From the NCBI GenBank assembly GCA_964513675.1, contig CAZEOD010000005.1:11061-75060 (forward strand): a DNA stretch of 64,000 bases, read 5' to 3'. Within the stretch, counting starts at the first letter, position 1, and every line of letters begins with the position of its first letter. Both the position numbers and the translations under genes were made by a program. Below, piece by piece: positions 1 to 64,000 of this stretch. Source of the DNA: an uncultured Caulobacterales bacterium. GTDB lineage: Bacteria; Pseudomonadota; Alphaproteobacteria; Caulobacterales; Maricaulaceae. The notes beneath the pieces are model-generated. The model saw only the letters and a program-made list of their open reading frames with translations. It was not told the origin of the DNA and did not search any database.

Positions 1-219
1 CAATTAATGAACGATAATACGCAGATTTTCTCTAAATTATCCGCGCGGGAGCGAGATGTTTGCCGGCATATTCTTCTTGGCAAAGAAGAGAAGGATATCG
101 CTGAAATAATCGGCGTGACAAAAAGCACAATCATTACGCATCGGCGCCGATTTTACGCAAAACTAAATATTGGCTCCAAAACCGAGCTTTTTCAGCTCGC
201 TTTAATGGCGTCATCCTAA
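1..219 (+). CDS. LuxR/GerE-type HTH transcriptional regulator, C-terminal part; the frame is open to the window edge, so it may be 5'-truncated
   Basis: The translation LSARERDVCRHILLGKEEKDIAEIIGVTKSTIITHRRRFYAKL matches the LuxR C-terminal HTH pattern. There is no stop between nt 1 and the ATG at 7. Confidence 0.7.
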   Translation, partial: QLMNDNTQIFSKLSARERDVCRHILLGKEEKDIAEIIGVTKSTIITHRRRFYAKLNIGSKTELFQLALMASS

Positions 220-239
220 GGCACAGCCCTCAAAGCGAC

Positions 240-1655
240 TTAATCAGGCTTACGCCCAAGCGTCAGAATTAAAAGCGCAAGGCCCCATGATCCCCATTTC
301 TCAATTATATCAGCAAGCGGCCCCGCAAGGTTTGCACAGCTAACGGAGATAAAAAACCCAGCTATAATCGCGGTCAGCATAAAGCCGCCACGTACGCGCC
401 AGCCCAGACATTTGGTTAAAATACTCGGTCCGAAAGCCGCTCCCAAAGCAACCCAGCTAAAGAGCACACGGCTAAAAATATCCTTCGGAAGATAAAGCGT
501 CATCAAGACGGCCAAAACGGCAATCCCAACCATCGCCATACGCCCAAAGAGTAAAGCCCGCTGCGGCGTTCTATAACGAAAGCCAATATCATGTGACACC
601 GCTGAGGCGGCCGCGAGCAGCAAACTATCTACAGTTGACATCACAGCCGATAAAACCGCCGCAATCACAACACCGGCGACGACGGCCGGCAAATAGGCCT
701 CTGCGGCGGCAAAAAATAGGCTCTCTCCGCCCGTATCTAATTCCATTGCCCGCGCGGCAAAAGCCAGAACAATAAGGCCCGAATAAATAACCAGCCCCCA
801 GCCTATTGTAATCGCTGCGCCCTTGCGGCGCTCAGCCTGAGATTTAACCGCCATAATCCTGTTCAAAAGCTGCGGCTGCCCCAATGCGCCAAGCCCCGTC
901 CCGAATAATCCCATCGCCGCGCCCATACCGGCCATGCCCACGGCTTCACCCGTAAAGCTGAAAAAGCTCTGCGGTTCATTTACATGAAGCGTCCCCATAA
1001 CTGCCCCCATACCGCCGACCGCGTTAAGCGCAGCTAGCGGAACCAGCACACAGGCGAGCATCATGACCAAAGCCTGAAAGGCATCGGTGATGCTCGCAGC
1101 CCAAAACCCGCCCAGCAAACAATAAGCCACAATGATCGCCGCGCCGATTAATACGGATTCAGCCAAACCGAGGCCAAAAATTTCGGTCAATGCATTTCCC
1201 GCCGCTTGGAATTGTGAGCTTATGTAAAAGACAAAGCAAAATAAAATCATCGCCGCGCAAATAATACCAATTTTACGCCGCCATTTCACCTCAACATCTG
1301 CCGTTATAAAATCAATAATCGTTATATGGCCTTTGGCGGCCGTTTCGGCATTTAATTTAGGCCCCATCACAAGCCACGTCATCAGATAGCCGCCAAAAAT
1401 ACCGGGCACAAGCCAAAGGCCAACAACGCCTTGACTAAAGACAATACCGGTAAAGCCAAGTAAAACCCACGCAGAGCTCGTAGACGCGGCATAAGACAGC
1501 CCCGCCGTCCACGCGCCAAGCCCGCTACCTTCGCCATGTCCGGCAAGGAAAAAATCTTCATCCGTTTTAACACGCCGCGAGGCCCAAAACCCCACGCTTA
1601 ATAATATGATTTTATAGGCAATCAGGGTCACTAAAACGATTGTTGTGGATGACAT
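240..1655 (-). CDS. Sodium:solute symporter (SSS family, PutP/PanF-like)
   Basis: 471-aa polytopic membrane protein. It has the SSS-type stretch LLGGFWAASITDAFQALVM and an FFLAG motif near the N-terminus. Confidence 0.8.
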   Translation of the reverse strand: MSSTTIVLVTLIAYKIILLSVGFWASRRVKTDEDFFLAGHGEGSGLGAWTAGLSYAASTSSAWVLLGFTGIVFSQGVVGLWLVPGIFGGYLMTWLVMGPKLNAETAAKGHITIIDFITADVEVKWRRKIGIICAAMILFCFVFYISSQFQAAGNALTEIFGLGLAESVLIGAAIIVAYCLLGGFWAASITDAFQALVMMLACVLVPLAALNAVGGMGAVMGTLHVNEPQSFFSFTGEAVGMAGMGAAMGLFGTGLGALGQPQLLNRIMAVKSQAERRKGAAITIGWGLVIYSGLIVLAFAARAMELDTGGESLFFAAAEAYLPAVVAGVVIAAVLSAVMSTVDSLLLAAASAVSHDIGFRYRTPQRALLFGRMAMVGIAVLAVLMTLYLPKDIFSRVLFSWVALGAAFGPSILTKCLGWRVRGGFMLTAIIAGFFISVSCANLAGPLADIIEKWGSWGLALLILTLGRKPD

Positions 1656-1754
1656 ATGGTCTCTTTATTTTAACATTCAAACCCTAGGAAAAGCCGTCCC
1701 GCGCCGTTCATGATATGGCCTAGGCTCTCTCGCCATTAATTTAATCAAAGGCCG

Positions 1755-3185
1755 CTAATCCAAGGCCGCCAAAACTGCCGCCGTAAATTTCGGGCCGTCG
1801 AAATAATTTGCGCGGTAATCATATCCGCGCCGGACGATTACAATATCGCGGCTAGGGATAATGATAATAAATTGCCCACGATTACCCAAGGCCGCATAAG
1901 TGTCATTGGGCACACCCGGATAATTTTTATAAAGCCAAAACTGCGCGCCGTAACCGCGCCCTGGGGCCTCGGGATTACGCTCATAATTATCAGGTTGATC
2001 GCTAGCCGGCTCTGCGACATAATCGGCCCAATTTTCAGGCAAAATTTGCTCACCATCCCATGCCCCGTCATTTAAATAAAGCTGCCCGAGGCGCGCTAAA
2101 TCTCGCGCTGTTGTCCAAACCTGCGAGGACAAAACAAAGTCTCCATTCCAGTCCATCTCTGGAAAAGTGTGAAACATGCCAATTTTATGCAGCAGGTTTT
2201 TAAACGGATATTCCCAATAGCGTTTATCATGCCCCATGCGCTCTCTTAGGCTTCGCATGGCCAGCATGGTATCATTATTCGCATAGTTCCAGCGCTCCCC
2301 CGGCGGAGCTTCAAGCGGATTGCGCGCTGCATTTTGAGCAATAATTCCGCCGCCGAAATAAACTTGATCCGTACGGTTACCCGCAATCGGCGTATGCAGG
2401 CCGCTATTCATATGAAGCAGGTTTTCAACCGTAATCGCCTGACGGGGATCTCCGCGCCGTGACCATGCGGTCAGATTTGCCGGCTCCTTCACATCAATTA
2501 AATCATCTTTCACAGCTGCGCCAATAATACTGACGGCAATGGATTTCGCGACAGACCATGTGCGCTGCGATGTGAATTTTGTATGCCCATGTTTATAGCG
2601 CTCACGGAGGAGTTGTCCGTTTTTCACAACAATAACAGCCGATGTGCGGCCCATGAACTCGCCGCTAAATGCGGCATCTATCGCGGCGTCTAATGCGGCA
2701 GCCTTGTCGCTTGCGAGCGCTGGATTATCCGGTAATTTATCACCATTAGGCCACAGAACATCAGACATATCCGGGCGGTCTGTTTTCAAAGAAAGGCGCG
2801 GAATTTCTTTGATAAAACTTTCATCTGCAGCTTGCGGTAAAGACGTACAGCCTAAATGTGGCCGCCAAACCGAGAGGCGCGGCGGCATATCTGGCGCAAA
2901 ACTTACGGAAACCTGCTTGGATTTTCGGTCAATTTTGGCCTCGCCGACATCATCCAAAAGCGGCTCAAACCCGGGGTAAATATATTTAAGCTCATCAATA
3001 AGAATATCGTCTTGCGCTTTACCGCCATTGAAAATAGCCGAACATGTAAACATCGCCTTATAGCCCGCCGCCAAAGATAAAGCCTGACGTGTTGGCGGGT
3101 TATTATCTTGGGCCGAAATTGGCGTTGGATTAGACGCCATCAGGCCAATGGCCAAAGCCGTGCCCGTAATGAATTTATATCTCAT
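1755..3185 (-). CDS. Secreted serine hydrolase, beta-lactamase/PBP family
   Basis: Signal peptide MRYKFITGTALAIGLMASNPTPISAQ and an S-x-x-K motif (SVAKS). Start placed at the internal ATG at 3185 rather than the ORF-track start at 3206. Confidence 0.75.
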   Translation of the reverse strand: MRYKFITGTALAIGLMASNPTPISAQDNNPPTRQALSLAAGYKAMFTCSAIFNGGKAQDDILIDELKYIYPGFEPLLDDVGEAKIDRKSKQVSVSFAPDMPPRLSVWRPHLGCTSLPQAADESFIKEIPRLSLKTDRPDMSDVLWPNGDKLPDNPALASDKAAALDAAIDAAFSGEFMGRTSAVIVVKNGQLLRERYKHGHTKFTSQRTWSVAKSIAVSIIGAAVKDDLIDVKEPANLTAWSRRGDPRQAITVENLLHMNSGLHTPIAGNRTDQVYFGGGIIAQNAARNPLEAPPGERWNYANNDTMLAMRSLRERMGHDKRYWEYPFKNLLHKIGMFHTFPEMDWNGDFVLSSQVWTTARDLARLGQLYLNDGAWDGEQILPENWADYVAEPASDQPDNYERNPEAPGRGYGAQFWLYKNYPGVPNDTYAALGNRGQFIIIIPSRDIVIVRRGYDYRANYFDGPKFTAAVLAALD

Positions 3186-3510
3186 ATCGTCACCCTTAAT
3201 TATCACCCACGAAACGCTTCATGAAGCCCCAGCGGTAAAGCCGCAAAAAGCGACCCCGCCCATAAGCATCATCTATATTGTCTTGCCTTATTTCCCGTAC
3301 AAAAAAAAGGCATAAGTTAAGCTTGTAAATTGAGAATGATTTAACCCTTATAACGAGCTTGATAGCGCCTGCCGCCTCGGCCTCGGCAGCGCTAGACTTT
3401 GCTGAATTTAAGCACTCAGCCTCGATGCTAAGCGGTAAAGCGGCAAGGCCATAAAGCTTTAGCGTTAATCTTTACTTGTATTTAGGCGCACTTCGGCTTA
3501 CTTCGCCTGA

Positions 3511-4365
3511 ATGAAAAAAAATGCTTCTACGGCCTTTGAACATGTAAGTGGTCTTGGGCCTATTTCAGATGATTACGACGCTTTATTTTGCGACATTTGG
3601 GGCGTAATCCATAATGGGCGCGTGCCGTTCCACGAAGCCTGTGATGCGCTTGAGCGCTTTCGCCAAGAACGCGGCCCTGTTATCCTAATTTCTAATTCCC
3701 CGCGCCCCTCTGTGGCTATTCCCGCACAGTTTAGAGATATTGGCGTTCCCGGTGAGTTGTGGGACGCGATTGTGACCTCTGGCGATGCGACCATAGACGA
3801 GCTTGCACGCCGCGCGCCCGGCCCCGCCTTTAAGCTCGGGCCAGAGCGTGATGATGCGCTATATGACGGCCTTGAGTTACATTTCAGCGATCTGGATGAC
3901 GCCGCCTTTATCTCTTGTACGGGACTTTTCGAAGACGACCATGAGACGCCCGATGATTATACCGACCTTTTAACACAAGCCCGCGAACATGGCTTACCGT
4001 TGATTTGCGCCAATCCCGACATCAAAGTTCGTCGCGGCGATCAAGAAATTTACTGCGGCGGAGCATTGGCGCAAAAATACGAAGATATGGGCGGGGAGGT
4101 CATTTACGCAGGTAAACCGCATAAGCCGATTTACCGCCTTTGCCGCGCATGGCTGCTCAATATTATGGGGTATGACATACCGCAAGACCGCATTTTATGT
4201 ATTGGCGATAATGTCCATACAGACCTCGCAGGCGCGCAGAACGAAGATTATGATTGCTTTTTCATTCAAGACGGTCTTCACGGCCCAATGACATATGCTT
4301 TCACAAATTTGTTGAAACAACATAATATTTCCGCAAGGTATCTAGCAGACCGCCTACGTTGGTAA
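3511..4365 (+). CDS. HAD-superfamily subfamily IIA hydrolase (TIGR01459-like)
   Basis: An N-terminal CDIWGVIHNG variant of the DxDG motif, ISNSPR, and a C-terminal GDNVHTDLAGA. The HAD-maoC-ribF arrangement is conserved in alphaproteobacteria. Confidence 0.75.
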   Translation: MKKNASTAFEHVSGLGPISDDYDALFCDIWGVIHNGRVPFHEACDALERFRQERGPVILISNSPRPSVAIPAQFRDIGVPGELWDAIVTSGDATIDELARRAPGPAFKLGPERDDALYDGLELHFSDLDDAAFISCTGLFEDDHETPDDYTDLLTQAREHGLPLICANPDIKVRRGDQEIYCGGALAQKYEDMGGEVIYAGKPHKPIYRLCRAWLLNIMGYDIPQDRILCIGDNVHTDLAGAQNEDYDCFFIQDGLHGPMTYAFTNLLKQHNISARYLADRLRW

Positions 4366-4378
4366 TAAAGGGGACCCA

Positions 4379-4813
4379 ATGACTGATAATGTAAAATTCT
4401 ATCTCGAAGACCTAGAGGTCGGGATGCGCGCCAGCACAAGCATGGTCATAACGGGTGAGAAAATAGATATTTTCGCCGAGCTGACGGGGGATAAAAACCC
4501 GATACATGTCGATGAAGACTTTGCCAAAACGACTATGTTTGGCAAACGAATTGCCCATGGTGCGCTTTCAGCTTCTTTAATTTCTGCTGTTCTTGGCAAT
4601 GACCTCCCCGGGCCCGGTGCTGTCTTTGTCGAGCTTAACCTTCGCTTTCGCCGCCCGGCCTTTATTGGTGATGAAGTCATTGCCATTGCCGAAGTCGCAG
4701 AGATTAATGAGCGTAATGGCCGCGTGAAAATGAAATGTTATTGCGAAGTCAATGGCAAACAAATCTGCCGCGGCGACGCCGGTGTTATGGTTAAAAAGCG
4801 CCCCGCCGAATAA
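4379..4813 (+). CDS. MaoC-like (R)-specific enoyl-CoA hydratase/dehydratase domain protein
   Basis: Hot-dog fold hydratase motif GDKNPIHVDEDFA...IAHG. Confidence 0.8.
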   Translation: MTDNVKFYLEDLEVGMRASTSMVITGEKIDIFAELTGDKNPIHVDEDFAKTTMFGKRIAHGALSASLISAVLGNDLPGPGAVFVELNLRFRRPAFIGDEVIAIAEVAEINERNGRVKMKCYCEVNGKQICRGDAGVMVKKRPAE

Positions 4814-4828
4814 CCCTATCCTTCCCCC

Positions 4829-5776
4829 ATGAAAACGCTCACCCAATATAATAATCTGGCGGCGTGCGATAAAGGCGCTGTCATTGCCCTTGGTAATTTC
4901 GACGGCCTGCACCGTGGTCACCAAGCGGTTATTGATGAGGCGCGTAAAATTGCCAAAAGCCTGAACACCCTGCTTGGCATTGGCGTTTTCCGCCCTCATC
5001 CTTACCGGTTTTTCAAACCCGATGCCGCGCCATTCCGCCTCATGACGGCCGAGCTTCGCGCCGAAGTTATGGCAGAGCTTGGGATCGATCGGCTGTATGA
5101 AATCCCCTTTGATACAAATTTACGCGATATGGATGATACGCAATTTGTTGAGCACGTCCTCCATCAAGGACTTGGTATTCGCCATGTTATTGTCGGCGAG
5201 GATTACGGCTTTGGCAAAAACCGTTGCGGTGATGTTCAAAGCCTGACGCGGCTTTGCGGGGAGCGCGGTATTGGCGTCACAGCCATGACCCCGATTGGCC
5301 TGCATAAGCTTTACGGCAAATATGGCTCCACCGAGATCCGCAAAGCGCTGCGGGACGGCGATGTGTTTTTGGCCGCACATCAGCTTTCTCGTCCGTGGCA
5401 AGTCAATGGCCCTGTCCAAAAAGGGCAGCAGCGTGGCCGCACGATTAACTTCCCAACGGCAAACCTCGAGTTTGGCGACCTCGTTCGGCCCAAATTCGGC
5501 GTCTATGCTGTAGAGGTCCGCATTGAAGGCGAAACGGGCTGGCGTTACGGCGTGGCCAATACGGGTAACCGCCCCACAGTCGGCGGCGAAGATGCCCGCC
5601 TAGAAGTCAACATCTTCGACTTTAATCAAGACATTTACGGCCAACGCCTTGATGTCCGCTTTCGCAGCTTTATCCGCGCAGAAAAGAAATTTGAAAGCTT
5701 CGATGCCCTTCGCGGCCAAATCATCCGCGATGCCCAAAGTGCGCGGGTTATTTTTGGGCAGACAAACTCCCCTTAG
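4829..5776 (+). CDS. ribF: Bifunctional riboflavin kinase / FMN adenylyltransferase
   Basis: GNFDGLHRGHQ nucleotidyltransferase motif and GRTINFPTANL riboflavin kinase motif. Confidence 0.95.
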   Translation: MKTLTQYNNLAACDKGAVIALGNFDGLHRGHQAVIDEARKIAKSLNTLLGIGVFRPHPYRFFKPDAAPFRLMTAELRAEVMAELGIDRLYEIPFDTNLRDMDDTQFVEHVLHQGLGIRHVIVGEDYGFGKNRCGDVQSLTRLCGERGIGVTAMTPIGLHKLYGKYGSTEIRKALRDGDVFLAAHQLSRPWQVNGPVQKGQQRGRTINFPTANLEFGDLVRPKFGVYAVEVRIEGETGWRYGVANTGNRPTVGGEDARLEVNIFDFNQDIYGQRLDVRFRSFIRAEKKFESFDALRGQIIRDAQSARVIFGQTNSP

Positions 5777-5830
5777 CCGCACATAGCTAAACAGCTTTTT
5801 TCTGCAAATATTTATATGAACTATCCATAA

Positions 5831-5858
5831 AAAAACGCGCCTTAAAAAGCGCGTTTTT
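5831..5858. terminator. Bidirectional Rho-independent terminator between the convergent ribF and acnA
   Basis: AAAAACGCGC / GCGCGTTTTT form a perfect 10-bp stem with an 8-nt loop. The flanking A-run and T-run give a U-tract on either strand. Confidence 0.8.
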
Positions 5859-5887
5859 AAACTTAATGAACTTAAGACCGGCGCGGC

Positions 5888-8566
5888 TTAAGCAGCCGTT
5901 GCGAGATTCCGCAGCACGTAATGTAGAATACCGCCATGTTTGTAATATTCATGTTCGTTATCTGTGTCGATGCGCACTTTAACGGTGGCAATTTTAACAG
6001 ATCCATCTGGGAATTTAATTTCAACATCCAGCTCACCGCGCGGCTTAAGCCCGGCAATCCCTTTAATGCTAACCGTCTCAGAGCCGTCCATGCCAAAAGC
6101 TTTCCAGCCGTCGCCATTTTGGAACTCTAGCGGCAAGACGCCCATACCGATCAAGTTAGAGCGGTGAATACGCTCAAAACTATCGGCAATAACGGCTTTC
6201 ACGCCCAGCAATACTGTGCCCTTAGCCGCCCAATCGCGCGATGACCCATTGCCGTAAAGCGAGCCTGCAAAGACGACAAGGTCACGATCATCCGCCGCAT
6301 ATTTTTCAGCTGCGTCAAAGATCGACATGACATCACCTGTTGGAATATATTTCGTGAGGCCGCCTTCTGTACCCGGAACCATTTGATTCTTAATACGAAT
6401 ATTCGCAAATGTGCCGCGCATCATGACTTCATGATTACCTCGGCGAGAGCCAAAGGAATTAAACTCAGGCTTCGGTACACCGTGGGCAGAAAGATAATCC
6501 CCCGCAGGGCCATCATGTTTAATCGCGCCCGCTGGCGAGATATGGTCTGTCGTGATCGAGTCCCCCAAAAGCGCGAGGATATTCGCAGATTTCACATCTT
6601 CAATCACATCCGGCGTAGTGGTCATGCCGTCAAAATAAGGCGGGTTGCGCACATATGTCGACTTCGGGTTCCAGCCATAGGTCTTGCCGCCTTCGACTTT
6701 GATATCTTGCCATTGCGCGTCGCCTTTAAACACGTCAGCATAGCGGTCCGAGAACATTTTACGGTTGATGATTTTGCGAACAACATCGGCAATTTCTTTA
6801 GATGTTGGCCAAATGTCTTTCAGGAACACGGCCTTACCCTCGGCGTCAACACCAAGCGGATCAACATCAAAATCATGATGCATAGACCCAGCCAGCGCAT
6901 AAGCGACAACAAGAGGCGGTGACGCCAAGAAATTCGCTTTAATATCGGGGCCAATCCGGCCTTCAAAATTTCGGTTACCGGATAAAACGGAACAAGACAC
7001 AAGGTCACCCGTCTCGATCGCCTCTGCGAGTGCAGGGGCGAGCGGGCCTGAATTACCAATACAGGTCGTACAGCCGTAACCGACAACGTCAAATCCAAGA
7101 CCGTCAAGCTCGTCTTGCAAGCCTGATTTTTCCAAATATTCACCCACAACTTGTGAGCCCGGCGCGAGGGAAGTTTTTACCCACGGCTTTACATTTAATC
7201 CGCGTGCGCGCGCTTTTTGCGCAACAAGTCCCGCCGCCATCATAACTGATGGGTTTGATGTATTGGTACATGACGTGATCGCCGCAATGAAGACATCGCC
7301 GTGATCCACAGAATAATCTTCGCCCTTAACAGCAATCGCAGAGCCGTCTTCAGGCGTTTTCTTATACTCATCACGTAGAATTTTAGCAAAATGAACATTG
7401 GCACCACTAAGGTCAAAACGGTCTTGCGGACGTTTCGGACCGGAAATCGCAGGGCGAATAGAGGCCATCTCAAGCGCTAATGTATCCGTATATTCACAGC
7501 TCGTTTCATCGCGCCAGAAACCTTGCGCCTTGGCATAAGCCTCAACCAATTCAATGCGCTGTGTATCGCGGCCTGTGACTTCAAGGTAACGCAGGGTATC
7601 GCTATCGACGGGGAAGAACCCGCAGGTCGCGCCATATTCAGGCGCCATATTTGCGAGCGTTGCTTGATCTTCAAGAGACAGATTATCAAGGCCTTCGCCG
7701 TAAAACTCAACGAATTTACCGACAACGCCTTTCGCGCGCAGCATTTCAACCACGCGAAGTACAAGGTCAGTGGCCGTTGCGCCTTCTGGCAATGCGCCTT
7801 TAAGTTCAAACCCAATAACTTCAGGGATCAGCATAGAAATCGGCTGACCGAGCATCGCGGCTTCGGCTTCAATACCGCCAACGCCCCAGCCGAGAACGGA
7901 CAGGCCATTAATCATCGTTGTATGGCTATCGGTTCCGACAAGCGTATCTGGGAAGGCATAGGTCTTACCATCCTCGGTCTTCGTCCATACGGTTTGCGCA
8001 AGATGTTCGAGATTAACCTGATGACAAATACCTGTTCCGGGCGGAACAACGGAGAAATTATCAAAGGCTTCTTGGCCCCATTTCAAGAAGTCATAGCGCT
8101 CGCCATTGCGCTCATATTCGCGCTTAACATTTTTCTTAAACGCATCTTGCGTGCCGTAATAATCCACCATGACAGAATGGTCGATCACAAGATGAACCGG
8201 ATTAAGCGGATTAATCGCGCTGGCCTCTTTGCCTAAATTTTGCATCGCGTCACGCATGGCGGCCAAATCAACGACAGCTGGAACGCCGGTGAAATCCTGC
8301 ATCAAAACCCGCGCTGGGCGATAGGCAATTTCATGTGTGGATGTTTTTGTCTTCAGCCAATCTGCAATCGCTTCGATATCGGCTTTTGTGACCGTATTGC
8401 CATCTTCATGGCGGAGCAAATTTTCAAGCAGGACTTTCAACGAGCGCGGCAGTTTTGAGATGCCCGTCAGGCCGTTACTTTCAGCGACTTTCAGATCGTA
8501 ATAAGTATAGGTTCCGCCGCGAACAGTTAACTCGCGCTCACATTTAAAACTGTCTAAGGATGCCAT
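5888..8566 (-). CDS. acnA: Aconitate hydratase A
   Basis: 892 aa. Fe-S cluster ligand motifs ITSCTNTSNP and GCTTCIGNSG, and full-length aconitase architecture. Confidence 0.97.
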   Translation of the reverse strand: MASLDSFKCERELTVRGGTYTYYDLKVAESNGLTGISKLPRSLKVLLENLLRHEDGNTVTKADIEAIADWLKTKTSTHEIAYRPARVLMQDFTGVPAVVDLAAMRDAMQNLGKEASAINPLNPVHLVIDHSVMVDYYGTQDAFKKNVKREYERNGERYDFLKWGQEAFDNFSVVPPGTGICHQVNLEHLAQTVWTKTEDGKTYAFPDTLVGTDSHTTMINGLSVLGWGVGGIEAEAAMLGQPISMLIPEVIGFELKGALPEGATATDLVLRVVEMLRAKGVVGKFVEFYGEGLDNLSLEDQATLANMAPEYGATCGFFPVDSDTLRYLEVTGRDTQRIELVEAYAKAQGFWRDETSCEYTDTLALEMASIRPAISGPKRPQDRFDLSGANVHFAKILRDEYKKTPEDGSAIAVKGEDYSVDHGDVFIAAITSCTNTSNPSVMMAAGLVAQKARARGLNVKPWVKTSLAPGSQVVGEYLEKSGLQDELDGLGFDVVGYGCTTCIGNSGPLAPALAEAIETGDLVSCSVLSGNRNFEGRIGPDIKANFLASPPLVVAYALAGSMHHDFDVDPLGVDAEGKAVFLKDIWPTSKEIADVVRKIINRKMFSDRYADVFKGDAQWQDIKVEGGKTYGWNPKSTYVRNPPYFDGMTTTPDVIEDVKSANILALLGDSITTDHISPAGAIKHDGPAGDYLSAHGVPKPEFNSFGSRRGNHEVMMRGTFANIRIKNQMVPGTEGGLTKYIPTGDVMSIFDAAEKYAADDRDLVVFAGSLYGNGSSRDWAAKGTVLLGVKAVIADSFERIHRSNLIGMGVLPLEFQNGDGWKAFGMDGSETVSIKGIAGLKPRGELDVEIKFPDGSVKIATVKVRIDTDNEHEYYKHGGILHYVLRNLATAA

Positions 8567-8684
8567 TTGAAACCTCTTTATAATATCATCAAATTTGAGC
8601 TGCTTATATCATCCTGACAGCCGCGTGCAATTCATATTCAAGTGAGTTGGGCGCGAATAACAGGGCCGCGCCGCCGTAACGCGG

Positions 8685-9320
8685 TTATTTTACCGCATCT
8701 TCGCCCTTGATCTTGCCGTTTTTCATGATGAACGGCAGTTGCGTCATCGTGAAAAGAATCGTGAGCGGCAAAAAGCCGAAAACTTTGAATTTGACCCAAA
8801 AATCCTCACCATAAATCCGCCAAACATATTCATTTATCGCGGCGAGTACAAAAAAGAAGATCCCCCACCGAATGGCGAGATTATTCCACGCCTTAATTGG
8901 CATTTCAATCGCCTCGCCCATAATCATCTGGATCACGTTTTTCTTGAAAACAACACCGCCAAGAACGCCGATCCCAAACAGCGCATTAATCACGGTCGGC
9001 TTCATATAAATAAAGCGGGGGTCTTTGAAAACATAAGACAGCCCCGCGCTACCCACGACCAAAAGCGTGGTAAATAAAAGCATCTTCGGGATGGCCCCAT
9101 GCTTAACCGTTGAATAAATCAAGCTTAGCGTCGACAGTCCGCCCAAAATAATCGCGGCTATATAAATCGCCGTCTTCGGATCCGGCAATGTGCGTTTTAA
9201 ATATAAATAGGCGATGAAAAATATAAGCAGCGGACCAAATTCGAGCCACTGTGAGGGTTTCGATTTTGATAGCTTTGCTTGCTGCGTTAAATCGTCTGAG
9301 GGTAATGTCGGCTTTGTCAT
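8685..9320 (-). CDS. yciB: Inner-membrane septation protein A family (YciB/IspZ)
   Basis: Five-TM small membrane protein with EFGPLLIFF near the N-terminus. The start is uncertain (9320, 9329 or 9395). Confidence 0.7.
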   Translation of the reverse strand: MTKPTLPSDDLTQQAKLSKSKPSQWLEFGPLLIFFIAYLYLKRTLPDPKTAIYIAAIILGGLSTLSLIYSTVKHGAIPKMLLFTTLLVVGSAGLSYVFKDPRFIYMKPTVINALFGIGVLGGVVFKKNVIQMIMGEAIEMPIKAWNNLAIRWGIFFFVLAAINEYVWRIYGEDFWVKFKVFGFLPLTILFTMTQLPFIMKNGKIKGEDAVK

Positions 9321-9465
9321 GGCCTGCATGTGCCTTATTCCGGCCGAGCTCGCAAGATGAAAAGGGGGAATATCAAACATCGTGACAGCCGCCATGTCTT
9401 AACTTGCACCGCGCGTAAGCCAGTTGTAACATGCGCCGTAATTAAAAATAACATAAGAGCTTCGC

Positions 9466-11535
9466 ATGACTTTTGACTTTTTGATTAAATCTGCGGCCTT
9501 TTCGGCCCTCCTGTTTAGCCTTTCTGCGGCGGCTCCGCTAAGCCGTGCCGAGGACGCGCCTGCGCCGTCTCGATTCACCGCCGAGCATGTCTTTGATTTG
9601 GAATTTGCCGATGACCCCCAAATCAGCCCCGATGGGCAGACGGTGGTTTACGTGCGACGCTCTATGGACCGCATCAACGACGCCATCCATGATGACCTTT
9701 GGACGTTAGATGTTCGTAGCGGCGCGCATCGCCCGCTTATCGCTGGCGGCGCGCCGGCCAATCGCCCGCGCTGGTCGCCAGACGGAACGCGGCTATTATA
9801 TAACACCAAAAATGAGGGACAATCAGAGCTGCGGCTTCATTTCATGGATACGGATAAATCTGTCTCCCTTGGCAATTTCGCCGCCAAGCCCAATGACGCC
9901 GTCTGGTCACGCGATGGCAAACATATCGCCTTTCGCATGTTCACGCCAAGTGACGCCCCGAAATTTGCAACGGCACCCAAAGCGCCCAAAGGTGCCAAAT
10001 GGCCAGAGCCTATGCGCATATTTGATGATGTCACCTTTCGCAGCGACGGCGCAGGCTATCTCAGCGAAGGCGCCAATCATATTTATACGATACCTGCCGG
10101 CGGCGGCAGCCCGCGCCAAGTCACATTTGGCGAGGTCGATTACACCGCCCCCGCATGGCGCGATGACAAAACGCTCCTTGTCGTTGGCAATCAAGCGAAA
10201 GACCGAGATTTCGACCCGATTGAAAGTGAGATATATGCGCTTGATCTTGGCACGCTAACTCTGCGCGCTTTGACGACACGCGACGGGCCAGATCATAGTC
10301 CAAGCGTGTCGCCCGATGGCCGTAAAATTGCCTTTCTCGGCTATGATGACAAAGTCCTGTCCTATCAGGCGAGTCATCTTTATGTGATGGACGCCGACGG
10401 CGGAAATATCCAACACATCAGCCAAGGCCACGACCGTTCAGTGAGCCGTTTTGCGTGGCGCGGAGATAGCCGTGCGCTTATAACGCAAGTCGAAAATAAA
10501 GGCGCGATAGAGCTGCGTAGTTTCAGCCTTAACGGCGGAGCCCCGAAAATATTGGCGGCAGGCCTTGGCGGCACATCTTTCGGCCGGCCTTATGCCAGCG
10601 CGAGTTTTTCTCTCTCCGCCAGCTCCCGCCCCAGCTTTGCTTATACAACAGGCGACGCCAATAGCCCCGCCGATATTACGGTCAAAAGCTTTAGCGGCAC
10701 CCCCAAACGCTTGACGGCGCTGAATGATGATCTGCTACCTTTTCTTAAAATGGCCACGATTGAAGAGATCACCGTTCCATCACGTTTCGACGGAAAAGAG
10801 ATTCAGGCGTGGATTGCATTCCCGCCAGATTTCAAAGCCGATGGTAGCGACCCGATGATCCTTGAAATTCACGGCGGCCCTTACACGATGTATGGCCCGT
10901 TTTTCAGTGCTGAAATTCAGCGCTATGCAGCCGAGGGCTATGTCACCGTTTACGTCAACCCTCGCGGTTCGACGGGCTACGGCGAAGATTTCTCGCTGCT
11001 AATTGATAAAAACTATCCCGGCGAAGATTACGACGATCTTGAGACCATTACGGATTATCTGATCGAGAAAAACTATGTCGATCCAAACCGCTTATTTGTA
11101 ACGGGCGGCTCTGGCGGCGGGGTTTTGACCTCTTGGATTATTGGCAAGACGAGCCGCTATGCAGCAGCGGCTACGATCAAACCTGTCATTAACTGGCTAT
11201 CTATGGCGCTAACAGCGGATATTGGCCCCTATGTGAAGCGGCATTGGATACGGGAAAATCCGTGGGAAAATCCAGAGGCCTATTGGGAGCGCTCCCCGCT
11301 ATCATTGGTCGGGAATGTGACCACGCCAACACTTGTTATGGTCGGCGAGGAGGATCACCGCACGCCGACATGGGAAGCTGAGCAATATTACGGCGCACTC
11401 AAGCTTAAAGGCGTCGAAACGGCCTTGATCCGCGTCCCGGAGGCATCGCATTACATTGCCAAACGGCCAAGCCGCCTGATTGCGAAAACCGATAATATTA
11501 TGGGCTGGTTTAAAAAGTTTGATTCAGAAAAATAA
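9466..11535 (+). CDS. Secreted S9 family serine peptidase (prolyl oligopeptidase / acylaminoacyl-peptidase-like)
   Basis: Signal peptide and an N-terminal beta-propeller-like region with repeated SPDG motifs. The C-terminal alpha/beta hydrolase domain carries TGGSGGG. Confidence 0.85.
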   Translation: MTFDFLIKSAAFSALLFSLSAAAPLSRAEDAPAPSRFTAEHVFDLEFADDPQISPDGQTVVYVRRSMDRINDAIHDDLWTLDVRSGAHRPLIAGGAPANRPRWSPDGTRLLYNTKNEGQSELRLHFMDTDKSVSLGNFAAKPNDAVWSRDGKHIAFRMFTPSDAPKFATAPKAPKGAKWPEPMRIFDDVTFRSDGAGYLSEGANHIYTIPAGGGSPRQVTFGEVDYTAPAWRDDKTLLVVGNQAKDRDFDPIESEIYALDLGTLTLRALTTRDGPDHSPSVSPDGRKIAFLGYDDKVLSYQASHLYVMDADGGNIQHISQGHDRSVSRFAWRGDSRALITQVENKGAIELRSFSLNGGAPKILAAGLGGTSFGRPYASASFSLSASSRPSFAYTTGDANSPADITVKSFSGTPKRLTALNDDLLPFLKMATIEEITVPSRFDGKEIQAWIAFPPDFKADGSDPMILEIHGGPYTMYGPFFSAEIQRYAAEGYVTVYVNPRGSTGYGEDFSLLIDKNYPGEDYDDLETITDYLIEKNYVDPNRLFVTGGSGGGVLTSWIIGKTSRYAAAATIKPVINWLSMALTADIGPYVKRHWIRENPWENPEAYWERSPLSLVGNVTTPTLVMVGEEDHRTPTWEAEQYYGALKLKGVETALIRVPEASHYIAKRPSRLIAKTDNIMGWFKKFDSEK

Positions 11536-11541
11536 GAAAAA

Positions 11542-11564
11542 CGAGACGGTTTAAAATCGTCTCG
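11542..11564 (-). terminator. Hairpin terminator downstream of trpA
   Basis: CGAGACG / CGTCTCG stem with a 9-nt loop. On the minus strand it is followed by TTTTTCT. Confidence 0.6.
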
Positions 11565-11571
11565 GCTTTAC

Positions 11572-12363
11572 TTACTCGCCATGAGCCGCTTTGGCGAGTG
11601 AGCGAATTAAATCAACCGCTGCGTCATGGCCCTCTTCATGGAAGGTTTTAACAATCACTGTCCCGACAACTACGCCGTCGGAATCTTGCGCGACTTCAGC
11701 GGCACGCTCCGGCGTTTTTACACCAAAGCCGACGACAACTGGCAGGCTCGCCGCGGCGCGGATATGGGCGACTTGGTCTTTGACCGATCCGGCCTGCGCA
11801 AAACTTGCGCCGGTAATCCCCGTCATGGAGACATAATAAACAAAGCCTTTTGTGCCTTGCACAACCTTCGGCAGACGCTCGGCATCTGTTGTCGGCGTGG
11901 CAAGACGGATAAGCGCCAAATCTTGGATGTCAAAGGCGGCCCGTAGCTCGGCATCTTCTTCGGGCGGAAGATCAACAATAATCGCGCCGTCAACACCCGC
12001 TTTTTTCGCAGCTTCTGCAAAAGCCGCATAGCCCATATGGTGAATTGGGTTGCAATATCCCATCACAATTATTGGAGTTGTTTGATTATCCTTTCGAAAC
12101 TCCGCCGCCATCTCAAGGACGCTGCTTAGGGTCGCCCCGCCTTCGCGGGCGCGAATACCTGACTCTTCAATCACAGGGCCGTCAGCCATAGGGTCCGTAA
12201 AAGGGATGCCCAGTTCAATAATATCAACGCCCGCCTGCGGCATGGCGTTAAGCAAAGCTTGCGACGCCGCGCGGTCAGGATCACCGCCCATCATATAAGC
12301 TACAAAAACGGCCCCGCTTTTAGCTTTACGCGCGGCAAATGTCTTATCAATACGTGCGGTCAT
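11572..12363 (-). CDS. trpA: Tryptophan synthase alpha chain
   Basis: ELGIPFTDPMADGPVI active-site motif. Start placed at MTARIDKTF; the ORF-track start at 12405 adds 14 atypical residues. Confidence 0.93.
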   Translation of the reverse strand: MTARIDKTFAARKAKSGAVFVAYMMGGDPDRAASQALLNAMPQAGVDIIELGIPFTDPMADGPVIEESGIRAREGGATLSSVLEMAAEFRKDNQTTPIIVMGYCNPIHHMGYAAFAEAAKKAGVDGAIIVDLPPEEDAELRAAFDIQDLALIRLATPTTDAERLPKVVQGTKGFVYYVSMTGITGASFAQAGSVKDQVAHIRAAASLPVVVGFGVKTPERAAEVAQDSDGVVVGTVIVKTFHEEGHDAAVDLIRSLAKAAHGE

Positions 12364-12681
12364 AACTATCCTATCATCCAGCGGCGCTTTTAAATCGCTC
12401 TGCATATGATTGCTAGGCCCAATTTGATAATTTTATGCAAAGCATGGCGCATATAAGTCATCGTGACGCTGGATAATAGAAAAAGGCTCTTTAGCAAAAG
12501 CGGCAGCTGATCGTCGGCCCAGATCACCGCCATATATAGAGCGGCCTCGACACTAACTATATTTTGCCCGCGCGGCCTGCCTTTGTCGTCTTTGGCCATC
12601 TTAATTATGTAGATTATTGGCGTGATATGCTTGACGATCACCCAGATTATCGGCAAGATTTAACGCTATAAGGCGGCCTCT

Positions 12682-13110
12682 ATGACGACATCACTTCTTG
12701 AAAAAGCGGCTCACTATTGTGAGGATAATAAATACCGCTTCACCGCGCCTAGAAAATATGTTCTGGATATTATTGCAACAAGCTCTAAGTCGCTCGGCGC
12801 TTATGAGATTTTAGATCAGCTTGGTAAAATGATTGATAATCCCAAACCGCCCACCGTTTATCGCGCCATTGATTTTTGGCAAAAACACGGCTTTATTCAT
12901 CGCATAGAAAGTTTAAACGCTTATAAGGCCTGCGAAGCTGGGCATCGGCATAAAGGCTCGCATTTCATGATCTGCGATGATTGCGGTGAGGTTATTGAAA
13001 CACATCTATGCGACTTGCCGCAAAGCTTAAAAGACAGTCTCGCGCAGCAAGCGTTTAAGCCCTCACGCTGGAGTTTTGAAATACACGGTGTTTGTAGCCT
13101 CTGTATTTAA
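12682..13110 (+). CDS. zur: Fur-family metalloregulator, most likely zinc uptake regulator Zur
   Basis: 142 aa with a winged-helix N-terminus. It has HRHKGSHFMICDDCGEVIE and a C-terminal CSLC metal site, and it lies next to a ZrgA/PA4063-type zinc module. Confidence 0.75.
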   Translation: MTTSLLEKAAHYCEDNKYRFTAPRKYVLDIIATSSKSLGAYEILDQLGKMIDNPKPPTVYRAIDFWQKHGFIHRIESLNAYKACEAGHRHKGSHFMICDDCGEVIETHLCDLPQSLKDSLAQQAFKPSRWSFEIHGVCSLCI

Positions 13111-13143
13111 ATTTATCTTTTTCTTTGAAAGAAAGATCACCTC

Positions 13144-13500
13144 ATGAAATCTAATATAGCCTTCGATAAGAGCGGAATTGCCGTCTCATTACTTTGCATT
13201 GTCCATTGCTTATTCCTCCCCATTATTGGAGCGGTCTTGCCGATAATCGGGACATGGTCGGATATTGAATGGGTTCATAAAGCCTTGGTCTTTCTCGCCT
13301 TTCCCCTTGCGGTCAGCATTATCGTCGCGCCTGTGCCGTTTTATATCCGTATTTTAGCGGCCCTTGGCGTGAGCCTTTTATTTGCGTCAGCCTTTTTCGA
13401 GCCCTTGCATGATATTGAAACCCATTTAACTGTCACAGGAGCTCTTATCCTCGCCGGCTTACATATCATGCGGCTACGTCAAGAAGCGCATAGGCATTAG
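13144..13500 (+). CDS. MerC-family-like small membrane protein
   Basis: Four predicted TM helices. The first carries CIVHCLFLPIIGAVLPIIG, a CxxxC pattern typical of MerC domain proteins. Confidence 0.6.
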   Translation: MKSNIAFDKSGIAVSLLCIVHCLFLPIIGAVLPIIGTWSDIEWVHKALVFLAFPLAVSIIVAPVPFYIRILAALGVSLLFASAFFEPLHDIETHLTVTGALILAGLHIMRLRQEAHRH

Positions 13501-13565
13501 CCCCTCGCGAAAATTTTACACGCCAGAAGATTGACCCCTACCTTAGCTGAGTGTAGGAGTATTCT

Positions 13566-13931
13566 ATGAAAAAGCTTATTATACCCTCAGCCGTGCTACT
13601 CGCCGCCTTCTCTTTAACAGGCACAAGCTTCGCCTGCGACCTGCATGGGGCCGGATATGGCAGCTTTGGCATTAGAGGGGCCAACTGGCAGCCTTATAAC
13701 CCGCAAGTTTCAACAACGGACCCTGCTTTTTCTGACAATGAATATAGCTCGGCGACAAATTACGATAGCGTGCCAGCCAATAAAGCCAAGCCTAGCTTTT
13801 CTAACGCAGCCGCTCTGGCCGCAACAAAGGCCAAATCGCGCTTTGCTCAGAAGAGCAAACCCAAAAAGCTATCTTTATCCGCTTTAAAATCGAAATCCAA
13901 AAAAGCAGCCGCTTTAAATACGGATCGTTAA
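13566..13931 (+). CDS. Small secreted protein of unknown function with a Lys/Ala/Ser-rich C-terminus
   Basis: AGGAG SD 7 nt upstream of the ATG. The signal peptide ends TGTSFA, with predicted cleavage just before CDLHG. No family recognised. Confidence 0.55.
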   Translation: MKKLIIPSAVLLAAFSLTGTSFACDLHGAGYGSFGIRGANWQPYNPQVSTTDPAFSDNEYSSATNYDSVPANKAKPSFSNAAALAATKAKSRFAQKSKPKKLSLSALKSKSKKAAALNTDR

Positions 13932-15185
13932 TCCATCTGCGAGAGATCGTTTCAACGCTATCAAGGCTGGAATTAACCCAAGCCCTGCCGATATAAGCGT
14001 TATCCCCACCACGACATAAAGATCAAACACACCCGGCCAAAGCGTCAATGTGCTGATATTAAACCGCGCCTCTAAGAACGGGCGGAATATCCATAAAAGC
14101 CCATATAAAACGACAAGCCCGAGCGTGCTGCCGATAAAGGCGAGAAGCGCAGCTTCACTAATAAGCAATGTCAGAATATGCCGTCCTCTCGCCCCCATAG
14201 CCCGTAATATAGCCATTTCGCGGCGGCGCTCATTTAGAGATGTCAGAATGGAGGTTAAAATTCCAATCAGGCCCACCGCGATTACAAATAATGAAATCAC
14301 CGCCAAAGCACGCTCTACAACCGATACAACGCCCCACAACTGGCTGAGCGCAATGCCGGGAATCACCGCCTGCAAAGGCTCGGCTTCATATGTGTTCAAA
14401 TCACGTTGCAGTTTTAATGTTCCGATACGCGATGTCGCGCCGACTAATATTGCCGTGATGCTCTCGGGTGTTAGCGCTTGTGTCCGTAATTTATCCGGCG
14501 TGCTTAAGCGGCTGAGCGGTGTTGGCGTGCCGTTATTCCAGCCGACATGTATGGCTTCAATCGCCGCGAGGCTGACAAAAACGGAGCGGTCAACCGGCGT
14601 TCCAGTTGGCTTTAAAATGCCTGCCACGCGAAAGGGTAGATTATCATGATTAACGAAGCTGGTTTTTCCAAGGCCATGCGCCAAGGTCAGCCGCGTGGAT
14701 AAATCATAATCCAGCTCTCTTGCGACCTGCGCGCCTAAAACCACATCAAATAAATCAGAAAAGGCCCTCCCGTCTTGGAAGGTTAGATCTTGCGAATCTG
14801 CATATTTATAGCGCGCAAAATAATCAGGTGTTGTGCCGACGACGCGGAAACCCCGATGAGAATCGCCCAGACTTATAGGAACGGCCCAATCAACATCTCT
14901 ACGTTGGGCGATATCTTCATAGGTCTGCCAGGTGACATTATTTGTTGGATCACCAATTTGAAACACCGAATAAAGGACAAGATTAATCGGGCTAGACCGC
15001 GCGCCGACAATCACATCTGTATCGCTAATCGTGCGCTCAAAACTGGTGCGGGTACTTTGGCGTAAGTTTTCCACCGCGACAAATAACAAAACGGCGGCAG
15101 CAATAGAAATCACGGTTAAAATAGCCGTGACTTTACGCGCCCATAAGGACTGTAGCGCCAAAGTTAAAACAGCGAAACCTCTCAT
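13914..15185 (-). CDS. ABC transporter permease, FtsX/MacB-like (ZrgC/PA4065-like)
   Basis: 423 aa with an N-terminal TM, a large periplasmic domain and three C-terminal TMs. An ATGA overlap joins it to the upstream ATPase gene. Confidence 0.8.
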   Translation of the reverse strand: MRGFAVLTLALQSLWARKVTAILTVISIAAAVLLFVAVENLRQSTRTSFERTISDTDVIVGARSSPINLVLYSVFQIGDPTNNVTWQTYEDIAQRRDVDWAVPISLGDSHRGFRVVGTTPDYFARYKYADSQDLTFQDGRAFSDLFDVVLGAQVARELDYDLSTRLTLAHGLGKTSFVNHDNLPFRVAGILKPTGTPVDRSVFVSLAAIEAIHVGWNNGTPTPLSRLSTPDKLRTQALTPESITAILVGATSRIGTLKLQRDLNTYEAEPLQAVIPGIALSQLWGVVSVVERALAVISLFVIAVGLIGILTSILTSLNERRREMAILRAMGARGRHILTLLISEAALLAFIGSTLGLVVLYGLLWIFRPFLEARFNISTLTLWPGVFDLYVVVGITLISAGLGLIPALIALKRSLADGLTIRI

Positions 15186-15883
15186 GGCGCGGCAGCCCGG
15201 TTCAGTTTTGACAAGCTCACAGAGCGGTCAAAATGTGCCGCGATCGTTTGATCGTGACTAACAAAAAGAAGGCTGCTGCCAAATTTTTTGCGCTGCTCAT
15301 TGAGCAAATCAATAAACCTGTCACGATTGTCATGATCGAGCGCGGACGTAGGTTCATCTGCAATAATTAAATCCGGCCCCCCAATCAAGGCGCGCGCGAC
15401 GGCGACCCGTTGCTGCTGCCCGACGCTAAGCTCACCAACGGGACGTTTTAGCTCACTCTCAGTGAGCCCAAGCCCGCGGATGAGCGTTTCAGCCGCTTTC
15501 ACAACAGAGCCGTAAGTTTCAACCGCATGGCACTGGCGCTTGAGCGAGAAGCGACAGGGCAAGATACAATTTTGGATAACGCCAAGATAGGGCAGCAGAT
15601 TAAATTGCTGAAAAATAATTCCAAGATGATCCGCTCTTATTTGATCTCGCCGCGCAGCCGATATCGTCGTTAAGTCATCTCCGCAGATCGAGATGTGGCC
15701 TGATTTGGCGTCTAACACACCGCCAATCAAACCTAAAAGAGTGCTTTTTCCAGACCCGCTAGGCCCGCGCAAAAATACGCTTTCCCCGGGCTGAATAGAA
15801 AACTGGTCGATATTAATAAGTTTATGGTCAGCGCTATAACCAAATTGGAGTGCGCTTAAGCTTAGGACGGACTCAATATTCAT
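15182..15883 (-). CDS. ABC transporter ATP-binding protein (LolD/MacB-type; ZrgB/PA4064-like)
   Basis: Walker A GPSGSGKST, signature LSVGQQQR and Walker B LIIADEPT. The ATG at 15883 is preferred over the TTG at 15892. Confidence 0.9.
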   Translation of the reverse strand: MNIESVLSLSALQFGYSADHKLINIDQFSIQPGESVFLRGPSGSGKSTLLGLIGGVLDAKSGHISICGDDLTTISAARRDQIRADHLGIIFQQFNLLPYLGVIQNCILPCRFSLKRQCHAVETYGSVVKAAETLIRGLGLTESELKRPVGELSVGQQQRVAVARALIGGPDLIIADEPTSALDHDNRDRFIDLLNEQRKKFGSSLLFVSHDQTIAAHFDRSVSLSKLNRAAAP

Positions 15884-16520
15884 AGGGTTCAAGCTTGGAT
15901 AATGTCAGCTCATAGGCGCTATTGCCAAGCTCTGATCCAAACCGGCCCGTTTTCATCCGGCCTTCGACCCAAACAGGATCATTAATATTTTCGACCTTGG
16001 CCATTTGTTCGGATGTTACAAAAACAATTTGGTTAGGCGGCGGCGGCGGCGTATGTAAACAGGCCCCAAAATAGGGAACCAGCAAAAAAGCGTCATATTC
16101 AGATGACAAGCTGAAATCTAGCGGCACAACATAACCCGGCAAACGCACCTGTTTTCCGTTTAAATCCTCGACAACATTATATGTGCCGATTTGCTCCATT
16201 GTATCCTCTTCGCTGCCTTCATCAATACGGCTAAGAAGGTCAGCCTGCTCCGCGGAGGCATCTAACAGCGAGATTTGATTTTGAAACTTCGCCTCTTGTT
16301 TGTCAAAAAACGCAGCATAAAGATCGGCGAGAACTTCGTCTTCACCCGCCGGCATTAAATCTTCCCAGCTTAGAATTTCGGGTGTTTGATCCGGGGTAGC
16401 CTGAGCTGTTTGTTCAGACGCCTGCGCGGTCTTTACAGGGCCAGACTCGGTTTTTGCGCCGCATCCACCAAGTGATAAAACAGGGATAAGAAAGAAAATA
16501 GATAGGGCGGAAGCTCTCAC
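15873..16520 (-). CDS. DUF3299-like lipoprotein (ZrgD/PA4066-like)
   Basis: Lipobox LSLGGC and a C-terminal LVPYFGACLHTPPPPPNQIV motif typical of DUF3299. A GTG start overlaps the upstream stop (GTGA). Confidence 0.65.
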   Translation of the reverse strand: MRASALSIFFLIPVLSLGGCGAKTESGPVKTAQASEQTAQATPDQTPEILSWEDLMPAGEDEVLADLYAAFFDKQEAKFQNQISLLDASAEQADLLSRIDEGSEEDTMEQIGTYNVVEDLNGKQVRLPGYVVPLDFSLSSEYDAFLLVPYFGACLHTPPPPPNQIVFVTSEQMAKVENINDPVWVEGRMKTGRFGSELGNSAYELTLSKLEPYEY

Positions 16521-17269
16521 GGTTTTAAATCCATCTTTATATTATTACGGGTCAAGCCAGTCTGTTTTTGTGTGGACGAGCCAAGATAAGTCACATCTAT
16601 GTCGGATAAATCATCAAAAAATTCAAATAAATTTACCGTCACATTTGCGAGTTTTTCAGGGGTTTGACAGGTAAAGCCATAACGCAAAAACACATCTTTA
16701 TGCCCAGAATCATGATCGTCTTCATGATGATCCTCTTCATCATGACCCTCTTCGTCATGATGATCTTCGTCATGCTCATCTTCATGTTCAGACGTTTCGG
16801 GGAACAGGTGAATAGATTGATTTTGAGACGAAATCTTGCATTTAGCGCCTGCATTAAACGCAAATAAATCTGCCCCCTTTAGGAGCTGCATTTCGGCTTT
16901 TTCAACTTGTGATCTTTGCGCATCAGTATCAGGTGTATGTTCAAACCCGAGCAAATTATAAAGCGGCGTTTCAAATTCTACAGAAACAATCTTGCCATCC
17001 AAGGCGAGCGCTAATTCCGCGCCGCCATGTATATGGGACGCAGCCGAGCGTATAGCGGGCTTGTCAGTATCTCCCGATTTATCCTCATTCTTATGCGCAT
17101 CCCCGTGATTATCTTGATTATCTGGGCTGGCCTTGCTCTCAAGCTGGGCGGCTGGCGCATCATGTGAATGGTGATCGTCTCCCGCATGATTATGCTCAGA
17201 ACAAGCCGCCAGTAATGAGGCAATAGAGGCGGCGACTAGAAAACCCATCTTATTTAAGCGAAAATTCAT
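16517..17269 (-). CDS. DUF2796/ZrgA-like periplasmic His-rich metal-binding lipoprotein
   Basis: Lipobox LLAAC. It has His-rich tracts (HNHAGDDHHSHD) and an acidic His-rich run (SEHEDEHDEDHHDEEGHDEEDHHEDDHDSGH). It is the first gene of the four-gene ABC module. Confidence 0.7.
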   Translation of the reverse strand: MNFRLNKMGFLVAASIASLLAACSEHNHAGDDHHSHDAPAAQLESKASPDNQDNHGDAHKNEDKSGDTDKPAIRSAASHIHGGAELALALDGKIVSVEFETPLYNLLGFEHTPDTDAQRSQVEKAEMQLLKGADLFAFNAGAKCKISSQNQSIHLFPETSEHEDEHDEDHHDEEGHDEEDHHEDDHDSGHKDVFLRYGFTCQTPEKLANVTVNLFEFFDDLSDIDVTYLGSSTQKQTGLTRNNIKMDLKP

Positions 17270-17283
17270 CACAGCTATCTCTC

Positions 17284-17303
17284 AACAAATATCATCATTT
17301 GTT
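17284..17303. promoter_or_regulatory. Inverted repeat AACAAAT-N6-ATTTGTT just upstream of the zrgA-like start; candidate repressor site
   Basis: Perfect 7-bp arms read directly from the sequence. It does not match the TGTTAT/ATAACA box seen at 23599. Confidence 0.3.
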
Positions 17304-17434
17304 ACAGCCCATACTCACTTTACACAAGCCCTACGGCACGAACAGCGCAAATCACTCTATTGAGAGCTGTCAAACATATAGAGACTTATCACCTTATTTC
17401 AACTTAACCCATTAAGGGCAGTCAATAACACCCC

Positions 17435-18679
17435 TTAATTTGGCGTATAAACTGGGAGCGTGCGATTCGCATCCTCCGCATCAAAAACCGGATTTTCAAA
17501 CAGTCTTGGATAATACCATTCACGTAACTCGGCATGGAATTTTCTCACGCGGGTTTCATAGGCGAGCGATGCGCTTGCGTCTGTTTTAGCTAATTTTTCA
17601 AACCGCCTTTGCATCAGACTTGTCGGCGAAATTAAGCTTAGACGCGATATTAATTTATCCCGCTTTAGGCGTCTGCCGCGGTAATCCTGACTCAGGCCCT
17701 CAGCCTTTTGATCGCCCACTTGCTGAAAAGCGTAATACCATTTCCATTCAAAGCCGTCGGCGATGTCCCATTCGGTATAATCGGCCCATTCGGGGTAACG
17801 CGCGAGGAAGTCTTTATAGGTCGCCTCTTTGGGGATATCCCATGCATCATTAACCGCCTCTCTTTGGGTCAGGACAATCTCGCCGCCATCGGGAAGCGAA
17901 ACAGAGCTATTCACCCCCAAAACCAGTAAGGCCGGTAATATTGCGCATATGAAAAGCCAAATGCCTGTCAAATAGGTCAAATTGGCTGAGCCTGTGCGCG
18001 CCGCCTTTGCGAGGAGGTAAACAACTGCGCCCCAAAATAGGATATAAATAAGTAAGGTGAATGACGCACCCAAAAGTGTTGTCACGGCTGTTCCTTCAAC
18101 GGCCCCGCCAACCCAGAGCGGGATTAGCAAAGCCATATATAATCCGCTTAACCGCAAGGCGCAGCGCATTAACCAAACGCGGCGTGCCTGCCCCGCGCTG
18201 GTTTCAATGAGGTTTAAACGGCCCGCAGCCCGTTCACCGGAGCGCAGATCATAGAGGAGTAAAATAATCAAAAGCGGCGCTAAGAGGGCGGCGACAAATG
18301 AGTAATCAAATCGTCCAATCAATGCGAAATCAGGGTTATCAGCATCAGTTTCATAAATCTGGCCTTCAAGCGCGAGTAGTCTAACCCGGTGCTTCCATGG
18401 GCTTACATCCCGCTCACCAAAGGCCGCAAATGCAAAATCAGACGGCTCATCATATGTTAAATGGAAGCTATAATACGCCGCACTCCCCCAATCTGATTGC
18501 TCATTCAAAGTTAGCTCACGTTCAACACGGTCAAGCGATTGTAATTCGGCAAGAGCTGTGCGCTGCTGATGAACCTCATTAAGCCCGAGCAGAACAGCCA
18601 TCATCGCCGAAATAAACGCAATCGTCATCCATAACAAAGCGGCTTTGTCTTTGATTAAGAAGAAAAGCTCATGCCTCAT
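17435..18679 (-). CDS. DUF3526-type ABC-2 family membrane permease (second copy)
   Basis: Polytopic membrane protein with an N-terminal TM, a large loop and a TM bundle. An ATGA overlap joins it to the upstream paralog when the start is set at MRHELFF. Confidence 0.7.
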   Translation of the reverse strand: MRHELFFLIKDKAALLWMTIAFISAMMAVLLGLNEVHQQRTALAELQSLDRVERELTLNEQSDWGSAAYYSFHLTYDEPSDFAFAAFGERDVSPWKHRVRLLALEGQIYETDADNPDFALIGRFDYSFVAALLAPLLIILLLYDLRSGERAAGRLNLIETSAGQARRVWLMRCALRLSGLYMALLIPLWVGGAVEGTAVTTLLGASFTLLIYILFWGAVVYLLAKAARTGSANLTYLTGIWLFICAILPALLVLGVNSSVSLPDGGEIVLTQREAVNDAWDIPKEATYKDFLARYPEWADYTEWDIADGFEWKWYYAFQQVGDQKAEGLSQDYRGRRLKRDKLISRLSLISPTSLMQRRFEKLAKTDASASLAYETRVRKFHAELREWYYPRLFENPVFDAEDANRTLPVYTPN

Positions 18680-20112
18680 GGTTGCAACCTCCGAGCGGCA
18701 AAAAGACCGATAAAAACAATACCGAAAAGCCAAATTAAAAGGCTGATGATTGACCCGCTAGCCTGACGAAACCGTGTGGCTGCACGATCTGGCTTAAAGC
18801 TGAAATTTTGCAAAACTTGCCAATTTTCAGCGCTTATTCGGGCTTTTTTCCAGCCTTCTTCGCCTTTATTACGGTTGATATCATCAACATAACTCAATTT
18901 CTCAACATGAGCCGTATTCAACCCTTGGACAAACTCGTAACGCAAGACTTCTGCCTCTCGCAGGAAGCGGTGATGCGTTCGCAGATCTGTCCCCGCCAAA
19001 GCGCGCGAGGCTGCGCTAATAGCCACATAAGGTGAAAGAACGCCAAAACTATCAAGGCGTTTTGATTGCGCAAGTTCACGGGACATACGTTGTTCTGCAT
19101 ATTTATTCAGTGTCGCCGTCAATTCTTCTTCAGATCGCTGCGCCACAAGTCCGCGAAAATTCACGGGCAAATCATCGACGCTATCAACGCCGTATTGCGC
19201 CAAAATATTGCGCCTTAATTGTGCAAATGCTGGGTCTGCCGCATTATGCCCATCACCAAGTTTACGCATATCTTCATTCATGCGCATATCCGTGATGATT
19301 TTCCCTTCACTCGGCAGGCTGTAACTCGCCCATGTGACGGCCATACGCGGCACGATAAGAGCGCTAAATATCCAGATGAGAAGTAATAAACCCAGAGCAA
19401 TACCGCGGCTACGTACAAGGCAAGACACGGTTAATATGAGCGCGCCCCAAATCGAGAGGTAAAGACAATAAGCCCCGTAAAGCGATAAAGCAGCAAAGGC
19501 TGTTTCGCCTTGGGCCACGGCGAAAGCGCTTCCAAAAAGCGCCGGTAGACTTAAGCCAGCGATCAGCCCCAAAAGAGCCAGCGCCTTTCCTAAATAAAGC
19601 GTTGGCCCCTTAAGGCCCTGCGCCATGAGCGGAGCTAGTGTTTTGGTCTCTCGCTCTCTCACAATAGCGGCATGTCCAACGGCAATCAGCAAAAGGGGTA
19701 AAAATAATTGATAGATCAAGGCCGGCGTTAATCGGCCAAACCCGCCGGCGCGGGCTGCGCCGCGCGCCTGTGCAAACATAGCGGAATTTTGGCGGTGGCC
19801 TTCGAGGAAAATGGATTGCCCTGTGACGGCATCAACACCGGGGTCAAATTGCGCGAGCGGTGTCGGCGCGCGAAACACATAATGGCCATAATGCACCATA
19901 CGGTGCGGGTGACGATCCGGTTGATCTAAAAAACTTTGCTCGGCCTGTTCTTGTTGATGGAGCCGTTCATGCCGCATCTCTGCGACATGGCTTGCCGTTA
20001 AGAGTGATGTCACAATTAACAAAACCGAAAAAACAACCAGCCCGATTTGAACTAATCTTGACCGGAGCCAATAGCGCCATTCTTCGCGCGCGATTGTCAC
20101 AATTGCGCTCAT
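18676..20112 (-). CDS. DUF3526-type ABC-2 family membrane permease (first copy)
   Basis: 478 aa with the same architecture as its neighbour. An ATGA overlap joins it to the ATPase gene. Confidence 0.7.
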   Translation of the reverse strand: MSAIVTIAREEWRYWLRSRLVQIGLVVFSVLLIVTSLLTASHVAEMRHERLHQQEQAEQSFLDQPDRHPHRMVHYGHYVFRAPTPLAQFDPGVDAVTGQSIFLEGHRQNSAMFAQARGAARAGGFGRLTPALIYQLFLPLLLIAVGHAAIVRERETKTLAPLMAQGLKGPTLYLGKALALLGLIAGLSLPALFGSAFAVAQGETAFAALSLYGAYCLYLSIWGALILTVSCLVRSRGIALGLLLLIWIFSALIVPRMAVTWASYSLPSEGKIITDMRMNEDMRKLGDGHNAADPAFAQLRRNILAQYGVDSVDDLPVNFRGLVAQRSEEELTATLNKYAEQRMSRELAQSKRLDSFGVLSPYVAISAASRALAGTDLRTHHRFLREAEVLRYEFVQGLNTAHVEKLSYVDDINRNKGEEGWKKARISAENWQVLQNFSFKPDRAATRFRQASGSIISLLIWLFGIVFIGLFAARRLQP

Positions 20113-20825
20113 GATGCGGCCCTTTCAGCAAAGGCTTTATGCACGGTTTGCGTATCAATAGAGCTTTCGCCGTCAGCGCCAAATAGACCGACAAGTTCAC
20201 CGCGCCGTAAAAGCCCGATACGGTCTGCCACCTGACAAGCCCCATACACATCATGTGTGACCATCAAGATGGTGCGGCCTTCAAAGGCCAAAGCGCGGAC
20301 AAGACGATTAAATTCATCAATCGCCACAGGGTCGAGTCCTGAGGTGGGTTCATCGAGAAATAAAACCGGCGTATCGCGCAGCAATGCCAAAGCAATAGCA
20401 ACCTTCTGGCGCATACCTTTGGAATAAGTCTCCATTTTATGACCGCGTGAATCGGCTTGTAGGTTGACTTTATCAAGCGCCGCATCAAGCTCGTCTTGTG
20501 TTGGTTTACGTTTTGAAAGTGACAGAAAATAGCTGAGATTTTCATACGCATTTAAATGCGGATAAAGCGTGGCAGCTTCGGGGAGATAGGCTGTCATATC
20601 CCTGACTTTGGCCACATCCTCAGCAGGGCTAACCCCGTTAATCAAGGCCGAGCCTGATGCGATATTTATGAAACCCAATAAGGTTAAAAGAGCCGTTGAT
20701 TTACCGGCTCCATTACCGCCTAAAAGCGCAAAAACTTCGCCTTTCTCTATGGAAAAGCTAATGCCGTGAAGCACAGCTTTGCCGCTGCGCTCCACTTTCA
20801 AGTCTTTTACATCAATCATTGCCAT
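20109..20825 (-). CDS. ABC transporter ATP-binding protein (ABC-2/NosF-like)
   Basis: Walker A GGNGAGKST, signature YSKGMRQKV and Walker B VLFLDEPTSGLD. Start set at MAMIDVKDL to avoid overlap with the TBDR. Confidence 0.9.
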   Translation of the reverse strand: MAMIDVKDLKVERSGKAVLHGISFSIEKGEVFALLGGNGAGKSTALLTLLGFINIASGSALINGVSPAEDVAKVRDMTAYLPEAATLYPHLNAYENLSYFLSLSKRKPTQDELDAALDKVNLQADSRGHKMETYSKGMRQKVAIALALLRDTPVLFLDEPTSGLDPVAIDEFNRLVRALAFEGRTILMVTHDVYGACQVADRIGLLRRGELVGLFGADGESSIDTQTVHKAFAERAAS

Positions 20826-20833
20826 ATAAACGC

Positions 20834-23002
20834 CTAGAAGCTGTATCTTGCGGATATACGGAAACGACGCGGCGCTCCCGGCTGAACCCAAACATCCGCG
20901 AAAGAGTTTGTAAAAAAGGTTTCGTTAAAGATATTATCTACATCTAACCTTAAAGACACATTTTCGATAGGTTCAATTTCTGCAAAGGCACGCAGAGTTG
21001 TGTAATCTGGCAATGTAAAATCAGAACCAACAAAGCCGTTACGCTCGCCCACGTAAAGAAGCCCGCCGCCAAGCTGCGCCGGTATTGATCCGAAATCAAA
21101 GCCTTTCGCAAGCTGCACATTCAACTGATGATCGGGCGTATTGATAAGAGGATCGCCTGCATCAATCGTAAATCCAAACCCGTCAGCATCAGCAAAGCTA
21201 TTAACAAATTCAGCGTCCGTATAGGCGTATGAAACCCAAAGGCTTAGATTGTTTTCAAACTCGACATTGGCGTCAAATTCCACGCCCGTACTTTGCGCTT
21301 CACCTGCGGGAATGGAGAAAAATCCAACCGCAGTTGCTTCCGGTCTGTCATCATTAACAAGGAAATTGCTTTGATCGACTTGAAAGACTGTGAAGCTAAC
21401 CGCCCCTTGGATTGACTCATAAAATTGACCCAGATCCACTTTAACACCCGCCTCTAGCGACTCTGTGACATTGGGATCAAATTGATTGCCCTGAAAATCT
21501 TGGCCTGTTTGCAAGCGGAAGCCCTCACCGTAAGCGCCGTAAAGGCTCAGCCCATCATTAACCTGATAGACAACGCCGACTTGCGGTGAAAAACGGCTAT
21601 CCTCAGAGGTAATCGTCGCACCCCCGCCAAGGACATTGGTAAGATCTTGTTCAAAGTCATCAAAGCGCCCGCCAATTCGGATTTGAAGATTATCTGTAAC
21701 TTTAATTTGATCCTGAAAATAAAGCCCAAAGCCTTTCAGCACTTCGTTGCGGTTCGTATTCGGCGATGCATTTGGATTAAGATTAAGGCCAAAAATAGGG
21801 GTATTGACGTTTAGCAATAAATCTGCGGCAAGGTCGGCCTCAGTTAAATTATCCAAATCCCCTGAAAAACGGCTACGGAAACGGTCAATGATGAGTGTAT
21901 TATCAAATTCATCATAATCAGCGCCGACAATCAAGCTATGTTCAAATTGGCCTGTATTAAATTCGCCGGCTAACTCACTGCGTATGACGGCATAATCAGA
22001 GTCAAAATCACGAGAGCGGAAGAAACGCGCTATAGTTTCTCCGTCACGGAAAAACGTTTGACGCGAGCCAAATTGCGGCTCGAAAGCATCCCCCTCGAGG
22101 GTTGATTGACGATATCCAAACCCTGTTAATAAACTCCAATCTTCGTTAATCGTAAATTCTGTTTCAAACTGATGACCAAGGACTTCAGTTTCAATCGGAA
22201 CTGATTCGCCGACAAAGACATCGCGCGGTGAAAAACCAAAGTCTTCGGAAAAGACAACGCCGCGGTCAAACGGGTTTTCTTGCCGCGTGTACTCCAACTC
22301 ATAAGTCGCTTTGAATTTATCGCCAAAATCCACTGTGACAGATGGATAAAAGCCTAACTTTTCAAACTCGACACCTTCGCGGAAGCTCTCAGAATCTTCA
22401 TAAAACCCAACAAGACGAATACCAAGGCCATCGCCGTCACCAATTTCTGTTTGAGTTTGGGCATCCCCTTCGAGGCGGTATTGATTAAAGCTACCAACCG
22501 TGCCGCGAACATAGCCGCCCGTCTCAAATGTCGGTCGTTTCGTGATAAGATTAATCGTCCCGCCTGGCTCTCCACGTCCAAAGAGGGCCGCGCGCGGCCC
22601 TTTCAGGATCTCAACAGCTTCTATACCCGCCAAGTCACGCGGCCCACTAAATCCGCGCCCCGCATTAAAGCCGTTGACAAGAAAACCACTTGGTAAATTA
22701 ATATCGCCCGAAAATCCGCGAATAGAAAAGCTATTCCACAAGCCGCCAAAGTTATTTTGACGGGCCACAGACGCGGATAAATCTAAGGCTTCATCAAGAT
22801 TAAGCGCCCCCGCGATTGATAAAACTTTGCTATCAAGCGTAATTTCAGCTTGCGGAACTTCGAGAGGTTTGAAGTTACCTTTATAAGCCTGACGCAGTCC
22901 TGTGACGACAATCTCATCTTCATCTTGCGCAGAGGCCGGACTGGAGAGCGCCGCAAGGCAGATAGCCGTTGAGGCCAGACATAATAGTTTACGAGAACGC
23001 AT
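20834..23002 (-). CDS. TonB-dependent outer-membrane receptor (722 aa)
   Basis: Signal peptide, TonB box DEIVVTG, plug plus 22-strand barrel length, and a C-terminal ...RISARYSF. Confidence 0.92.
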   Translation of the reverse strand: MRSRKLLCLASTAICLAALSSPASAQDEDEIVVTGLRQAYKGNFKPLEVPQAEITLDSKVLSIAGALNLDEALDLSASVARQNNFGGLWNSFSIRGFSGDINLPSGFLVNGFNAGRGFSGPRDLAGIEAVEILKGPRAALFGRGEPGGTINLITKRPTFETGGYVRGTVGSFNQYRLEGDAQTQTEIGDGDGLGIRLVGFYEDSESFREGVEFEKLGFYPSVTVDFGDKFKATYELEYTRQENPFDRGVVFSEDFGFSPRDVFVGESVPIETEVLGHQFETEFTINEDWSLLTGFGYRQSTLEGDAFEPQFGSRQTFFRDGETIARFFRSRDFDSDYAVIRSELAGEFNTGQFEHSLIVGADYDEFDNTLIIDRFRSRFSGDLDNLTEADLAADLLLNVNTPIFGLNLNPNASPNTNRNEVLKGFGLYFQDQIKVTDNLQIRIGGRFDDFEQDLTNVLGGGATITSEDSRFSPQVGVVYQVNDGLSLYGAYGEGFRLQTGQDFQGNQFDPNVTESLEAGVKVDLGQFYESIQGAVSFTVFQVDQSNFLVNDDRPEATAVGFFSIPAGEAQSTGVEFDANVEFENNLSLWVSYAYTDAEFVNSFADADGFGFTIDAGDPLINTPDHQLNVQLAKGFDFGSIPAQLGGGLLYVGERNGFVGSDFTLPDYTTLRAFAEIEPIENVSLRLDVDNIFNETFFTNSFADVWVQPGAPRRFRISARYSF

Positions 23003-23105
23003 AGGTTCCTCCTGAAATATATAATTATAGATGTGATTAGGTCTCTACGGACAAGCCGAAGAGAGACGCTCGGTAGAGCTTAAAAGATGCTTGGTTTAAG
23101 TAGCC

Positions 23106-23450
23106 CTAGTGAGGCGGAGCACGCGGTTTGGATGCGCGCAAATCAGGCGGGTCGACGTTATTAACGTCATCGCGGCAAAGCATGAAATTGCTGCCGTGTA
23201 AAACCAAGAAATTAAAATCTATAGCTTCAAATCCCATAAAAAGAGATGTTGGCTTTGGCGGGACATCAAGATCAACATTATAATCCTGCGGGGAGACGGC
23301 GAGGCAGATAACGCACGGGCTCGGCTCAGGTGCGTGGTCTAGCTCATCATGGTTATGATGATGTGATGCTGCGGCGCTTTGTGCGAACATGAACGCGGAA
23401 ACGATAAGCAAGCCTATCGCTTTTCTTATATATTTCGATGTAAAAGACAT
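23106..23450 (-). CDS. Small secreted His-rich protein with a CxxC motif (possibly DUF2946-like)
   Basis: Signal peptide ...FAQSAAA followed by SHHHNHDELDHAPEPSPCVICLA. The start is the ATG at 23450 or the GTG at 23459. Confidence 0.55.
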   Translation of the reverse strand: MSFTSKYIRKAIGLLIVSAFMFAQSAAASHHHNHDELDHAPEPSPCVICLAVSPQDYNVDLDVPPKPTSLFMGFEAIDFNFLVLHGSNFMLCRDDVNNVDPPDLRASKPRAPPH

Positions 23451-23597
23451 TATCTTCACAACAGGGTCCCATCCACTCCAGAGCCGCTTAATGTAATAAC
23501 ATAACTGTTACAAGCCCTTTTAAGCCGCGTCCTTAAAATATTCATTGTCAGATTGCCGCATTGCAATGAAAAGGGCTGGTATGAGGAGAGGGGCATG

Positions 23598-23611
23598 ATG
23601 TTATATAACAG
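23598..23611. promoter_or_regulatory. Zur-box-like palindrome ATGTTATATAACAG
   Basis: The core TGTTAT|ATAACA is a perfect 12-bp palindrome, about 140 nt upstream of the His-rich gene. It resembles the TGTTAT/ATAACA arms of known Zur boxes. Confidence 0.45.
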
Positions 23612-23633
23612 ATTGATGCCGCATAAACGCCGC

Positions 23634-24080
23634 TTAGTGGACTTTGTTTTTACCTTTAGATTCCGGTGCAAGGCTATCGGGTAGCGCGACCGCACTGACG
23701 CCTTCGTCTTGCAGGGCTGCGGCTTGCTCAGGGGTAGCTCGCCCGTAAATACCGCGCTCAGCTTTTTCGCCGTAGTGAATGGCGCGGGCCTCTTCGGCGA
23801 AGTTCGCCCCAACATCTTCGCAGGTCTCGGTGATATGGCGGCGTATTTTATCCGCAACATCACTAACTCTTTCTAGGGCTTTCGCTTGAGTGTCGGCTAT
23901 TTTTTTCTGCCGGCGAGACGTCGAGACATTGGGCGCCATAATAGCCCGGTCAATATTGACCGCGCCGCAAATAGGGCAAGGAATTTGGCCTAGATCTCTT
24001 TGTTCATCAAAGGCTGCGCTAGATGAAAACCAGCCTTCAAACGCATGGCCGTGGGGGCATATCAAATCATAACGTATCAT
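23634..24080 (-). CDS. DUF1178 family zinc-ribbon protein
   Basis: N-terminal MIRYDLICPHGHAFEGWF...CPICG, typical of DUF1178. The position beside nitrilase-grxC is conserved in alphaproteobacteria. Confidence 0.75.
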   Translation of the reverse strand: MIRYDLICPHGHAFEGWFSSSAAFDEQRDLGQIPCPICGAVNIDRAIMAPNVSTSRRQKKIADTQAKALERVSDVADKIRRHITETCEDVGANFAEEARAIHYGEKAERGIYGRATPEQAAALQDEGVSAVALPDSLAPESKGKNKVH

Positions 24081-24085
24081 CGCGC

Positions 24086-24898
24086 CTAATATGAATAATC
24101 AGGATTATAATTCCAAGCGGGAATTTTGGCCCGCGCCGCGGTTACATCATCCAGATTAATCTCAGCGAGGCTATAACCCGGCTCATTATGTGGAAGCTCA
24201 GCACGAATATCGCCCCACGGCCCAATAATCATGGAATGACCCCATGTCGTGCGGCCATCCACATGGTGGCCGCCTTGTGCTGGCGCTATAATAAAACTGC
24301 CCGTTTCAATCGCCCGCGCCCGCAGTAATGTCTCCCAATGCGCCTGCCCTGTAGGTACCGTAAAGGCCGCCGGCGCGCTAATAATATGCGCCCCCGCTTG
24401 TCCGTAATGACGGTAAAGCCCAGCAAAGCGGAGATCATAGCAGATAGATAGGCCCAGCTTCACCCCGTCCATATCGGCTATTACCGCCTGTTCGCCTCTG
24501 TCATAAACGGAAGATTCTTTCCACGTTTCCGCACGGGATATGGTGACATCAAAAAGGTGAATTTTATCATATTGCGCTAATATTTGGCCCTTAGACCCGA
24601 ATAAAACAGCGCGGTTCACGGCGCGCCCTTCGCCGCTCTTAAACGCCATTGAGCCTATCAACAAATTAACCGATAGCTCCGCTGCAAGCGCTGAAAACGC
24701 CGCCACTTCGGCCGCCGAGTCTTGAGGGGATATCACGCTATGAAGCCGTTTCGGTGAACGCTGGATAATATTCGTCATTTCCGGCGTGGCAATAAAACTG
24801 GCCCCCTTCGCGGCGGCCGCTCGAATAAGATCACTGGCGCGCGCGATATTTTCGAAAATATCAACGCCGGAGCAAAGCTGAATAGCCGCGAGCTTCAT
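24086..24898 (-). CDS. Carbon-nitrogen hydrolase family protein (nitrilase/omega-amidase-like)
   Basis: E-K-C triad context: TPEM, KIHLFD and SICYDLRF. Confidence 0.85.
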   Translation of the reverse strand: MKLAAIQLCSGVDIFENIARASDLIRAAAAKGASFIATPEMTNIIQRSPKRLHSVISPQDSAAEVAAFSALAAELSVNLLIGSMAFKSGEGRAVNRAVLFGSKGQILAQYDKIHLFDVTISRAETWKESSVYDRGEQAVIADMDGVKLGLSICYDLRFAGLYRHYGQAGAHIISAPAAFTVPTGQAHWETLLRARAIETGSFIIAPAQGGHHVDGRTTWGHSMIIGPWGDIRAELPHNEPGYSLAEINLDDVTAARAKIPAWNYNPDYSY

Positions 24899-24904
24899 CC
24901 GCCT

Positions 24905-25168
24905 TTATAGGCCCAAAAGCTTATCAAGCTGGCCTTTACGCTCTAATGCATAAATATCATCACAGCCGCCAATATGTTTGCCGTCAATAAAAATTTGCGG
25001 AAATGTATTGCGCCCGCCCGAGCGCTTATTCATTTCAGCGCGTTTTTCACGGTCCATCGCGGCGGGGATATCAATAAAACTAACGCCCTTCCCTTTTAAC
25101 AAGCCTTTAGCGCGAATACAGAAGGGACAAAAAGCCTTTGTATACATTTCGATTTTAGGTTGGGACAT
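24905..25168 (-). CDS. grxC: Glutaredoxin 3
   Basis: 87 aa with a CPFC active site and TFPQIFI...GGCDD. Confidence 0.93.
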   Translation of the reverse strand: MSQPKIEMYTKAFCPFCIRAKGLLKGKGVSFIDIPAAMDREKRAEMNKRSGGRNTFPQIFIDGKHIGGCDDIYALERKGQLDKLLGL

Positions 25169-25225
25169 AATCAGGTCTCACTTTCGATCCTTATTTAAGA
25201 GGATTTTAGCGCGCTGCAAGCCTGT

Positions 25226-26044
25226 TCACAAGATCGTGTCTATTCCGAGACCATCTTGGGCATGGTCTTTCACGACCCGCGCCAATGTTAAGACGTCAAC
25301 ACGCGCCGCCCCGGCCCGTTTTAACACGCCCGCACAGGCTTCAGCTGTGGCCCCTGTGGTGAGGACATCATCAATTAAAATAAGATGTTTGTTTTTTATA
25401 TTTTCCCGCTGCGCCGCGTTTACACGGAACGCGCCCTGCATATTGCGGCGGCGGGCGCTTGCCGTTTTACCGCCTTGGCTGCTCGTCGCCTTTACCCGTT
25501 CAAGGCAATTTGCATCAAAATCTATATCCACCGCCTTTGATAAAGCGCGGGCTAAAAGCGCAGCTTGATTAAAGCGCCGCTTACGTAGGCGGTGTGGGTG
25601 TAACGGAACGGGAATAAGCCTATCCGCATCTGTAAATAGCTCTCGGCCCGCGCGTTTTAATTGCTGCGCAAACACAATCAAGCCATGGGTTTGACCGCCA
25701 TGTTTAAGCGATAAGATCGGCTGGCGGCTGATTTTATCATAGATAAACGCAGCGCGTGCGCGGTCAAATTGAGGCTGTTTAACCGTACAATTCCCGCAAA
25801 GCACATTCGCCCCAAGATCATAGGGAAATGGAAAGCCGCAGACAGCACATTGCGGCGAGTCAATAAAATGAACTCCGCTATCGATTCCATTATCAGACAG
25901 GGGCCAAAGGGGCTGCGGCGGAAACACCAAATCCAGCCCCTGCCCTGTTAGGCGGCGAAGCGGCGCGCCAATTATCCCATAGGGCACCCCATAAGGCTTT
26001 AATTTTGCGATTTGCAGCTTTCTTTTTGGGTTCATAACGCCCAT
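25226..26044 (-). CDS. ComF-family phosphoribosyltransferase-like protein
   Basis: N-terminal Cys pairs (CAVCG...CGNC) and the PRTase motif LILIDDVLTTGAT. Confidence 0.8.
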   Translation of the reverse strand: MGVMNPKRKLQIAKLKPYGVPYGIIGAPLRRLTGQGLDLVFPPQPLWPLSDNGIDSGVHFIDSPQCAVCGFPFPYDLGANVLCGNCTVKQPQFDRARAAFIYDKISRQPILSLKHGGQTHGLIVFAQQLKRAGRELFTDADRLIPVPLHPHRLRKRRFNQAALLARALSKAVDIDFDANCLERVKATSSQGGKTASARRRNMQGAFRVNAAQRENIKNKHLILIDDVLTTGATAEACAGVLKRAGAARVDVLTLARVVKDHAQDGLGIDTIL

Positions 26045-26053
26045 ATCCTCCCC

Positions 26054-26938
26054 ATGTCACAAAAGCCGACAGATCATCACGGCGCAAGCCCCGTAGCTAC
26101 GCCGCAAATCTTTAACGCGGATTTGCTTGCGTTAAAGCATCAACGCGCCGCACGCCGTAGAGCGCGGCTTGAGAGCCCCCAATTCATTTTTGCGCGAATA
26201 GCCGAGGACATAGCCGAGCGCCTTTTAATGATTAATCGCCGGTTCAAAACCGCTTTGATAATTTGCCCCGATGGGTTTGCCGCGCTTTTAAAGCCCAATC
26301 TTCATCCCGATAAACAGCCGCAACGTTTAATATCCTGTGCCTTGCAACAACTCGGCCCGACATTAAGACAGCATAGCCCCTTTGATCTGGTTATATCTGT
26401 GATGTCCCATCATAATGAGAACAATCCGCAAGGCCTGTTAAGCGCTCTTAAAGCCCATATGGTCGATGACGGGCATATCATGACGGTTTGTTTGGGCGGG
26501 GATAGCTTCAGCCATCTGCGCCAAAGCCTTTACATGGCCGATCAATCTCATTTCGGGGGAGTTGTTTCGCGCTTTCACCCCGTAATGGATATTCAGCGCA
26601 ATGTGCAGCTTTTAGCTCATTGCGGGTTTAACCTGACCATGGGCGATCGTGACCGCTTAACGGTGCATTATAAGAAGCTTACGACCTTAATAGATGATCT
26701 ACGTGATTTAGGAGAAAGCTATGCCTTAAATATAGTCCCGCCGCGGCGCACGACGCGGGAATATTGGGACATTGCGGCGCAAGTCTATAAGGAGAAATTT
26801 AGTGAAAATGACCGTCTCACGGCGCATTTTGACATTTTATGGGCGAGCGGCTGGACCCCGCATGACAGTCAGCAGAAACCCTTGAAACCGGGAAGCGGAA
26901 AAGTTCACTTCAGTGAAATTTTCAAAGGTGAGGACTAG
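26054..26938 (+). CDS. Conserved hypothetical protein, methyltransferase-like, divergent from comF
   Basis: The position divergent from comF-grxC is conserved in alphaproteobacteria. I could not find a clean GxGxG SAM motif (ALIICPDG). The ATG at 26054 is preferred to the TTG at 26012. Confidence 0.45.
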   Translation: MSQKPTDHHGASPVATPQIFNADLLALKHQRAARRRARLESPQFIFARIAEDIAERLLMINRRFKTALIICPDGFAALLKPNLHPDKQPQRLISCALQQLGPTLRQHSPFDLVISVMSHHNENNPQGLLSALKAHMVDDGHIMTVCLGGDSFSHLRQSLYMADQSHFGGVVSRFHPVMDIQRNVQLLAHCGFNLTMGDRDRLTVHYKKLTTLIDDLRDLGESYALNIVPPRRTTREYWDIAAQVYKEKFSENDRLTAHFDILWASGWTPHDSQQKPLKPGSGKVHFSEIFKGED

Positions 26939-26947
26939 GTCTTGAGC

Positions 26948-27157
26948 CTAATCAACATAGCCTGTATTTAAATCTTGCCGTCCAATTGTATTGCCTAAAA
27001 GGTCCATATCATTTGAAATCTCATTGCCCAAAACGCCAAGCGAAACAATCAGACCTACGGATAATAGGCCAGCCAAAATAGCGTATTCGATTGCCGTCGC
27101 CCCAGTTTCATCATGCCAGAATGAATGACAATATGTCTTGATCTGTTTAAGCTCCAC
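26948..27157 (-). CDS. Flp/Fap family type IVb pilin
   Basis: The leader ends ...DETG, immediately followed by ATAIEYAILAGLLSVGLIV, which is the G/XXXXEY prepilin processing motif plus a hydrophobic helix. GTG start with a GAGG SD, 2 nt after the mutT stop. Confidence 0.75.
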   Translation of the reverse strand: MELKQIKTYCHSFWHDETGATAIEYAILAGLLSVGLIVSLGVLGNEISNDMDLLGNTIGRQDLNTGYVD

Positions 27158-27159
27158 GA

Positions 27160-27588
27160 TTACCTCACAAACCGAGATCCCTTAGGTAAGTTATCTCGAA
27201 TATAATTCACAAGCGGAATATCCGCAGCCACCCAGTCTAGTTCCGACAACCGATCAGAATAGAGCCATTTAATGCTCTGGCCTTCGGTAGGGCGGACAAA
27301 ACCATCCCATTGCCGGCAAAGATATAAAAGCAAGGTAATCGACCGGTCCCCCGATGTATGCGTTGTGAAGGTCAAAGGCTGAACACATGTCTCGCAGGGT
27401 TCAATCTGTAATTCTTCATATAATTCGCGTACAATCGCGTGTTCAGGCGTCTCACCGGCTTCGATTTTACCACCCGGAAATTCCCATAATCCCGCATGAT
27501 CTTTACCAACTGGACGCTGCGCTGCCATTACACGCCCATCTCTATCAACAAGAGCACATGCAACCACAAATATAACGTCTTGCTGCAT
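27160..27588 (-). CDS. mutT: NUDIX hydrolase, MutT-like 8-oxo-dGTP diphosphatase
   Basis: Nudix box GGKIEAGETPEHAIVRELYEELQI. It lies downstream of argJ, as in many alphaproteobacteria. Confidence 0.8.
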   Translation of the reverse strand: MQQDVIFVVACALVDRDGRVMAAQRPVGKDHAGLWEFPGGKIEAGETPEHAIVRELYEELQIEPCETCVQPLTFTTHTSGDRSITLLLYLCRQWDGFVRPTEGQSIKWLYSDRLSELDWVAADIPLVNYIRDNLPKGSRFVR

Positions 27589-27644
27589 AATTAATCCATA
27601 TATATTAAAGGCGAGTGCTCAAACACGGTTAATAAACACTTAGT

Positions 27645-28886
27645 TTAGCTACGATAATCCGCGTTAATTTGAATATATCCATGGGTTAGGTCGCATGTCC
27701 ACATTTTTGAACGCCCCGAACCTTGGCCTAGCTTGATGGTTATTTTAAGCTCTTGATTTTTCATATAATCAGCCCCGATGTCCTCATTATAATCCGGCGC
27801 AATCGCGCCGTTTTCCGCAACGCAATGCGGGCCAAAATAAAGGCTAAGCTTTTTCTCATCAAGCGGCAGGCCCGTCTTGCCAATCGCCATCATAAAGCGG
27901 CCCCAATTTGCATCTTCGCCGGCCATAGCGGTCTTTACGAGGGGGGAATTGGTGATCGACCGCGCAAAAACGCGGGCCTCATCATCATTGCGCGCGCCTT
28001 GGATATTGACTTCTATAAACTTACTCGCGCCTTCCCCGTCGCGCACAATTTGCTGCGCAAGATCTTGCATCACCTGCGTTAAAGCCGCCTTAAATTCATC
28101 TAAATTAGGGTCATTAGCGCTGTCTATAGCCTTATGCCGCGCAGCTCCGCTTGCCATTAAAATAACCGTATCAGATGTCGAGCTGTCACTATCAACCGTA
28201 ATTGAATTAAACGATATTTCCGTAATCTCACGCAATATATCTTGAAGAATAGCTTGCTCGATATGGGCATCTGTCGCGATAAAACTCAACATGGTCGCCA
28301 TATCCGGCATAATCATGCCAGACCCTTTTGCAATGCCGTTAATCAAAACAGGCGCCCCGTCAATATGTGTGAGGATTGTCGCAAGTTTGGCAAATGTGTC
28401 CGTTGTCCGAATGGCCTCCCCGCCCGCAGCCCAGCCATCTGGAGTCATATTTTCTGCAATGATGTCCAAGCCCCGCTCAATAGGCTCGAGCCTTGGACAT
28501 TGCCCAATAATTCCCGTTGACGCGAGCATAACAGAGCGCGCCGTACCGCCCAGCAGCGCCGCTGCGCTTTGTGCTGTTTTTTGCGCAAAAGCGTCTCCCG
28601 CCTCGCCGGTATAGACATTAGCGCGTCCGGCATTAACAACCAGTAGGCGCGGCCCCGGCGCAGGAATTGTCAGCGCATGTTTTGACCAGATAACGGGCAC
28701 GCCCGGAATTGTATTTTTTGTAAAAACGCCTGCGACCTGTGTGCCGCTTTGGCCTCTAAGCACCCATAAATCAGGGCGGTTTTGATAACGCTCGCCGCTC
28801 GCGCAGGCTGCCATATCAAACCCTGCAATCGGCGGCAGGCTTGGTGTTTTTTTAGGCGCTAAAGGCGATATTTTTAAGGCGCTCAT
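27645..28886 (-). CDS. argJ: Bifunctional glutamate N-acetyltransferase / amino-acid acetyltransferase
   Basis: 413 aa with the autoprocessing site context PDMATMLSFIATDA. Confidence 0.93.
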   Translation of the reverse strand: MSALKISPLAPKKTPSLPPIAGFDMAACASGERYQNRPDLWVLRGQSGTQVAGVFTKNTIPGVPVIWSKHALTIPAPGPRLLVVNAGRANVYTGEAGDAFAQKTAQSAAALLGGTARSVMLASTGIIGQCPRLEPIERGLDIIAENMTPDGWAAGGEAIRTTDTFAKLATILTHIDGAPVLINGIAKGSGMIMPDMATMLSFIATDAHIEQAILQDILREITEISFNSITVDSDSSTSDTVILMASGAARHKAIDSANDPNLDEFKAALTQVMQDLAQQIVRDGEGASKFIEVNIQGARNDDEARVFARSITNSPLVKTAMAGEDANWGRFMMAIGKTGLPLDEKKLSLYFGPHCVAENGAIAPDYNEDIGADYMKNQELKITIKLGQGSGRSKMWTCDLTHGYIQINADYRS

Positions 28887-28918
28887 GCGACGTCTTTCTG
28901 CGTTATATATAATAGCTA

Positions 28919-29917
28919 TTAATCATCACCATCAAGACTCTCAATATCCGATGACGGGGTATCTGGCGTATGAGAATTTGGCGTTTGGATGTCATCATTT
29001 TTAACAGGCGGCGGCATTGACCCCGCCCCTTCACGAAAGGGCTGACTATCAAGCGTACTGGCGACATTCAAGCGAATATCGCTGGCTTGGCGCAAGCTTT
29101 GGATTTTATTATTAATCGTTTCAAAGGTTAGAAACTCCCGTAATTCAGACTCCATCGCCTCAAATGATCTTTGGGGTGCGCGGCGTTGATCCAAAACTTC
29201 AAGAATATGAAACCCGTCATCTGTTTCAAAAACAGGGGCAAGACTTTTAACCGGAGTCTCAAACGCAGCCTTAGCCACGGCATCTGCTAACATGTCCCGA
29301 GAGAAATAGCCTAAATCACCATTTTTATTCCGCGTCGCTTCATCACGGGATAAAACGCCCGCTAGAACTCCAAAATCTTCTCCCCCTTCAAGGCGCTCAA
29401 GCACCGCATTCGCTTCTTCTTGAGTTGCCACAAGAATTAACCGCGCGCGCCGTTCTGGCCCCCGATCATTTAATGTCTTTTGCGCATCATATAGCCGCCG
29501 AATTTCATCATCTGTTACATTTAATTTCAGCTCATTTTCGATCACAAGGCGGCCATAAAGCTGCTCTAACACGGCCGCGCGGCGACGCTTAGCCGCTTGG
29601 CTTTGGTCCAGCGCTTCCGTAATGGCTGCGAGGGCTAAAACGCGCTGGTCAATTAATTCGCGAAGAGTGGATTTAAACAAAGCCGTGTCGGGGTCGATAT
29701 TTTGCGCTCCTGTTAACTCGCCCTTGGCCCGTGCCATTTGCTCAACGTCACTGAGATAAATTGACGTTCCATCAACGGCGGCGACTTCGACATCTCCGAG
29801 GCGCACGACTTTAGAGCCAAAGGGCGCTTGCCGATCAATGATAATCCGCTCTTGGCAGGCCATAAGGCCCGTCATGAGAACAGCTGGTAAAACAAGCCAT
29901 TTTAGCTGCATATTCAT
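28919..29917 (-). CDS. Periplasmic parvulin-type peptidyl-prolyl isomerase (SurA/PpiD-like)
   Basis: Lipoprotein-type signal (LMAC) and a parvulin domain GDLGYFSRDML...FHILEV. The ATG at 29917 has a GGAAGGG SD. Confidence 0.8.
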   Translation of the reverse strand: MNMQLKWLVLPAVLMTGLMACQERIIIDRQAPFGSKVVRLGDVEVAAVDGTSIYLSDVEQMARAKGELTGAQNIDPDTALFKSTLRELIDQRVLALAAITEALDQSQAAKRRRAAVLEQLYGRLVIENELKLNVTDDEIRRLYDAQKTLNDRGPERRARLILVATQEEANAVLERLEGGEDFGVLAGVLSRDEATRNKNGDLGYFSRDMLADAVAKAAFETPVKSLAPVFETDDGFHILEVLDQRRAPQRSFEAMESELREFLTFETINNKIQSLRQASDIRLNVASTLDSQPFREGAGSMPPPVKNDDIQTPNSHTPDTPSSDIESLDGDD

Positions 29918-30081
29918 AAACCCTTCCAATGGTTTGCCTTAAACTATCAGAATTTACGGAAAGTTACAGTCAAACCCTCTCACGCTCATTGACTTGACGG
30001 CGGCGCGTGCCTAAATCACCACAAAGCACTATAAAGACGCAGCCTTTTTCAAAACGGCCGCTTATCACATCAAGGCACAAC

Positions 30082-32817
30082 ATGCTCGGACTCGCGAAGA
30101 AACTGTTTGGTACAGAGAATGACCGCAAGCTGAAAAAAATCCGTCCCCTCGTTGATAAAATCAATGGGCTGGAAGATGGATTTATCAAGCTAACGGACGA
30201 TCAGTTAAAGCTGAAAACGGATGAGTTTAAAACGCGCCTTGGCGCCGGCGAAAGCCTCGACGATATTCTTCCCGAAGCTTTTGCGACTGTACGCGAAACG
30301 GCGAAACGAACACTTGGGCAACGTCATTATGATGTTCAGCTCGTCGGCGGCATTACATTGCACCGCGGCGAAATTGCTGAAATGCGTACCGGCGAGGGTA
30401 AAACCCTTGTCTCGACCTTAGCCGCTTATTTGAATGCCCTATCTGGACGCGGCGTTCATGTTGTGACCGTCAATGACTACCTCGCCAAGCGGGATTCAGA
30501 GTGGATGGGACAAGTCTATAACTTCTTGGGCCTAAGCGTTGATTGTATCAATAATTACGAAGCCTATCAGCCCGAGCGAAAAGAAGCTTATAATTGCGAT
30601 ATTACTTACGGCACGAATAATGAGTTTGGCTTTGATTATCTGCGCGATAATATGAAATATTCAATCGCTGAAATGCTTCAACGTGAACATTCATATGCGA
30701 TTATTGACGAAATCGACTCGATCTTAATTGATGAAGCCCGAACGCCGCTGATTATTTCTGGCCCAACCGATGACAAGTCTGAGTTTTACCAAACGATTGA
30801 TACGATTATTCCGCTGATTAATGATGACGGTTATGAAATTGATGAAAAAGCCCGCAGCGCTGCTTTTAACGAAGCCGGCACGGAGCAGATTGAAACCATA
30901 CTCCGTGAGCGCAATCTCTTAGAGGGCGAGAGCCTCTATGACATTGAAAATGTCACCATTGTTCATCACATCAACCAAGCCCTAAAAGCGCATAAACTTT
31001 TCATTCGTGATAAGGATTATATCGTCAAAAACGGCGAAGTCGTTCTGATTGATGAATTTACGGGCCGGATGATGGATGGCCGCCGCCTCTCCGAAGGCTT
31101 ACATCAGGCGATTGAAGCAAAAGAAAAAACAGATATAAAACCTGAAAACGTTACGCTCGCGTCAATTACGCTGCAAAATTATTTCCGTCTTTACGACAAG
31201 CTTTCGGGTATGACGGGAACAGCTGTCACTGAAGCCTCTGAATTTGCCGATATTTACAGCCTCGAAGTTTTAGAAATACCCACCAACCGCCCAATCCAGC
31301 GGATTGATGATGACGATGAGATTTACCGGACAGAACAAGAAAAATTCGCCGCGATCACCAAAGAGATAAAAGCCTGTCAGGAGAAAGGCCAGCCGGTTCT
31401 TGTCGGTACGGTCTCTATTGAAAAATCTGAACTGATTTCTCAATATCTCAAACAGCAAGGCGTGGAACACCGCGTGTTAAATGCCCGTTTCCATGAGCAA
31501 GAGGCCGAAATCGTCGCCGGCGCAGGTGTTCCGGGAACCGTAACGATTGCGACCAATATGGCGGGCCGCGGCACAGATATTCAGCTTGGCGGCAATCTCG
31601 ATATGCGGCTTGAGCAAGAACTCGCTGATATTAAGGACGAAACAGAAGCGCGCCATAAACGCGAGAAGATCGAATTTGAAGTTTCGGACTTAAAACAAAG
31701 AGCCCTTTCTGCGGGCGGTCTTTATGTTCTGGGAACAGAGCGCCATGAGAGCCGTCGAATTGATAATCAGCTTCGCGGCCGAACGGGCCGTCAAGGGGAT
31801 CCTGGACGTTCAAGGTTTTACCTCTCAACCGAAGATGATCTCATGCGCATTTTTGGCGGAGATCGCCTGAAAAATATGATGGGAAAAATGGGCTGGGAAG
31901 AAGGCGAAAACCTAACAAGCCGGTTCATGACAAAAGCCGTTGAGCGCGCGCAAGTCCGCGTCGAACAACGTAATTTCGACATTCGTAAAAATCTTCTGAA
32001 ATATGATGATGTGATGAATGACCAGCGCAAGCAGATTTTTGAACAGCGCCTTGAATTTATGACCGATGATGATGTCTCTGACGTTATCGAAGACTTCCGC
32101 TATCAGGTCTGCGAAGATATGATTGAAACACATATCCCCAAAAAGGCCTATGCTGAACAGTGGGATATTGAGGGTTTAACCCAAGCTGCCAAAGATAATC
32201 TCGCTATGGATATCCCATTTGACGCGTGGGCCAAAGAAGAAGGCATTGCGGATGAAGAAATGCTTGAGCGGCTTAAAAAGGCGACCGATGACGCCTTTGG
32301 GCACCTTACAAACGGGATTGACACTAGCGAAATCCAGCGCGTTGAAAAACAGATTCTACTACAAGTCATTGATTCAAATTGGCGCGAGCATTTGCAGCAA
32401 CTTGACGCGCTTAAAGGCGTGGTTGGACTTCGCGCCCATGGTCAACGTGATCCGCTGAATGAATATAAAAGCGAGAGCTTCACCTTATTTGATACATTAC
32501 TGACCGATTTACGTCAGGATGTAACGAAAACAATGACGCGCTTGCTGATTAATGCCCAAATGCAGCGTCAGCAGCAGGCGGCGCCTGCGCAGCAAAGCCA
32601 AACGCGCAACACAGCGCCCATGACGCCGACACCTGCCCCCGCGCGCGGCCCTATGGATATGATCGCCTCTGGCGCTATTGCAGATACATCTAAGACAACA
32701 TCAGATAATGGCGATCAGCCGCTTGACCCTGAATTGACCAAGAATATTTCGCGCAATAGTCCCTGCCCATGTGGATCGGGTAAAAAGTACAAACATTGCC
32801 ACGGACGTACAGCATAA
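30082..32817 (+). CDS. secA: Preprotein translocase ATPase SecA
   Basis: Starts [10 protein letters not shown]. It has DEAD-like motor motifs ([27 protein letters not shown]) and a C-terminal zinc site [14 protein letters not shown]. Confidence 0.97.
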
Positions 32818-32860
32818 TAGCGACCGATTCTTAGACTCATCAGAATCATGAGCCTTATTT

Positions 32861-32885
32861 AGCCTGCAGAAATGCAGGCTTTTTT
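32861..32885 (+). terminator. Rho-independent terminator of secA
   Basis: AGCCTGCA-GAAA-TGCAGGCT stem-loop followed by TTTTT. Confidence 0.85.
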
Positions 32886-33076
32886 ATGCCTCAAAATAAA
32901 ATTTCAGCACGCCGCGCTCATAAAAGAGACAAAACTACAAAATTTGTGCACAGATGTAAGGCATTAACCATTTTGCACCGATCAAACCATCCCTTCTTCG
33001 TGACCTTTTCAACCCAAACTCTTACTCAGAATTTAACTGAAAAAAGCGGCCGGGATGCCGCGACATGGAGTAAATA

Positions 33077-33814
33077 ATGAAAAGAATTTTAACAACTGCT
33101 GCTGCTTTGAGCACTGTATTAATGGCCGCACAAACCGCGCAAGCAGGTGATATCAGCGTCTCTGTATCGGCTGATTATGTTTCCGAATATGTTTTCCGCG
33201 GCGTTAGCTTTGCCAATACCGCTATCCAGCCCGGCATCTCTATTTCTAAAGGCGGATTTACACTCGGCACATGGGTTTCAACAGGCCTTGGCGAGTCATC
33301 TGCCGCAGCCAGTGACGAGATTGATATTTACGGAAGCTATGGCTGGAATATTTCACCAAATCTTTCAGCAACAGTCGGCGCAACAATTTACCATTTCCCG
33401 CAAACATCGGGTGGTCTTTTTGACATTGGTAATGGCGATGCAAGCTCATTCGAGCCATATTTTAGCCTCAGCCATAGCGGCGTCCTATCGCCAAGCATCA
33501 CAGCTTTTTATGACCTCGCGCTAGAAGCCTTTACATTACAAGGCTCAGTGAGTCACAGCGTTCCTGTCGCCGACCAAGCAAGCCTTAATTTCGGCCTTAC
33601 AGGCGGGTTTGTGACATCAGATAACAGCACAGATTACGAATGGGCAACGGCATCAACATCGCTTAGCTATAGCGTTACAGACGCTTCATCGCTTTATGTC
33701 GGCGCTAATTTTAGCCTTAACTCACAAGACTTCCTTGATTTCCCAACAGCGAATGACATCACACCTGATGACAATCTCCTATGGTTCGGAACAGGTATCT
33801 CAACAAGCTTCTAA
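33077..33814 (+). CDS. Small outer-membrane beta-barrel protein (TIGR02001/Gcw_chp-like)
   Basis: GGAG SD and signal peptide ...AQTAQA. Alternating amphipathic strands, a YVSEYVFRGVS motif and a C-terminal ...STSF. Confidence 0.7.
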   Translation: MKRILTTAAALSTVLMAAQTAQAGDISVSVSADYVSEYVFRGVSFANTAIQPGISISKGGFTLGTWVSTGLGESSAAASDEIDIYGSYGWNISPNLSATVGATIYHFPQTSGGLFDIGNGDASSFEPYFSLSHSGVLSPSITAFYDLALEAFTLQGSVSHSVPVADQASLNFGLTGGFVTSDNSTDYEWATASTSLSYSVTDASSLYVGANFSLNSQDFLDFPTANDITPDDNLLWFGTGISTSF

Positions 33815-33841
33815 GCTTGAGTTTTAAGACAACTAAAACAG

Positions 33842-33868
33842 AAAAACCCTCTCAAGAGAGGGTTTTTT
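33842..33868. terminator. Bidirectional terminator between the OMP gene and accA
   Basis: AAAAA-CCCTCTC-AA-GAGAGGG-TTTTTT. Confidence 0.85.
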
Positions 33869-33899
33869 AATGCGCGCATATATCAATAAGGTAGGAAAA

Positions 33900-34862
33900 T
33901 TAACCCAGTAAGCTACGGCCTATATTCAAAAATTTTTCTTTGCGTAATTTTACACGCTCATCCGGCGCAAGCGCTGCTAATCGGTCAAGTTCCGCGCCGA
34001 TAGTTTGCCCGACACGTTCAATCATTTCCGCGCGGTTACGATGCGCGCCGCCAACAGGCTCTTCAATAATATGATCTATCACGCCAAAGGATTTTAAATC
34101 GCTAGCGGTGATCTTCATAGCCTTAGCCGCATCCTGCGCCCGCGTCCCATCACGCCATAAAATTGAAGCGCAGCCTTCCGGCGAAATCACAGAATAAATC
34201 GAATGTTCTAACATCATGACGCTATCGGCTGTCGCAATCGCAATCGCCCCGCCAGATCCGCCTTCCCCGCAAATAACCGACACAAATGAAGAGCGCATGG
34301 ACAGACCTTTATCAATCGAACGCGCAATGGCTTCGGCTTGCCCGCGCTCTTCCGCGCCGCGCCCCGGAAATGCCCCCGCCGTATCAACAAAGGACACAAC
34401 AGGCAGATCAAACCGCTCTGCAAGCTCCATAAGGCGCACGGCTTTGCGGTAGCCTTCAGGATTTGACATGCCAAAATTATGCACAAGACGCTGCTCAGTG
34501 GTTGCGCCTTTTTCATGGCCCATGACCACAACAGGGCGTCCGTCAAGCCGGCCTAATCCACCCAGCAATGCATGATCTTCGCCAAATTTACGGTCCCCTG
34601 CAAGCGGCGTGAAATCTGTAATCAGGGCTTTACGGTAATCAACAAAGTGGGGCCGCAAAGGGTGACGCGCCACTTGAGTTTTCTCCCATGGGCCAATCTT
34701 TTTATAAAGCTGCTCCAACTGCTGAACGGATTTTTCACGCAGTTGAGCAATTTCCGCCGACACATCAACGGTCTCATCCTTAAGCTCTAATAAATGTTCA
34801 ATTTTACTATCCAACTCCGCAATAGGGCGTTCAAAATCTAGATAGGTGCGCGCAAAACTCAT
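33900..34862 (-). CDS. accA: Acetyl-CoA carboxylase carboxyltransferase alpha subunit
   Basis: 320 aa with GEGGSGGALAI-type motif (ICGEGGSGGAIAI) and an N-terminal LDFERPIAEL. Confidence 0.96.
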   Translation of the reverse strand: MSFARTYLDFERPIAELDSKIEHLLELKDETVDVSAEIAQLREKSVQQLEQLYKKIGPWEKTQVARHPLRPHFVDYRKALITDFTPLAGDRKFGEDHALLGGLGRLDGRPVVVMGHEKGATTEQRLVHNFGMSNPEGYRKAVRLMELAERFDLPVVSFVDTAGAFPGRGAEERGQAEAIARSIDKGLSMRSSFVSVICGEGGSGGAIAIATADSVMMLEHSIYSVISPEGCASILWRDGTRAQDAAKAMKITASDLKSFGVIDHIIEEPVGGAHRNRAEMIERVGQTIGAELDRLAALAPDERVKLRKEKFLNIGRSLLG

Positions 34863-34945
34863 GGGCTTAGGCCTTTATTTATTACGCCCCTAACATAAAG
34901 CCCATGCTGTGAATAACAAGTCTCTTTGTAATGAAACTCCAGTGG

Positions 34946-35911
34946 CTATTTTTTATCCGCTAAAGGGTGAGAGCTATAGACAAGCTCTTTCAAACGGTCA
35001 TCGAGGATATGGGTGTAAATCTGCGTGGTTGAAATATCAGAATGGCCGAGCAAGGTTTGAACACTGCGCAAATCAGCCCCGCGCGTAAGTAAATGAGTGG
35101 CAAAAGCATGGCGCAGCACATGGGGGGAGACCTTTGACGGCGGCAAACCCGCCTTAACCGCGATATCTTTTAGATCAATCGCGAACATTTCCCGCGTAAT
35201 ATGCCCTAATTTACCGCGAGACGGGAATAGAAAAACATCCGCGCGTTTACGGGCCTCAATCGTTTTCGGCAAGGTGTCTTGGCGAACGGCAATCCAAGCG
35301 CCTATCATTTCAAGTGCCGTTTCCGTAAGCGGCACAAGGCGTTCCTTTCCGCCTTTACCTTTAATCATCAGGCAGCCATTCCCGCGTTTAATTGCCTCTA
35401 TGCGCTTCGGCTCATCCATTTTTAATATCGCCGCCGCCCGCTTTAACGGCGCAAATTTAAGGGAGACAAGCTCACTAACCCGCAAACCACCGGCATAGAG
35501 AATTTCTAGCATACATTGCCGCCGGATGCCTTTCGCGCTGTTATCCTGCTCTGCTGTATCAAACAGGCGCTCAACGTCATCTTCGGATAAAACTTTCGGC
35601 AAAGGCCGCCCGCGTTTTGGGCCGCGTATATTAAAAGCAGGGTTCGCGTCCATATCCCCTTCAGACTGTAAAAATCCTAAAAACTGCTTCAAAGCCGAGA
35701 GTTTTCGCGCGGTTGTCGCCGCTGATAATCCAGACCCTGCCCAATTTGCAAGCACAGCTTCAATATCTGGCGGCGTCAGATTTTCTGCCGCTCCTTTGAT
35801 ATGTCCAAACCAATCCATTAGATCTCGGCGGTAAGCCGCCAGCGTATTATCAGATGCACCGCGTTCTGCGCTCATCATTTCTAAAAACCGGTCAATCTGA
35901 CTCTCTATCAT
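34946..35911 (-). CDS. xerD: Tyrosine recombinase XerD (chromosome dimer resolution)
   Basis: R...HxxR...Y catalytic pattern (LRHAFATHLL, LGHSDISTTQIYTH). There are no flanking phage or IS genes, and the aroK-side context is conserved. Confidence 0.88.
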   Translation of the reverse strand: MIESQIDRFLEMMSAERGASDNTLAAYRRDLMDWFGHIKGAAENLTPPDIEAVLANWAGSGLSAATTARKLSALKQFLGFLQSEGDMDANPAFNIRGPKRGRPLPKVLSEDDVERLFDTAEQDNSAKGIRRQCMLEILYAGGLRVSELVSLKFAPLKRAAAILKMDEPKRIEAIKRGNGCLMIKGKGGKERLVPLTETALEMIGAWIAVRQDTLPKTIEARKRADVFLFPSRGKLGHITREMFAIDLKDIAVKAGLPPSKVSPHVLRHAFATHLLTRGADLRSVQTLLGHSDISTTQIYTHILDDRLKELVYSSHPLADKK

Positions 35912-37539
35912 TACTCGGCAACAGCCTGTGCGGGAACACGGGAAAGAAAATCATAGGCCGCTAATTCGCCCGCTTCACGGGCTAATCCAGCGTCCGACAG
36001 GGCCGAAACATAGCTATAAATTTCCAGTTCTGATAAATCAGTCACCTCTCGAGAGCCAATATCATGAGCAATCATCATTAGAACATGTGCCCGCGCACCC
36101 GATTTTGCGGCGCTATTTAATTGCGCAAGACGCGCAGGATTTATAGCATCTGAGGCCTTATACTCATTGAAAACATTAAAGGTCGTTTCAGACATCTGCG
36201 CCCCAAGGCCGAGGCCAATAAACGCATCGCGCCGTGCATTGCGCCGCGTATCACCTTCGCCCGTTAGCCTCGTTTCGATATCGAGCCCTAATGGCCCGAG
36301 TAAAAACCCATTGCCAAGCGCATCGGAGGCAAGCGCAATGCGTCCCGCCAACGGCTCATTCGGATCAAGCGCTTGATAAATCCCGCGAAGCGTTGATAAA
36401 TCACCGCGCCGCAGCGCTGCCCATGTAAAGCGGCGGGCATCTAATTGAGCTTGATCTTCGGCGCTAACAAAGCTCAGAGCTTCACCCAAAAGCTGCGTCA
36501 TTTGCGGCACAAAACCAACTGTTTCGGACAGATTTAACAGCGCTGCAACAGCTTGGGACGCCGCTTGAGGGTCACTATAATTAACCGCCAAATTATAAAG
36601 CTGCGCGGTTGATTTCGCCTGCGTGTCAGGGTCTTGCAACCCTGCCAAAGCCGTATCAATATCAAAACTCGCCCCGCCCGCGAGGTCATCCGCATCAAAT
36701 AAAAGCGATGACATAATGGATGTCATATCTTGCGGCGTGAGGCGGTTTTGCGTTTTAAACATTGCGGCCAAACGCTCATTTGGCCGCTTATCCGTATTAC
36801 GCGTCATCGCAAGATAGTCATTCACCGACACCGCCTTATCAGGGGCCATCAAGGCGCTGAGCCTATCCAACAGCGGGTCTCCTGCGGCTATATTTTTCGG
36901 TGGATTTTTGCGAAGGCCAAGCACGGCATCTGATAAGGCGATGAAGTCGGGATTAATGTCATCGCGCTCTCGCATCAAATTCAGCGTTAATTCTGCGGCC
37001 GCCCCTTCATCGCGGCTGATGTGGCATATAATCCGCATCTGCATCCAAAACGGCGCGCTGCGGTTATCAATTTCGCGGTCAGATTCGCGGCAGGCTGCCT
37101 CTTGATCGCCAGAGGCCAAGGCCAGTTGCGTTCGAAAACTTGCCTCTCTTTGTAGCGGGTTTTGCGGATCAGATAAACTCTTCAGCGCTGTATAATCTTG
37201 CAATCGGAGCTTGGCTTGCGTTTTCACCCTTAAGTAATTTTGCCGCGCATCCTCATCACCCTCTGGCGGTACGCCTGCTGATAATAAAACACGGCGCATA
37301 AACGCTTTAGGAAGCTCTGAAAGCTGAGCGAAATTAACGCTCTCTATGGCTTGGCTGGCCTGCGCGGCGGAAACGCCTTGCCACAGCGCGGGATCAAGCC
37401 CGCCATTGCTCGGGTTAAGGGGTTCAGAATCATAGCGCTGCGCGGCGCCAAGTTGACCAATATCGACCTGCGCAGAAACAGGCAAAACCGCACAAAACGG
37501 CATAAGACCAAAACAAGCAGATAATAAAGCACGGCGCAT
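35911..37539 (-). CDS. Secreted protein of unknown function (about 540 aa, Ala/Leu-rich, probably helical repeat)
   Basis: Signal peptide MRRALLSACFGLMPFCAVLPVSAQ. A TAATG overlap joins it to xerD. No recognisable catalytic motif. Confidence 0.6.
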   Translation of the reverse strand: MRRALLSACFGLMPFCAVLPVSAQVDIGQLGAAQRYDSEPLNPSNGGLDPALWQGVSAAQASQAIESVNFAQLSELPKAFMRRVLLSAGVPPEGDEDARQNYLRVKTQAKLRLQDYTALKSLSDPQNPLQREASFRTQLALASGDQEAACRESDREIDNRSAPFWMQMRIICHISRDEGAAAELTLNLMRERDDINPDFIALSDAVLGLRKNPPKNIAAGDPLLDRLSALMAPDKAVSVNDYLAMTRNTDKRPNERLAAMFKTQNRLTPQDMTSIMSSLLFDADDLAGGASFDIDTALAGLQDPDTQAKSTAQLYNLAVNYSDPQAASQAVAALLNLSETVGFVPQMTQLLGEALSFVSAEDQAQLDARRFTWAALRRGDLSTLRGIYQALDPNEPLAGRIALASDALGNGFLLGPLGLDIETRLTGEGDTRRNARRDAFIGLGLGAQMSETTFNVFNEYKASDAINPARLAQLNSAAKSGARAHVLMMIAHDIGSREVTDLSELEIYSYVSALSDAGLAREAGELAAYDFLSRVPAQAVAE

Positions 37540-37543
37540 GATC

Positions 37544-37684
37544 TTATGTCCCCGGATCAATCGGTAAAGTCACTGTAACATCCGTTTGGTCTGCATGTTC
37601 AGCCCCGCCTTGCGACATTAACCAAAAATATACACCGCATAACAGAAGACATAAAACGCCAAAGGCGAGCAATAACTTTTTCAT
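37544..37684 (-). CDS. Candidate 46-aa single-TM small protein, below the ORF-track length cutoff
   Basis: Hand translation gives MKKLLLAFGVLCLLLCGVYFWLMSQGGAEHADQTDVTVTLPIDPGT. A GAGGG SD lies 6 nt upstream of the ATG. The stop is 4 nt before the next gene's ATG. Confidence 0.4.
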   Translation of the reverse strand: MKKLLLAFGVLCLLLCGVYFWLMSQGGAEHADQTDVTVTLPIDPGT

Positions 37685-37885
37685 AGAACCCTCAATTAAA
37701 CTATATGACTGCCATAGCCTTGAAAAATTTTCGCCGCGCTATTGAGCGAAACTAGATTTATCGCCATAGTAGAAGAAATTTGAACATTAGCCAGAGCGAA
37801 GACCCATAATTTTTGTTAAGGCAAAGCGCAACATATGATGTCTTTGGATGTAAAGCCATAAGACGTGAGAGGGTAAAGGCAGACT

Positions 37886-38560
37886 ATGCCGATTGAGATT
37901 GATAGACCCATAGCCCTTGTGGGCCTTATGGGTGTGGGCAAGACAACCATCGGGCGACGTCTTGCGGCAAAATTAGATTTGCCATTCCACGATTCAGATG
38001 AAGAGATTGAGACCGCATCTCGGCGGACGATTTCAGGCTATTTTCGGGATCACGGCGAAGCTGCGTTCCGCGAGGGCGAATGCCGCGTTATTACACGTCT
38101 GCTGGACTATAAGCCTATTATTTTAGGAACGGGCGGCGGCGCCTTTATCTATCCGGAGACACAAAAGGTCTTGCTGGATAATGCCTTGACCATATGGCTT
38201 AAAGGCGACTTTGAAACGCTGTTTGAGCGCGTCAGCCGAAAAGATACGCGCCCGCTCTTACAAGTTCCTGACCCCGCGGGCACATATAAAAAATTAATGG
38301 ATGAACGTTACCCTATTTACGCTAAAGCGCATATCACTGTGGATATCGCGAAAGGCCCACATCTTCGCACGGTCAACCGCGTCATGCGCGCGATTGAGGT
38401 TTATCTGGCAGAAGAAAGTGGACAACCGCTGAAAAAACGGCGCAAACCTCGCCGCCGCTTACGCCGTAGACGACAAAAAATAGCAAAAAGCCAAGTTCTG
38501 GACACAACAGCGCCAAAACCTGTCGATGTAGACATAGCTAGCCCGAAAGCCGACGCATGA
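37886..38560 (+). CDS. aroK: Shikimate kinase with an Arg/Lys-rich C-terminal extension of about 50 aa
   Basis: P-loop GLMGVGKTTIG and an SKI fold. The tail reads KKRRKPRRRLRRRRQK. An ATGA overlap joins it to aroB. Confidence 0.9.
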   Translation: MPIEIDRPIALVGLMGVGKTTIGRRLAAKLDLPFHDSDEEIETASRRTISGYFRDHGEAAFREGECRVITRLLDYKPIILGTGGGAFIYPETQKVLLDNALTIWLKGDFETLFERVSRKDTRPLLQVPDPAGTYKKLMDERYPIYAKAHITVDIAKGPHLRTVNRVMRAIEVYLAEESGQPLKKRRKPRRRLRRRRQKIAKSQVLDTTAPKPVDVDIASPKADA

Positions 38561-39684
38561 GTGATCTCTTAACTGTCCCTGTTAATCTCGGGGATCGCTC
38601 TTATGATATTCTCACAGGCCCGGGATTATTGACCAAAGCCGGAGAGGTTATCGCGCCGTTTTTACCGGCAAATCGTACCGTCATAGTGACGGACGAGACG
38701 GTTCATAGTCTTCACGGACAGACACTATCTGATAGCCTGACAGCCGCAAATATCGACCATAGTTTTATTATTCGCCCGTCAGGTGAAGCGCAAAAAAGCT
38801 TTGAAACTTTACAGCGCGTGCTGGATGGGTTCTTTGAGGCTGGCCTATCGCGCAAAGATGTTGTCATTGCCTTTGGCGGCGGCGTTATGGGGGATCTCAC
38901 CGGATTTGCCGCTTCTATTTATAAACGTGGATGCGGCTTCATTCAAATCCCGACGACGCTTCTGGCGCAAGTCGATAGCTCTGTTGGCGGTAAGACCGCG
39001 ATTAACAACCGCTTTGGTAAAAATCTTGTCGGGGCCTTTTATCAACCCCGCCTTGTAATCGCCGATATTGATGTTTTAAAAACCCTGCCCCCGCGCGAGC
39101 TAAAAGCGGGCTATGCCGAAGTCGTAAAATATGGCCTTTTAGGTGACCGCGATTTCTTCGACTGGCTTGAGGTTAATGGGCCGTCCATCCTAGCCCTTGA
39201 CCCCTCTGCTACGGCGCAGGCCATTGCAACATCTTGCCAAACCAAAGCCCGAATTGTCGCTGAGGATGAATATGAAAATGGGCGGCGGGCGCTGTTAAAT
39301 CTAGGCCATACATTTGGGCATGCTTTAGAGCTTGAATCTGGATATGACGGCGATCTTCTTCATGGTGAAGCCGTTAGTATCGGCATGATTATGGCTTTTG
39401 AGTTTAGCCATGCCATCGGTTTATGCCCACAGCAAGACGTCACCCGCATGGACGCGCATATGAAAAACCTCGGCATGCCGCGCCTGCCCGATGCCGCGCA
39501 TTTATTCAAGGACCCGGCCAAGATTTTGGCGCATATGGGCCATGATAAGAAAAATGAAGGCCCGCATTTAACACTGATACTCGCGCGGGAAATTGGTGAG
39601 AGTTTTGTCGAGAAACGCGCCGATAAACAGGCCGTTAGTGACTATCTAATATCGCTGTCAAAAAGGCTAGCTCATGTGGGATAA
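38557..39684 (+). CDS. aroB: 3-dehydroquinate synthase
   Basis: GGGVMGDLTGFAAS nucleotide motif and metal ligands HTFGHALE...HGEAV. Confidence 0.95.
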   Translation: MSDLLTVPVNLGDRSYDILTGPGLLTKAGEVIAPFLPANRTVIVTDETVHSLHGQTLSDSLTAANIDHSFIIRPSGEAQKSFETLQRVLDGFFEAGLSRKDVVIAFGGGVMGDLTGFAASIYKRGCGFIQIPTTLLAQVDSSVGGKTAINNRFGKNLVGAFYQPRLVIADIDVLKTLPPRELKAGYAEVVKYGLLGDRDFFDWLEVNGPSILALDPSATAQAIATSCQTKARIVAEDEYENGRRALLNLGHTFGHALELESGYDGDLLHGEAVSIGMIMAFEFSHAIGLCPQQDVTRMDAHMKNLGMPRLPDAAHLFKDPAKILAHMGHDKKNEGPHLTLILAREIGESFVEKRADKQAVSDYLISLSKRLAHVG

Positions 39685-40966
39685 GCTTTTAGAAACCGAG
39701 TCGCTCTTACAACTCGGTTTAGTTGTTTTACTACTTTTATTTTCAGCCTTTTTTTCCGGCTCTGAAACCTCGTTAACTGCGGCGTCGCGTGCGCGAATGC
39801 ATCAGCTTGAGAAAGATGGCGATAAACGCGCGACCCTTGTGAGCAAACTTTTAAACATGCGCGAGCGCCTGCTTGGCGCGATTTTGCTGGGTAATAATTT
39901 CGTCAACATCCTCGCATCCTCTATTATGGCGGGGCTTATGCTGTCTATCGTTGGTGAGGCCGGAATTATTTATGCGACGATCATTACAACAGCGCTGATT
40001 TTGATTTTTGCCGAAGTTCTGCCCAAGACCTATGCGATTAGCCAACCAGATAAAATGGCGCTTCATGTTGTCCGCCCGATTAGCTTTATCGTAACTCTTC
40101 TCGCTCCGATTGTCGCTGTTGTGCAGGCGATTGTGAGCGCAACACTTCGGCTCGGCGGCGCAGATATTACGGCATCGCCATATACCGCGATGGATGAGAT
40201 TCGCGGCGCAGTTGACCTTGGCCATCAAGAGGGCGATGTCGCCAAACGTGCGCGCGATCAAATTATCGGCGTGTTAGAGCTTGGGGAATTAACTGTGGAA
40301 GCGGTGATGATTCACCGTAAAAATTTGGCGATGATTGATGCCGATAACTCCCCTGAACAAATAGTCAAAGACGTCTTAGCCAGTGGCCATACCCGTATGC
40401 CACTGTGGAAAGGCGACAAAGATAATGTCATCGGGATTTTACACGCTAAAGACCTTTTAAAAGCTTTATCGAGAAATGACGGAGATATTGCGAGCCTGAA
40501 TATAAAGCGTATTGTTCGTGAACCGTGGTTTATACCGGAAACAACTTCTGTTGTGCAGCAATTGCGCGCATTTCAACAAAAACGCGAGCATTTTGCCCTT
40601 GTCGTTGATGAATATGGCGCGCTTATGGGCGTTCTGACCTTAGAAGATATTATCGAAGAAATTGTAGGTGATATTCAAGATGAATATGACACAGTTATTG
40701 AAGGGCTAACGCGGCTGAAAAGCGGCGCTGTGATCGCGCGCGGGGACATCCCTGTCAGAGATTTAAACAGAGCGTTAGATTGGTCGCTTCCCGATGAAGA
40801 AGCTGTGACACTTGCGGGGCTTGTTATCCATGAATCGCAAACAATCCCCGATGAAGGGCAAACTTTTGCCTTTTACGGCTACCGCTTTGAAATACTCGAA
40901 CGGCTGCGCAATCAAATTGTCAAGCTTAAGGTGACCCATAGCTTCGAAGCTGATCGTCATAATTAA
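39674..40966 (+). CDS. HlyC/CorC (CNNM) family transporter: DUF21 plus a CBS pair plus a CorC_HlyC domain
   Basis: N-terminal four-TM DUF21 domain with SGSETSLTA, a central CBS region and a C-terminal transporter-associated domain. Confidence 0.85.
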   Translation: MWDKLLETESLLQLGLVVLLLLFSAFFSGSETSLTAASRARMHQLEKDGDKRATLVSKLLNMRERLLGAILLGNNFVNILASSIMAGLMLSIVGEAGIIYATIITTALILIFAEVLPKTYAISQPDKMALHVVRPISFIVTLLAPIVAVVQAIVSATLRLGGADITASPYTAMDEIRGAVDLGHQEGDVAKRARDQIIGVLELGELTVEAVMIHRKNLAMIDADNSPEQIVKDVLASGHTRMPLWKGDKDNVIGILHAKDLLKALSRNDGDIASLNIKRIVREPWFIPETTSVVQQLRAFQQKREHFALVVDEYGALMGVLTLEDIIEEIVGDIQDEYDTVIEGLTRLKSGAVIARGDIPVRDLNRALDWSLPDEEAVTLAGLVIHESQTIPDEGQTFAFYGYRFEILERLRNQIVKLKVTHSFEADRHN

Positions 40967-41272
40967 AAGCCCTGCCAAAATGCGCCGCCTTCACTCAGAC
41001 ATATAATCATGATCCAATATGAGCCATTAGGCACAGGGTTATCGGCGATTATATATCACGCCCTCTCTCTAGGCCTTAGGCCGCTTAATCCCGAAGCGGG
41101 ATAGAGCGTAAAAGAGCGGCTGTCATTAAACCCGTTAGGGCGCGGAGTATGTCACCATGCTTATGCCCTTTCGCTGACGTCACTCCATACGACGCCCTTA
41201 AGAAAGAAAACCATCAAGCAGACAGCGGCTCATGTCACCTCATCACACCACACCTTAGGGCCATCCACGCAT

Positions 41273-41304
41273 AAAAAAAGGGCCCTCCAAAGTCTGGAGA
41301 GCCC
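41273..41304 (-). terminator. Rho-independent terminator of the large TBDR gene
   Basis: The minus strand reads GGGCTCTCCA-GACTT-TGGAGGGCCC followed by TTTTTTT. Confidence 0.8.
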
Positions 41305-41333
41305 AATAAGAATTTGTTTTTAAGGGGTAAACC

Positions 41334-44300
41334 CTAGAACGTTGCCCGAAGGATCGCTGAGAAACGGCGATCACTACGAATAAACGAGCGTGGCGCGCGC
41401 AGACCATCTTCACGAATGGTTTGCGTTGTTTCAGTGATATCATCCAATAAGTTGACACCTTGCAGGCCAATACGGACATTTTCATTGATGCTATAGAATA
41501 CAGAGGCATCAAGTTGGCCCGTTGCTTCCTGATAGATCGCAGAGAATGGGAAGATCACATCACGTGGCGTCACGAGGAAATCACTCCGCCAGTTATAGGC
41601 AAGTCGACCCTGCCATGGACCTTTTTCATATAAACCAATCGCGTTGATATTATGTTCTGACACACGCGGGAAAATCCCGTCATCAACTGCAAAATTTGGC
41701 CCTGCTGGATTTTGACCGTCACTCGCGGGTCCGACAAATAGGTCCGGATCAACTTCAGACGGAACACCATCTGCATCAATATAGGCATAGTTAAACTGTA
41801 CACCTAGGCCAGATAGAGGTCCCGGTAAGAAGTCATAAAACTGCTGATATGCAAATTCGAAACCTTTTAACTCACCAGTTTCTTGGGAATTAATGCTTGT
41901 ATTAAAGGCTACAGGTAGCCCGCTAATAAGAACATCTCCACCAGCTGGGTCAGGTACATTTAAGGCACCTCCCGTAATGAAGTTATCAATCGTCTTATAA
42001 AAACCAGATAATGTGATAGATCCAGAGTCGTTGAAATACCATTCATAGGATAGATCAAAGTTCCACGCTGTTTGCGGCAGAAGTTGAGCATTACCGGAAA
42101 AGTTACCTATGAAGCCGCCAAATGTATTTGTTCCATCACCATTTTCGATGTCTTGGAATGTACCAATAGCCGGACGTTGATTGATTTGAGCCGTATCAGG
42201 ACGCGACAAGGTACGCGATGCAGCAAAGCGAATTAAACGGCCTTCATTCAGGTCAAGCTTAACGTTCAAGCTCGGAAGCCATTCGTCATAAGTAGTGTTA
42301 ACGGGAACTGTAAGGATGTTACCATCACCAAATTGATTTTGCAGAGCGACCAAATCCAAACTACAGGCCCCGGGAGGTCCATCTAGATCATTAGGGTTGT
42401 TACATGGATCAATCGTCACGCCATTTTGCTCAAATGGTACTGTACCCACGAATAAACCATTAAAGGCCGGTAAGAGCTGAACACTATCAATTGTACGTTC
42501 AGTGCGGACGTAACGAATACCAATGTTACCGTCTAGGCCCACTCCATTCCCGCCGAAATCATCCGTTCCGAAGTCAAGACGTGTATAAGCCGCAAAATTT
42601 TCGCGTGTTAAACTTGTCGTTTCACCTTCGGTAAAGGGAGTTCCCGGAATAATTTGATCGCCATTCGTACATACACGATCAGATAATGGAGAATAGGCCG
42701 CACCGCAGAAAGCACGTGACCCTGTGGGGCCGCCCGTTGCCGCAATTAAATCCCGACGAACTTGCTCAAAAGCATCAAAGTCTCTCGCACCCGGGCCTGT
42801 ATAAGCCAAAATTTGGTCAAATCCGATAGTGCCTTCAAGCCCGCGCTGAAAGCCGTCAAAGTTAACAGGACCAAAAAGTCCATTTACCGCATCATTTAAA
42901 GCAGGGTTCGTATTTCCGCCAAGTAATAAGATAGACTCAACATCGTTAAAGTCATTATTCGTACCAGGCCCGAATGCTGTTCCGTTAATATCGCGGCCTG
43001 TCCAGACTTCGGAGATATTACCCCAGGTAAAGTCAGACTCACGAATATCTGTGTCTTGATCTGAATAACGCACACCTGCGCGAACTGATTTCAACCAGCC
43101 ATCATTGGAAAAGTCATATTCGACATCCCCTTTAAAGGCCAAGGAATCCGCGTCATTAGAGACCCGCTGTTCAGCAAGAGCCCGAATGAACTGACTATTT
43201 GGCTGTGAAAAGAAGTCAGCTGACTCTCCTTCTGGAACAAGAAATTGTACAGTAGGAACTCCGTTCTGCTCTTCACCTATGCGAACACGCGAGAAGAAAG
43301 ATCTAATCACTTCAGTTTGGAAAACTTCATTCGAAGAATCAATATATTGGGCATCAAAATTAAACCTTAAGTTATCCGTTGGCGCATATTTAAGGTTGAA
43401 ACCAAAGTCTTCTGTTGTATCTTCTTCTAGGAAACTACGTGTACTTGCTTGTTGCTGACCACCTTCACTTGGAAGAAGTGCAGCCGTGGCATTCGGGCCG
43501 CGCCACTGCGTGTTATCCGTGATCGTACCTGTTTGGAAAACGCCATCTTCGTCAAACGTAAAGTCAGTTATACCAAATCGGCCATCGCCGCGTGTATTCT
43601 GAGTCCCATCACCTTGCGTCTGAATAACATTTTCGCCCCACTCCAATGTAGAATCAGAGCGTAGGAATTGAGCTGTTGCCAACCATTTTTGATCTGGGCT
43701 TTCCCATTGACCCGCTAAAGCAATACCACGGCGATCCCGCTCAAAATCTTGTCGGCGAATACCGCCGCCTGCTGGAATCAATAAATTTGTATCTAGGCCA
43801 TTATCTGTCGACCCGCCATTTTGGCCCGGACTTTCAAACGCAGCTAATTGCGTACTATCAGCACGTGAAATCAACTCAGACGCAGAGAGATTACCTAAAA
43901 GGCCAAACTTGCCTGCATTTGTTTCCCATGTATTAGAGAGTAAAATAGAACCAGACGGTGTCGCCTTCTCTGCTTTGTCACCATAGTTAAGCTCGAGTGA
44001 ATAAGCAACTTGCGGGCCTTCTTTGTCAAAAGGAACGCGCGTGTTCAAATCAATTGTCCCTGCAATACCGCCTTCAATCAGATCAGCCGATTGGTTTTTG
44101 AAAACCTTAACAGAACCAAGGAGTTCAGGAGAAACATCTTCAAAACCAAGAACGCCGCCTGAATTTGCACCGAAAACATCACGGCCGTTTAGCTCTGAAC
44201 GAACAAATGGCAATCCGCGAATAACAACGCCTGAACCTTCAACCGCAAAATGGTCTGGATCATTTGGCGCAGAGAAACGCAAAACGCTAACACCCGGAAC

Positions 44301-44585
44301 ACGCTGCAAAGCTTCTGAAACTGAGCGGTCAGGAAGCGCGCCAATATCAGAGGCCGTAATCGCGTCGACAAATGTATCAGCGTTACGTTTGATATCTGCG
44401 GCATCAATAATGGACTGGCGAATACCGGTTGCAACGACTTCATCGACAGTTTCGTCAGCGGTTTCAGCATCCTGCGCATAAGCAGGGGCAAGCGTAAATA
44501 AGTTCATAGCAAGTGCCGATGCACCGACCATTAACACTCTTAGGTTTTCTTTTGACGAGATACGTCCTAAACGATTCATAATCAT
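41334..44585 (-). CDS. Large TonB-dependent receptor (1083 aa), carbohydrate-locus type
   Basis: Signal peptide ...APAYAQ, TonB box DEVVATG, plug motifs and a C-terminal ...AILRATF. The operator palindrome lies about 85 nt upstream. Confidence 0.92.
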   Translation of the reverse strand: MIMNRLGRISSKENLRVLMVGASALAMNLFTLAPAYAQDAETADETVDEVVATGIRQSIIDAADIKRNADTFVDAITASDIGALPDRSVSEALQRVPGVSVLRFSAPNDPDHFAVEGSGVVIRGLPFVRSELNGRDVFGANSGGVLGFEDVSPELLGSVKVFKNQSADLIEGGIAGTIDLNTRVPFDKEGPQVAYSLELNYGDKAEKATPSGSILLSNTWETNAGKFGLLGNLSASELISRADSTQLAAFESPGQNGGSTDNGLDTNLLIPAGGGIRRQDFERDRRGIALAGQWESPDQKWLATAQFLRSDSTLEWGENVIQTQGDGTQNTRGDGRFGITDFTFDEDGVFQTGTITDNTQWRGPNATAALLPSEGGQQQASTRSFLEEDTTEDFGFNLKYAPTDNLRFNFDAQYIDSSNEVFQTEVIRSFFSRVRIGEEQNGVPTVQFLVPEGESADFFSQPNSQFIRALAEQRVSNDADSLAFKGDVEYDFSNDGWLKSVRAGVRYSDQDTDIRESDFTWGNISEVWTGRDINGTAFGPGTNNDFNDVESILLLGGNTNPALNDAVNGLFGPVNFDGFQRGLEGTIGFDQILAYTGPGARDFDAFEQVRRDLIAATGGPTGSRAFCGAAYSPLSDRVCTNGDQIIPGTPFTEGETTSLTRENFAAYTRLDFGTDDFGGNGVGLDGNIGIRYVRTERTIDSVQLLPAFNGLFVGTVPFEQNGVTIDPCNNPNDLDGPPGACSLDLVALQNQFGDGNILTVPVNTTYDEWLPSLNVKLDLNEGRLIRFAASRTLSRPDTAQINQRPAIGTFQDIENGDGTNTFGGFIGNFSGNAQLLPQTAWNFDLSYEWYFNDSGSITLSGFYKTIDNFITGGALNVPDPAGGDVLISGLPVAFNTSINSQETGELKGFEFAYQQFYDFLPGPLSGLGVQFNYAYIDADGVPSEVDPDLFVGPASDGQNPAGPNFAVDDGIFPRVSEHNINAIGLYEKGPWQGRLAYNWRSDFLVTPRDVIFPFSAIYQEATGQLDASVFYSINENVRIGLQGVNLLDDITETTQTIREDGLRAPRSFIRSDRRFSAILRATF

Positions 44586-44667
44586 AATCCCCGTGGCGCA
44601 AAAGCGCGGTTAAAAGAGAGACACATATTATTATTATTTTAAATCTCATATGTGACAGCTGCCAATC

Positions 44668-44681
44668 TGACAACGTTGTCA
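44668..44681. promoter_or_regulatory. Perfect 14-bp palindrome TGACAACGTTGTCA; predicted LacI-family operator upstream of the TBDR
   Basis: Read directly from the sequence. The central CG and the TG...CA arms are typical of LacI-family operators. Related copies sit at 50654 and 62799, with a half-site at 54529. Confidence 0.65.
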
Positions 44682-44900
44682 TATATAATGCAAAACTGAT
44701 TGTTTGAAGTCAATTCCAGAAATCACGATTAGTTTATTCTTTTTGACACTGTGTCTTAAGCGTCACAATCAAACGGGCTAATTTAAGCTTTAGAATAAAA
44801 ACCGGCCTTAATAATAGGTGAATTATCATCCAAGATGCAAAAATACCACCATTTTCCCTAGCAATCACGATTCTAGTCGTGCCTCTAAACTCGCTTGATT

Positions 44901-46412
44901 CTATATTTTTTCAGCCGCACAATGCGTTTTTATAAAGTCCGAATGATGCGGCATAACATCAACAGACTGCGCAACAACATCTTTGATGTAATCAACCCGC
45001 TTCTTAATCGTCTCAATCGGCGCCTTATCTGTCACAGCATTATACCCTTTGGGCGTGACGCCTTGGCCATACATAACCGCGAGCCAGCTTGCGGGGCTAA
45101 ACAAATCCGAATCGGCCTCAAATATGCGGCCCGCTTGTGAGAACTGTTCGATCTTGCGCGTCAAATGAACTGTTTGCGGCAAGGTCTGACAATGCCGCCA
45201 AAACGGCGTATCATCGCGCTGCGTAGCCGAATAATGCAAGACGAGAAAATCGCGAACACGCTCATATTCCAGCGCCGTTTTTTCATTAAAGGCATCGATA
45301 TCCGTTTGCGAAAAGCGTTTATCGGGATAATGAGCCATAAACCGCGCCAAGCTCGTTTGCACAAGATGAATACTTGTCGATTCGAGCGGCTCCATAAAGC
45401 CAGCCGCTAGGCCTAATGAGATCACATTTTTATCCCAGAACTTTTTCCGGCGCCCTGTGGTGAAGCGTAAGAATTTAGGATCTGACAAGGCTGGTCCGTC
45501 CAAATTATCCAGCAAGGTCGTAGCCGCTTCATCGTCACTGATAAATTCGCTGCAATAGACATGGCCATTCCCCGTTCTATGTTGAAGCGGAATACGCCAT
45601 TGCCAGCCCGCCTGACGTGCGGTGGCCTTGGTGTATGGTATGGGCTCCCCCACCTTCTCGCAGCCTACAGCAACTGCGCGGTTGGCCGGAAGCCATTCGC
45701 TCCAATCATGATAGCCCGCCTCAAGTGCGCCCTCGATTAACAGCCCGCGAAAGCCCGAGCAATCAACGAAAAAGTCAGCTGAAAGCGTCTGTCCGCTCTC
45801 AAGCTGTAGGGTTTTCACATGCCCCGTTTCATTATCCAGCCGCACATCGTCAATTCGGCCTTCAAGGCGCGTTACGCCCCGGCTTTCAGCAATACGGCGA
45901 AGAAAGGCCGCATAGCGCCCCGCGTCAAATTGAAACGCATAATTAATCCCTGACAAAGCTGATTGCGGACGGTCATTCAGCGGGCGCATGAATTTACCTT
46001 GCCGGCACGCTTGCACCATAAGTGAGTAATCAAACAAATCCCCCGCAAGGCCACGGCTATTCAAATTTGCCCAATATTGATAAAATGGCAAGACATCGAA
46101 ATCTATGCCAAAATCACCAAAGGGGTGAATATAGCTATGGCCGAGTTTATACCAATCCACAAATTCGATGCCGAGCTTAAAGGTCGCCTGCGTTTCGCGC
46201 ACAAACTCATCTTCATCAACACCCAACATTTGGTTGAACGCAATCAGCGGCGGAATGGTCGCTTCGCCAACGCCAACCGTTCCAATCTCTTCGGATTCAA
46301 CCAAAGTAATTTGCGTATTGGTTCCTTTCAGCAAAGTGCTCAGGGCCGCAGCCGCCATCCATCCCGTCGTGCCGCCGCCTACAATAATAAGGCTCTCTAT
46401 TTTATCTGTCAT
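44901..46412 (-). CDS. Flavin-dependent 'tryptophan halogenase'-family protein (paralog 4)
   Basis: GGGTTGW (GxGxxG), GVGEATIP, FKLGIEF Lys, GWQWRIP (WxWxIP) and FMEPLESTSIH. Confidence 0.85.
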   Translation of the reverse strand: MTDKIESLIIVGGGTTGWMAAAALSTLLKGTNTQITLVESEEIGTVGVGEATIPPLIAFNQMLGVDEDEFVRETQATFKLGIEFVDWYKLGHSYIHPFGDFGIDFDVLPFYQYWANLNSRGLAGDLFDYSLMVQACRQGKFMRPLNDRPQSALSGINYAFQFDAGRYAAFLRRIAESRGVTRLEGRIDDVRLDNETGHVKTLQLESGQTLSADFFVDCSGFRGLLIEGALEAGYHDWSEWLPANRAVAVGCEKVGEPIPYTKATARQAGWQWRIPLQHRTGNGHVYCSEFISDDEAATTLLDNLDGPALSDPKFLRFTTGRRKKFWDKNVISLGLAAGFMEPLESTSIHLVQTSLARFMAHYPDKRFSQTDIDAFNEKTALEYERVRDFLVLHYSATQRDDTPFWRHCQTLPQTVHLTRKIEQFSQAGRIFEADSDLFSPASWLAVMYGQGVTPKGYNAVTDKAPIETIKKRVDYIKDVVAQSVDVMPHHSDFIKTHCAAEKI

Positions 46413-46426
46413 ATTCGGCTCTTGAT

Positions 46427-47959
46427 CTACAGGTGAACAGCGTCAGCTTTGCAAAAGCGGTTCACAAAATCTATGTGGGGCGGCATCACTGTCACAGCTT
46501 TATCAATAACATCTCTCATGTTTTTTAGGCTCTTTGTGATATTATCATCCGTTAAGCCGTGAACGAGCGGGTTATAACCAGACGGCTCAAACCCTTGGCC
46601 AGCAGCTACAGCAAGCCAGCTTGTGACATCAAAAAGCTCGGCATCATATTTAAAGAATCGGCCGCTCCCTGTTAAAAGCTCCATCTTATGGGCCAAACTA
46701 TCCGGCAGTTCCATTTCGCGAACATAATCCCAAAGCGGGCTGTCATCCCGCCGAGTTGCAACATAATGCAGCATTAGGAAATCACGAATATGCTTAAAGT
46801 CATCATGAATAAGACGGTTATATTCGGATTGAACAGCCTCATTCATATCCCGGGATGGAAATAAGGCGACTAATTTTGAAATGCCGGACTGAATCATGTG
46901 AATACTTGTTGATTCAAGCGGCTCCATAAATCCGCCTGACAAGCCAATAGCCACACAATTTTTATTCCATAATTTTTTCCGCCGCCCCGTTACAAAGCGC
47001 AAATGTTTCGGCTCCTTTAAAAGCTCCCCCGTGAGACGCCCGCGAAAATCGGCCTCGGCTTGATCTTCCGATAAATAGTCACTGCAATAAACATAGCCGT
47101 TTCCATCCCGGTGCTGTAGCGGGATTTTCCACTGCCATCCTGCATCATAGGCGGTCGCTGTGGTGAAGGGCGGCGGAGGCTGCGTCCGTGATGTCGTGAC
47201 AGCAACGGCGCGGTCAACAGGTAAATATTTATGCCAGTTCTCATAACCGCTTTTCAGTGCGCCTTCGATTAAAACCCCGCGAAAGCCCGTGCAGTCAATG
47301 AAAAGGTCGGCGGCATATTCACGGCCATCTTTTAAACCAATCTTTTGAATAAATCCTGTCTCGGGATCGAGGTCAACTTTATCGACAATACCTTCTCGGC
47401 GGACAACACCGCGCGCTTCTGCGAAGCCGCGAAGAAATTTGGCATAAAGAACAGCGTCAAAATGAAACGCATAGGCAAGGCGGTTGATAACACTGCCGTG
47501 TTGCGGCTCGGGGCGAATGAATTTACCCGTATGAGCCGCCCGCGCATTTAGCGAGTAATCATCAAGCGGTGCTGTCCCGCCAATATCTTTATGCCGACGC
47601 CAAAAATGATGAAAGTCAATACCCTCTAAATCAAAGCCGTGAACGCCAAAGGGGTGAAAATAACTTTCGCCAATATGGCCCCAATTTTCAAACTCAATAC
47701 CAAGTTTATATGTGCCTTGCGTGGCCTTTAAAAATTCATATTCATCAATCCCGAGGGCCGCGTTGAATTTAGCAATTGCCGGAATTGTCGCCTCGCCTAC
47801 ACCAACAGTTTCAATCTGCTCTGATTCAATTAATGTGACGGATACATCTGTTTTATCAAGATATTTAGAGAGCGCTGCGGCGGACATCCACCCTGCCGTG
47901 CCCCCGCCGACAATCACAACATTACGGACGGGATTCGCCTTTTTCTGTGTCTCACGCAT
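46427..47959 (-). CDS. Flavin-dependent 'tryptophan halogenase'-family protein (paralog 3)
   Basis: GGGTAGW, GVGEATIP, YKLGIEF, GWQWKIP and FMEPLESTSIH. A TAATG overlap joins it to the upstream gene. Confidence 0.85.
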   Translation of the reverse strand: MRETQKKANPVRNVVIVGGGTAGWMSAAALSKYLDKTDVSVTLIESEQIETVGVGEATIPAIAKFNAALGIDEYEFLKATQGTYKLGIEFENWGHIGESYFHPFGVHGFDLEGIDFHHFWRRHKDIGGTAPLDDYSLNARAAHTGKFIRPEPQHGSVINRLAYAFHFDAVLYAKFLRGFAEARGVVRREGIVDKVDLDPETGFIQKIGLKDGREYAADLFIDCTGFRGVLIEGALKSGYENWHKYLPVDRAVAVTTSRTQPPPPFTTATAYDAGWQWKIPLQHRDGNGYVYCSDYLSEDQAEADFRGRLTGELLKEPKHLRFVTGRRKKLWNKNCVAIGLSGGFMEPLESTSIHMIQSGISKLVALFPSRDMNEAVQSEYNRLIHDDFKHIRDFLMLHYVATRRDDSPLWDYVREMELPDSLAHKMELLTGSGRFFKYDAELFDVTSWLAVAAGQGFEPSGYNPLVHGLTDDNITKSLKNMRDVIDKAVTVMPPHIDFVNRFCKADAVHL

Positions 47960-49077
47960 TACATATTTCCTTTCAACGCATTCATCTGCGCGTCAATTTT
48001 TTGGCTTATTTCAGCGAGCCAATGCTGAATATCACTTAGGCGCTCTCGGTCTGCCAATCTGTCATATCCAGCCTGATTAATTCCGCCTGCCCTTAAGGCA
48101 GACATCCATTCTGCTTTGGAAAATATATCATAATCCTCAAAGCTTAGACGCCCACGACTTCGAAATAGTTTAATTTTACGCGCCAAACGCACAGATATAT
48201 CTTCAGCCTTAAAGCCGGCGGAAATTAGCGACGCCATATCATTGATATGAGCCCCTTCTTCAGCCGCAAGGCGGTTATATTCGCGGCACTCGGCAGCGCC
48301 GTAGGATGTATCAGGCCAGAGCGAAAAAAGGCGCTCTATAGCTGACTGCACAACAAATAAAGTGACCCCAGAAAGCTGATTTAAACCCGCAGATTTAGTC
48401 TGCACAGCGACGTAATTCTCAGTCCATATACTCGCCCTCACATCGGCGCGCAAATCAATGATGAGATCAGAGTGAAGCGCATGGCCAGATAGCCTGATTT
48501 CACGCCGCATATTATCGGCAATAGACATATCTATATTATCGCCGCTGTGCAGAGTCAGCGGCGCAGCTGCCTGCGCAATATCGCCTAAAAGCGCTGTATA
48601 TTTAGCTGTATCAAACCGGTAAGCGGGATCAATAGACGGCAAATCTTTAGGCGCCGCACCAAGCGCAATTCCAGCGCTATTCAGCCGCAGCGCGAGGTTA
48701 TAATGCGCGATATCTTTCGCTTGCCCTGCGGTATAAGCGCGGTGCCAATAATGCTGAAAATCACAGCCAGACCGCGCACGCCCATAATCACCCAGCGGCG
48801 CATAGAACATGTCTCCACCGCGCGGAGTATATGGCAGGGCCATAATCATTTCAGCCCCCGCCTTGCGCCGAAGTTCGTCCTCGGTAATTTGCAAGAGCTG
48901 ATGGACATGACGAATATTGGGCCGCGAATAAACAAAGCCCGATACGTCCTCGCCGCTTTGAATAATATCCAGCTTACAGGCACCGCCCGGCAAACGCGCA
49001 CTCATCATAGCCGCGGCCAAACTACACAGCAAAGGCGCGCCAATAATCGTGATATGCCGGATAGGAGCCGCCATCAT
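47959..49077 (-). CDS. Degenerate halogenase-family paralog (372 aa) lacking the FAD and catalytic motifs
   Basis: Collinear similarity to its neighbours (ITIIGAPLLCSLAA vs IVIIGGGTAGWMSAA; YRFDTAKYTALL vs YQFDAIKYAPFL; YNRLAAEE vs YNRLMDLE). GxGxxG, GVGEAT, the Lys and WxWxIP are all absent. The frame is intact and coupled on both sides. Confidence 0.7.
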   Translation of the reverse strand: MMAAPIRHITIIGAPLLCSLAAAMMSARLPGGACKLDIIQSGEDVSGFVYSRPNIRHVHQLLQITEDELRRKAGAEMIMALPYTPRGGDMFYAPLGDYGRARSGCDFQHYWHRAYTAGQAKDIAHYNLALRLNSAGIALGAAPKDLPSIDPAYRFDTAKYTALLGDIAQAAAPLTLHSGDNIDMSIADNMRREIRLSGHALHSDLIIDLRADVRASIWTENYVAVQTKSAGLNQLSGVTLFVVQSAIERLFSLWPDTSYGAAECREYNRLAAEEGAHINDMASLISAGFKAEDISVRLARKIKLFRSRGRLSFEDYDIFSKAEWMSALRAGGINQAGYDRLADRERLSDIQHWLAEISQKIDAQMNALKGNM

Positions 49078-50615
49078 TATACAGCGCTTTGCGCCGCTTT
49101 ATCCAGATGCCGCATATTATGTTTATCAATATAAGCGGCGTGATCCGGCATTTGCGCCGCCGTTTGGGCCATAAGCTGCTTTAAGCCCTTCATATGATTC
49201 ATGATATTATCTTGCGGAATTAAATCAACGCGGCTGTCATAATTTTGCGGCGCAAATCTTTGCCCCATATAAACGGCCACCCAACTGGGTTCTAAAAACA
49301 ATCCAAAATCATATGTAGCAATCCGGCCACGGCGGCGGAACAGCTCCATTTTCTCGGCCAGACTATCTGGAACTTTTGAGGTTCGCATATAGTCCCAAAA
49401 CGGCGTATCATCGCGCTCAGTCGCGTGATAATGCAAAACCAGAAAATCCCGCACGCGCTCAAATTCAAGATCCATCAAGCGGTTATATTCATCGCGGTCA
49501 ATTTCAATGTCTTCATCACGCGGGAAAAGCTCAATAAGTTTGGTGATGCCTTCCTGAATGAGATAAATAGAGGTCGATTCTAGCGGCTCTAAAAACCCGC
49601 CCGATAGCCCTATCGCGACACAGTTTTTATGCCACAATTTTCGCCGCTTACCTGTTGTAAAGCGGAGCTTTCGCGGCGCGGATAAAGGCGCGCCTTCGAG
49701 GTTATCTAAAAGGGATTTTTCGGCTTCATCATCGGAGATAAAATCACTGGCATAAACATGGCCATTACCTGTTCTATGCTGCAAAGGAATACGCCAGCGC
49801 CACCCCGCTTTATCTGCCGTGGCCCGCGTGTAAGGCAGAAGCGGGCCTTCACTTTCACATGGCACAGCGACAGCGCGGTCAACAGGCAGCCATTTCGTCC
49901 ATTTATCATATCCCGTTTCCAAGGCTTTCTCAATTAAAAGACCGTAAAACCCTGTGCAATCAATGAAAAAGTCACCGGCTATTTCCTGCCCATCTTCGAG
50001 CCGAACCGATTGAATATCGCCCTTTTCAGCCGCAAGTTTAACATCAACAACTTTACCTTCAATCCGCGTCACGCCGCGCGCTTCGGCATGCGCCCGCAGA
50101 AAGGGCGCATATTTAATCGCGTCAAATTGATAGGCATAGCGATAGGTCGAATTTACAGAACGCGGATCATCCGACGGCGGCTGAAATTTACCTGCGCGGC
50201 AGGCCATAATCGGCAAGGAATAATCTTGTAAAGACCCAATGCCCGCTTGGGATTGCATCTTATTATAATAGTGATGAAAGGGCACGCCAGCATTGGCGAG
50301 GCCAAATTCACCAAAGGGATGAATATAACTATCCCCAAGGCGGCCCCAATCGACAAATTCAATACCAAGCTTAAAGGTGGCCGAGGTCGCCGCCATAAAC
50401 TCGGCCTCGTCAATTCCAATCGTTTCATTGAAAAACTTAATATGCGGCAAGGTTGCTTCGCCAACCCCAACAACACCAATGGCTTCGGACTCAATCAAGG
50501 TAATATCAAGGCCCAGCCCAGACATCATGCTCGACAATCCTGCGGCACTCATCCATCCGGCTGTCCCGCCGCCTATGATGACAATTTTTTTCAAGGCAAT
50601 TCCCGTTTGACTCAT
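49077..50615 (-). CDS. Flavin-dependent 'tryptophan halogenase'-family protein (paralog 1, first gene of the operon)
   Basis: GGGTAGW, GVGEATLP, FKLGIEF, GWRWRIP and FLEPLESTSIY. Confidence 0.85.
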   Translation of the reverse strand: MSQTGIALKKIVIIGGGTAGWMSAAGLSSMMSGLGLDITLIESEAIGVVGVGEATLPHIKFFNETIGIDEAEFMAATSATFKLGIEFVDWGRLGDSYIHPFGEFGLANAGVPFHHYYNKMQSQAGIGSLQDYSLPIMACRAGKFQPPSDDPRSVNSTYRYAYQFDAIKYAPFLRAHAEARGVTRIEGKVVDVKLAAEKGDIQSVRLEDGQEIAGDFFIDCTGFYGLLIEKALETGYDKWTKWLPVDRAVAVPCESEGPLLPYTRATADKAGWRWRIPLQHRTGNGHVYASDFISDDEAEKSLLDNLEGAPLSAPRKLRFTTGKRRKLWHKNCVAIGLSGGFLEPLESTSIYLIQEGITKLIELFPRDEDIEIDRDEYNRLMDLEFERVRDFLVLHYHATERDDTPFWDYMRTSKVPDSLAEKMELFRRRGRIATYDFGLFLEPSWVAVYMGQRFAPQNYDSRVDLIPQDNIMNHMKGLKQLMAQTAAQMPDHAAYIDKHNMRHLDKAAQSAV

Positions 50616-50653
50616 TCTTTACGAACGTTTTTCTTTGCAGTTAAGCGCAAGAC

Positions 50654-50667
50654 TGACAAGGTTGTCA
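50654..50667. promoter_or_regulatory. Operator variant TGACAAGGTTGTCA (13/14) in the divergent halogenase / DUF6445-like promoter region
   Basis: One central mismatch relative to the 44668 palindrome. It lies 39 nt upstream of the halogenase operon ATG. Confidence 0.55.
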
Positions 50668-50733
50668 ATCATATCATCTATGGATATATATGAGATAAAA
50701 ACGCGCACCCTAAACCGATATTTCAGGCCCCCT

Positions 50734-51423
50734 ATGCCCCCAGATTCTTTTTCATATCATATTGAACATTTCGGGGATGAAAAAGAGCCTGTTATTGTCA
50801 TGGATAATTTTAGCGGGAAGTTAGATTTACTTCTTCGCCATGCGCAATCACAAAAATTTTCGCCCGGCAGCGCCTATTATCCCGGCGTTCAAGCGCAGGC
50901 GGATGTCAATTATTTAACGCTACGCCGCAAAGAGCTTCCGCAAATCATGCGGGATGTTTTTGACATTCAGCACGGCCTTAACATCGAGAGCTGCGTTTAT
51001 GCGCTTGTCACGCGCCCCCCGGAGACACTCACGCCGGGGCAACGTCTACCCCATCATGACGGTAATGAGGGCAATCTTTTTGCGCTACTCCATTACATTC
51101 AAGGCGCAGAAGATGCAGGCACGGCCTTTTATCGTCACCGCCGCACAGGATTTGAAACCGTCACAGAAGAGCGCGCCGAAACTTACCGCGCTGCACTGAA
51201 GGAGGACGCTGCGGAATTTGGGATGCCGCCCGCGCAATATTTTTACGGTGATGACGCACGTTATGAAATGATTGGGGAGATTAAAGCCCGCCCAGACCGC
51301 GCGATTTTATATCGGGGGCGCACGCTACATTCTGGCTGTATTCCACTCGGCACCACCGAGGCGGCCTCAGTTGAAACGGCGCGCATTACGCTCAATACAT
51401 TTATTTGGGACACGGCGGCATGA
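50734..51423 (+). CDS. DUF6445-like protein with a possible Fe(II)/2OG-oxygenase-type HxD...H triad
   Basis: PVIVMDNF near the N-terminus, then LPHHDGN ... RTLHSG ... ARITLN. The start is uncertain (50635, 50680 or 50734). I chose 50734 because the operator lies inside the longer ORF. Confidence 0.55.
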   Translation: MPPDSFSYHIEHFGDEKEPVIVMDNFSGKLDLLLRHAQSQKFSPGSAYYPGVQAQADVNYLTLRRKELPQIMRDVFDIQHGLNIESCVYALVTRPPETLTPGQRLPHHDGNEGNLFALLHYIQGAEDAGTAFYRHRRTGFETVTEERAETYRAALKEDAAEFGMPPAQYFYGDDARYEMIGEIKARPDRAILYRGRTLHSGCIPLGTTEAASVETARITLNTFIWDTAA

Positions 51424-51917
51424 CCCCGCCCCGCTTAATTATTATTTGCGGGGTCTCGGCCTCTGGGAAATCAACAATCGGTAGCGCCCTCGCCGCCGCA
51501 TTATACTGCCCATTTTTGGAAGGGGATGATTACCACCCCCCTGCGAATATCGCGAAAATGGCGAGCGGAACACCGCTTACAGATCATGACCGCGCGGGTT
51601 GGATTGATATGATTTGCGGCGACGTCAACTCATCGCAAGAGCGCACGCTTGTCTTATCCTGCTCCGCACTGACTGATTTCGTCCAAAATAAACTTAAGAC
51701 TGATGTAGTGCGCGATATTATTTGGATAAAACTCATTTTGACGCGCCAAGAGGCCGAGCGGCGGATGAAAGCCCGCGATCATTTTATGCCGCCGGAGCTT
51801 ATGGATAGTCAGTTCGACGCCTGGAATCCGCCCAAAGACGGGCTAGAGATTATAGCGACACAAGAAAAAGCCGCGATCATATCTCAGATCACGGCTTATA
51901 TTTCGCAGTTAGATTAA
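51420..51917 (+). CDS. gntK: Gluconokinase (SKI-family gluconate kinase)
   Basis: P-loop GVSASGKSTIG followed by FLEGDDYHP, typical of GntK. An ATGA overlap joins it to the preceding gene. Confidence 0.8.
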   Translation: MTPPRLIIICGVSASGKSTIGSALAAALYCPFLEGDDYHPPANIAKMASGTPLTDHDRAGWIDMICGDVNSSQERTLVLSCSALTDFVQNKLKTDVVRDIIWIKLILTRQEAERRMKARDHFMPPELMDSQFDAWNPPKDGLEIIATQEKAAIISQITAYISQLD

Positions 51918-51921
51918 CGCC

Positions 51922-54474
51922 TTAATTTTCGCAGCGAATACCATCTTTGCTCTCTTCTTTCAGTCGAATTTCGGACAGCCCAACGCTTGTTCCAGCAGGC
52001 GCCTGAAGGGAGAAGGCCTGTTTAAGATCGGCCATAACCGCACCAGCCCCGTCAAAACATTTCAGAGATATCCGTGTCTCACTCCATTCAGGTGTTAAAG
52101 TCACGGGGCGGAATGTTCCGCAGGCCCCTGTTTCAGGACAGCCAACCGCTACGCTCACATCGCCTGATCCATCAATTAATTTACTCATGAAGGAAAGCTC
52201 CATCGCGCCATTTGTTTCGCGCTGATAATCATGACCATAACGCGAAGAGATCGAGAGAATATTTTTCGCCTGTTTGAAGTCAACCCGCAGGCCGTCTTCC
52301 TGGGCTGTATGATCGTAACCGCCTAAGCGAAGACCCGCATTATTAAAGGGCATGGCTTCGATATTTGTGCCATTAACCGCCAAGCGCCAAGGCTGCGGAC
52401 TTGCGCCTTTCTCAAAGAACACGCCTTTTTGACCGCTTACGCCGCCAACGATGCCGCTATCTTCGGAAAGCTCAGCAATAGGCTTTTTATCGCCATAGCT
52501 AAGTCCGTAACCGAGCTTAAACAAAGGCTCATAATCGGCATGATGTGGATTTAGCTTGGTTTGCGTCGCAAGTTTTGGCCATGAAAAAGAGAGCCGGCCT
52601 GTGAAATCATAATCAGGATTTGTCTGGAATAATAAATCAGACACACCGCCGCCTTCTGTTCCCGGAAGGAAAGCCGCAATAAAAGCATCCGAGACATTCA
52701 TTTCAGGGTTCGTCCAGAGCGGCCGGCCCGATAAAAAGACAGAGACAACGGGAATATCCGCATCTTTAAAAGCTTTTAGATTTTGCGGATCAAAATCATT
52801 CGGCGTAAAATCAACATTTTCGCGGTCGCCTTGGAACTCCGCATAAGGGTCTTCGCCGTAAATCGCAATAACAGCATCTGTACCCGCCGGAACCGCCGCG
52901 CCTTCGAGATCAAATGTCACGCGCCCGCCTGCGGCAGTGACCGTGTCCTTGATCGCAGATAAAATAGACTCGCCATTTGGAAACTCATCATTCGTATGAT
53001 TTCCGCCCTGCCAAGACAGCGTCCACCCGCCGGCCATTTTCGCAATATTTTCCGCGCCTTTACCAACAACATGAATATTCTTGCCGGCAGCTAAGGGTAA
53101 GGTTTGATTGTTATTTTTCAGCAATACCATAGATTTACGCACAGATTCGCGCGCAACATCACGATGCGCTTTCGAGCCGAGTAATTCCGTCTTACCCGAG
53201 AATGCACGCTCACTTGGCTTTGGCTTTTCGAAAATACCAGAGTTAATTTTCACCCGTAATATACGGCGCACCGCATCATCAAGGCGCTCCATAGGAATAA
53301 CACCTGATTTCGCATGACCCAATAGAGACTCATATAATCCCTTCCAGCTATCGGGGGCCATATACATATCAAGACCCGCGTTCAGAGCTTGCGGGCAATC
53401 AGTGGCCGTACAGCCCGGTATTAAGGCATGACCATTCCAGTCGCCGACAACGAAGCCTTGAAAATTCATCCGGCCCTTAAGAACATCGGTTAAAAGCTCT
53501 TTTTGGCCATGCATAGGCTGGCCTTTCCATGACGAGAAACTTGCCATCACAGATTGCGCCCCGTCAGCAACCGCCGTCAAGTAACCGGCCAAGTGAATAT
53601 CACGTAGCTCGGCCTCTGTGACCTTGGCGTCACCTTGGTCAACACCGTTTTCAGTCCCGCCGTCCCCAAGGAAATGTTTCGCGCTTGAGATTACTTTTCC
53701 ATCGGCCATGAAACCATCGGTTCCTTTTTCGCCTTGCAGACCGCGAACAATCACGCCGCCGTAAGACTCGACAATCTCAGGGGCCTCGGAGAAGCCTTCA
53801 TATGCGCGTCCCCAGCGGTCATTTTGCGGAACCGCCAAAGTCGGGGCAAAGGTCCAGTCGTGCCCTGATACGCTTAGCTCCGTTGCCGTCACTTCTGCGA
53901 TACGTTTCATGAGGTCAGGATCATTGGCTGCGCCTAGTCCAATATTATGCGGAAAGACAACAGCGCCCGTCAGATTGGCATGGCCGTGAACGGCATCAAT
54001 GCCCCAAACCATGGGAATGGCAATCTCGACACCTTCAGGATCAATTGACGCTGCGAAATATTCATCAGCCGCTTCAATCCATGCATCCGCAGCCGCATAG
54101 GCCAAATCGCCCGGCGCAGAATTACCGCCGCTCAAAACAGAGCCTAATCTATATTGCTTAACCTCTTCGGGCGTCACAGCCCCCGTATCAGCCTGTATAA
54201 CTTGACCAATTTTTTGCTCAAGCGTCATTTTGGCGAGCATATCATCAATCCGCGCTTCAACCGCAGCGTCAAGCGGCGCGGTGCGCACGATTGGCCATGC
54301 CTTTGGATTAATGAGCGCTTTAGTTGCGGCTTGCGGCGCAGCCGCGCTAGCAGCGGCGACATCATCGCTCGCGACATCTTTTTCGAGATCACTAGATGCG
54401 CCGCTACACCCTGCAACAAGCGCAGTTGTAGACAATAAAATCAAGGTGCGTTTTAGCTCTGAGGTCTTCATCAT
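51922..54474 (-). CDS. Periplasmic/lipoprotein GH3 beta-glucosidase (ExoP/BglX-like exo-beta-glucanase, 850 aa)
   Basis: Lipobox LVAGC, GH3 N-terminal domain motifs (GIDAVHG, KHFLGDGGT) and the nucleophile context FVVGDWNG. A C-terminal extension domain is present. Confidence 0.88.
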   Translation of the reverse strand: MMKTSELKRTLILLSTTALVAGCSGASSDLEKDVASDDVAAASAAAPQAATKALINPKAWPIVRTAPLDAAVEARIDDMLAKMTLEQKIGQVIQADTGAVTPEEVKQYRLGSVLSGGNSAPGDLAYAAADAWIEAADEYFAASIDPEGVEIAIPMVWGIDAVHGHANLTGAVVFPHNIGLGAANDPDLMKRIAEVTATELSVSGHDWTFAPTLAVPQNDRWGRAYEGFSEAPEIVESYGGVIVRGLQGEKGTDGFMADGKVISSAKHFLGDGGTENGVDQGDAKVTEAELRDIHLAGYLTAVADGAQSVMASFSSWKGQPMHGQKELLTDVLKGRMNFQGFVVGDWNGHALIPGCTATDCPQALNAGLDMYMAPDSWKGLYESLLGHAKSGVIPMERLDDAVRRILRVKINSGIFEKPKPSERAFSGKTELLGSKAHRDVARESVRKSMVLLKNNNQTLPLAAGKNIHVVGKGAENIAKMAGGWTLSWQGGNHTNDEFPNGESILSAIKDTVTAAGGRVTFDLEGAAVPAGTDAVIAIYGEDPYAEFQGDRENVDFTPNDFDPQNLKAFKDADIPVVSVFLSGRPLWTNPEMNVSDAFIAAFLPGTEGGGVSDLLFQTNPDYDFTGRLSFSWPKLATQTKLNPHHADYEPLFKLGYGLSYGDKKPIAELSEDSGIVGGVSGQKGVFFEKGASPQPWRLAVNGTNIEAMPFNNAGLRLGGYDHTAQEDGLRVDFKQAKNILSISSRYGHDYQRETNGAMELSFMSKLIDGSGDVSVAVGCPETGACGTFRPVTLTPEWSETRISLKCFDGAGAVMADLKQAFSLQAPAGTSVGLSEIRLKEESKDGIRCEN

Positions 54475-54528
54475 TTTCCCTTATGGACTGCCAAATTATG
54501 GTTTTGGCTTTAAGTTTTCATCAAAAAT

Positions 54529-54542
54529 TGACAACGTAAGAC
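54529..54542. promoter_or_regulatory. Degenerate operator TGACAACGTAAGAC (one good half-site) between GH3 and the lactonase operon
   Basis: TGACAACGT matches 9 nt of the consensus and the second arm is poor. It lies 55 nt from the GH3 start and 77 nt from the lactonase start. Confidence 0.35.
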
Positions 54543-54618
54543 AATTAATTCTATAAAAACAAAAAAAGAGCAAGTAAAATCTTGCTCACAGCTAATAACA
54601 GCTATCGGGGATATTGAC

Positions 54619-55629
54619 ATGATTAATCGACGCCACGTCTTAGCCGGGGCCGCCCTTGCGCTGCCATCTTGTCACAAATCGCCGGCCAGCACAGCCGCTA
54701 CGAATCCAGCGCTTGAGGCTTTCTCTCCGCGGTTTTTCGATTTCATCGGAAAAAGCGCGTCCCTAGAGGTTCTAGGCTCTGGTTATGGCTGGTCAGAAGG
54801 CCCGGCATGGGACAAAGCCCGCGGCCAACTTTACTTCACAGACGTTCCCGGAAACACGGCTTATGTTTGGAAAGAGGGCCAAGGCGTTGAGGTATTTCTC
54901 TCTCCGTCTGGCGCCATCGTTGAAGGCTTTCGCGAACCCGGAGCAAATGGACTATTTTACAGCCGCAACGGCCAGTTGATTCTGTGTAATCATGGCAAAC
55001 GCGGCATCGAATCTCTTAATATTGACAGCAAAGCCCGTACCCTTCTGACAATGAGCTATAAAAATAAAGCTTACAACTCACCGAATGATGTCGTTGAGGC
55101 CAGCACGGGTGATCTTTATTTTACCGACCCGCCTTATGGCCTTGAAGGGCTAGACGATTCGCCCCTTAAAGAGCAGGCGCATAACGGCGTTTATCACCTC
55201 AGCAAAAGCGGCGCTGTTAAGCTGATGATCGCAGATTTAACATTTCCCAACGGCGTGGCCTTATCGCCTGATGAACGCTGGCTCTATGTCGCGCAATCAG
55301 ATCCTAAAGCGATGCATATTTACAGACTAGACCTCACAGACCCCAAGGCTGAAAAAGAGCTATTGGTTGATCTTGCGCCTTTTTCAGGGCCAGACCTACC
55401 GGGACTGCCGGACGGCATGGTTATTGACCAAAAAGGCTATCTTTTCGCAACAGGCCCCGGCGGCGTGTTTGTTATCTCGCCAAAGGGTGATGTCTTAGGC
55501 CGCATTAAAACCGGCAAAGGCAGCGCGAATTGTACCTTTGGAGAAGACGGCTCAACATTATTTATTACCAATCATGACCGGCTCGTAAAAATCCCGACTC
55601 TAACGCGGGGCCTCGCATGGGGATCATAA
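54619..55629 (+). CDS. SMP-30/gluconolactonase/LRE family protein, exported
   Basis: GGGGA SD and an N-terminal RRHVLAGAALALPSC (Tat-like lipoprotein signal). Six-bladed propeller motifs are present (EGPAWD, PNDVV, PDGMVID). Confidence 0.85.
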   Translation: MINRRHVLAGAALALPSCHKSPASTAATNPALEAFSPRFFDFIGKSASLEVLGSGYGWSEGPAWDKARGQLYFTDVPGNTAYVWKEGQGVEVFLSPSGAIVEGFREPGANGLFYSRNGQLILCNHGKRGIESLNIDSKARTLLTMSYKNKAYNSPNDVVEASTGDLYFTDPPYGLEGLDDSPLKEQAHNGVYHLSKSGAVKLMIADLTFPNGVALSPDERWLYVAQSDPKAMHIYRLDLTDPKAEKELLVDLAPFSGPDLPGLPDGMVIDQKGYLFATGPGGVFVISPKGDVLGRIKTGKGSANCTFGEDGSTLFITNHDRLVKIPTLTRGLAWGS

Positions 55630-56984
55630 TTGAGTACAGAGCCATATGGGCTACGCTTATAAGCCTCGTTTTATTGCTAGCCTTAATATTACGTTTTAAA
55701 TCCAATGCCTTTATCACGCTGTTGGGCTGCGCCATTTTAGCAGCCCTCTTGGCAGGAATGGATCCTGAAACCGCCTTTAAGACGGTGCAAAACGGCATGG
55801 GCGGAACGCTCGGATTTATTGCCGCCGTTATAGGCCTTGGCGCAATCTTCGGCGCAATAATGGAGCAAAGCGGCGCCATACTCGTCTTGGCAGCCCGCGT
55901 TGATAGCGTCAAAGGGGACGGCCCCAAATCTATGGCCGCAGGCCTCATGGGCTTAATCGCCGCAATCCCGGTGTTTTTTGATGTCGCTTTAATTATTCTT
56001 TTGCCGTTTATCATGAAGCTTGCACAAAAAGCGGGGAAAAAGCCCCTCTTCTTTGGCCTCCCGCTTTGCGCAGGCCTCGCCATTGGTCACGCCTTTATTC
56101 CGCCGACCCCCGGCCCTATCGCGATTGCAGAGTTAATCGGCGCTAATCTCGGCCATGTGATTCTTATGGGCAGTTTGATTAGTGTGATTTGTTTAATTAT
56201 TTCTGGGCCTATTTTGACGGTTTGGCTTGATAATACGGGGCGGCTTCCCGGCATTGTGCAAGGGCCCGCCAAGGCCGGCTTTGCCGCCGAGGTCAGTGAC
56301 ATCGCCGCGAAACCGATATCATTTACGCTTGCCTTGATTGTGATGCTATTGCCAATAATCCTGATTATGGCCGCGACGATTGGTGATTTAACCCTAGCAG
56401 ATAGTCCGTTTAAGACGGGATTGGCCATTATAGGTCACCCTTTCACAGCTTTGATTATCGCCTGCCTCGCAAGTTGGGTTTTGCTTAAACCCAAAACGGA
56501 GACTGAACGGAGCGCGATGCGCGAAACATTATCGCGCGCCTTTGAACCCACCGCCGCCGTTATACTTGTTACAGGCGCAGGCGGGGCCTTTAAACAAGTC
56601 CTTGTTGATACTGGCGCAGGTAAAGATATTGCGCAATATTTCATCAATGCTGGATTAACGCCCGTCTTGCTCGCCTTTGCAATGGCGCTTTTACTTCGTG
56701 TCGTACAGGGCAGCGCAACAGTTGCCATGATTACGGCCGCAGGATTAATTGCGCCGCTTATTAGCGTCATAGCCCCGAACCCGTGGCAACTCGCCGTGCT
56801 GACAACCGCGATTGCCGCCGGCGCAACAGGCTTCTCACATGTCAATGATTCAGGGTTTTGGCTCGTTGGCCGCCTCTTCAAACTGACAGAAGCCGAGACT
56901 CTCAAAAGCTGGACATTATTAACAGGTGTGATTTCCTTAACTGGCCTTTTAGTCTGTTTCTGCCTATATGGCGCCTTAGGATAA
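55617..56984 (+). CDS. GntP-family gluconate:H+ symporter
   Basis: 455-aa polytopic protein with GntP-type stretches (PPTPGP, VNDSGFW). Confidence 0.85.
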   Translation: MGIIIEYRAIWATLISLVLLLALILRFKSNAFITLLGCAILAALLAGMDPETAFKTVQNGMGGTLGFIAAVIGLGAIFGAIMEQSGAILVLAARVDSVKGDGPKSMAAGLMGLIAAIPVFFDVALIILLPFIMKLAQKAGKKPLFFGLPLCAGLAIGHAFIPPTPGPIAIAELIGANLGHVILMGSLISVICLIISGPILTVWLDNTGRLPGIVQGPAKAGFAAEVSDIAAKPISFTLALIVMLLPIILIMAATIGDLTLADSPFKTGLAIIGHPFTALIIACLASWVLLKPKTETERSAMRETLSRAFEPTAAVILVTGAGGAFKQVLVDTGAGKDIAQYFINAGLTPVLLAFAMALLLRVVQGSATVAMITAAGLIAPLISVIAPNPWQLAVLTTAIAAGATGFSHVNDSGFWLVGRLFKLTEAETLKSWTLLTGVISLTGLLVCFCLYGALG

Positions 56985-56986
56985 AT

Positions 56987-58375
56987 ATGCGCCAAAGGGG
57001 CCAGCCATTAGAGAGGGGGAAATCATTGAATAAGCTTCAAAAGCTATTCGGCTACGGCATTGGTGATTTTGGCCTCAATATTTATTGGAAGACCATATCG
57101 CTCTATCTTGTCTATTGGTACACAACGATTGTTGGCCTTGATCCGCGTATTGCCGGAACTTTATTTTTCATTGGTATGACATGGGATGCGATTTCTGATC
57201 CTATCATCGCCTCTCTATCTGAGCGCGTGACATCACGTTTCGGAACCTATCGGCCCTTTTTGCTCTACGGCTCTGTTGCGCTCGGCTTTGCTTTTGTTCT
57301 GCAATTTTGGGTGCCGCCCTTCACAGGCCCGCGGCTTATTTTATATCTTATCATCGCCTGTGTTATATTTCGCAGCGCTTATACCATTGTCGCGATTCCC
57401 TATGCGGCCATGGCATCGCGCTTGACCTATGACAGTATTGAGCGTGCCGATTATTCAGGCGCGCGCATGTTTTGTGCCTTTTTAGGCCTCTTGCTAATTT
57501 CGATGTTTTTACCGCCTCTCGTCGAGGTTTTCACCACCCGAACAGGCTCCGAACAAAAAGCCTTTCAATATGCCGCTGCCATTGGCGCGATTGTGGCAAG
57601 CTTGGCTATATTACTCTGTTTTGCCATGACGAAAGAGCAGCCTCTTCCGCCGCAAACGGTTCGATCAAAAAAAGTATGGTCGGGAATTACGGAAAATATT
57701 CGCACCAATCGCTCTTTGCGAATTTTAATTTGCCTCATTATTTTAAATACAGTTGCGGGGGCCAGCCTTAGCCTCACCCTCGTATTTTTCATTGATGCGA
57801 ACCAAGCTAAATTTGCCTCCAAAGAAGCCGTCTTAACCGCCTATGCGATTGGCACATTAATATTTGTACCGATCTGGACTTTCTGTGTGCACCGCTATGG
57901 CCGCAAGAAAATATGGACAATAATTGTATTAATTTACATTGCTGTTGCGCTTCATATGCTAGTGTTTTCATCTGTAACAATCAGCGGCATACCCATTCAA
58001 ATTATAATTTTCGGCGCCTGCGGCGGAGGCTTAGCTATGATTTTATGGGCGTTTATTCCCGACTGCGTCGAATTTGGACAAATTGATAGCGGTTACAGAT
58101 CCGAAGCCGGCGTGTTTGGATCTGTGATGGTCACGCAGAAATTATCAGGCGCTTTAACGGGATTATTAGTCGGATTTATGCTTGCCGCCTTTGGCGTCTC
58201 ACAGGCGAGCGACGGCTTTATTGTGAGTTCAGAAAAAATGACGCTTTTTCTCGCGATTGTTCCAGCCCTTTTATTAGCGCTCTCCCTTATTCCGGTGTTC
58301 CAATTACCATTGGAACGCGCCGCCCATTCAGATATTATAGATAAACTCCAAAACAAGGACGTCACACATGGTTAA
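56987..58375 (+). CDS. GPH-family (MelB-like) glycoside/oligosaccharide:cation symporter
   Basis: N-terminal FGYGIGDFGLNIYW and DAISDP motifs, with about 12 TM. The ATG at 56987 lies 2 nt after the gntP stop, so the ORF-track N-terminal extension is rejected. Confidence 0.8.
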   Translation: MRQRGQPLERGKSLNKLQKLFGYGIGDFGLNIYWKTISLYLVYWYTTIVGLDPRIAGTLFFIGMTWDAISDPIIASLSERVTSRFGTYRPFLLYGSVALGFAFVLQFWVPPFTGPRLILYLIIACVIFRSAYTIVAIPYAAMASRLTYDSIERADYSGARMFCAFLGLLLISMFLPPLVEVFTTRTGSEQKAFQYAAAIGAIVASLAILLCFAMTKEQPLPPQTVRSKKVWSGITENIRTNRSLRILICLIILNTVAGASLSLTLVFFIDANQAKFASKEAVLTAYAIGTLIFVPIWTFCVHRYGRKKIWTIIVLIYIAVALHMLVFSSVTISGIPIQIIIFGACGGGLAMILWAFIPDCVEFGQIDSGYRSEAGVFGSVMVTQKLSGALTGLLVGFMLAAFGVSQASDGFIVSSEKMTLFLAIVPALLLALSLIPVFQLPLERAAHSDIIDKLQNKDVTHG

Positions 58376-59402
58376 AATGGTTGATGTTGCAGAACACGCA
58401 GGCGTTTCAGTGAAAACAGTCTCCCGTGTTTTAAACAATGAAGCACATGTGCAAGATAAAGTTAGAAAACGTGTCTTTGAGTCGGTTGAAACATTGGGTT
58501 ATGTCCCCAGTGCCTCGGCGCGAAATCTGCGAAGCCGCCGAACCTATGGACTGCACTTTATTACCCACTCGACGCGAAGTAACTTCTTAAACGCCATTCA
58601 ATCCGGCGCTTTAATGGCGAGTCAAAAACGGGGCTATAGTTTGTTCTGGAATTATCTCGACCCCAATATTACAAAAGATCCCGCCAAGTTGAAAAACTGG
58701 TGTGATAGATTGATTAAAGACAGCCGGCCCGACGGCATTATCTTGACGCCGCCCTATACTAATTATGAAACGGTCAATGCCTGTTTAAATGCACATAAAG
58801 TGCCGATTGTCCGCATTGGGCCGAATAAAATCATGGATGATAATATCACCGTGAAGATTGATGACCGTCTGGCTGCACGCGATGCAACACAGCATCTTAT
58901 CGACCTTGGCCATGAGCGTATTGCCTTCATCCGCGGCGTTGAGAACCAACACGCGACACATGAACGCTATAAGGGGTATTGCGATGCGCTGGAACGAGCT
59001 GGAATTTCGAACGATGACAGCCTTGTTTTTCCGGGCACTTTCAACTTTGCCAGCGGGATGACCGCCGGCGAGAAAATTGTAAATATGGAAAACCGCCCGA
59101 CCGCTGTTTTTGCCGCAAATGACGATATGGCGGCCGGCGTTATTGTTGCCGCGCATAAAAATAATATCAAAATTCCCGAGGAAATTTCAATTATTGGCTT
59201 TGATGATTCTGAAATGGCAGAACGTATTTGGCCGGCTTTAACAACAATTCGCCAGCCGCGCGTTGAATATGGCGAACGGTCTACTGAAATATTGATTTCA
59301 ATGGCGGGATCAACTGGGCGAGGCCGAGCCGCCTCAAAGGCGACCGAGCTCATGGATTATGACTTAATCCTACGTGATTCCACTTCGGCGATTAAAAAGT
59401 AA
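58368..59402 (+). CDS. LacI-family transcriptional regulator
   Basis: N-terminal HTH MVDVAEHAGVSVKTVSRVLNN and a periplasmic-binding-protein-like effector domain. It overlaps the GPH gene end by 8 nt. Confidence 0.92.
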   Translation: MVKMVDVAEHAGVSVKTVSRVLNNEAHVQDKVRKRVFESVETLGYVPSASARNLRSRRTYGLHFITHSTRSNFLNAIQSGALMASQKRGYSLFWNYLDPNITKDPAKLKNWCDRLIKDSRPDGIILTPPYTNYETVNACLNAHKVPIVRIGPNKIMDDNITVKIDDRLAARDATQHLIDLGHERIAFIRGVENQHATHERYKGYCDALERAGISNDDSLVFPGTFNFASGMTAGEKIVNMENRPTAVFAANDDMAAGVIVAAHKNNIKIPEEISIIGFDDSEMAERIWPALTTIRQPRVEYGERSTEILISMAGSTGRGRAASKATELMDYDLILRDSTSAIKK

Positions 59403-59436
59403 ATATGAAAGCCCAAACAGGGCCAGTGATAACAGG

Positions 59437-60330
59437 CTAGAAACGCATCGCTTTCACGGCCTCATAGCTTGTCGAAACCGCATTTAAAAATGGCTTTTGC
59501 GGGCTATCATGCTCTGCAATGAAATATTCCATTCCAGAGATGTCATTCAGCGCAAAATAGCTTTCAAACGGGATAATACCTTCGCCAACATTGACCATAA
59601 GATCTTTGGTGATGCGGCCATAATCAGCGCCTTTGAAATCCGCGCGGCTTGGGTTCATGTCTTTAATGTGGCAAAGCTTAAAGCGGCCAGGATATTGCCG
59701 GAAGAGCGCTGGAATATCGACATCGACAAGATAAGCCCAAAACATATCAAGCTCCATCACAAGGTTTTCAGGCGCGCAATCACCCATAATAATATCCATA
59801 GCGATTGTTCCATCGCCCAGATCTTCAAACTCAAACTGATGATTGTGATAAGCGAGCTGAATACCGCTATCTCTAAGCTGCGCGCCGGCTGTGTTCATTA
59901 AGGCCGCATGTGATTTCCAATCCGCATAGCTGCGCTGGTCATCCGCAATATAAGGCACAACCGCATATTTACAGCCGAGCGTTTCGCATGTTTTTACAAG
60001 CCCATTGAGATCACCGCGAAGGTTATCAAGGGAAATATGCGTGATCGGGGCTGGCAGGGCGACCTCATCAAGCATCGCCCGAAGATCTGCCGGCGCGGTG
60101 TTAGCAAAATTACGGCCATTCAGCTCAACATAATCATAACCCGCCGCCTTGATAAGCTTAAGAGTTCCCATCGGATCAGGCTCAAATATTTCGCGCAAGG
60201 TATAGGTTTGCAAGCCAACTTTTGAAATCTGGCGGGCCTCGGGTTTTAAAGCCGCAGGGGCCTTACAGCCAACCGTAACGAGCGCCGAACTTGCCGCTGC
60301 ATTTTGCAGAAAAGATCGTCTTGAAAACAT
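59437..60330 (-). CDS. Exported xylose-isomerase-like TIM-barrel protein (sugar phosphate isomerase/epimerase family)
   Basis: Twin-arginine signal SRRSFLQNAAASSALVTVGC with a lipobox, and an AP-endonuclease-2/XylA-like TIM barrel length. A TAATG overlap joins it to the GMC gene. Confidence 0.75.
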   Translation of the reverse strand: MFSRRSFLQNAAASSALVTVGCKAPAALKPEARQISKVGLQTYTLREIFEPDPMGTLKLIKAAGYDYVELNGRNFANTAPADLRAMLDEVALPAPITHISLDNLRGDLNGLVKTCETLGCKYAVVPYIADDQRSYADWKSHAALMNTAGAQLRDSGIQLAYHNHQFEFEDLGDGTIAMDIIMGDCAPENLVMELDMFWAYLVDVDIPALFRQYPGRFKLCHIKDMNPSRADFKGADYGRITKDLMVNVGEGIIPFESYFALNDISGMEYFIAEHDSPQKPFLNAVSTSYEAVKAMRF

Positions 60331-62030
60331 TATAGAACTCCTTGCTCTAAGAGGTCAGCCGCGTGATTAGCCGCGCGCGCCGAGAACGCCATATAAGTTA
60401 GAGATGGATTTTGGCAGCCCGCAGAGGTCATGAAAGACCCATCGGAAATAAACAGGTTCGGAACATCCCAGCTTTGATTAAATTTATTCAAAACAGAGGT
60501 TGCAGGGTCATGGCCCATACGCGCCGTGCCCATTTCATGAATCCCGTTACCCGGCACGCCAATGATTGGATTCTCAGGATCATCTGCATGCTCAATTTCA
60601 ATGCCTGCAGCCGTCATCATATCAATCGCATCGCGCGTGGCTTGCTGCATAAGCTTTTGCTCATTATTACGCATTTTCGCATCCAAGATCGGGACAGGAA
60701 AGCCCCATTTATCTGTTCTGGTAGGGTGGAGACGAATTTGATTACGAAAATCAGGTAAAATCTCAGCAAAGGCCGTAATGGAAAAATACCAGGGGCCGGG
60801 CGTTCTATTTCCGGCTTTAAAAGCTTTGCCGATACCGGCGTTATTTTTAGATGATTCCCACCCTAAGCGGTAAATACGGCCCTGATATCCAAAGCCGCGG
60901 CTATAACCAGGGCCCTCTTCTAAATGGTTTCGATATCGCGGGATGTAAAATCCATTCGGGCGGCGGCCATAATGATATTTATCTTCCATGCCCGGCATAA
61001 TGCCGCGCGCCCGTGCACCCGAAATATGATCCATAAGATTATGCGCTAATTGACCAGAGGAATTAGCAAGCCCGTTTGGAAAGGCCGCATTTGCCGAGTT
61101 TTTAAGAATAATCGTCGACGGAATTGTTCCCGCATTAAGGAACACAATTTTAGCCGTATATGTCTTGGCCTCACCGGTTTTTATATTCACTGTTTTAACG
61201 CCGGATATCCGTTTTTTACCCGCATCATAATCCAATTTAAGAACGGCTGTGTCCGGTATCAATGTCAGATTGCCCGTGCGCTCCGCCGCTGGAAGCGTTG
61301 CCGCGACTGAGCTGAAATAAGCCCCAAAAATACAGCCTCTATGGCACAGATTACGCGATTGGCACTGTCCGCGCCCTAATTCTAATTGTTCTTCCGTGGG
61401 CTGTGTCAGATTGGCGACACGCCCGGGAATAACTTTGCGAGTCGGGAAAGCGGCTTCGACTTTTTCTTTAAAAACCTCTTCCGCACATGTCAGATCATGC
61501 GGCGGCTGAAAAACACCATCGGGCAGAATATCCAGCCCCTCTTGAGAGCCAGAAATACCCGCAAAGCGCTCAACATGGTCATACCACGGCGCGAGGTCTT
61601 TATAGCGGACGGGCCAATCAATCCCGATATTTTCTTTTTTGTTAGCCGCAAAATCAATCTCGGACAAACGATAGCTTTGACGCGCCCACATCAAGGATCG
61701 TCCGCCTTTGTGATAGCCGCGCCGCCATAAATAATCTTGACCTTCGGGCACTTCATATGGGTTTTCATTATCATCGACCCAAAACTGTTTCGAACCTTGG
61801 TCAAAGGCGTAAACAGTCGATTGAATCGGATGGTTTTTCAAATCTTCCGCTGTCTTACGGCCTAGATTTTGCATATCCCACGGGTCAATATGATCGCCGT
61901 AATCCTCGGCAGGGTCTATGTCACGGCCGCGCTCAAGCACAGCTACTTTCAAACCGCGCTCTGTCAGCTCTTTCGCGACCCATCCACCGGACATGCCGGA
62001 CCCAACAATGATTGCATCAAAATCAGCCAT
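60330..62030 (-). CDS. GMC-family FAD oxidoreductase (gluconate 2-dehydrogenase flavoprotein-like), no signal peptide of its own
   Basis: DAIIVGSGMSGG Rossmann motif and a C-terminal GMC motif IHEMGTARMG. The ATG at 62030 lies 2 nt after the small-subunit stop; a GTG at 62045 is the alternative. Confidence 0.85.
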   Translation of the reverse strand: MADFDAIIVGSGMSGGWVAKELTERGLKVAVLERGRDIDPAEDYGDHIDPWDMQNLGRKTAEDLKNHPIQSTVYAFDQGSKQFWVDDNENPYEVPEGQDYLWRRGYHKGGRSLMWARQSYRLSEIDFAANKKENIGIDWPVRYKDLAPWYDHVERFAGISGSQEGLDILPDGVFQPPHDLTCAEEVFKEKVEAAFPTRKVIPGRVANLTQPTEEQLELGRGQCQSRNLCHRGCIFGAYFSSVAATLPAAERTGNLTLIPDTAVLKLDYDAGKKRISGVKTVNIKTGEAKTYTAKIVFLNAGTIPSTIILKNSANAAFPNGLANSSGQLAHNLMDHISGARARGIMPGMEDKYHYGRRPNGFYIPRYRNHLEEGPGYSRGFGYQGRIYRLGWESSKNNAGIGKAFKAGNRTPGPWYFSITAFAEILPDFRNQIRLHPTRTDKWGFPVPILDAKMRNNEQKLMQQATRDAIDMMTAAGIEIEHADDPENPIIGVPGNGIHEMGTARMGHDPATSVLNKFNQSWDVPNLFISDGSFMTSAGCQNPSLTYMAFSARAANHAADLLEQGVL

Positions 62031-62032
62031 AT

Positions 62033-62611
62033 CTATGTCGCCCACGTCCGTCCAATTTCAGTCAAATCCACACAGCCTTTCCAATCACCGGGGACAGGCT
62101 CATATCGAAGCTCCTCCGATGCGCCCGGCTCTGACATATAATAGGCCGTCGCGACTGTCGATTTCATATCGGTGTAAAACCCGTCTTTTGTCTTTCCGCT
62201 AAAAACATCAAGATCATATGCGGCTAAAATATCATGCTGCTCTGCGCTATTTTGCTCAGCAAATACGCCGCCTGATTTCGCATCTAATTTTGCAGCAAGC
62301 GCGTTTAATCCTTTGCGCCAATAGCCCTTATAATTATCATCGCCCCACTCAGAAACCAGGCTAGCAATTACGGCGGGCACTCCGGCCTCAACCGCGCCGG
62401 CGGTCTCTGTTTGCGGAATAATCGTTTCAGCAACGGCACTCAGAAAAGCAAATTCGCTGGCCGTGAAAAATGCGGCGCTGCTCGCGTCAATAGCGGGTAA
62501 ATCTTTAGCGCCAGTCTCGCGGCTCGCCTTGCATGACGATAGCGCGCCCACCGCAGAAATAGCCAAGAGCGCTTTAATCGCCTCTCGCTTTGTAACATGT
62601 GCCTTACGCAT
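62033..62611 (-). CDS. Gluconate 2-dehydrogenase subunit-3-family small subunit with an export signal
   Basis: 192 aa. The N-terminal KREAIKALLAISAVGALSSC is a Tat-like lipoprotein signal. It is the first gene of the three-gene operon. Confidence 0.7.
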   Translation of the reverse strand: MRKAHVTKREAIKALLAISAVGALSSCKASRETGAKDLPAIDASSAAFFTASEFAFLSAVAETIIPQTETAGAVEAGVPAVIASLVSEWGDDNYKGYWRKGLNALAAKLDAKSGGVFAEQNSAEQHDILAAYDLDVFSGKTKDGFYTDMKSTVATAYYMSEPGASEELRYEPVPGDWKGCVDLTEIGRTWAT

Positions 62612-62658
62612 AGATATTACACTCCTTTGACCCGGTTCATATATAGTGTCGTTTGCTA

Positions 62659-62692
62659 GGCATAATGCCTATAGCTATCTGGCATAATGCCT
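62659..62692. repeat. Two exact copies of GGCATAATGCCT spaced 22 bp centre-to-centre
   Basis: Copies at 62659-62670 and 62681-62692. Each is itself near-palindromic (GGCAT-AA-TGCC). They lie 48-80 nt upstream of the small-subunit start. Confidence 0.5.
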
Positions 62693-62798
62693 GCGATACG
62701 CAAGGCCACCAAAGGCATTTACACGCCTATGAAACGAAAACTCTATGAACGGATATTCCCAAAATACTTTTATAGTTATCTAATTTACATAGCTGAAT

Positions 62799-62812
62799 TG
62801 ACATCGTTGTCA
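62799..62812. promoter_or_regulatory. Operator variant TGACATCGTTGTCA (13/14) between the GMC operon and the cupin gene
   Basis: One mismatch relative to the 44668 palindrome. It lies 50 nt upstream of the cupin ATG. Confidence 0.55.
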
Positions 62813-62861
62813 ATCTTGATAGTCTAAAATTATATTCACAATTTAAAATTAAAGAGCCCCC

Positions 62862-63344
62862 ATGTATAGACATAAGATGCAAAGATATAAGTTTAAAATA
62901 TCCTGCCTTATATTCGCAGCCTTTGCTATGGCCCTTTCTGCGTGCGAAGGTCATCACGATCATGCCGCACCGCAAGAGGACGCCGCTTTAACGTCTGGTC
63001 AATTAAAGACGGGCGTTGTTTCGGAGCAAACCGCGAAAACAAGCGTAGAATCGTGGGGTAAGTTTTTGAGTTATTATGAAGGCCGCTCTGACCATGTTTC
63101 GGATATTTTAACAGGCGTCGCCGTGATTAATCCCGGCGAAGAAATTCATCCGCCGCATAAACATCCCGAAGAAGAATTTCTAATGGTTATAGAGGGCAGC
63201 GGAACATGGAGCATAAAGGGTATTAATAGCCCCGCCTTAGCCGGTGATATTTTATTTGCCGTGCCGGGTGAACTCCACGGGCTTAAAAATACAGGCAATA
63301 CCCCATTGAAATTTGTTGTGTTTAAATATAACCCAAAACCTTAA
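62862..63344 (+). CDS. Exported cupin-domain protein
   Basis: Lipoprotein-type signal (AMALSAC) and cupin motifs GEEIHPPHKHPEEEF ... LHGLKNTG. Confidence 0.75.
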   Translation: MYRHKMQRYKFKISCLIFAAFAMALSACEGHHDHAAPQEDAALTSGQLKTGVVSEQTAKTSVESWGKFLSYYEGRSDHVSDILTGVAVINPGEEIHPPHKHPEEEFLMVIEGSGTWSIKGINSPALAGDILFAVPGELHGLKNTGNTPLKFVVFKYNPKP

Positions 63345-63386
63345 TAATAAGCCGGCAAAAAAAATCGGCACTACAGGGAGAACTTC

Positions 63387-64000
63387 ATGTCATTAAATGG
63401 CCTCGATATTTTTGTGCTCATTGCTTACGCAGTGATCTTATTTGGGGTGGCAATTTATGTCTCCCGCGAGCCCAAAGGGCACGCGAAATCTACTGAAGAT
63501 TACTTCCTTGCCGGTAAATCTTTGCCATGGTGGGCGATTGGCGCGTCCTTAATCGCGGCCAATATCTCCGCTGAGCAAATCATTGGTATGTCTGGCGAAG
63601 GGTACCGGATCGGCCTCGCCATTGCGGCCTATGAATGGCAAGCAGCGATTGTTTTGATCCTTGTCGCGAAATATTTCCTCCCGATTTTTCTTAAACGCGA
63701 AATTTATACCATGCCGCAATTCCTCGATCAGCGCTTTGGCCGCGGCGTTAAAACGACCATGTCGATCTATTGGATTGCGCTTTATACACTCGTTAATCTC
63801 ACAGCCGTTCTCTGGCTCGGCGGGATTGCGGTTGAGACGCTGACGGGGCTGAATATTATTATCGCTATGGCAGCGCTCGGCACCTTTGCGATTGCCTACT
63901 CCGTCTTTGGCGGATTGAAAGCTGTGGCCCTGACGGATATTATCCAAGTCGTTATTTTGGTGATTGGCGGGCTTATTATTGCCTATTTAACCCTAAGCAT
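63387..64000 (+). CDS. SSS-family (SGLT-like) sodium:sugar symporter, 3'-truncated by the window end; not in the ORF track
   Basis: Hand translation gives MSLNGLDIFVLIAYAVILFGVAIYVSREPKGHAKSTEDYFLAGKSLPWWAIGASLIAANISAEQIIGMSGEGY... An AGGGAG SD lies 6 nt upstream. The frame is open to nt 64000. Confidence 0.8.
   Translation, partial: MSLNGLDIFVLIAYAVILFGVAIYVSREPKGHAKSTEDYFLAGKSLPWWAIGASLIAANISAEQIIGMSGEGYRIGLAIAAYEWQAAIVLILVAKYFLPIFLKREIYTMPQFLDQRFGRGVKTTMSIYWIALYTLVNLTAVLWLGGIAVETLTGLNIIIAMAALGTFAIAYSVFGGLKAVALTDIIQVVILVIGGLIIAYLTLS

Follow-up and report, generated by a model that had tools for sequence, protein, structure and literature searches.

Genes of the locus

The DNA analyzed here (the window) is a 64-kb stretch from an uncultured Hellea-like marine bacterium, and the genes of interest occupy its part from 41 to 64 kb. 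A TonB-dependent receptor (TBDR) of the Xanthomonas/Caulobacter subfamily (TIGR01782, E = 5.7e−181) is encoded on the minus strand at 41334 to 44585, next to four tryptophan halogenase-like flavoprotein genes (PF04820; 44901 to 50615, minus strand) that overlap or are separated by short gaps and form one operon; the third of them (47959 to 49077) is a short, degenerate paralogue. Divergent from these genes runs a DUF6445-gntK operon (PF20043 and TIGR01313; 50734 to 51917, plus strand), with the DUF6445 start placed at 50734 by alignment with the related locus L001. A GH3 beta-glucosidase with a lipoprotein signal, matching BglX and exo-1,3/1,6-glucosidase models (51922 to 54474, minus strand), is divergent from an operon for an SGL gluconolactonase, a GntP gluconate permease, and a GPH/MFS_2 symporter (54619 to 58375, plus strand). 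The lacI gene (58368 to 59402, plus strand; 344 amino acids) stands directly 3' as the last gene of this operon, its start overlapping the end of the GPH gene by 8 nt. There follow an operon for a Gluconate_2-dh3 small subunit (G2DH3), a GMC flavoprotein dehydrogenase, and a xylose-isomerase-like TIM barrel protein (59437 to 62611, minus strand) and, from 62862 to 64000 on the plus strand, a cupin gene (62862 to 63344) and the start of an SSF sodium:solute symporter gene (about 63387). A PfkB kinase gene comes after the SSF gene past the window end, as seen in locus L085. These gene assignments all confirm those of an earlier note on this DNA. Its label "island" was dropped: the GC content is 46 to 51% across the whole window and the same between 41 and 64 kb as in the flanks, which carry housekeeping genes, and these observations give no support to horizontal acquisition.

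LacI had been called the only regulator present, and among open reading frames of at least 150 amino acids between 41 and 64 kb it is the sole protein with a DNA-binding domain. It has an N-terminal helix-turn-helix (PF00356, residues 4 to 48, E = 9.8e−17, 60.9 bits against a cutoff of 27) and a C-terminal, periplasmic-binding-protein-like effector domain (PF13377, E = 3.9e−35; PF00532, E = 4.5e−22). The protein matches the structures of CcpA, RbsR, PurR, and LacI over the full length, the first three being its best solved relatives. Its hinge reads PSASARNLRS, with L54 in what we take to be the register of PurR L54.

Palindromic sites between the operons

A 14-bp palindrome, called type A here, recurs in the intergenic regions of the locus, and its three copies (listed without strand) were found again at the positions and with the mismatches reported earlier. 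Operator 1 (44668 to 44681) is the perfect palindrome TGACAACGTTGTCA, 82 nt 5' of the TBDR start codon (44585). Operator 2 (50654 to 50667; TGACAAGGTTGTCA, one mismatch) lies in the divergent region between the first halogenase-like ATG (50615, 38 nt away) and the DUF6445 ATG (50734, 66 nt away) and has GG at its center where the canonical site has CG. Operator 3 (62799 to 62812; TGACATCGTTGTCA, one mismatch) forms part of the 16-bp palindrome TTGACATCGTTGTCAA and lies between the G2DH3-GMC-TIM operon (ATG 62611) and the cupin gene (ATG 62862). Together with the gaps of 49/187 nt at operator 3 and 53/74 nt at a fourth regulatory region described below, these distances are in keeping with the 30 to 140 bp upstream of start codons that is typical of such operators.

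The recurrence is far beyond chance. With at most one mismatch to TGACAACGTTGTCA, 3 copies occur in 64 kb, all of them intergenic and within 41 to 64 kb, compared with 0.01 expected from dinucleotide shuffles and 0.0105 from base composition (Poisson P of about 2e−7). No further copy with up to two mismatches exists in the window outside 44 to 63 kb. When three mismatches are allowed, 4 matches are seen versus 1.34 expected and 7 of 100 shuffles reach 4; this is no significant excess, and the signal is thus carried by near-perfect copies only. A weight matrix was built from 77 sites in other loci, with the window sites left out of training. In the window it ranked operator 3 at the top (23.7 bits), followed by operator 1 (20.8 bits) and operator 2 (18.2 bits), and the next match scored 12.7 bits. 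The motif scan of the source genome covered the window and 10 kb past its end.

Operators of the LacI family are even palindromes of 16 to 22 bp with a central CG (Ravcheev 2014, PMC4052901), and TTGACAnCGnTGTCAA has this form. The sites lie 38 to 187 bp before start codons, and the earlier note had likewise recognized LacI-family architecture in them. The central CG is present in 98% of the 77 matrix sites. A hairpin or terminator reading of the palindromes was rejected: 14 bp can fold into a stem no longer than 5 bp, a T-run is absent, and terminator prediction gave nothing at these positions.

For comparison we assembled 84 loci (1.15 Mb), picked solely for encoding a homologue of this LacI. 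The motif TGACAnCGnTGTCA has 100 matches in them, in 56 of the 84 loci, versus 1.73 expected. It precedes GH3 genes in 26 loci, TBDR and lacI genes in 12 each, and halogenase-like genes in 10. The spacing is rigid: TGACA-N4-TGTCA occurs 90 times and each other spacing from N0 to N9 at most twice. In L001 and L002 the sites stand out as stretches of identity, the intergenic DNA around them being about 66 to 75% identical or unalignable. Even the imperfect, site-specific variants are kept across genomes whose LacI proteins are 57 to 77% identical. The operator 2 variant, its central GG included, is identical in L001, L096, and L003, and that of operator 3 is identical and in the same position in L001, L096, L089, L090, L091, and L095. 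The sequences of L001 and L096 break off inside the halogenase genes, short of the TBDR upstream regions; for operator 1 the parallel is that the same motif precedes the TBDR gene in 12 related loci and in L091. The motif thus co-occurs with homologues of this LacI and is conserved 5' of orthologous genes across genomes, and we conclude from this pattern that the LacI repressor encoded at the locus very probably binds the type A palindrome. A search of the literature for the exact 14-mers gave an unrelated synthetic MtlR box as the sole match.

The sites appear to coincide with promoters. Operator 2 overlaps a promoter-like TTGTCA-17-TATATA directed at DUF6445, the TTGACA halves of operator 3 on both strands are possible −35 boxes of crossing divergent promoters, and operator 1 falls near +1 or just 5' of the −35 box, depending on which of two candidate promoters is considered. 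All these assignments are consensus matches with inferred positions, and the AT-rich intergenic DNA of the locus holds 49 such matches versus 27.7 expected in shuffles. An Rfam scan of 40 to 64 kb found no RNA family, so known riboswitches and small RNAs do not explain the long intergenic regions. The GGCATAATGCCT pair is another repeated element in the intergenic regions of the locus.

An asymmetric element at the head of the lacI operon

The fourth regulatory region, at the head of the SGL-gntP-GPH-lacI operon, contains a different element (type B; 54528 to 54544, plus strand), the 17-mer TTGACAACGTAAGACAA. The earlier note had seen a weak half-site at 54529 to 54542. The left half TGACAACG is indeed perfect, with 9 of 14 positions matching the palindrome overall, but the site is a conserved asymmetric 17-mer and not a degenerate copy: a decayed palindrome was ruled out because the nonpalindromic right half is itself conserved. 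Type B is 1 base longer than the 16-bp palindrome. Its left 10 nt match the operator consensus throughout, CG-T included, and its right half is a conserved AAGACAA, which is not a LacI half-site and creates a direct repeat, GACAA-N5-GACAA. The element reads TTGACA-18-TATAAA, with the divergent GH3 start 53 nt away. It is present in at least 10 related genomes, always in plus orientation and always heading the lacI-containing operon, and is kept with 0 to 3 mismatches in L001, L096, L002, L005, L090, L091, L092, L094, and L095. A general class with spacing increased by 1, TGACA-N5-TGTCA, was sought and none was found; a single type B copy (L005, position 11064) restores GTCAA, at spacing N7.

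By analogy with the asymmetric lac O1, which has an extra central base pair, we infer that this LacI also binds type B. An alternative, which we consider unlikely, is that LacI operators are limited to the three palindromes and that type B binds a second factor or is an element specific to its promoter; direct LacI control of GH3 and the lacI operon, and with it autoregulation, would then fall away. The direct repeat in place of an inverted repeat fits this alternative, as does the absence of type B from the top 25 matches of the palindrome matrix. So does a promoter-like TTGGAA-17-TATTAT at 58310 to 58338, before lacI, which could express the regulator independently of type B. It is harder to reconcile with the perfect left half or with the head of the lacI operon in L093 (Maricaulis sp. 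W15), L006, and L008, where a type A palindrome replaces type B at the same position. Moreover, L005 and L094 have the full regulon gene set with two type B copies each and no type A site, none of these loci shows a conserved second regulator, and lac O1 itself is a precedent for asymmetry.

Two further explanations concern the palindromes themselves. They could be bound by a regulator encoded elsewhere, such as a global carbon regulator, with LacI acting at an unrecognized site. Our view of the genome spans 74 kb, and type B and the GGCATAATGCCT pair are further conserved or repeated elements in these regions. Such a regulator is nevertheless very improbable given that the loci were chosen by LacI homology alone and that the motif is often 50 to 300 bp from lacI itself. 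The presence of the motif also follows the recognition helix: loci with VS[I/M/P/V]KTVSRV carry it, and it is absent from 7 loci with VSAKTVSRV and 3 with VSMMTVSRV. An even palindrome centered on CG, with rigid N4 spacing, is, in addition, a LacI signature. We give equally little credence to the idea that the palindromes are paired −35 boxes of divergent sigma-70 promoters with no repressor involved. TTGACA is the −35 consensus, operator 3 carries it on either strand, and the TTGACA of type B is followed after 18 nt by TATAAA (window, L001, and L096), TATAAT (L090), or TAGAAT (L002). Yet the region of operator 1 is not divergent and its ends read CTGACA/ATGACA, conservation of the central CG and of positions 6 and 9 exceeds what a −35 box would require, and L005 and L094, which are higher in GC, keep the 17-mer without a −10 box at 17 to 18 nt. 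Tandem pairs of the 14-mer, 21 to 24 bp apart, precede halogenase-like genes in other clades and would make no sense as −35 boxes.

The predicted regulon and its relatives

E. coli LacI binds as a dimer through its helix-turn-helix and hinge helix to a CG-centered, promoter-overlapping inverted repeat and dissociates in response to a sugar effector; its natural O1 operator is asymmetric, being one base pair longer at the center and weaker in one of its half-sites. We propose that the window LacI acts likewise through four control regions on seven transcription units, a reading to which we assign a probability of roughly 85%. A LacI dimer would bind TTGACAnCGnTGTCAA with one TGACA half per helix-turn-helix and with its hinge helices (ASARNLRS, L54 presumably in the PurR L54 register) at the central CpG. 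Operator 1 would serve the TBDR gene; operator 2 would serve the four halogenase-like genes and, divergently, DUF6445-gntK; the 17-bp type B site would serve GH3 and, divergently, SGL-gntP-GPH-lacI, which implies autoregulation; and operator 3 would serve G2DH3-GMC-TIM and, divergently, cupin-SSF-PfkB, so that the regulon probably extends beyond the window end to the SSF and PfkB genes. Since the sites overlap the −35/spacer region or +1 of putative sigma-70-like promoters, bound LacI would exclude RNA polymerase until released by a sugar effector, for which a beta-glucoside or disaccharide, glucose, and gluconate or gluconolactone are candidates. LacI binding, repression, promoter positions, and the effector are predictions from sequence. 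The single regulon that the earlier note had predicted, with the halogenase-like genes as members, agrees with the co-occurrence of motif and LacI before the same gene families. Including autoregulation, it is well supported by comparative genomics because of the cross-locus enrichment and the conserved type B site or palindrome at the head of the lacI operon.

The regulon is of an ordinary kind and resembles the predicted regulons of GluR and BglR1-3 (Caulobacterales) and BglR (Sphingomonadales), which are likewise local LacI-family regulators of Alphaproteobacteria (RegPrecise; Ravcheev 2014, PMC4052901). Their recognition helix GVSIKTVSRV is nearly identical to that of the window LacI, their operators are palindromic by description, their targets are beta-glucoside/glucose catabolic genes, including GH3 and TonB receptors, and the regulator lies in or adjoins a target operon and is autoregulated. 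The window regulon differs in adding gluconolactonase, gntP, gntK, a periplasmic GMC dehydrogenase operon, and four halogenase-like genes. Its LacI is 37.6% identical to GluR (CC2053), 36.8% to BglR3 (CC2316), 34.0% to BglR2 (CC0969), 33.8% to BglR1, and 32.3% to Saro_1609. It is thus not an orthologue of these RegPrecise regulators but belongs to a separate orthologous group of Hellea, Henriciella, and Maricaulis-type bacteria, in which true orthologues are 50 to 78% identical. Unlike E. coli LacI, it ends like PurR and CcpA, without a C-terminal tetramerization helix, so looping between distant operators is not expected, and its seven predicted transcription units compare with one for E. coli LacI.

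Carbohydrate loci with TonB receptors in Xanthomonas, Caulobacter, and Alteromonadales combine a TIGR01782 TBDR with a periplasmic glycoside hydrolase, inner-membrane sugar transporters, and a LacI-type repressor, and "tryptophan halogenase" paralogues frequently adjoin the TBDR gene in them. What sets the window apart is that a shared operator joins all units and that an oxidative branch to gluconate belongs to the same set. The predicted regulon thus joins outer-membrane uptake and periplasmic GH3 hydrolysis to a periplasmic oxidative branch of GMC dehydrogenase and lactonase, followed by gluconate uptake and phosphorylation.

Two predicted features are of particular interest. The conserved asymmetric operator would be a small natural case of affinity tuning within one regulon, and an operator precedes the halogenase-like genes in the window as in at least 10 other loci, which is the most direct sign so far that these widespread, receptor-associated genes respond to sugar. 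Jointly, and tentatively, we suggest that this LacI clade may keep its own operon, by means of a dedicated 17-bp operator, at a level of repression unlike that of the palindromic sites and that TBDR-linked halogenase-like flavoproteins and DUF6445/JmjC proteins may be sugar-induced members of beta-glucoside/beta-glucan LacI regulons in many Proteobacteria, with a role at the TonB receptor in capturing or processing glycans. A TonB receptor with one to three tryptophan halogenases, a JmjC/2OG dioxygenase, and SapC has been described as a conserved neighborhood whose genes were predicted to make a halogenated siderophore-like compound (Iyer 2010, PMC2938197). Literature searches on an association of halogenase, TBDR, and sugar regulator yielded that paper as the only useful one. 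As in that neighborhood, the window has halogenase-like genes beside the TBDR gene, with the Rossmann motif and WxWxIP intact; unlike there, these genes, as in at least 10 related loci, stand with GH3 behind the probable operator of a sugar regulator, which points to a carbohydrate context. A Cupin_8/JmjC gene is also found in L002 and L089.

A probable LacI-type operator motif at the intergenic regions of the locus

Our analysis addressed the earlier proposal that one LacI regulon, marked by a 14-bp palindrome, spans 41-64 kb of the window and includes the halogenase-like genes. Domain and profile assignments bore out the gene annotation on which this proposal was based. The locus encodes a TonB-dependent receptor (TBDR) of the Xanthomonas/Caulobacter subfamily (41334-44585, minus strand), four Trp-halogenase-like proteins (44901-50615, minus), DUF6445-gntK (50734-51917, plus), GH3 (51922-54474, minus), SGL lactonase-gntP-GPH-lacI (54619-59402, plus), TIM barrel-GMC-Gluconate_2-dh3 (G2DH3; 59437-62611, minus), and a cupin followed by SSF (from 62862, plus), with a PfkB kinase gene downstream of SSF past the window end (L085, the continuing sequence). 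LacI (58368-59402, plus) was said to be the sole regulator, and indeed no other ORF of at least 150 amino acids in 41-64 kb encodes a DNA-binding protein. The GC content of this region is the same as that of its flanks, and the name "island" is therefore merely a convenience. The DNA comes from a Hellea-like bacterium of the Caulobacterales; the nearest loci in other genomes belong to an uncultured Caulobacterales metagenome-assembled genome (MAG), which is fully syntenic (LacI 77% identical), and to MAGs of Hellea (70%) and the Maricaulaceae (57%).

The palindrome is present as an exact copy of TGACAACGTTGTCA at 44668-44681 (operator 1) and, each with one mismatch, as TGACAAGGTTGTCA at 50654-50667 (operator 2) and TGACATCGTTGTCA at 62799-62812 (operator 3). 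These three copies with at most one mismatch compare with 0.01 expected from dinucleotide shuffles and 0.0105 per window from base composition, giving a Poisson P of ~2e-7. At up to three mismatches the count is unremarkable (4 copies versus 1.34 expected; 7 of 100 shuffles reach 4). No copy with two or fewer mismatches occurs in the window outside 44-63 kb, and scanning of the source genome covered ~74 kb. The seven transcription units are separated by four intergenic regions, and exactly these hold the three palindromic sites and the asymmetric element discussed below. Operator 1 lies 82 nt from the TBDR start codon, operator 2 lies 38 nt from the halogenase-like and 66 nt from the DUF6445 start codon, and operator 3 lies 187 nt from the G2DH3 and 49 nt from the cupin start codon. 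A weight matrix built from 77 sites of the other loci with LacI homologues (below) scored operators 3, 1, and 2 at 23.7, 20.8, and 18.2 bits, respectively. The fourth-best match (12.7 bits; AGCGACAGCGCGGTCAAC, 49866-49883) is inside the first halogenase-like coding region and is probably due to chance.

Association of the motif with LacI and its relatives

The motif was also sought in 84 loci (1.146 Mb) selected by the sole criterion of encoding a homologue of the window LacI. Allowing one mismatch in the 12 fixed positions, TGACAnCGnTGTCA matched 100 times (1.73 expected). Of the 84 loci, 56 had a match, a count that overstates the number of independent lineages because some metagenomic loci are near-duplicates. 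The matches lie upstream of GH3 (26 loci), TBDR (12), the lacI homologue itself (12), and halogenase-like genes (10); those at halogenase-like genes frequently form tandem pairs 21-24 bp apart. The spacing is rigid, with 90 instances of TGACA-N4-TGTCA and 0 to 2 of each other spacing from N0 to N9. For most LacI proteins with the recognition helix VS[I/M/P/V]KTVSRV the motif is found close by; among the fetched loci it was lacking near all seven with VSAKTVSRV and all three with VSMMTVSRV. A LacI-family site is in general an even palindrome centred on CG, in most cases 30 to 140 bp ahead of a start codon, and autoregulation applies to 72% of the regulators (PMC4052901); the symmetry, the placement, and the copies upstream of lacI agree with these properties.

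The imperfect variants are conserved and specific to each site. The window shares TGACAAGGTTGTCA, with its central GG, at the halogenase/DUF6445 region with L001, L096, and L003, and TGACATCGTTGTCA at the dehydrogenase-operon/cupin region with L001, L096, L089, L090, L091, and L095. The intergenic DNA of L001 retains only 66-75% identity and differs by a large indel, yet within it the sites remain as blocks of identity.

The window LacI is about 34-38% identical to Caulobacter GluR and BglR1-3 and Sphingomonadales BglR, regulators predicted in RegPrecise (sequences from PMC4052901). The recognition helix is common to all of them, yet the window protein is an orthologue of none; its true orthologues (50-78% identity) are found in Hellea-, Henriciella-, and Maricaulis-type bacteria. 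This combination marks out a new orthologous group for a regulon of a known kind.

Two other repeats were seen in the intergenic DNA. Two copies of the near-palindrome GGCATAATGCCT lie 22 bp apart in the stretch from operator 3 to the G2DH3 start codon (62659-62670 and 62681-62692), and it is seen again within the GMC gene (60994-61004). The segment of more than 100 nt that holds the pair is missing from the syntenic region of L001; the pair may represent a further binding site or a short inserted sequence. The 315-nt halogenase-TBDR spacer (44586-44900) contains two pairs of direct repeats ~142-147 nt apart, one of them AGAAATCACGATT/AGCAATCACGATT, and an Rfam scan gave no match in this spacer.

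An asymmetric element and the predicted mode of repression

A half-site had been reported at 54529 and taken for a weak operator. Its left half (TGACAACG) is perfect and it matches at 9 of 14 positions overall, but rather than a weak site it is part of an element conserved in its own right. This 17-mer, TTGACAACGTAAGACAA (54528-54544), exceeds the 16-bp palindrome by one base and lies 53 nt from the GH3 and 74 nt from the SGL start codon. Exact copies occur in L096, L002, L005, and L094, and copies with one to three mismatches in L001, L090, L091, L092 (Henriciella sp. AS95), and L095 and as second copies in L005 and L094. The genomes carrying it range from 46 to 62% GC, with LacI proteins 54-77% identical to that of the window. 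In every case the element heads a lacI-ending operon and faces the same way as the operon downstream of it. L005 and L094, which have the full gene set, carry only sites of this type, with the second copy directly after lacI and before the halogenase-like genes; L093 (Maricaulis sp. W15), L006, and L008 have the canonical palindrome at the position of the element. In low-GC genomes it reads as a near-consensus promoter, TTGACA-18-TATAAA, TATAAT, or TAGAAT. We read it as a putative asymmetric LacI operator within the promoter of the repressor's own operon, for which lac O1 provides an analogue. Binding by a second factor is possible, as the right half is conserved as GACAA and not as an inverted half-site.

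With the element taken as a LacI operator, we infer from sequence how LacI would act at the predicted sites. The protein is without a tetramerisation tail and should therefore act as a dimer at each of them. Consensus matches, which are weak evidence for promoters, place operator 2 over TTGTCA-17-TATATA facing DUF6445 (L001 keeps TTGTCA-17-TATAGA). Operator 3 carries TTGACA on both strands and overlaps TTGTCA-18-TATATT, and operator 1 lies either across the +1 position of TTGACT-17-CATTAT or directly upstream of TTGGCA-18-TAAAAT. A further promoter-like element, TTGGAA-17-TATTAT (58310-58338), inside the 3' end of GPH and 30 nt before the lacI start codon, could allow basal lacI expression apart from the operon promoter. 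The leader between the asymmetric element and the SGL start codon contains a GC-rich hairpin (GAGCAAG-N6-CTTGCTC, 54568-54587) flanked by A/T runs; it was called terminator-like on the minus strand, and L001 retains the left arm alone.

Halogenase-like genes and possible periplasmic sugar oxidation

The most interesting biological implication concerns the halogenase-like genes: across many independent loci, the predicted operators would put them and GH3 under the control of a regulator of the sugar type. Iyer et al. (2010) reported a neighbourhood of TonB receptor, halogenase, and JmjC/dioxygenase genes and predicted that its product is a halogenated, siderophore-like compound (PMC2938197). 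In two relatives, L002 (gene at 3658-4680) and L089 (6135-7157), DUF6445 is followed by a Cupin_8/JmjC-like gene that is missing from the window; it fits the JmjC, halogenase, and TonB receptor combination of that neighbourhood (PMC2938197). The third "halogenase" (47959-49077; 372 amino acids) is a short, degenerate paralogue that PF04820 matches in the N-terminal half only; it no longer contains GxGxxG (ITIIGAPLLC) and lacks WxWxIP. GGGTxGW and GW[Q/R]W[R/K]IP are retained by the remaining three proteins. Relatives have kept a short gene of this kind. In one clade (L009, L012, L021, L024, L035, L045, L051, and L064; LacI ~40% identical) two tandem TGACAGCGCTGTCA sites, 21-24 bp apart, precede the halogenase-like genes, with just one site at the GH3 genes.

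To judge from export signals, the oxidative branch (59437-62611, 54619-55629, and 62862-63344) seems largely periplasmic. GH3, the lactonase, the small subunit, the cupin, and the TIM barrel carry Tat-like and/or lipobox signals. The GMC subunit is without an export signal, and nearest to it are the large subunits of FAD fructose/glucose dehydrogenases (7w2j and 6a2u), which are exported together with their small subunit; the TIM barrel is nearest to the "sugar phosphate isomerase" entries 8tcd/8tcs. The signals and nearest structures suggest that glucose or glucoside oxidation in the periplasm feeds the lactonase, GntP, and GntK. In L089, L090, L091, and L095 (where the operon is partly beyond the fetched range), the G2DH3-GMC-TIM operon additionally encodes an MFS transporter, another TIM barrel, and a GFO_IDH_MocA oxidoreductase, none of which is present in the window, and the TGACATCGTTGTCA operator lies upstream of the GFO gene.

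Follow-up and report, generated by a model that had tools for sequence, protein, structure and literature searches.

Among the closest described relatives of the genes analysed here are the flavin-dependent halogenases BrvH and Xcc4156, and the papers on both declare their native substrates unknown (PMC5945002, PMC7336383), which upholds the view of the first-pass annotation of our locus that the biochemical role of such genes is unresolved. The specific activity of BrvH on indole is low (PMC5945002), and in-vitro indole bromination may therefore tell little about the native reaction. As for genomic context, an alpha- and gammaproteobacterial neighbourhood has been described which combines JmjC or 2-oxoglutarate (2OG) oxygenases, one to three Trp-halogenase homologs, SapC and a TonB receptor. 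A siderophore-like role was predicted for it in silico in 2010, and this is the sole functional proposal that we found for a neighbourhood linked to a TonB-dependent receptor (TBDR) (PMC2938197). In Colwellia, a halogenase encoded next to a TBDR was upregulated together with it (bioRxiv 10.1101/2020.09.28.317438).

The four-gene array and its conservation

The stretch of DNA that we analysed, called the window, is 64 kb long and comes from a marine alphaproteobacterium. Four halogenase-family paralogs lie on its minus strand: H1 (512 aa, 49077..50615), H2 (372 aa, 47959..49077), H3 (510 aa, 46427..47959) and H4 (503 aa, 44901..46412). H1, H3 and H4 are intact flavin-dependent halogenase paralogs, and H2 is a short one. 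H2 overlaps each neighbour by 1 nt, both junctions being TAATG overlaps (gtaTAATGatg for H1/H2 and atgTAATGcgt for H2/H3), and a 14-nt gap separates H3 from H4 (TAG, then atcaagagccgaat, then ATG). H1, the first gene of the operon, is read from the ATG at 50615, which retains the GxGxxG motif that a public gene call of 483 aa loses. The gene for a 1083-aa TBDR (41334..44585, minus strand) lies 315 nt downstream of H4 and is followed by a terminator-like hairpin at 41280-41304. The overlaps and the one upstream promoter region suggest that H1-H2-H3-H4 form a single operon. Throughout the 64-kb window, the ORFs of at least 150 aa, save a few nested within larger annotated genes, were scanned with Pfam, and neither an NRPS or PKS nor a flavin reductase turned up. 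The first-pass annotation had already described the four minus-strand paralogs with their two overlaps and one gap, the TBDR next to them and the lack of these enzymes; all coordinates and junctions were confirmed, and its broader idea, in which coupled halogenase-family genes belong to a sugar-uptake locus that lacks scaffold-building genes, is supported as well.

Seven other alphaproteobacterial genomes or metagenome contigs, Erythrobacter longus among them, share the gene order intact–dead–intact–intact–TBDR, and a chance arrangement can thus be dismissed. The eight ortholog sources (genomes or contigs) represent at least four named alphaproteobacterial lineages, and the TBDR gene is found downstream of H4 in every one of the eight loci. 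Where genes were called, the H1/H2 and H2/H3 junctions are overlaps of 1 or 4 nt, the exception being a 2-nt H1-H2 gap in loci L002 and L003. Ortholog identity reaches 61-86% for H1, H3 and H4, 51-81% for the TBDR and 34-76% for the LacI regulator of the locus; in each locus having both, the intact paralogs are conserved at least as well as the TBDR and better than LacI. In fact, they are the most conserved protein-coding genes of the locus, a flanking housekeeping CNNM gene excepted. Their mutual identity of 47-52%, as compared to 44-48% to the gammaproteobacterial 9luq and Xcc4156, indicates that the paralogy is ancient. Judged from these comparisons, all four paralogs are ancient and have retained a fixed gene order over at least four orders. 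Recent local amplification was also considered, and it was rejected on account of this fixed order.

Intact paralogs and their degenerate partner

H1, H3 and H4 match PF04820 with E = 3e-190, 5e-186 and 6e-192, respectively, and each of them carries the complete set of GGGT[AT]GW, GVGEAT, FKLGIEF, W[QR]W[RK]IP and EPLESTSI. The hallmarks of flavin-dependent halogenases previously ascribed to three of the paralogs are thus truly there, while the short ORF has none. The catalytic motifs are invariant across the eight orthologs of each intact group, and each group also bears its own conserved pocket signature, such as TIPAIxKF / ELFDVTSW in the H3 group and TIPP[LI]I.F / DLFSTASW in the H4 group. 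We infer that H1, H3 and H4 are non-redundant paralogs, predicted to be catalytically competent.

Among PDB entries, H1 matches 9luq (486 bits), Xcc4156 (477) and BrvH (449), with PrnA/RebH at 255-268; H3 matches 9luq (487), BrvH (485) and Xcc4156 (465), and H4 matches 9luq (501), Xcc4156 (488) and BrvH (459). Overall, these three structures score about 450-500 bits, versus 250-310 for true Trp halogenases, and the PrnA/RebH alignments mostly end at around residue 430, ahead of the Trp-binding loop. The intact paralogs also match the group C signature motifs ATIPxx / HPFG. By sequence, H1, H3 and H4 belong to the BrvH/Xcc4156/9luq clade. Placement against characterised halogenases, as proposed in the first-pass annotation, thus finds 9luq, BrvH and Xcc4156 nearest and PrnA/RebH far weaker. 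Its family name of 'tryptophan halogenase' holds with respect to PF04820 membership but not in the strict sense; a PrnA/RebH-type identity was rejected on the basis of clade placement and the missing Trp-binding module. BrvH and Xcc4156, assayed members of the same clade, brominate indole, refuse tryptophan and have open active sites (PMC5945002, PMC7336383).

H2 matches PF04820 at E = 4e-32 only, split in two stretches, and it is devoid of GxGxxG, GEAT, the catalytic Lys, the central WxWxIP segment and EPLEST. Its orthologs nevertheless occupy an identical position in eight loci (27-59% identity), with length likewise kept and strongly conserved motifs of their own, and the family of such short degenerate proteins counts 38 representatives of 50%-identity clusters at E<1e-30. 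The AF2 model of H2 (pLDDT 64, with a low-confidence C-terminal third) matched halogenase folds at TM about 0.55. As far as sequence can tell, H2 is a conserved, catalytically dead pseudo-enzyme, and more than a weaker copy. Four more independent loci have a degenerate partner gene that overlaps an intact halogenase gene, and two of these loci are visibly sugar loci. In L019, a contig of just 3.7 kb, an intact/degenerate pair is followed by an SDR-like gene.

As one of the four genes is without any catalytic motif and pathway partner genes are absent, one might assume that the array is in decay or has no function and just hitchhikes with the TBDR gene. The conservation data effectively refute this idea and leave it a nearly negligible probability: H1, H3 and H4 top the locus in conservation, the CNNM gene aside, and H2 has kept its length, position and invariant motifs in eight loci, within a family spanning dozens of 50%-identity clusters.

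Sugar genes, a predicted operator and a putative oxygenase neighbour

The TBDR has Plug and beta-barrel domains, a signal peptide and a TonB box, and it scores 604 bits against TIGR01782 'TonB-Xanth-Caul' (cutoff 310). On the other side of the array, divergent from H1, lies a gene for a DUF6445 protein (229 aa, ATG at 50734; 50734..51423, plus strand; PF20043, E = 3e-64). The residues H107-x-D109...H199 are invariant among 31 homologs, and the AF2 model (pLDDT 95) has Foldseek matches to the PhyH-like Fe/2OG enzymes SnoN, PtlH, OkaE, HygX and PHYHD1 at E about 1e-5; from its fold and HxD...H triad, the protein is predicted to be a cytoplasmic Fe(II)/2-oxoglutarate dioxygenase. The gene adjoins the array in five of the seven other orthologous loci (all except L005 and L014) and is also present in a galactoside locus. 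Its end is overlapped by a P-loop kinase gene (51405..51917, plus strand), which follows it in L001 and L002 too; the weak AAA_33/SKI matches, the GVSASGKST motif and the context suggest a gluconokinase-like enzyme.

Further on, a GH3 beta-glucosidase (51922..54474, minus strand; GH3 N and C domains, Exop_C) carries the lipoprotein signal ...LVAGCSG. A plus-strand operon (54619..59402) encodes a periplasmic SGL gluconolactonase with a TAT/lipoprotein-like N-terminus, a GntP gluconate permease, a GPH-family glycoside symporter and the LacI regulator, a set that is syntenic in L001, L002 and L012. The next operon (59437..62611, minus strand) encodes, according to Pfam, a periplasmic sugar dehydrogenase system, which is found beside the array also in L006, L012 and L014: a G2DH3 small subunit, a GMC flavoprotein similar to the large subunits of FAD-glucose/fructose dehydrogenases (E about 1e-35) and a TIM-barrel protein matching 8tcd, 8tcs and 8bvk, the first and the last having signal peptides. 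Signal peptides are thus present in GH3, the lactonase and parts of the dehydrogenase, and absent from the halogenases and DUF6445. The earlier claim that all neighbours are beta-glucoside and gluconate genes stands for most of them (GH3, lactonase, GntP, GPH) but it missed DUF6445, the predicted Fe/2OG oxygenase.

These sugar genes bring to mind carbohydrate oxidation, in which hypohalite or flavin hydroperoxide would oxidise, for example, the C1 of an aldose to an aldonolactone, as bromine water does, and so feed the lactonase/gluconate (or galactonate) branch. Oxidation of aldoses by hypobromite is established chemistry, and the arrays always lie within glycan loci having aldonate-pathway genes: the lactonase, GntP and gluconokinase-like kinase here, and 2-dehydro-3-deoxygalactonokinase, aldolase and esterase/dienelactone-hydrolase-like genes in the galactoside locus, while L016 interleaves GH9 and GH2 genes with halogenase genes. 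We nonetheless consider this role very improbable, because the halogenases sit in the cytoplasm, away from the periplasmic lactonase, GH3 and dedicated, lactone-capable GMC dehydrogenase. Moreover, the reaction would spend reduced flavin and O2, whereas an ordinary dehydrogenase would give reducing power. The strict conservation of WxWxIP, the catalytic Lys and the residues in contact with the aromatic ring (HPFG, LF...SW) is what one expects of enzymes that act on aromatic substrates.

A perfect 14-bp palindrome, TGACAACGTTGTCA, predicted to be a LacI-family site, lies ahead of the TBDR gene at 44668..44681, with a promoter-like -35/-10 pair (44713-44685) just upstream. Two further predicted copies, with one mismatch each, are located at 50654..50667, in the divergent H1/DUF6445 promoter region, and at 62799..62812, in the gap that separates the dehydrogenase operon from a cupin lipoprotein gene (62862-63344; Pfam). 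The palindrome thus precedes the TBDR gene, H1 and the periplasmic sugar-dehydrogenase operon; these three sites with at most one mismatch, against 0.01 expected in the window, support the previous suggestion of a sugar-type operator over the array. The GH3/lactonase intergenic region of this window has a half-site only. A site with at most one mismatch occurs in the H4-TBDR spacer of all eight loci, and the operator ahead of H1 is conserved in L001, L002, L005 and L012 and has three mismatches in L006 and L015. We predict that the halogenase set is under a LacI-family repressor, the link between LacI and the palindrome being positional only.

The same data bear on the Iyer-Aravind model, the role predicted together with the described neighbourhood (PMC2938197), in which halogenases and a 2OG oxygenase would tailor an amino-acid-derived, siderophore-like secreted compound that the TBDR re-imports. 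DUF6445 would provide the Fe/2OG oxygenase, and three distinct active halogenases could modify successive ring positions. However, the operator ahead of the TBDR gene also precedes halogenase and sugar-dehydrogenase genes, and the TBDR is a TIGR01782 protein encoded amid GH3, GPH, lactonase and gluconate genes. Characterised members of this subfamily, to our knowledge, import carbohydrates, which also counts against a siderophore-like compound. As the window is without JmjC, SapC, NRPS, other scaffold enzymes or an exporter, and the locus is without an iron or Fur-type signal, we find this model quite unlikely.

A proposed reaction and its place among known systems

Our favored reading, which we hold tentatively though it comes close to being probable, is that H1-H4 form a cytoplasmic halogenase set under LacI control, probably hetero-oligomeric, with an aromatic substrate. 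An active subunit would draw FADH2 from a housekeeping flavin reductase, form flavin hydroperoxide with O2 and convert bromide or chloride to hypohalous acid; with the substrate held off the flavin by WxWxIP, the conserved Lys/Glu pair would receive this acid, and an electron-rich aromatic ring would be halogenated. Such chemistry is proposed because the catalytic residues are invariant and BrvH and Xcc4156 have been assayed. Since the pocket is open like theirs, unlike the closed one that binds tryptophan, free tryptophan is probably not the substrate; small molecules resembling indole or phenol, or aromatic residues within a peptide, are the probable candidates. H2, because it overlaps both neighbours and is always second, may be a structural or substrate-presenting partner, and gene order and overlaps suggest a hetero-oligomer with the active paralogs. 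The halogenases would be made while beta-glucan oligosaccharides, which we infer to be the inducing sugar, are taken up and glucose is oxidised in the periplasm to gluconate, and the co-regulated DUF6445 oxygenase would probably act on the same substrate as the halogenases.

Alternatively, the set might act on the TBDR or some other protein of the envelope while this is still in the cytoplasm, awaiting export, and halogenate its aromatic residues, with H2 as a polypeptide-binding adaptor. Arrays pair with a TBDR regardless of the sugar specificity of the locus (this analysis; PMC2938197), the TBDR has its own operator copy in 8/8 loci, and the sites of BrvH and Xcc4156 are open and solvent-exposed, their authors proposing peptides by analogy to MibH (PMC5945002, PMC7336383); a dead paralog as substrate-binding subunit would fit too. 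On the other hand, the N-terminus of the TBDR shows an ordinary signal peptide and TonB box only, and the L019 pair (on its 3.7-kb contig) precedes an SDR-like gene. We know of no reported halogenated TBDR. In addition, related Bgl loci of Shewanella have been described as working with a TBDR, with no halogenase mentioned (PMC2996990). On balance, a protein substrate seems unlikely.

With respect to the favored small-molecule halogenation, it needs to be mentioned that the window encodes no substrate, scaffold-building enzyme or flavin reductase, and that a small-molecule role leaves the pairing with TBDRs of glucoside, galactoside and GH9/GH2 loci unexplained. The array adds a new, testable architecture to a known puzzle. 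Among known systems, halogenases have been described in association with 2OG oxygenases and TonB receptors before (PMC2938197), and the array together with DUF6445 and the TBDR fits this pattern.

Intact halogenases of the BrvH/Xcc4156 clade

The four halogenase-family genes lie head-to-tail on the minus strand and are designated here, in operon order, H1 (49077-50615, 512 aa), H2 (47959-49077, 372 aa), H3 (46427-47959, 510 aa) and H4 (44901-46412, 503 aa). These positions coincide exactly with those of the first-pass annotation, and the junction sequences agree with its description of two TAATG overlaps (gtaTAATGatg at H1/H2, atgTAATGcgt at H2/H3) and one 14-nt gap (between the TAG of H3 and the ATG of H4). 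The gene of the 1083-aa TonB-dependent receptor (TBDR), which it placed after the array, was found at 41334-44585 (minus strand), separated from H4 by a 315-nt spacer. We consider this finding to be real, and the reading given to it to be essentially right. The window stems from a metagenome assembly. Proteins identical to its own are encoded on contigs of ENA ERZ23495648 and JGI 3300039179, and its closest named relatives are Caulobacterales and Maricaulaceae MAGs. It needs to be mentioned that public gene calls for H1 and its orthologs do not agree on the start, giving either 483 or 482 aa or else 512 aa; the shorter versions begin past the GxGxxG motif, which would make H1 appear FAD-less. 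Several H1 orthologs have no in-frame upstream ATG and thus probably start with GTG or TTG.

H1, H3 and H4 match PF04820 (Trp_halogenase) over their full length, with E values of about 1e-186 to 1e-192. It had been proposed that three of the paralogs retain the hallmarks of flavin-dependent halogenases, and all of these were indeed present. The FAD-binding GxGxxG and the flavin-contacting GVGEAT motifs are invariant across 8 orthologs of each protein, and the same is true of FKLGIEF, bearing the catalytic Lys (PrnA K79, BrvH K83), and of EPLESTS, bearing the Glu (PrnA E346, BrvH E349; residue mapping after PMC5945002) and the halide-site Thr-Ser. The WxWxIP motif, which blocks mono-oxygenation, reads GW[QRS]W[RKH]IP over the orthologs and WRWRIP, WQWKIP and WQWRIP in H1, H3 and H4 of the window, respectively; LFxxxSW and HPFG are kept in the three proteins as well (8 orthologs each). 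By sequence, H1, H3 and H4 would therefore be competent flavin-dependent halogenases of an indole/brominase-type clade. Halogenation as their probable chemistry is well supported by the conservation of these residues together with two assayed homologs.

As to their placement among characterised halogenases, bit scores and motifs put them in the clade of BrvH, Xcc4156 and 9luq rather than with the PrnA/RebH type. Their best PDB matches are 9luq, 6y1w (Xcc4156) and 6frl (BrvH), aligned end to end with 449-501 bits, in comparison to 250-310 bits for true Trp halogenases (PrnA, RebH, PyrH, Thal and others). Identity to 9luq and Xcc4156 is 44-48% over the full length, and most PrnA/RebH alignments stop at residues 407-434 of ~505-512, ahead of the loop that holds the amino-acid moiety of Trp. 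A group C, including BrvH, the Xcc enzymes and marine-sediment halogenases, has been defined by ATIPxx and HPFGx motifs without the Trp3/Trp4 motif (PMC8269204). Motifs of this type occur in H1 (ATLPHI/HPFGE), H3 (ATIPAI/HPFGV) and H4 (ATIPPL/HPFGD), and neither a Trp-binding module (Trp3/Trp4, long lid loop) nor ATFSxx/HPFE[QR] with QGxxQ and YYHG was found in any of the three. The first-pass label of ‘tryptophan halogenase’ family thus holds at the level of PF04820 and does not hold for the strict Trp-halogenase group, to which H1, H3 and H4, missing the C-terminal Trp-binding module, do not belong. The name is also misleading here because free indole is brominated by BrvH and Xcc4156 whereas tryptophan is not a substrate of either; both enzymes have open active sites, and the papers on them give the native substrates as unknown (PMC5945002, PMC7336383). 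The only members with a known preference for bromide and a known activity on free indole, and not on Trp, are BrvH and the Xcc enzymes (PMC5945002, PMC7336383).

Each intact protein has its own pocket signature: TLPHI[KR].F with GLFLxPSW in the H1 group, TIPAIxKF with ELFDVTSW in the H3 group and TIPP[LI]I.F with DLFSTASW in the H4 group. Such group-specific signatures, next to invariant catalytic motifs, point to stable sub-functionalisation.

A conserved dead paralog in a fixed array

H2 matches PF04820 with E = 4e-32 in two fragments only, and it aligns to halogenases only at its two ends. The GGGTAGW string is replaced by GAPLLCS, GVGEAT is lost, the position of the catalytic Lys is hydrophobic (I in the window; V, I, L or F in orthologs), the segment bearing WxWxIP is deleted and EPLESTS is absent. 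A fresh pseudogene or an assembly artefact was considered for H2 and rejected, as both its length and its position are constant in 8 loci (the window and seven others) and invariant motifs peculiar to it are present. Its orthologs, 345-399 aa long and found at the same position in every related locus, share the strongly conserved motifs RPNIRHVHQLLQITE, GCDFQHYW, EYNRL, RKIxLFxSRGR and EDYDIFSKAEW. H2 is not a decaying gene. A search of 1.84 billion cluster representatives with an H2 profile gave 38 matches at E<1e-30, nearly all of ~310-400 aa; among the short family members checked, none had GEAT, WxWxIP or EPLEST, and only one had a GxGxxG-like string. The AlphaFold model of H2 is of moderate confidence (pLDDT 64), keeps the N-terminal beta-alpha-beta unit and superimposes on halogenase structures with a TM of about 0.55.

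The order H1-H2-H3-H4-TBDR is kept in one MAG each of the Caulobacterales (L001/L004), Maricaulaceae (L005) and Hyphomonadaceae (L012), in Botany Bay metagenome contigs (L002/L003), in an uncultured Kordiimonas (L006), in Erythrobacter longus (L014) and in a further genome, GCA_947501885.1 (L015), and the best match of each gene is always its positional counterpart. Identity to orthologs is 68-86% for H1, 61-84% for H3 and 62-85% for H4, in comparison to 51-81% for the TBDR, 34-76% for the LacI-family protein and 27-59% for H2. The intact halogenases are thus conserved as much as or more than the TBDR of the same locus, and they are its most conserved genes, the flanking housekeeping CNNM gene excepted. 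In the called loci, H1/H2 and H2/H3 overlap by 1 or 4 nt; the one exception is in the Botany Bay contigs, where H1 and H2 are separated by 2 nt. Recent tandem duplication was rejected as the origin of the array, because identity among the paralogs H1, H3 and H4 is no more than 47-52%, a distance about equal to that from the gammaproteobacterial 9luq and Xcc4156, whereas positional orthologs share 61-86%. This comparison suggests an ancient fixed module with three active members and one dead member.

A similar arrangement was seen in four further loci. A beta-galactoside locus (with GH35, 2-dehydro-3-deoxygalactonokinase, aldolase and GntR genes) contains three halogenase genes together with a DUF6445 gene and a TBDR, the degenerate halogenase gene being the middle one of the three. 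The L018 locus has intact, degenerate and intact genes joined by 4-nt overlaps, the L019 locus has one intact/degenerate pair, and in L016 a TBDR is divergent to intact, degenerate, intact, GH9, intact and GH2 genes. On this last, unrelated metagenome contig (L016 3466-13327), GH9 (cellulase) and GH2 genes are interleaved among four halogenase-family genes with the TBDR adjoining, and glycoside hydrolases and halogenases thus appear to belong to one operon there. From this pattern, a recurrent unit emerges in which a degenerate, translationally coupled partner comes after an intact halogenase. Flavin-dependent halogenases are usually dimers, and by inference the dead paralog would serve as a partner subunit. 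The generality of a dead partner rests on the 8 orthologous loci, the four other loci and the count of H2-family members; a narrow-alignment scan of metagenomes for further H2-family loci gave a single 2.4-kb contig.

The sugar locus, its predicted operator and the DUF6445 neighbour

The TBDR matches TIGR01782 ‘TonB-Xanth-Caul’ with 604 bits, well over the cutoff of 310, and the region has the features of a carbohydrate locus of the CUT/Bgl type: TBDR, GH3, GPH, GntP and LacI genes and a palindrome, the predicted operator, at three promoter regions. Lipoprotein or TAT-like N-termini were seen in the GH3 enzyme, the gluconolactonase, a TIM-barrel protein and a small dehydrogenase subunit, and inspection of the N-termini of the halogenases, the DUF6445 protein and the kinase revealed none. 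The last two of the former group belong to a three-gene minus-strand operon (59437-62611) encoding a small Gluconate_2-dh3 TAT/lipoprotein subunit, a GMC flavoprotein similar to FAD-glucose and fructose dehydrogenase large subunits, and a periplasmic TIM barrel of the xylose-isomerase type with matches to 8tcd, 8tcs and 8bvk; a cytochrome subunit is absent from this operon. A cupin lipoprotein gene (62862-63344, plus strand) is divergent from it, and in Kordiimonas, the Hyphomonadaceae MAG and E. longus the trio adjoins the halogenase array. This system could perform C1 oxidation of glucose, or C3 oxidation of glycosides for oxidative cleavage.

The protein locations and the resemblance of the GMC protein suggest a route from beta-glucan to gluconate. 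Beta-glucan oligosaccharides imported by the TBDR would be hydrolysed by GH3 in the periplasm, the released glucose would be oxidised there and the lactone hydrolysed, and gluconate would then be taken up via GntP and phosphorylated by the gluconokinase-like enzyme; the GPH symporter may import glycosides. Such a pathway would explain the gluconate genes without the halogenases.

On the other side, the first-pass remark that no NRPS, PKS or flavin reductase gene is present was borne out: Pfam scans of window ORFs of at least 150 aa, minus a few inside larger genes, revealed no scaffold enzyme (NRPS, PKS, RiPP precursor) and no dedicated flavin reductase over the 64 kb. A RiPP-type precursor between H4 and the TBDR was considered and rejected, as the 315-nt spacer of the window holds only short unconvincing ORFs and the E. 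longus spacer is ~140 nt.

Several genes farther away deserve mention. A tryptophan synthase alpha-chain gene (11572-12405, minus strand) without an adjacent trpB lies 33 kb from the halogenases, with a Fur/Zur-like regulator and small membrane proteins encoded within the 1.5 kb upstream of it. TrpA alone converts indole-3-glycerol phosphate to indole, which is, to our knowledge, the only in-vitro substrate known for the BrvH/Xcc4156 halogenase clade. A metal-uptake cluster (12682-23002), apparently for zinc, contains a Fur/Zur-like regulator, ZrgA, DUF3299, two ABC systems with DUF3526 permeases and a second TBDR (722 aa) that has no halogenase neighbours. Just outside the conserved aroK-aroB-CNNM block bordering the sugar locus there is a 549-aa ORF (35911-37560, minus strand, TTG start) with no Pfam match, which shares 1 nt with the beginning of a XerC/D-type tyrosine recombinase gene (34946-35911).

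The palindrome TGACAACGTTGTCA is perfect at 44668-44681, ahead of the TBDR gene, and is closely preceded by a promoter-like -35/-10 pair. Copies with 1 mismatch are located at 50654-50667, in the divergent H1/DUF6445 promoter region, and at 62799-62812, between the dehydrogenase operon and the cupin gene. These three sites with at most 1 mismatch compare with 0.01 expected by chance in the window. At the same stringency the palindrome is present in the H4-TBDR spacer of all 8 alphaproteobacterial loci, and upstream of H1 in most. By its position, the LacI-family protein (58368-59402) is the predicted binder. That the array stands under a sugar-type operator, as had been suggested, is thus supported by sites which mirror the Shewanella Bgl architecture, the binding protein being assigned from position. 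The divergent region between the GH3 and gluconolactonase genes (54475-54618) has the right half of the palindrome only (ACGTTGTCA), and because of this we do not claim the same operator there. A full palindrome is found at the equivalent place of the Hyphomonadaceae locus (L012 17639-17652), and control of the GH3 and gluconolactonase operons may differ between genomes.

The sugar context is plain, as the first-pass annotation stated, but its list of purely catabolic neighbours missed the gene next to H1. This DUF6445 gene (50734-51423, plus strand) encodes a putative Fe/2OG oxygenase, an assignment made from the predicted fold and the metal triad: its model (pLDDT 95) matches PhyH-like Fe(II)/2-oxoglutarate dioxygenases (SnoN, PtlH, OkaE, HygX, PHYHD1) and an H-x-D...H triad is invariant, while a comparison of the sequence with the PDB gave no match. 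Of the seven other orthologous loci, five have the gene beside the array (L005 and L014 do not), and it is present in the galactoside locus as well. Since it also occurs without halogenases, it is a frequent and not an obligate partner of theirs. Such separate occurrences include L011 (9001-9708) and L013 (9001-9702); in Aurantiacibacter spongiae it is followed by an unannotated 849-aa protein, and in another genome it comes after the alpha subunit of a Rieske ring-hydroxylating oxygenase. These contexts suggest that the substrate may be an aromatic compound in general.

Possible role of the array and comparison with known systems

The reading we tentatively adopt, giving it a little less than an even chance, is a sugar-induced cytoplasmic set of halogenases, probably hetero-oligomeric. 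With FADH2, O2 and halide (in seawater probably bromide), H1, H3 and H4 would halogenate an electron-rich, indole- or phenol-like aromatic substrate; H2 would be a non-catalytic partner and DUF6445 probably a co-acting hydroxylase. The main fact left unexplained is that arrays occur with TBDRs of different sugar specificities, and this pairing keeps other models alive. One of them assumes that the halogenases act on a protein substrate, and another that their metabolite is taken up again; both stay in play, although context and operator favour sugar foraging over a siderophore-like metabolite. A third, in which the halogenases serve carbohydrate oxidation, draws on the same pairing but is weakened, as they are cytoplasmic and a dedicated periplasmic dehydrogenase is present. 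We regard as unlikely, yet worth stating, a bolder view: that halogenation is integral to sugar-induced, TonB-dependent glycan foraging and not to natural products, with the dead paralog organising the three active halogenases into an obligate hetero-oligomer which acts on a transport-linked target. Such a target would be the receptor polypeptide, the imported glycan or a co-entering aromatic compound, which would explain why arrays accompany TBDRs of many sugar specificities.

Marine and plant-associated Proteobacteria very commonly have halogenase-family genes beside TBDRs; a single search gave at least 8000 halogenase homologs at E<1e-20. The routine annotation of these genes is ‘tryptophan halogenase’, and surveys of genomes and metagenomes tally them under the potential for halogenation or natural products. 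The few enzymes of the clade that were tested in isolation are sluggish, and the fixed set, the shared predicted sugar-repressor site and the Fe/2OG neighbour argue for co-expressing the whole set instead of single enzymes. Erythrobacter longus is a cultivable carrier of the module. If the set has a role in glycan uptake, an unexpected chemistry would be added to marine carbon turnover; if it makes an induced brominated metabolite, feeding would be linked to chemical defence. The general association of halogenases with TBDRs, and the question of its role, are already known. Our literature search found nothing useful joining halogenases to TonB-dependent receptors, laminarin, PULs or glucosidases, and in a 2026 sponge-microbiome preprint TBDTs come up solely as parts of AMP-ligase clusters. 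Five points did not appear in the literature reached: an ancient module of fixed order (intact, dead, intact, intact, TBDR), the recurrence of its dead partner, the sharing of the operator, the assignment of DUF6445 as an Fe/2OG enzyme, and a cultivable species that has the module.

Among characterised enzymes, BrvH (Brevundimonas sp. BAL3; 6frl) is of the same clade as H1, H3 and H4 (449-485 bits) and shares with them GxGxxG, the Lys, WxWxIP, Glu-Ser-Thr-Ser, the ATIPxx/HPFG signature and a short loop where Trp halogenases have the Trp-binding loop. It is also alphaproteobacterial, with a second halogenase gene adjoining (PMC5945002). However, BrvH was characterised as a single isolated enzyme, whereas the window holds a fixed four-gene set with a dead member in a defined sugar-operator and TBDR context. 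The top PDB matches, Xcc4156 (Xanthomonas campestris pv. campestris B100; 6y1w), which brominates indoles and not Trp (PMC7336383), and 9luq (Pseudoalteromonas sp. L11), are from Gammaproteobacteria and were characterised in isolation, with no degenerate partner described; the literature search gave no paper for 9luq and none relevant for 9LTB, 9LU2 or DUF6445. PrnA, RebH, PyrH and Thal have in common with H1, H3 and H4 the FAD-binding ‘box’ fold, the catalytic Lys and Glu, WxWxIP and a presumed hypohalous-acid mechanism. In contrast to the window proteins, they bind the amino-acid moiety through Trp3/Trp4, and they are located in biosynthetic clusters, usually with a flavin reductase.

Iyer et al. 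(2010) described proteobacterial neighbourhoods of JmjC/classical 2OG oxygenases, SapC, 1-3 halogenase homologs and a TonB receptor, and predicted a halogenated siderophore-like product (PMC2938197). The window locus, with several halogenase homologs beside a TonB receptor in an alphaproteobacterium and a predicted classical Fe/2OG oxygenase adjoining, is a variant of this neighbourhood. Pfam scans of the window ORFs of at least 150 aa gave no JmjC/cupin_8 or SapC match, and DUF6445 is a counterpart solely of the optional second classical 2OG oxygenase. Their 1-3 halogenases had intact Rossmann folds and the Lys, while here one of four halogenase-family genes is dead. The plainly sugar-related context argues against the siderophore reading.

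The Shewanella Bgl system (BglR, BglT, OmpBgl; PMC2996990) resembles the window in three respects: sites for a LacI-family repressor precede the TBDT gene and divergent catabolic operons, the inner-membrane transporter is of the GPH family, and beta-glucosidases are secreted. Halogenase genes go unmentioned in the main text of that paper. To this Bgl-type plan the window adds a putative periplasmic oxidation to gluconate and the halogenase/DUF6445 module.

Follow-up and report, generated by a model that had tools for sequence, protein, structure and literature searches.

A predicted periplasmic operon for oxidative and eliminative cleavage of beta-glucosides in a Caulobacterales bacterium

The window analysed here is a whole stretch of 64,000 nucleotides (64 kb) from an uncultured member of the Caulobacterales, the host being a marine Hyphomonadaceae-like bacterium. 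Between positions 59437 and 62611 it carries three co-directional open reading frames on the minus strand, encoding a small subunit, then a GMC-family flavoprotein and then a xylose-isomerase-like TIM-barrel protein, the order that had been given in a preliminary description of the locus. The features of the operon and its borders are as follows.

62612-62861, no strand: divergent promoter region between the operon and a cupin gene, with palindromes and, ahead of the small-subunit gene, an AAGGAG ribosome-binding site
62033-62611, minus: small subunit, 192 aa, predicted Tat lipoprotein of the LacC/gamma-subunit/"TAT-pathway signal protein" type (PF13618)
62531-62611, minus: small-subunit signal peptide, Tat-like motif T-K-R-E-A-I-K (KR variant) followed by lipobox LSS|C27 (motif reading and homologues)
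60330-62030, minus: GMC-family FAD dehydrogenase catalytic subunit, 566 aa from ATG, predicted glycoside 3-dehydrogenase (GMC_oxred_N and GMC_oxred_C)
61986-62003, minus: FAD-binding GSGMSG, residues 10-15 (motif reading)
61332-61364, minus: Cys-rich C223-x5-C229-x3-C233 (CQSRNLCHRGC), predicted 3Fe-4S ligands (alignment with the FDH Cys cluster)
59437-60330, minus: xylose-isomerase-like TIM barrel, 297 aa, predicted metal-dependent 3-keto-beta-D-glucoside 1,2-lyase, or beta-eliminase (PF01261)
60265-60330, minus: predicted Tat lipoprotein signal of the TIM barrel, SRRSFLQ and then TVG|C22 (motif reading)
59512-60126, minus: putative active-site residues E69, H98, H162, H164, E193, D195, W198, H221 and E273 (alignment with characterised lyases)
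59410-59424, minus: predicted terminator-like hairpin directly after the TIM-barrel stop codon (consensus scan)
58368-59402, plus: LacI-family protein, convergent, last gene of a lactonase-GntP-GPH-LacI unit (LacI and Peripla_BP_3 domains)

The small-subunit and GMC genes are joined by a stop codon TAG, 2 nt and an ATG (...GACATAGATATGG), and the GMC and TIM-barrel genes by a TAATG with a 1-nt overlap (...CTATAATGTT), so that both junctions previously described could be read directly from the sequence. The ORF listing also offers an upstream GTG start for the GMC gene at 62045; most homologues begin with MADFD. A GMC gene followed by this TIM-barrel gene was found in 66 of 70 Caulobacterales-type loci, with an overlap of 1 or 4 nt in 36 of these, a recurrence which argues that the arrangement is not due to chance.

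The small subunit belongs to the Pfam family Gluconate_2-dh3 (PF13618, E 9e-27) and begins with MRKAHVTKREAIKALLAISAVGALSSC. The export signal proposed for it earlier is indeed of the Tat type, with the refinement that the motif has KR instead of RR and is followed by a lipobox. Among 120 homologues, RR was found in 109 and KR in six, and the lipobox in 118. In total 225 homologues were collected, mainly marine and Hyphomonadaceae-like, and the small subunits that adjoin GlycDH orthologues in Ketogulonicigenium, Xanthomonas and Paracoccus are 28-33% identical to it. A phmmer search of the PDB gave no match, and a structural model of moderate confidence (pLDDT 72), with an all-helical core, had no Foldseek match in the PDB at E <1.

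The GMC protein carries no signal peptide, as had been noted before; its N-terminus opens directly on the FAD-binding motif, and in 97 of 120 homologues this motif likewise begins at residue 10, which confirms that an N-terminal signal is absent. A signal-less catalytic subunit encoded beside a PF13618 subunit with a Tat signal is characteristic of hitch-hiker-type export. The best PDB matches were fructose dehydrogenase (FDH) and the glucose dehydrogenase BcGDH, at E ~1e-35 (BcGDH at E 2e-34), with 27% identity to FDH. Over its full length, the protein resembles a biochemically proven C3 dehydrogenase more than it does enzymes that oxidise other positions: with GlycDH of Rhizobium sp. GIN611 (sequence taken from Supplementary Table 6 of PMC10628242) it shares 48% identity across 560 aa, a level that does not guarantee that the regiochemistry is kept. 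GlycDH is C3-selective: NMR identified its products as 3-keto-glucosides, and the enzyme had been expressed together with its "TAT-pathway signal protein". Relative to GlycDH, identities of 73-75% were found for the GMC proteins of Ketogulonicigenium, Xanthomonas sacchari and Paracoccus, which share 50-51% with the window protein; their genes adjoin orthologues of the eliminase AtOGE (57-60% identical to AtOGE) as well as AtHYD-like, Gfo and DUF1080 genes. We thus predict from these comparisons that the GMC protein is a glycoside 3-dehydrogenase. The spacing of its Cys motif is identical to that of Cys212, Cys218 and Cys222 of BcGDH, which bind a 3Fe-4S cluster (PMC6719666), and the same C-x5-C-x3-C motif is found in GlycDH and recurs among the 120 GMC homologues.

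The third protein was assigned to the xylose-isomerase-like TIM barrels (AP_endonuc_2, PF01261, E 2e-14). In a phmmer search of the PDB it matched AL1 (8tcd, E 5e-22), AtOGE over the full length (8bvk, E 2e-18) and BT1 (8tct, E 7e-14). When its AlphaFold model (pLDDT 91.8) was compared by Foldseek, AL1 and BT1 took ranks 1 to 4 and AtOGE ranks 7 and 9, while the hydratase AtHYD came only 48th and showed no BLAST similarity to the barrel. Identity to AtOGE is 26% and that to AL1 somewhat higher; AL1, BT1 and AtOGE have the same activity despite only about 29% mutual identity, and they bracket the window protein. The putative active site matches AtOGE column for column (E39, H66, H132, the catalytic H134, E161, D163, H189 and E233) and also AL1 (H103, H178, H180, D211, W214 and H237), the roles of these residues being taken from PMC10628242 for AtOGE and from bioRxiv 10.1101/2024.03.25.586180 for AL1. 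All nine ligand or catalytic residues are kept and are invariant in 35 homologues; among them are the four metal ligands (His, Asp, His, Glu), the HNH-motif catalytic His and the His and Trp that bind the substrate. The barrel is accordingly predicted, by homology, to be a 3-keto-beta-D-glucoside 1,2-lyase. It was shown that AtOGE cleaves 3'-keto-cellobiose and not 3'-keto-maltose (PMC10628242), and that the beta anomer is the substrate form for AL1 and BT1 (bioRxiv 10.1101/2024.03.25.586180), two findings that fit the GH3 exo-beta-glucosidase encoded nearby in the locus, which also holds a TonB-dependent receptor.

The SRRSFLQ Tat motif reported earlier for the barrel is present, within the N-terminus MFSRRSFLQ, and a lipobox (TVGC) can be added to it; among 120 homologues, RR is kept in 103 and the lipobox in 113. 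It is predicted from this signal that the barrel is exported to the compartment in which the 3-keto-glycoside forms. The architecture proposed previously, in which a Tat-dependent small subunit carries a periplasmic flavoprotein, a TIM-barrel partner is exported by Tat and no cytochrome c gene is present, is thus upheld as a sequence-based prediction: no candidate c-type cytochrome (CxxCH, open reading frame of 80-600 aa) was found anywhere in the 64-kb window. A search of 80 related loci revealed no conserved cytochrome family, and small c-type cytochrome genes are present in the Xanthomonas and Hymenobacter clusters.

Taken together with the conserved gene neighbourhood, these observations make it likely that the operon encodes a periplasmic module for breaking glycosides down not by hydrolysis but by oxidation followed by elimination. 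In such a module the GMC subunit would fold in the cytoplasm with its FAD and 3Fe-4S cofactors, bind the small subunit and leave jointly with it through Tat, after which lipidation of the small subunit may tether the complex to the membrane, facing the periplasm. The complex would then act on beta-glucosides, most plausibly laminarin- or cellodextrin-type oligosaccharides imported by the neighbouring TonB-dependent receptor, and oxidise the glucosyl residue at their non-reducing end on its C3 hydroxyl. Electrons would pass from FAD over the 3Fe-4S cluster to an acceptor whose gene lies elsewhere, a periplasmic c-type cytochrome or a quinone being the probable candidates. The co-translated, Tat-exported TIM-barrel lipoprotein, acting as a divalent-metal 3-keto-beta-glucoside 1,2-lyase, would abstract H2, so that the aglycone or the adjoining sugar is expelled and 2-hydroxy-3-keto-glucal is left. 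In most relatives an MFS carrier may import this glucal, a cytoplasmic AtHYD-type hydratase may convert it to 3-keto-glucose and a Gfo/Idh/MocA reductase may turn the latter into glucose. No hydratase, reductase or MFS genes were found in the 64-kb window, so that here the downstream steps would have to be encoded elsewhere or handled differently.

The related loci bear on this scheme: 44 of the 70 Caulobacterales loci also have genes for a Gfo/Idh/MocA protein and for a hydratase of the AtHYD type, which in Hellea is a near-full-length match to AtHYD (8ro4, E 2e-173). The combination of GMC, Gfo/Idh/MocA and AtHYD-type genes in these relatives rebuilds the Agrobacterium pathway. In other phyla, the TIM-barrel subfamily occurs with Gfo/Idh/MocA and DUF1080 genes and without a GMC gene, which is the NAD-type BT/AL system; a DUF1080 partner is absent here and from all 70 Caulobacterales-type loci.

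The operon is flanked by genes for an exported gluconolactonase (best PDB match 3dr2), GntP and GntK, the latter two exceeding their NCBIfam cut-offs, and a lactonase or GntP gene is again its neighbour in 29 of 70 relatives, a hint that some step of the system forms a lactone by oxidation. It was proposed in the preliminary description that the dehydrogenase might oxidise C1 and feed this lactonase-GntP-GntK route, or else might be a glycoside 3-dehydrogenase whose TIM-barrel partner is a 3-keto-glycoside eliminase or hydratase. On the C1 proposal, the complex would act on glucose or beta-glucan oligosaccharides like BcGDH or cellobiose dehydrogenase, the gluconolactonase would open the lactone, GntP would import and GntK phosphorylate the gluconate, and the barrel would be accessory or unrelated. 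In its favour, no periplasmic glucose dehydrogenase is visible in the locus, and the C1 oxidiser BcGDH is a detectable homologue. However, other glucose dehydrogenase types could be encoded beyond the window, C1 oxidation leaves the translationally coupled TIM barrel, whose 3-keto-glucoside lyase active site is intact, without a function, and a lactone route does not require the AtHYD-type hydratase and Gfo gene of the relatives' operons. We consider C1 oxidation by this complex unlikely, and favour the glycoside 3-dehydrogenase and eliminase because the GMC protein is far closer to C3-selective GlycDH (48%) than to FDH (27%), because the nearest solved relatives of the barrel are AL1, BT1 and AtOGE with all catalytic residues kept, and because the operons of relatives add the hydratase and the Gfo/Idh/MocA gene. 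The "unclear regiochemistry" of the preliminary description therefore overstated the uncertainty, the system being nearer to published work than had been assumed.

Even with a glycoside 3-dehydrogenase as proposed, the barrel might be a later enzyme, a 2-hydroxy-3-keto-glucal hydratase or a keto-sugar isomerase or epimerase, with cleavage being spontaneous or the work of another enzyme. AL1 and BT1 also slowly hydrate the glucal (bioRxiv 10.1101/2024.03.25.586180), the window has no dedicated hydratase, and xylose-isomerase-like barrels with the same metal ligands, seen among the lower-ranked Foldseek hits, perform many isomerisations. Such a role is nevertheless improbable, given the distant rank of the dedicated hydratase AtHYD in the fold search and its lack of BLAST similarity, and the agreement of the HNH-motif catalytic His, W198 and H98 with the lyases; moreover, the two are not redundant, since both the barrel and an orthologue of AtHYD occur in relatives. 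That the operon encodes a classical gluconate 2-dehydrogenase, or another ketoaldonate-forming dehydrogenase, is very improbable. The earlier comparison with that enzyme drew solely on the Pfam name of the small subunit, to which only the neighbouring gluconate transport genes can be added, whereas the classical type has a multi-heme cytochrome c subunit and none of the three operon genes encodes a cytochrome. Furthermore, the window showed no genes for the use of 2-ketogluconate, the closest characterised relative of the flavoprotein is GlycDH, and the operon partners in relatives are enzymes of the 3-keto-glucoside pathway.

Cleavage by oxidation and elimination is already known from Agrobacterium and gut Bacteroidales, and the operon would be a further instance of it rather than a new type of system. 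One of its closest precedents, from Rhizobium sp. GIN611 and Agrobacterium tumefaciens (Bitter et al. 2023, PMC10628242; PDB 8BVK, 8RO4), consists of GlycDH with its TAT-pathway signal protein together with AtOGE, AtHYD and a Gfo reductase. Shared with it are the FAD-dependent GMC dehydrogenase with the same Cys motif and a small Tat subunit as partner, a predicted metal-dependent TIM-barrel beta-eliminase with the same active-site residues as the next enzyme and, in the relatives of the window operon, the AtHYD-type hydratase and Gfo/Idh/MocA gene. The window lyase, however, comes from a different TIM-barrel lineage and has a Tat lipoprotein signal where the AtOGE orthologues examined have Sec-type signals, the small subunit is a predicted lipoprotein with KR for RR, and the operon lies in a TonB-receptor and GH3 locus within a window that has no hydratase, reductase or transporter genes of that pathway. 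The 3-keto-beta-glucopyranoside 1,2-lyases AL1 and BT1 (BT2156) of Alistipes and Bacteroides thetaiotaomicron (Nasseri et al., bioRxiv 10.1101/2024.03.25.586180; PDB 8TCD, 8TCR, 8TCS, 8TCT) match the barrel best in both sequence and structure and have in common with it the logic of oxidising, eliminating and hydrating. AL1 has a predicted secretion signal and so is probably exported like the window barrel. In contrast, the oxidant of that system is a Tat-exported, NAD-bound Gfo/Idh/MocA enzyme (AL3/BT3) that requires a keto-sugar for recycling, where the window encodes a respiratory-type FAD/Fe-S dehydrogenase, and its DUF1080 partner, an alpha-lyase and hydratase, is missing from the window operon.

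LacABC of Caulobacter crescentus has been described as a periplasmic three-component glycoside 3-dehydrogenase needed for growth on lactose, salicin and raffinose (Arellano 2010, via PMC9007349 and PMC8121099). Its host is of the same order, Caulobacterales, and the likeness drawn here is to that published description; as these later papers relate it, the LacABC cluster includes the cytochrome c component LacB and DUF1080 proteins, neither of which is in the window. In the hitch-hiker complexes with a gamma subunit, namely the FAD-dependent glucose dehydrogenase of Burkholderia cepacia (BcGDH; PDB 6A2U, PMC6719666) and Gluconobacter fructose dehydrogenase (PDB 7W2J), a signal-less GMC catalytic subunit with a 3Fe-4S Cys cluster is likewise joined to a small Tat subunit for export, a partnership that is predicted for the window proteins. 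Unlike the predicted window enzyme, BcGDH oxidises C1 of glucose and FDH C5 of fructose, both have a three-heme cytochrome c subunit, and both are only about 27% identical to the window GMC protein, in which Cys213 of BcGDH, the Cys of the gamma-alpha disulfide, is replaced by Gln.

Two copies of the palindrome GGCATAATGCC, both exact, lie in the divergent promoter region, at 62659-62669 and 62681-62691, and may be operators. The convergent LacI-family protein is a candidate regulator of the locus, and a LacI-family neighbour was also found at three related loci (L012, L013 and L014).

The three genes that fill positions 59437-62611 of the window lie on the minus strand in the same direction, and their products probably oxidise beta-glucosides at C3 in the periplasm and then cleave them by beta-elimination. 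The operon comprises the following elements:

62611..62033, minus strand: small subunit, 192 aa; Gluconate_2-dh3, E 9e-27 (Pfam)
62030..60330, minus strand: GMC flavoprotein, 566 aa; GMC_oxred_N and GMC_oxred_C (Pfam)
60330..59437, minus strand: TIM-barrel protein, 297 aa; AP_endonuc_2, the xylose-isomerase-like TIM barrel (Pfam)
59424-59410, minus strand: terminator-like hairpin 3' of the TIM-barrel gene

The length of the flavoprotein is counted from the ATG used by most homologues, an alternative GTG being present at 62045 in the ORF listing. At the first junction the TAG stop is followed by 2 nt and the ATG, the second reads TAATG, and AAGGAG stands ahead of the first and third genes. Gene order, junctions and domain families had been described before from sequence reading, and ORFs, junctions and Pfam bore out that preliminary description in every detail. 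It had also stated that no cytochrome c subunit is encoded with the operon. This was confirmed by clustering of CxxCH ORFs (92 sequences), in which no conserved c-type cytochrome family was found near the operon, either in the window or in 80 related loci; the electron acceptor is therefore presumably encoded elsewhere.

The GMC flavoprotein has no signal peptide, its FAD-binding GSGMSG beginning at residue 10, as is the case in 97 of 120 homologues. Its best PDB matches, over the whole length and at E ~1e-35, were the large subunit of Gluconobacter fructose dehydrogenase (FDH) and the alpha subunit of the Burkholderia cepacia FAD glucose dehydrogenase (BcGDH). In these dehydrogenases a 3Fe-4S cluster is held by Cys212, Cys218 and Cys222, and export depends on a small Tat hitch-hiker subunit (PMC6719666). 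The window protein has a C-x5-C-x3-C pattern (C223, C229, C233) with the same spacing and aligned to the FDH cluster, and the pattern recurs among GMC homologues. The comparison that we consider decisive for its putative function was made, at the level of sequence, with GlycDH, the C3-selective dehydrogenase of Rhizobium sp. GIN611, whose sequence was taken from Supplementary Table 6 of PMC10628242. Identity to GlycDH was 48% over 560 aa, and 50-51% to the GlycDH orthologues of Ketogulonicigenium, Xanthomonas sacchari and Paracoccus (themselves 73-75% identical to GlycDH), as compared with 27% to FDH. NMR showed that C3 is the site at which GlycDH oxidises O- and C-glucosides; the enzyme was made jointly with its 'TAT-pathway signal protein' and used ferricyanide as an acceptor far better than O2 (PMC10628242). 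GMC genes on Rhizobium leguminosarum plasmids (32% identical) were also considered as GlycDH genes and rejected; they lie beside an ABC transporter, lack a small subunit and so belong to a different subfamily, which is probably cytoplasmic. The Alteromonas sp. 76-1 plasmid pAlt76 (locus L005, 7435-9710) encodes a GMC protein with 45% identity to that of the window, paired with a small subunit but not with an adjoining TIM barrel; the surrounding genes are for rhamnosidase, GH88, sulfatase and BNR-repeat proteins, and dehydrogenases of this type may also act on sulfated algal polysaccharide fragments. A search for the GMC and small-subunit pair in studies of marine bacteria or polysaccharide loci found nothing specific.

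The small subunit begins with MRKAHVTKREAIKALLAISAVGALSSC. Among 120 homologues the Tat motif x-R-R-D-A-[IL]-K was found in 109 and KR in six, namely in the window protein and those closest to it, and a lipobox was present in 118. The TIM-barrel protein begins MFSRRSFLQ...TVGC, with the RR motif in 103 and the lipobox in 113 of 120 homologues. Since each carries a Tat-type motif and a lipobox, both are predicted Tat lipoproteins, with KR in place of the twin arginine in the small subunit. An AlphaFold model of the small subunit was compared with the PDB for resemblance to the BcGDH gamma or FDH small subunit and gave no match below E = 1; phmmer against the PDB gave no match. A lipobox cysteine was observed on every exported enzyme of the locus:

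51922-54474: GH3; position +2, S
54619-55629: lactonase; position +2, H
59437-60330: lyase; position +2, K
62033-62611: small subunit; position +2, K
62862-63344: cupin; position +2, E

As none has Asp at position +2 after the cysteine, all of these enzymes may be anchored in a membrane, and this could be the outer membrane, close to the TonB-dependent receptor.

The closest PDB matches of the TIM barrel by phmmer were characterised 3-keto-beta-glucoside lyases, namely Alistipes AL1 (8tcd, 8tcr, 8tcs; E 5e-22), Agrobacterium AtOGE (8bvk; E 2e-18, full length) and Bacteroides BT1 (8tct; E 7e-14), the AL1 and BT1 entries bearing the title '3-keto-beta-glucopyranoside-1,2-lyase'. The AlphaFold model was confident (pLDDT 91.8), and in a fold search AL1 and BT1 took ranks 1-4, AtOGE ranks 7 and 9, and AtHYD, a 2-hydroxy-3-keto-glucal hydratase, rank 48. 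All metal ligands, catalytic residues and substrate contacts named for AtOGE (PMC10628242) and AL1 (bioRxiv 10.1101/2024.03.25.586180) were kept in the multiple alignment, and the nine listed here are invariant across 35 homologues.

Active-site residues of the window TIM barrel and their counterparts
Window E69: AtOGE Glu39
Window H98: AtOGE His66; AL1 His103
Window H162: AtOGE His132; AL1 His178
Window H164: AtOGE His134 (catalytic); AL1 His180
Window E193: AtOGE Glu161
Window D195: AtOGE Asp163; AL1 Asp211
Window W198: AL1 Trp214
Window H221: AtOGE His189; AL1 His237
Window E273: AtOGE Glu233

The window barrel is 26-29% identical to AL1/BT1 and AtOGE alike and is intermediate between them; AL1/BT1 share only ~29% identity with AtOGE, yet carry out an identical beta-elimination. 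3'-Keto-cellobiose is a substrate of AtOGE (kcat 51 per second) and 3'-keto-maltose is not (PMC10628242), and AL1 and BT1 work on the beta anomer (bioRxiv 10.1101/2024.03.25.586180). The window barrel groups with AtOGE, AL1 and the Hymenobacter SPI2 lineage, and with its active site kept in full a role other than that of a lyase seems unlikely. In Xanthomonas sacchari and Paracoccus the GMC gene is immediately preceded by that of a 'TIM barrel protein', which was considered as an orthologue of the window barrel and discarded, having no BLAST similarity to it.

The host is an uncultured marine member of the Caulobacterales, of Hyphomonadaceae, Hellea or Algimonas type, with 81% GMC identity to the nearest genome representative. 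Scanning the TIM-barrel alignment against species-representative genomes gave 80 loci, annotated with custom HMMs, of which 70 were Caulobacterales-type and 10 came from other phyla. The GMC gene adjoins the TIM barrel in 66 of the 70 (the remaining four are short contigs), the two genes overlap by 1 or 4 nt in 36, and a small subunit was seen in 53. A full operon of Gfo/Idh/MocA, 350-aa TIM barrel, MFS, small subunit, one to four GMC genes and TIM barrel was found in 44. The Hellea 350-aa barrel matched AtHYD (8ro4) over its full length at E 2e-173, and the hydratase and Gfo-family protein are without signal peptides. The functions encoded in this full operon match those of the Agrobacterium pathway (GlycDH, TAT protein, AtOGE, AtHYD and Gfo reductase; PMC10628242; PDB 8BVK, 8RO4), but in the Caulobacterales loci another lyase lineage replaces AtOGE. 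In the ten loci from other phyla the lyase subfamily is accompanied by Gfo/Idh/MocA, DUF1080 and AtHYD-like genes but by no GMC gene, as in the NAD-type system of Bacteroides and Alistipes (AL and BT enzymes 1-3, bioRxiv 10.1101/2024.03.25.586180; PDB 8TCD, 8TCT). Thus, one lyase lineage appears to serve both FAD-type and NAD-type oxidants. Lyase homologues of 34-37% identity with no GMC nearby were noted in Balneolales, Rhodothermales, Caldithrix, Gemmatimonadetes and others (L081-L091). The GlycDH-type version is found in plasmid clusters of Xanthomonas sacchari, Paracoccus, Ketogulonicigenium and Hymenobacter; DUF1080 is also present in those of Xanthomonas, Paracoccus and Hymenobacter, and a small c-type cytochrome gene in those of Xanthomonas and Hymenobacter. 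As far as secondary descriptions of the three-component LacABC enzyme go (LacABC and DUF1080 genetics: PMC9007349, PMC8121099), the window module does not belong to that type because it has no cytochrome.

In 29 of the 70 Caulobacterales-type loci (L019-L082) the GMC gene is multiplied into a tandem array of two to four paralogues (54-60% mutually identical), set between a single gene for the small Tat subunit and a single lyase gene, as in Hellea balneolensis (L006, 10001-15090), which suggests that a single export subunit serves several dehydrogenases of differing substrate range.

Every sequence-testable feature of a hitch-hiker glycoside 3-dehydrogenase and of a 3-keto-beta-glucoside lyase was found in the window module. 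The flavoprotein would take up FAD and the Fe-S cluster before leaving via Tat in complex with the small subunit, whose lipid anchor would then tether it; from the signals we infer both the export and the lipidation. In the periplasm it would act on imported beta-glucosides, oxidising the non-reducing glucosyl residue at its C3-OH, and the 3Fe-4S cluster would relay the electrons to an acceptor in the same compartment. In the Tat-exported lipoprotein lyase, the metal would hold the 3-keto group while His164 takes H2, so that the aglycone or next sugar is expelled and 2-hydroxy-3-keto-glucal is formed. In relatives the glucal would be taken into the cell, where hydration and then reduction would give glucose. 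Gfo, hydratase and MFS genes were found neither in the whole 64-kb window nor in the 7 kb past its end, and this reduced form occurs otherwise only in L012 and L013 among the loci examined.

Downstream of the operon lies a convergent unit of four genes (exported gluconolactonase, GntP, GPH-family symporter, LacI regulator), and past it are a GH3 exo-beta-glucosidase, GntK, DUF6445, four tryptophan-halogenase-family genes and a TonB-dependent receptor:

54619-56984, plus strand: exported gluconolactonase (best PDB match 3dr2) and GntP gluconate symporter

The preliminary description had proposed either a C1 dehydrogenase feeding a lactonase-GntP-GntK route, or a glycoside 3-dehydrogenase paired with a TIM-barrel eliminase or hydratase. 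The latter proposal, with an eliminase, is the likely one, given the 48% identity to GlycDH and the retained lyase residues, and C1 oxidation by the GMC complex is rather unlikely, even though lactonase and/or GntP adjoin the operon in 29 of 70 relatives (L033-L069), which is its main support. A classical gluconate 2-dehydrogenase is extremely improbable, because the operon has no cytochrome. The published 3-keto pathway gives no reason for the lactonase/GntP association. The same adjacency is also the main support for a more speculative link, from the keto-sugar product to gluconate. Addition of water to 2-hydroxy-3-keto-glucal gives 3-keto-glucose, an isomer of gluconolactone. It is conceivable, if very unlikely, that in the reduced variant the 3-dehydrogenase and lyase feed lactonase, GntP and GntK, the keto-sugar being turned into gluconolactone or gluconate with no net redox change, perhaps via the periplasmic cupin lipoprotein that is encoded divergently from the operon. 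Were this so, oxidative glycoside cleavage would join the Entner-Doudoroff pathway directly with no NAD(P)H spent, and the adjacency in relatives would be functional.

Glycoside cleavage by oxidation and elimination was worked out between 2020 and 2024 in soil rhizobia and gut Bacteroidales. As the chemistry and enzyme families are already published, what C3 oxidation and elimination in this operon would add is distribution and variants rather than principle. The window module differs in its distinct lyase lineage, its reduced operon and the KR motif of its small subunit, and further in the predicted Tat lipoprotein anchoring of both exported proteins, its marine TonB-receptor/GH3 setting and its conserved lactonase/GntP neighbours. 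If the reading is correct, non-hydrolytic glycoside cleavage reaches beyond soil rhizobia and gut Bacteroidales and is standard in beta-glucan utilisation loci of marine Hyphomonadaceae-like bacteria, beside TonB-dependent receptors and GH3 glucosidases, a route that CAZy-based surveys of marine glycan turnover would overlook. There would then be a third lineage of 3-keto-beta-glucoside lyase and a version of the pathway with two exported predicted lipoproteins and a respiratory-type dehydrogenase, and the relatives, with two to four paralogous dehydrogenases arrayed behind each export subunit, would offer a natural set for the study of substrate range. The locus would extend a known range and supply testable variants; no major question is overturned or opened by it.

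Several other features of the region were noted:

62862-63344, plus strand: cupin, 160 aa, with LSAC lipoprotein signal, and symporter, continuing in locus L001 at 4812-6929
62659-62669 and 62681-62691: two exact palindromes GGCATAATGCC, 22 bp apart; third copy at 60994-61004, within the GMC gene
41334-51423, minus and plus strands: TonB-dependent receptor (1083 aa), then four tandem tryptophan-halogenase-family genes, one truncated (372 aa), and a DUF6445 gene
34946-35911, minus strand: tyrosine recombinase, phage-integrase family, with N-terminal SAM-like domain

A Tat-like motif (NRRHVL) and a lipobox (LPSC) are also present in the gluconolactonase. The cupin lipoprotein and the sodium:solute symporter lie upstream, divergent from the operon, and no locus other than the window and L012 showed the pair, the cupin HMM being built from just those two sequences; the cupin is without a close solved relative (best PDB match E 1e-7, generic cupins). 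The two exact palindromes lie in the divergent promoter region and may be an operator of the adjacent LacI-family regulator. As a regulon motif GGCATNATGCC was not enriched, with 5 occurrences in the window against 4.0 expected by chance (one mismatch allowed), and only its two exact promoter-region copies are suggestive. A PfkB kinase past the window end was rejected as a pathway member; it is ribokinase-like and adjoins a nucleoside hydrolase, and so is probably a separate unit. The receptor and halogenase block occurs again in several relatives' loci (e.g. L015-L018). The tyrosine recombinase, which adjoins an unannotated 549-aa ORF (35911-37560), is probably a XerC/XerD-type gene unrelated to the operon.
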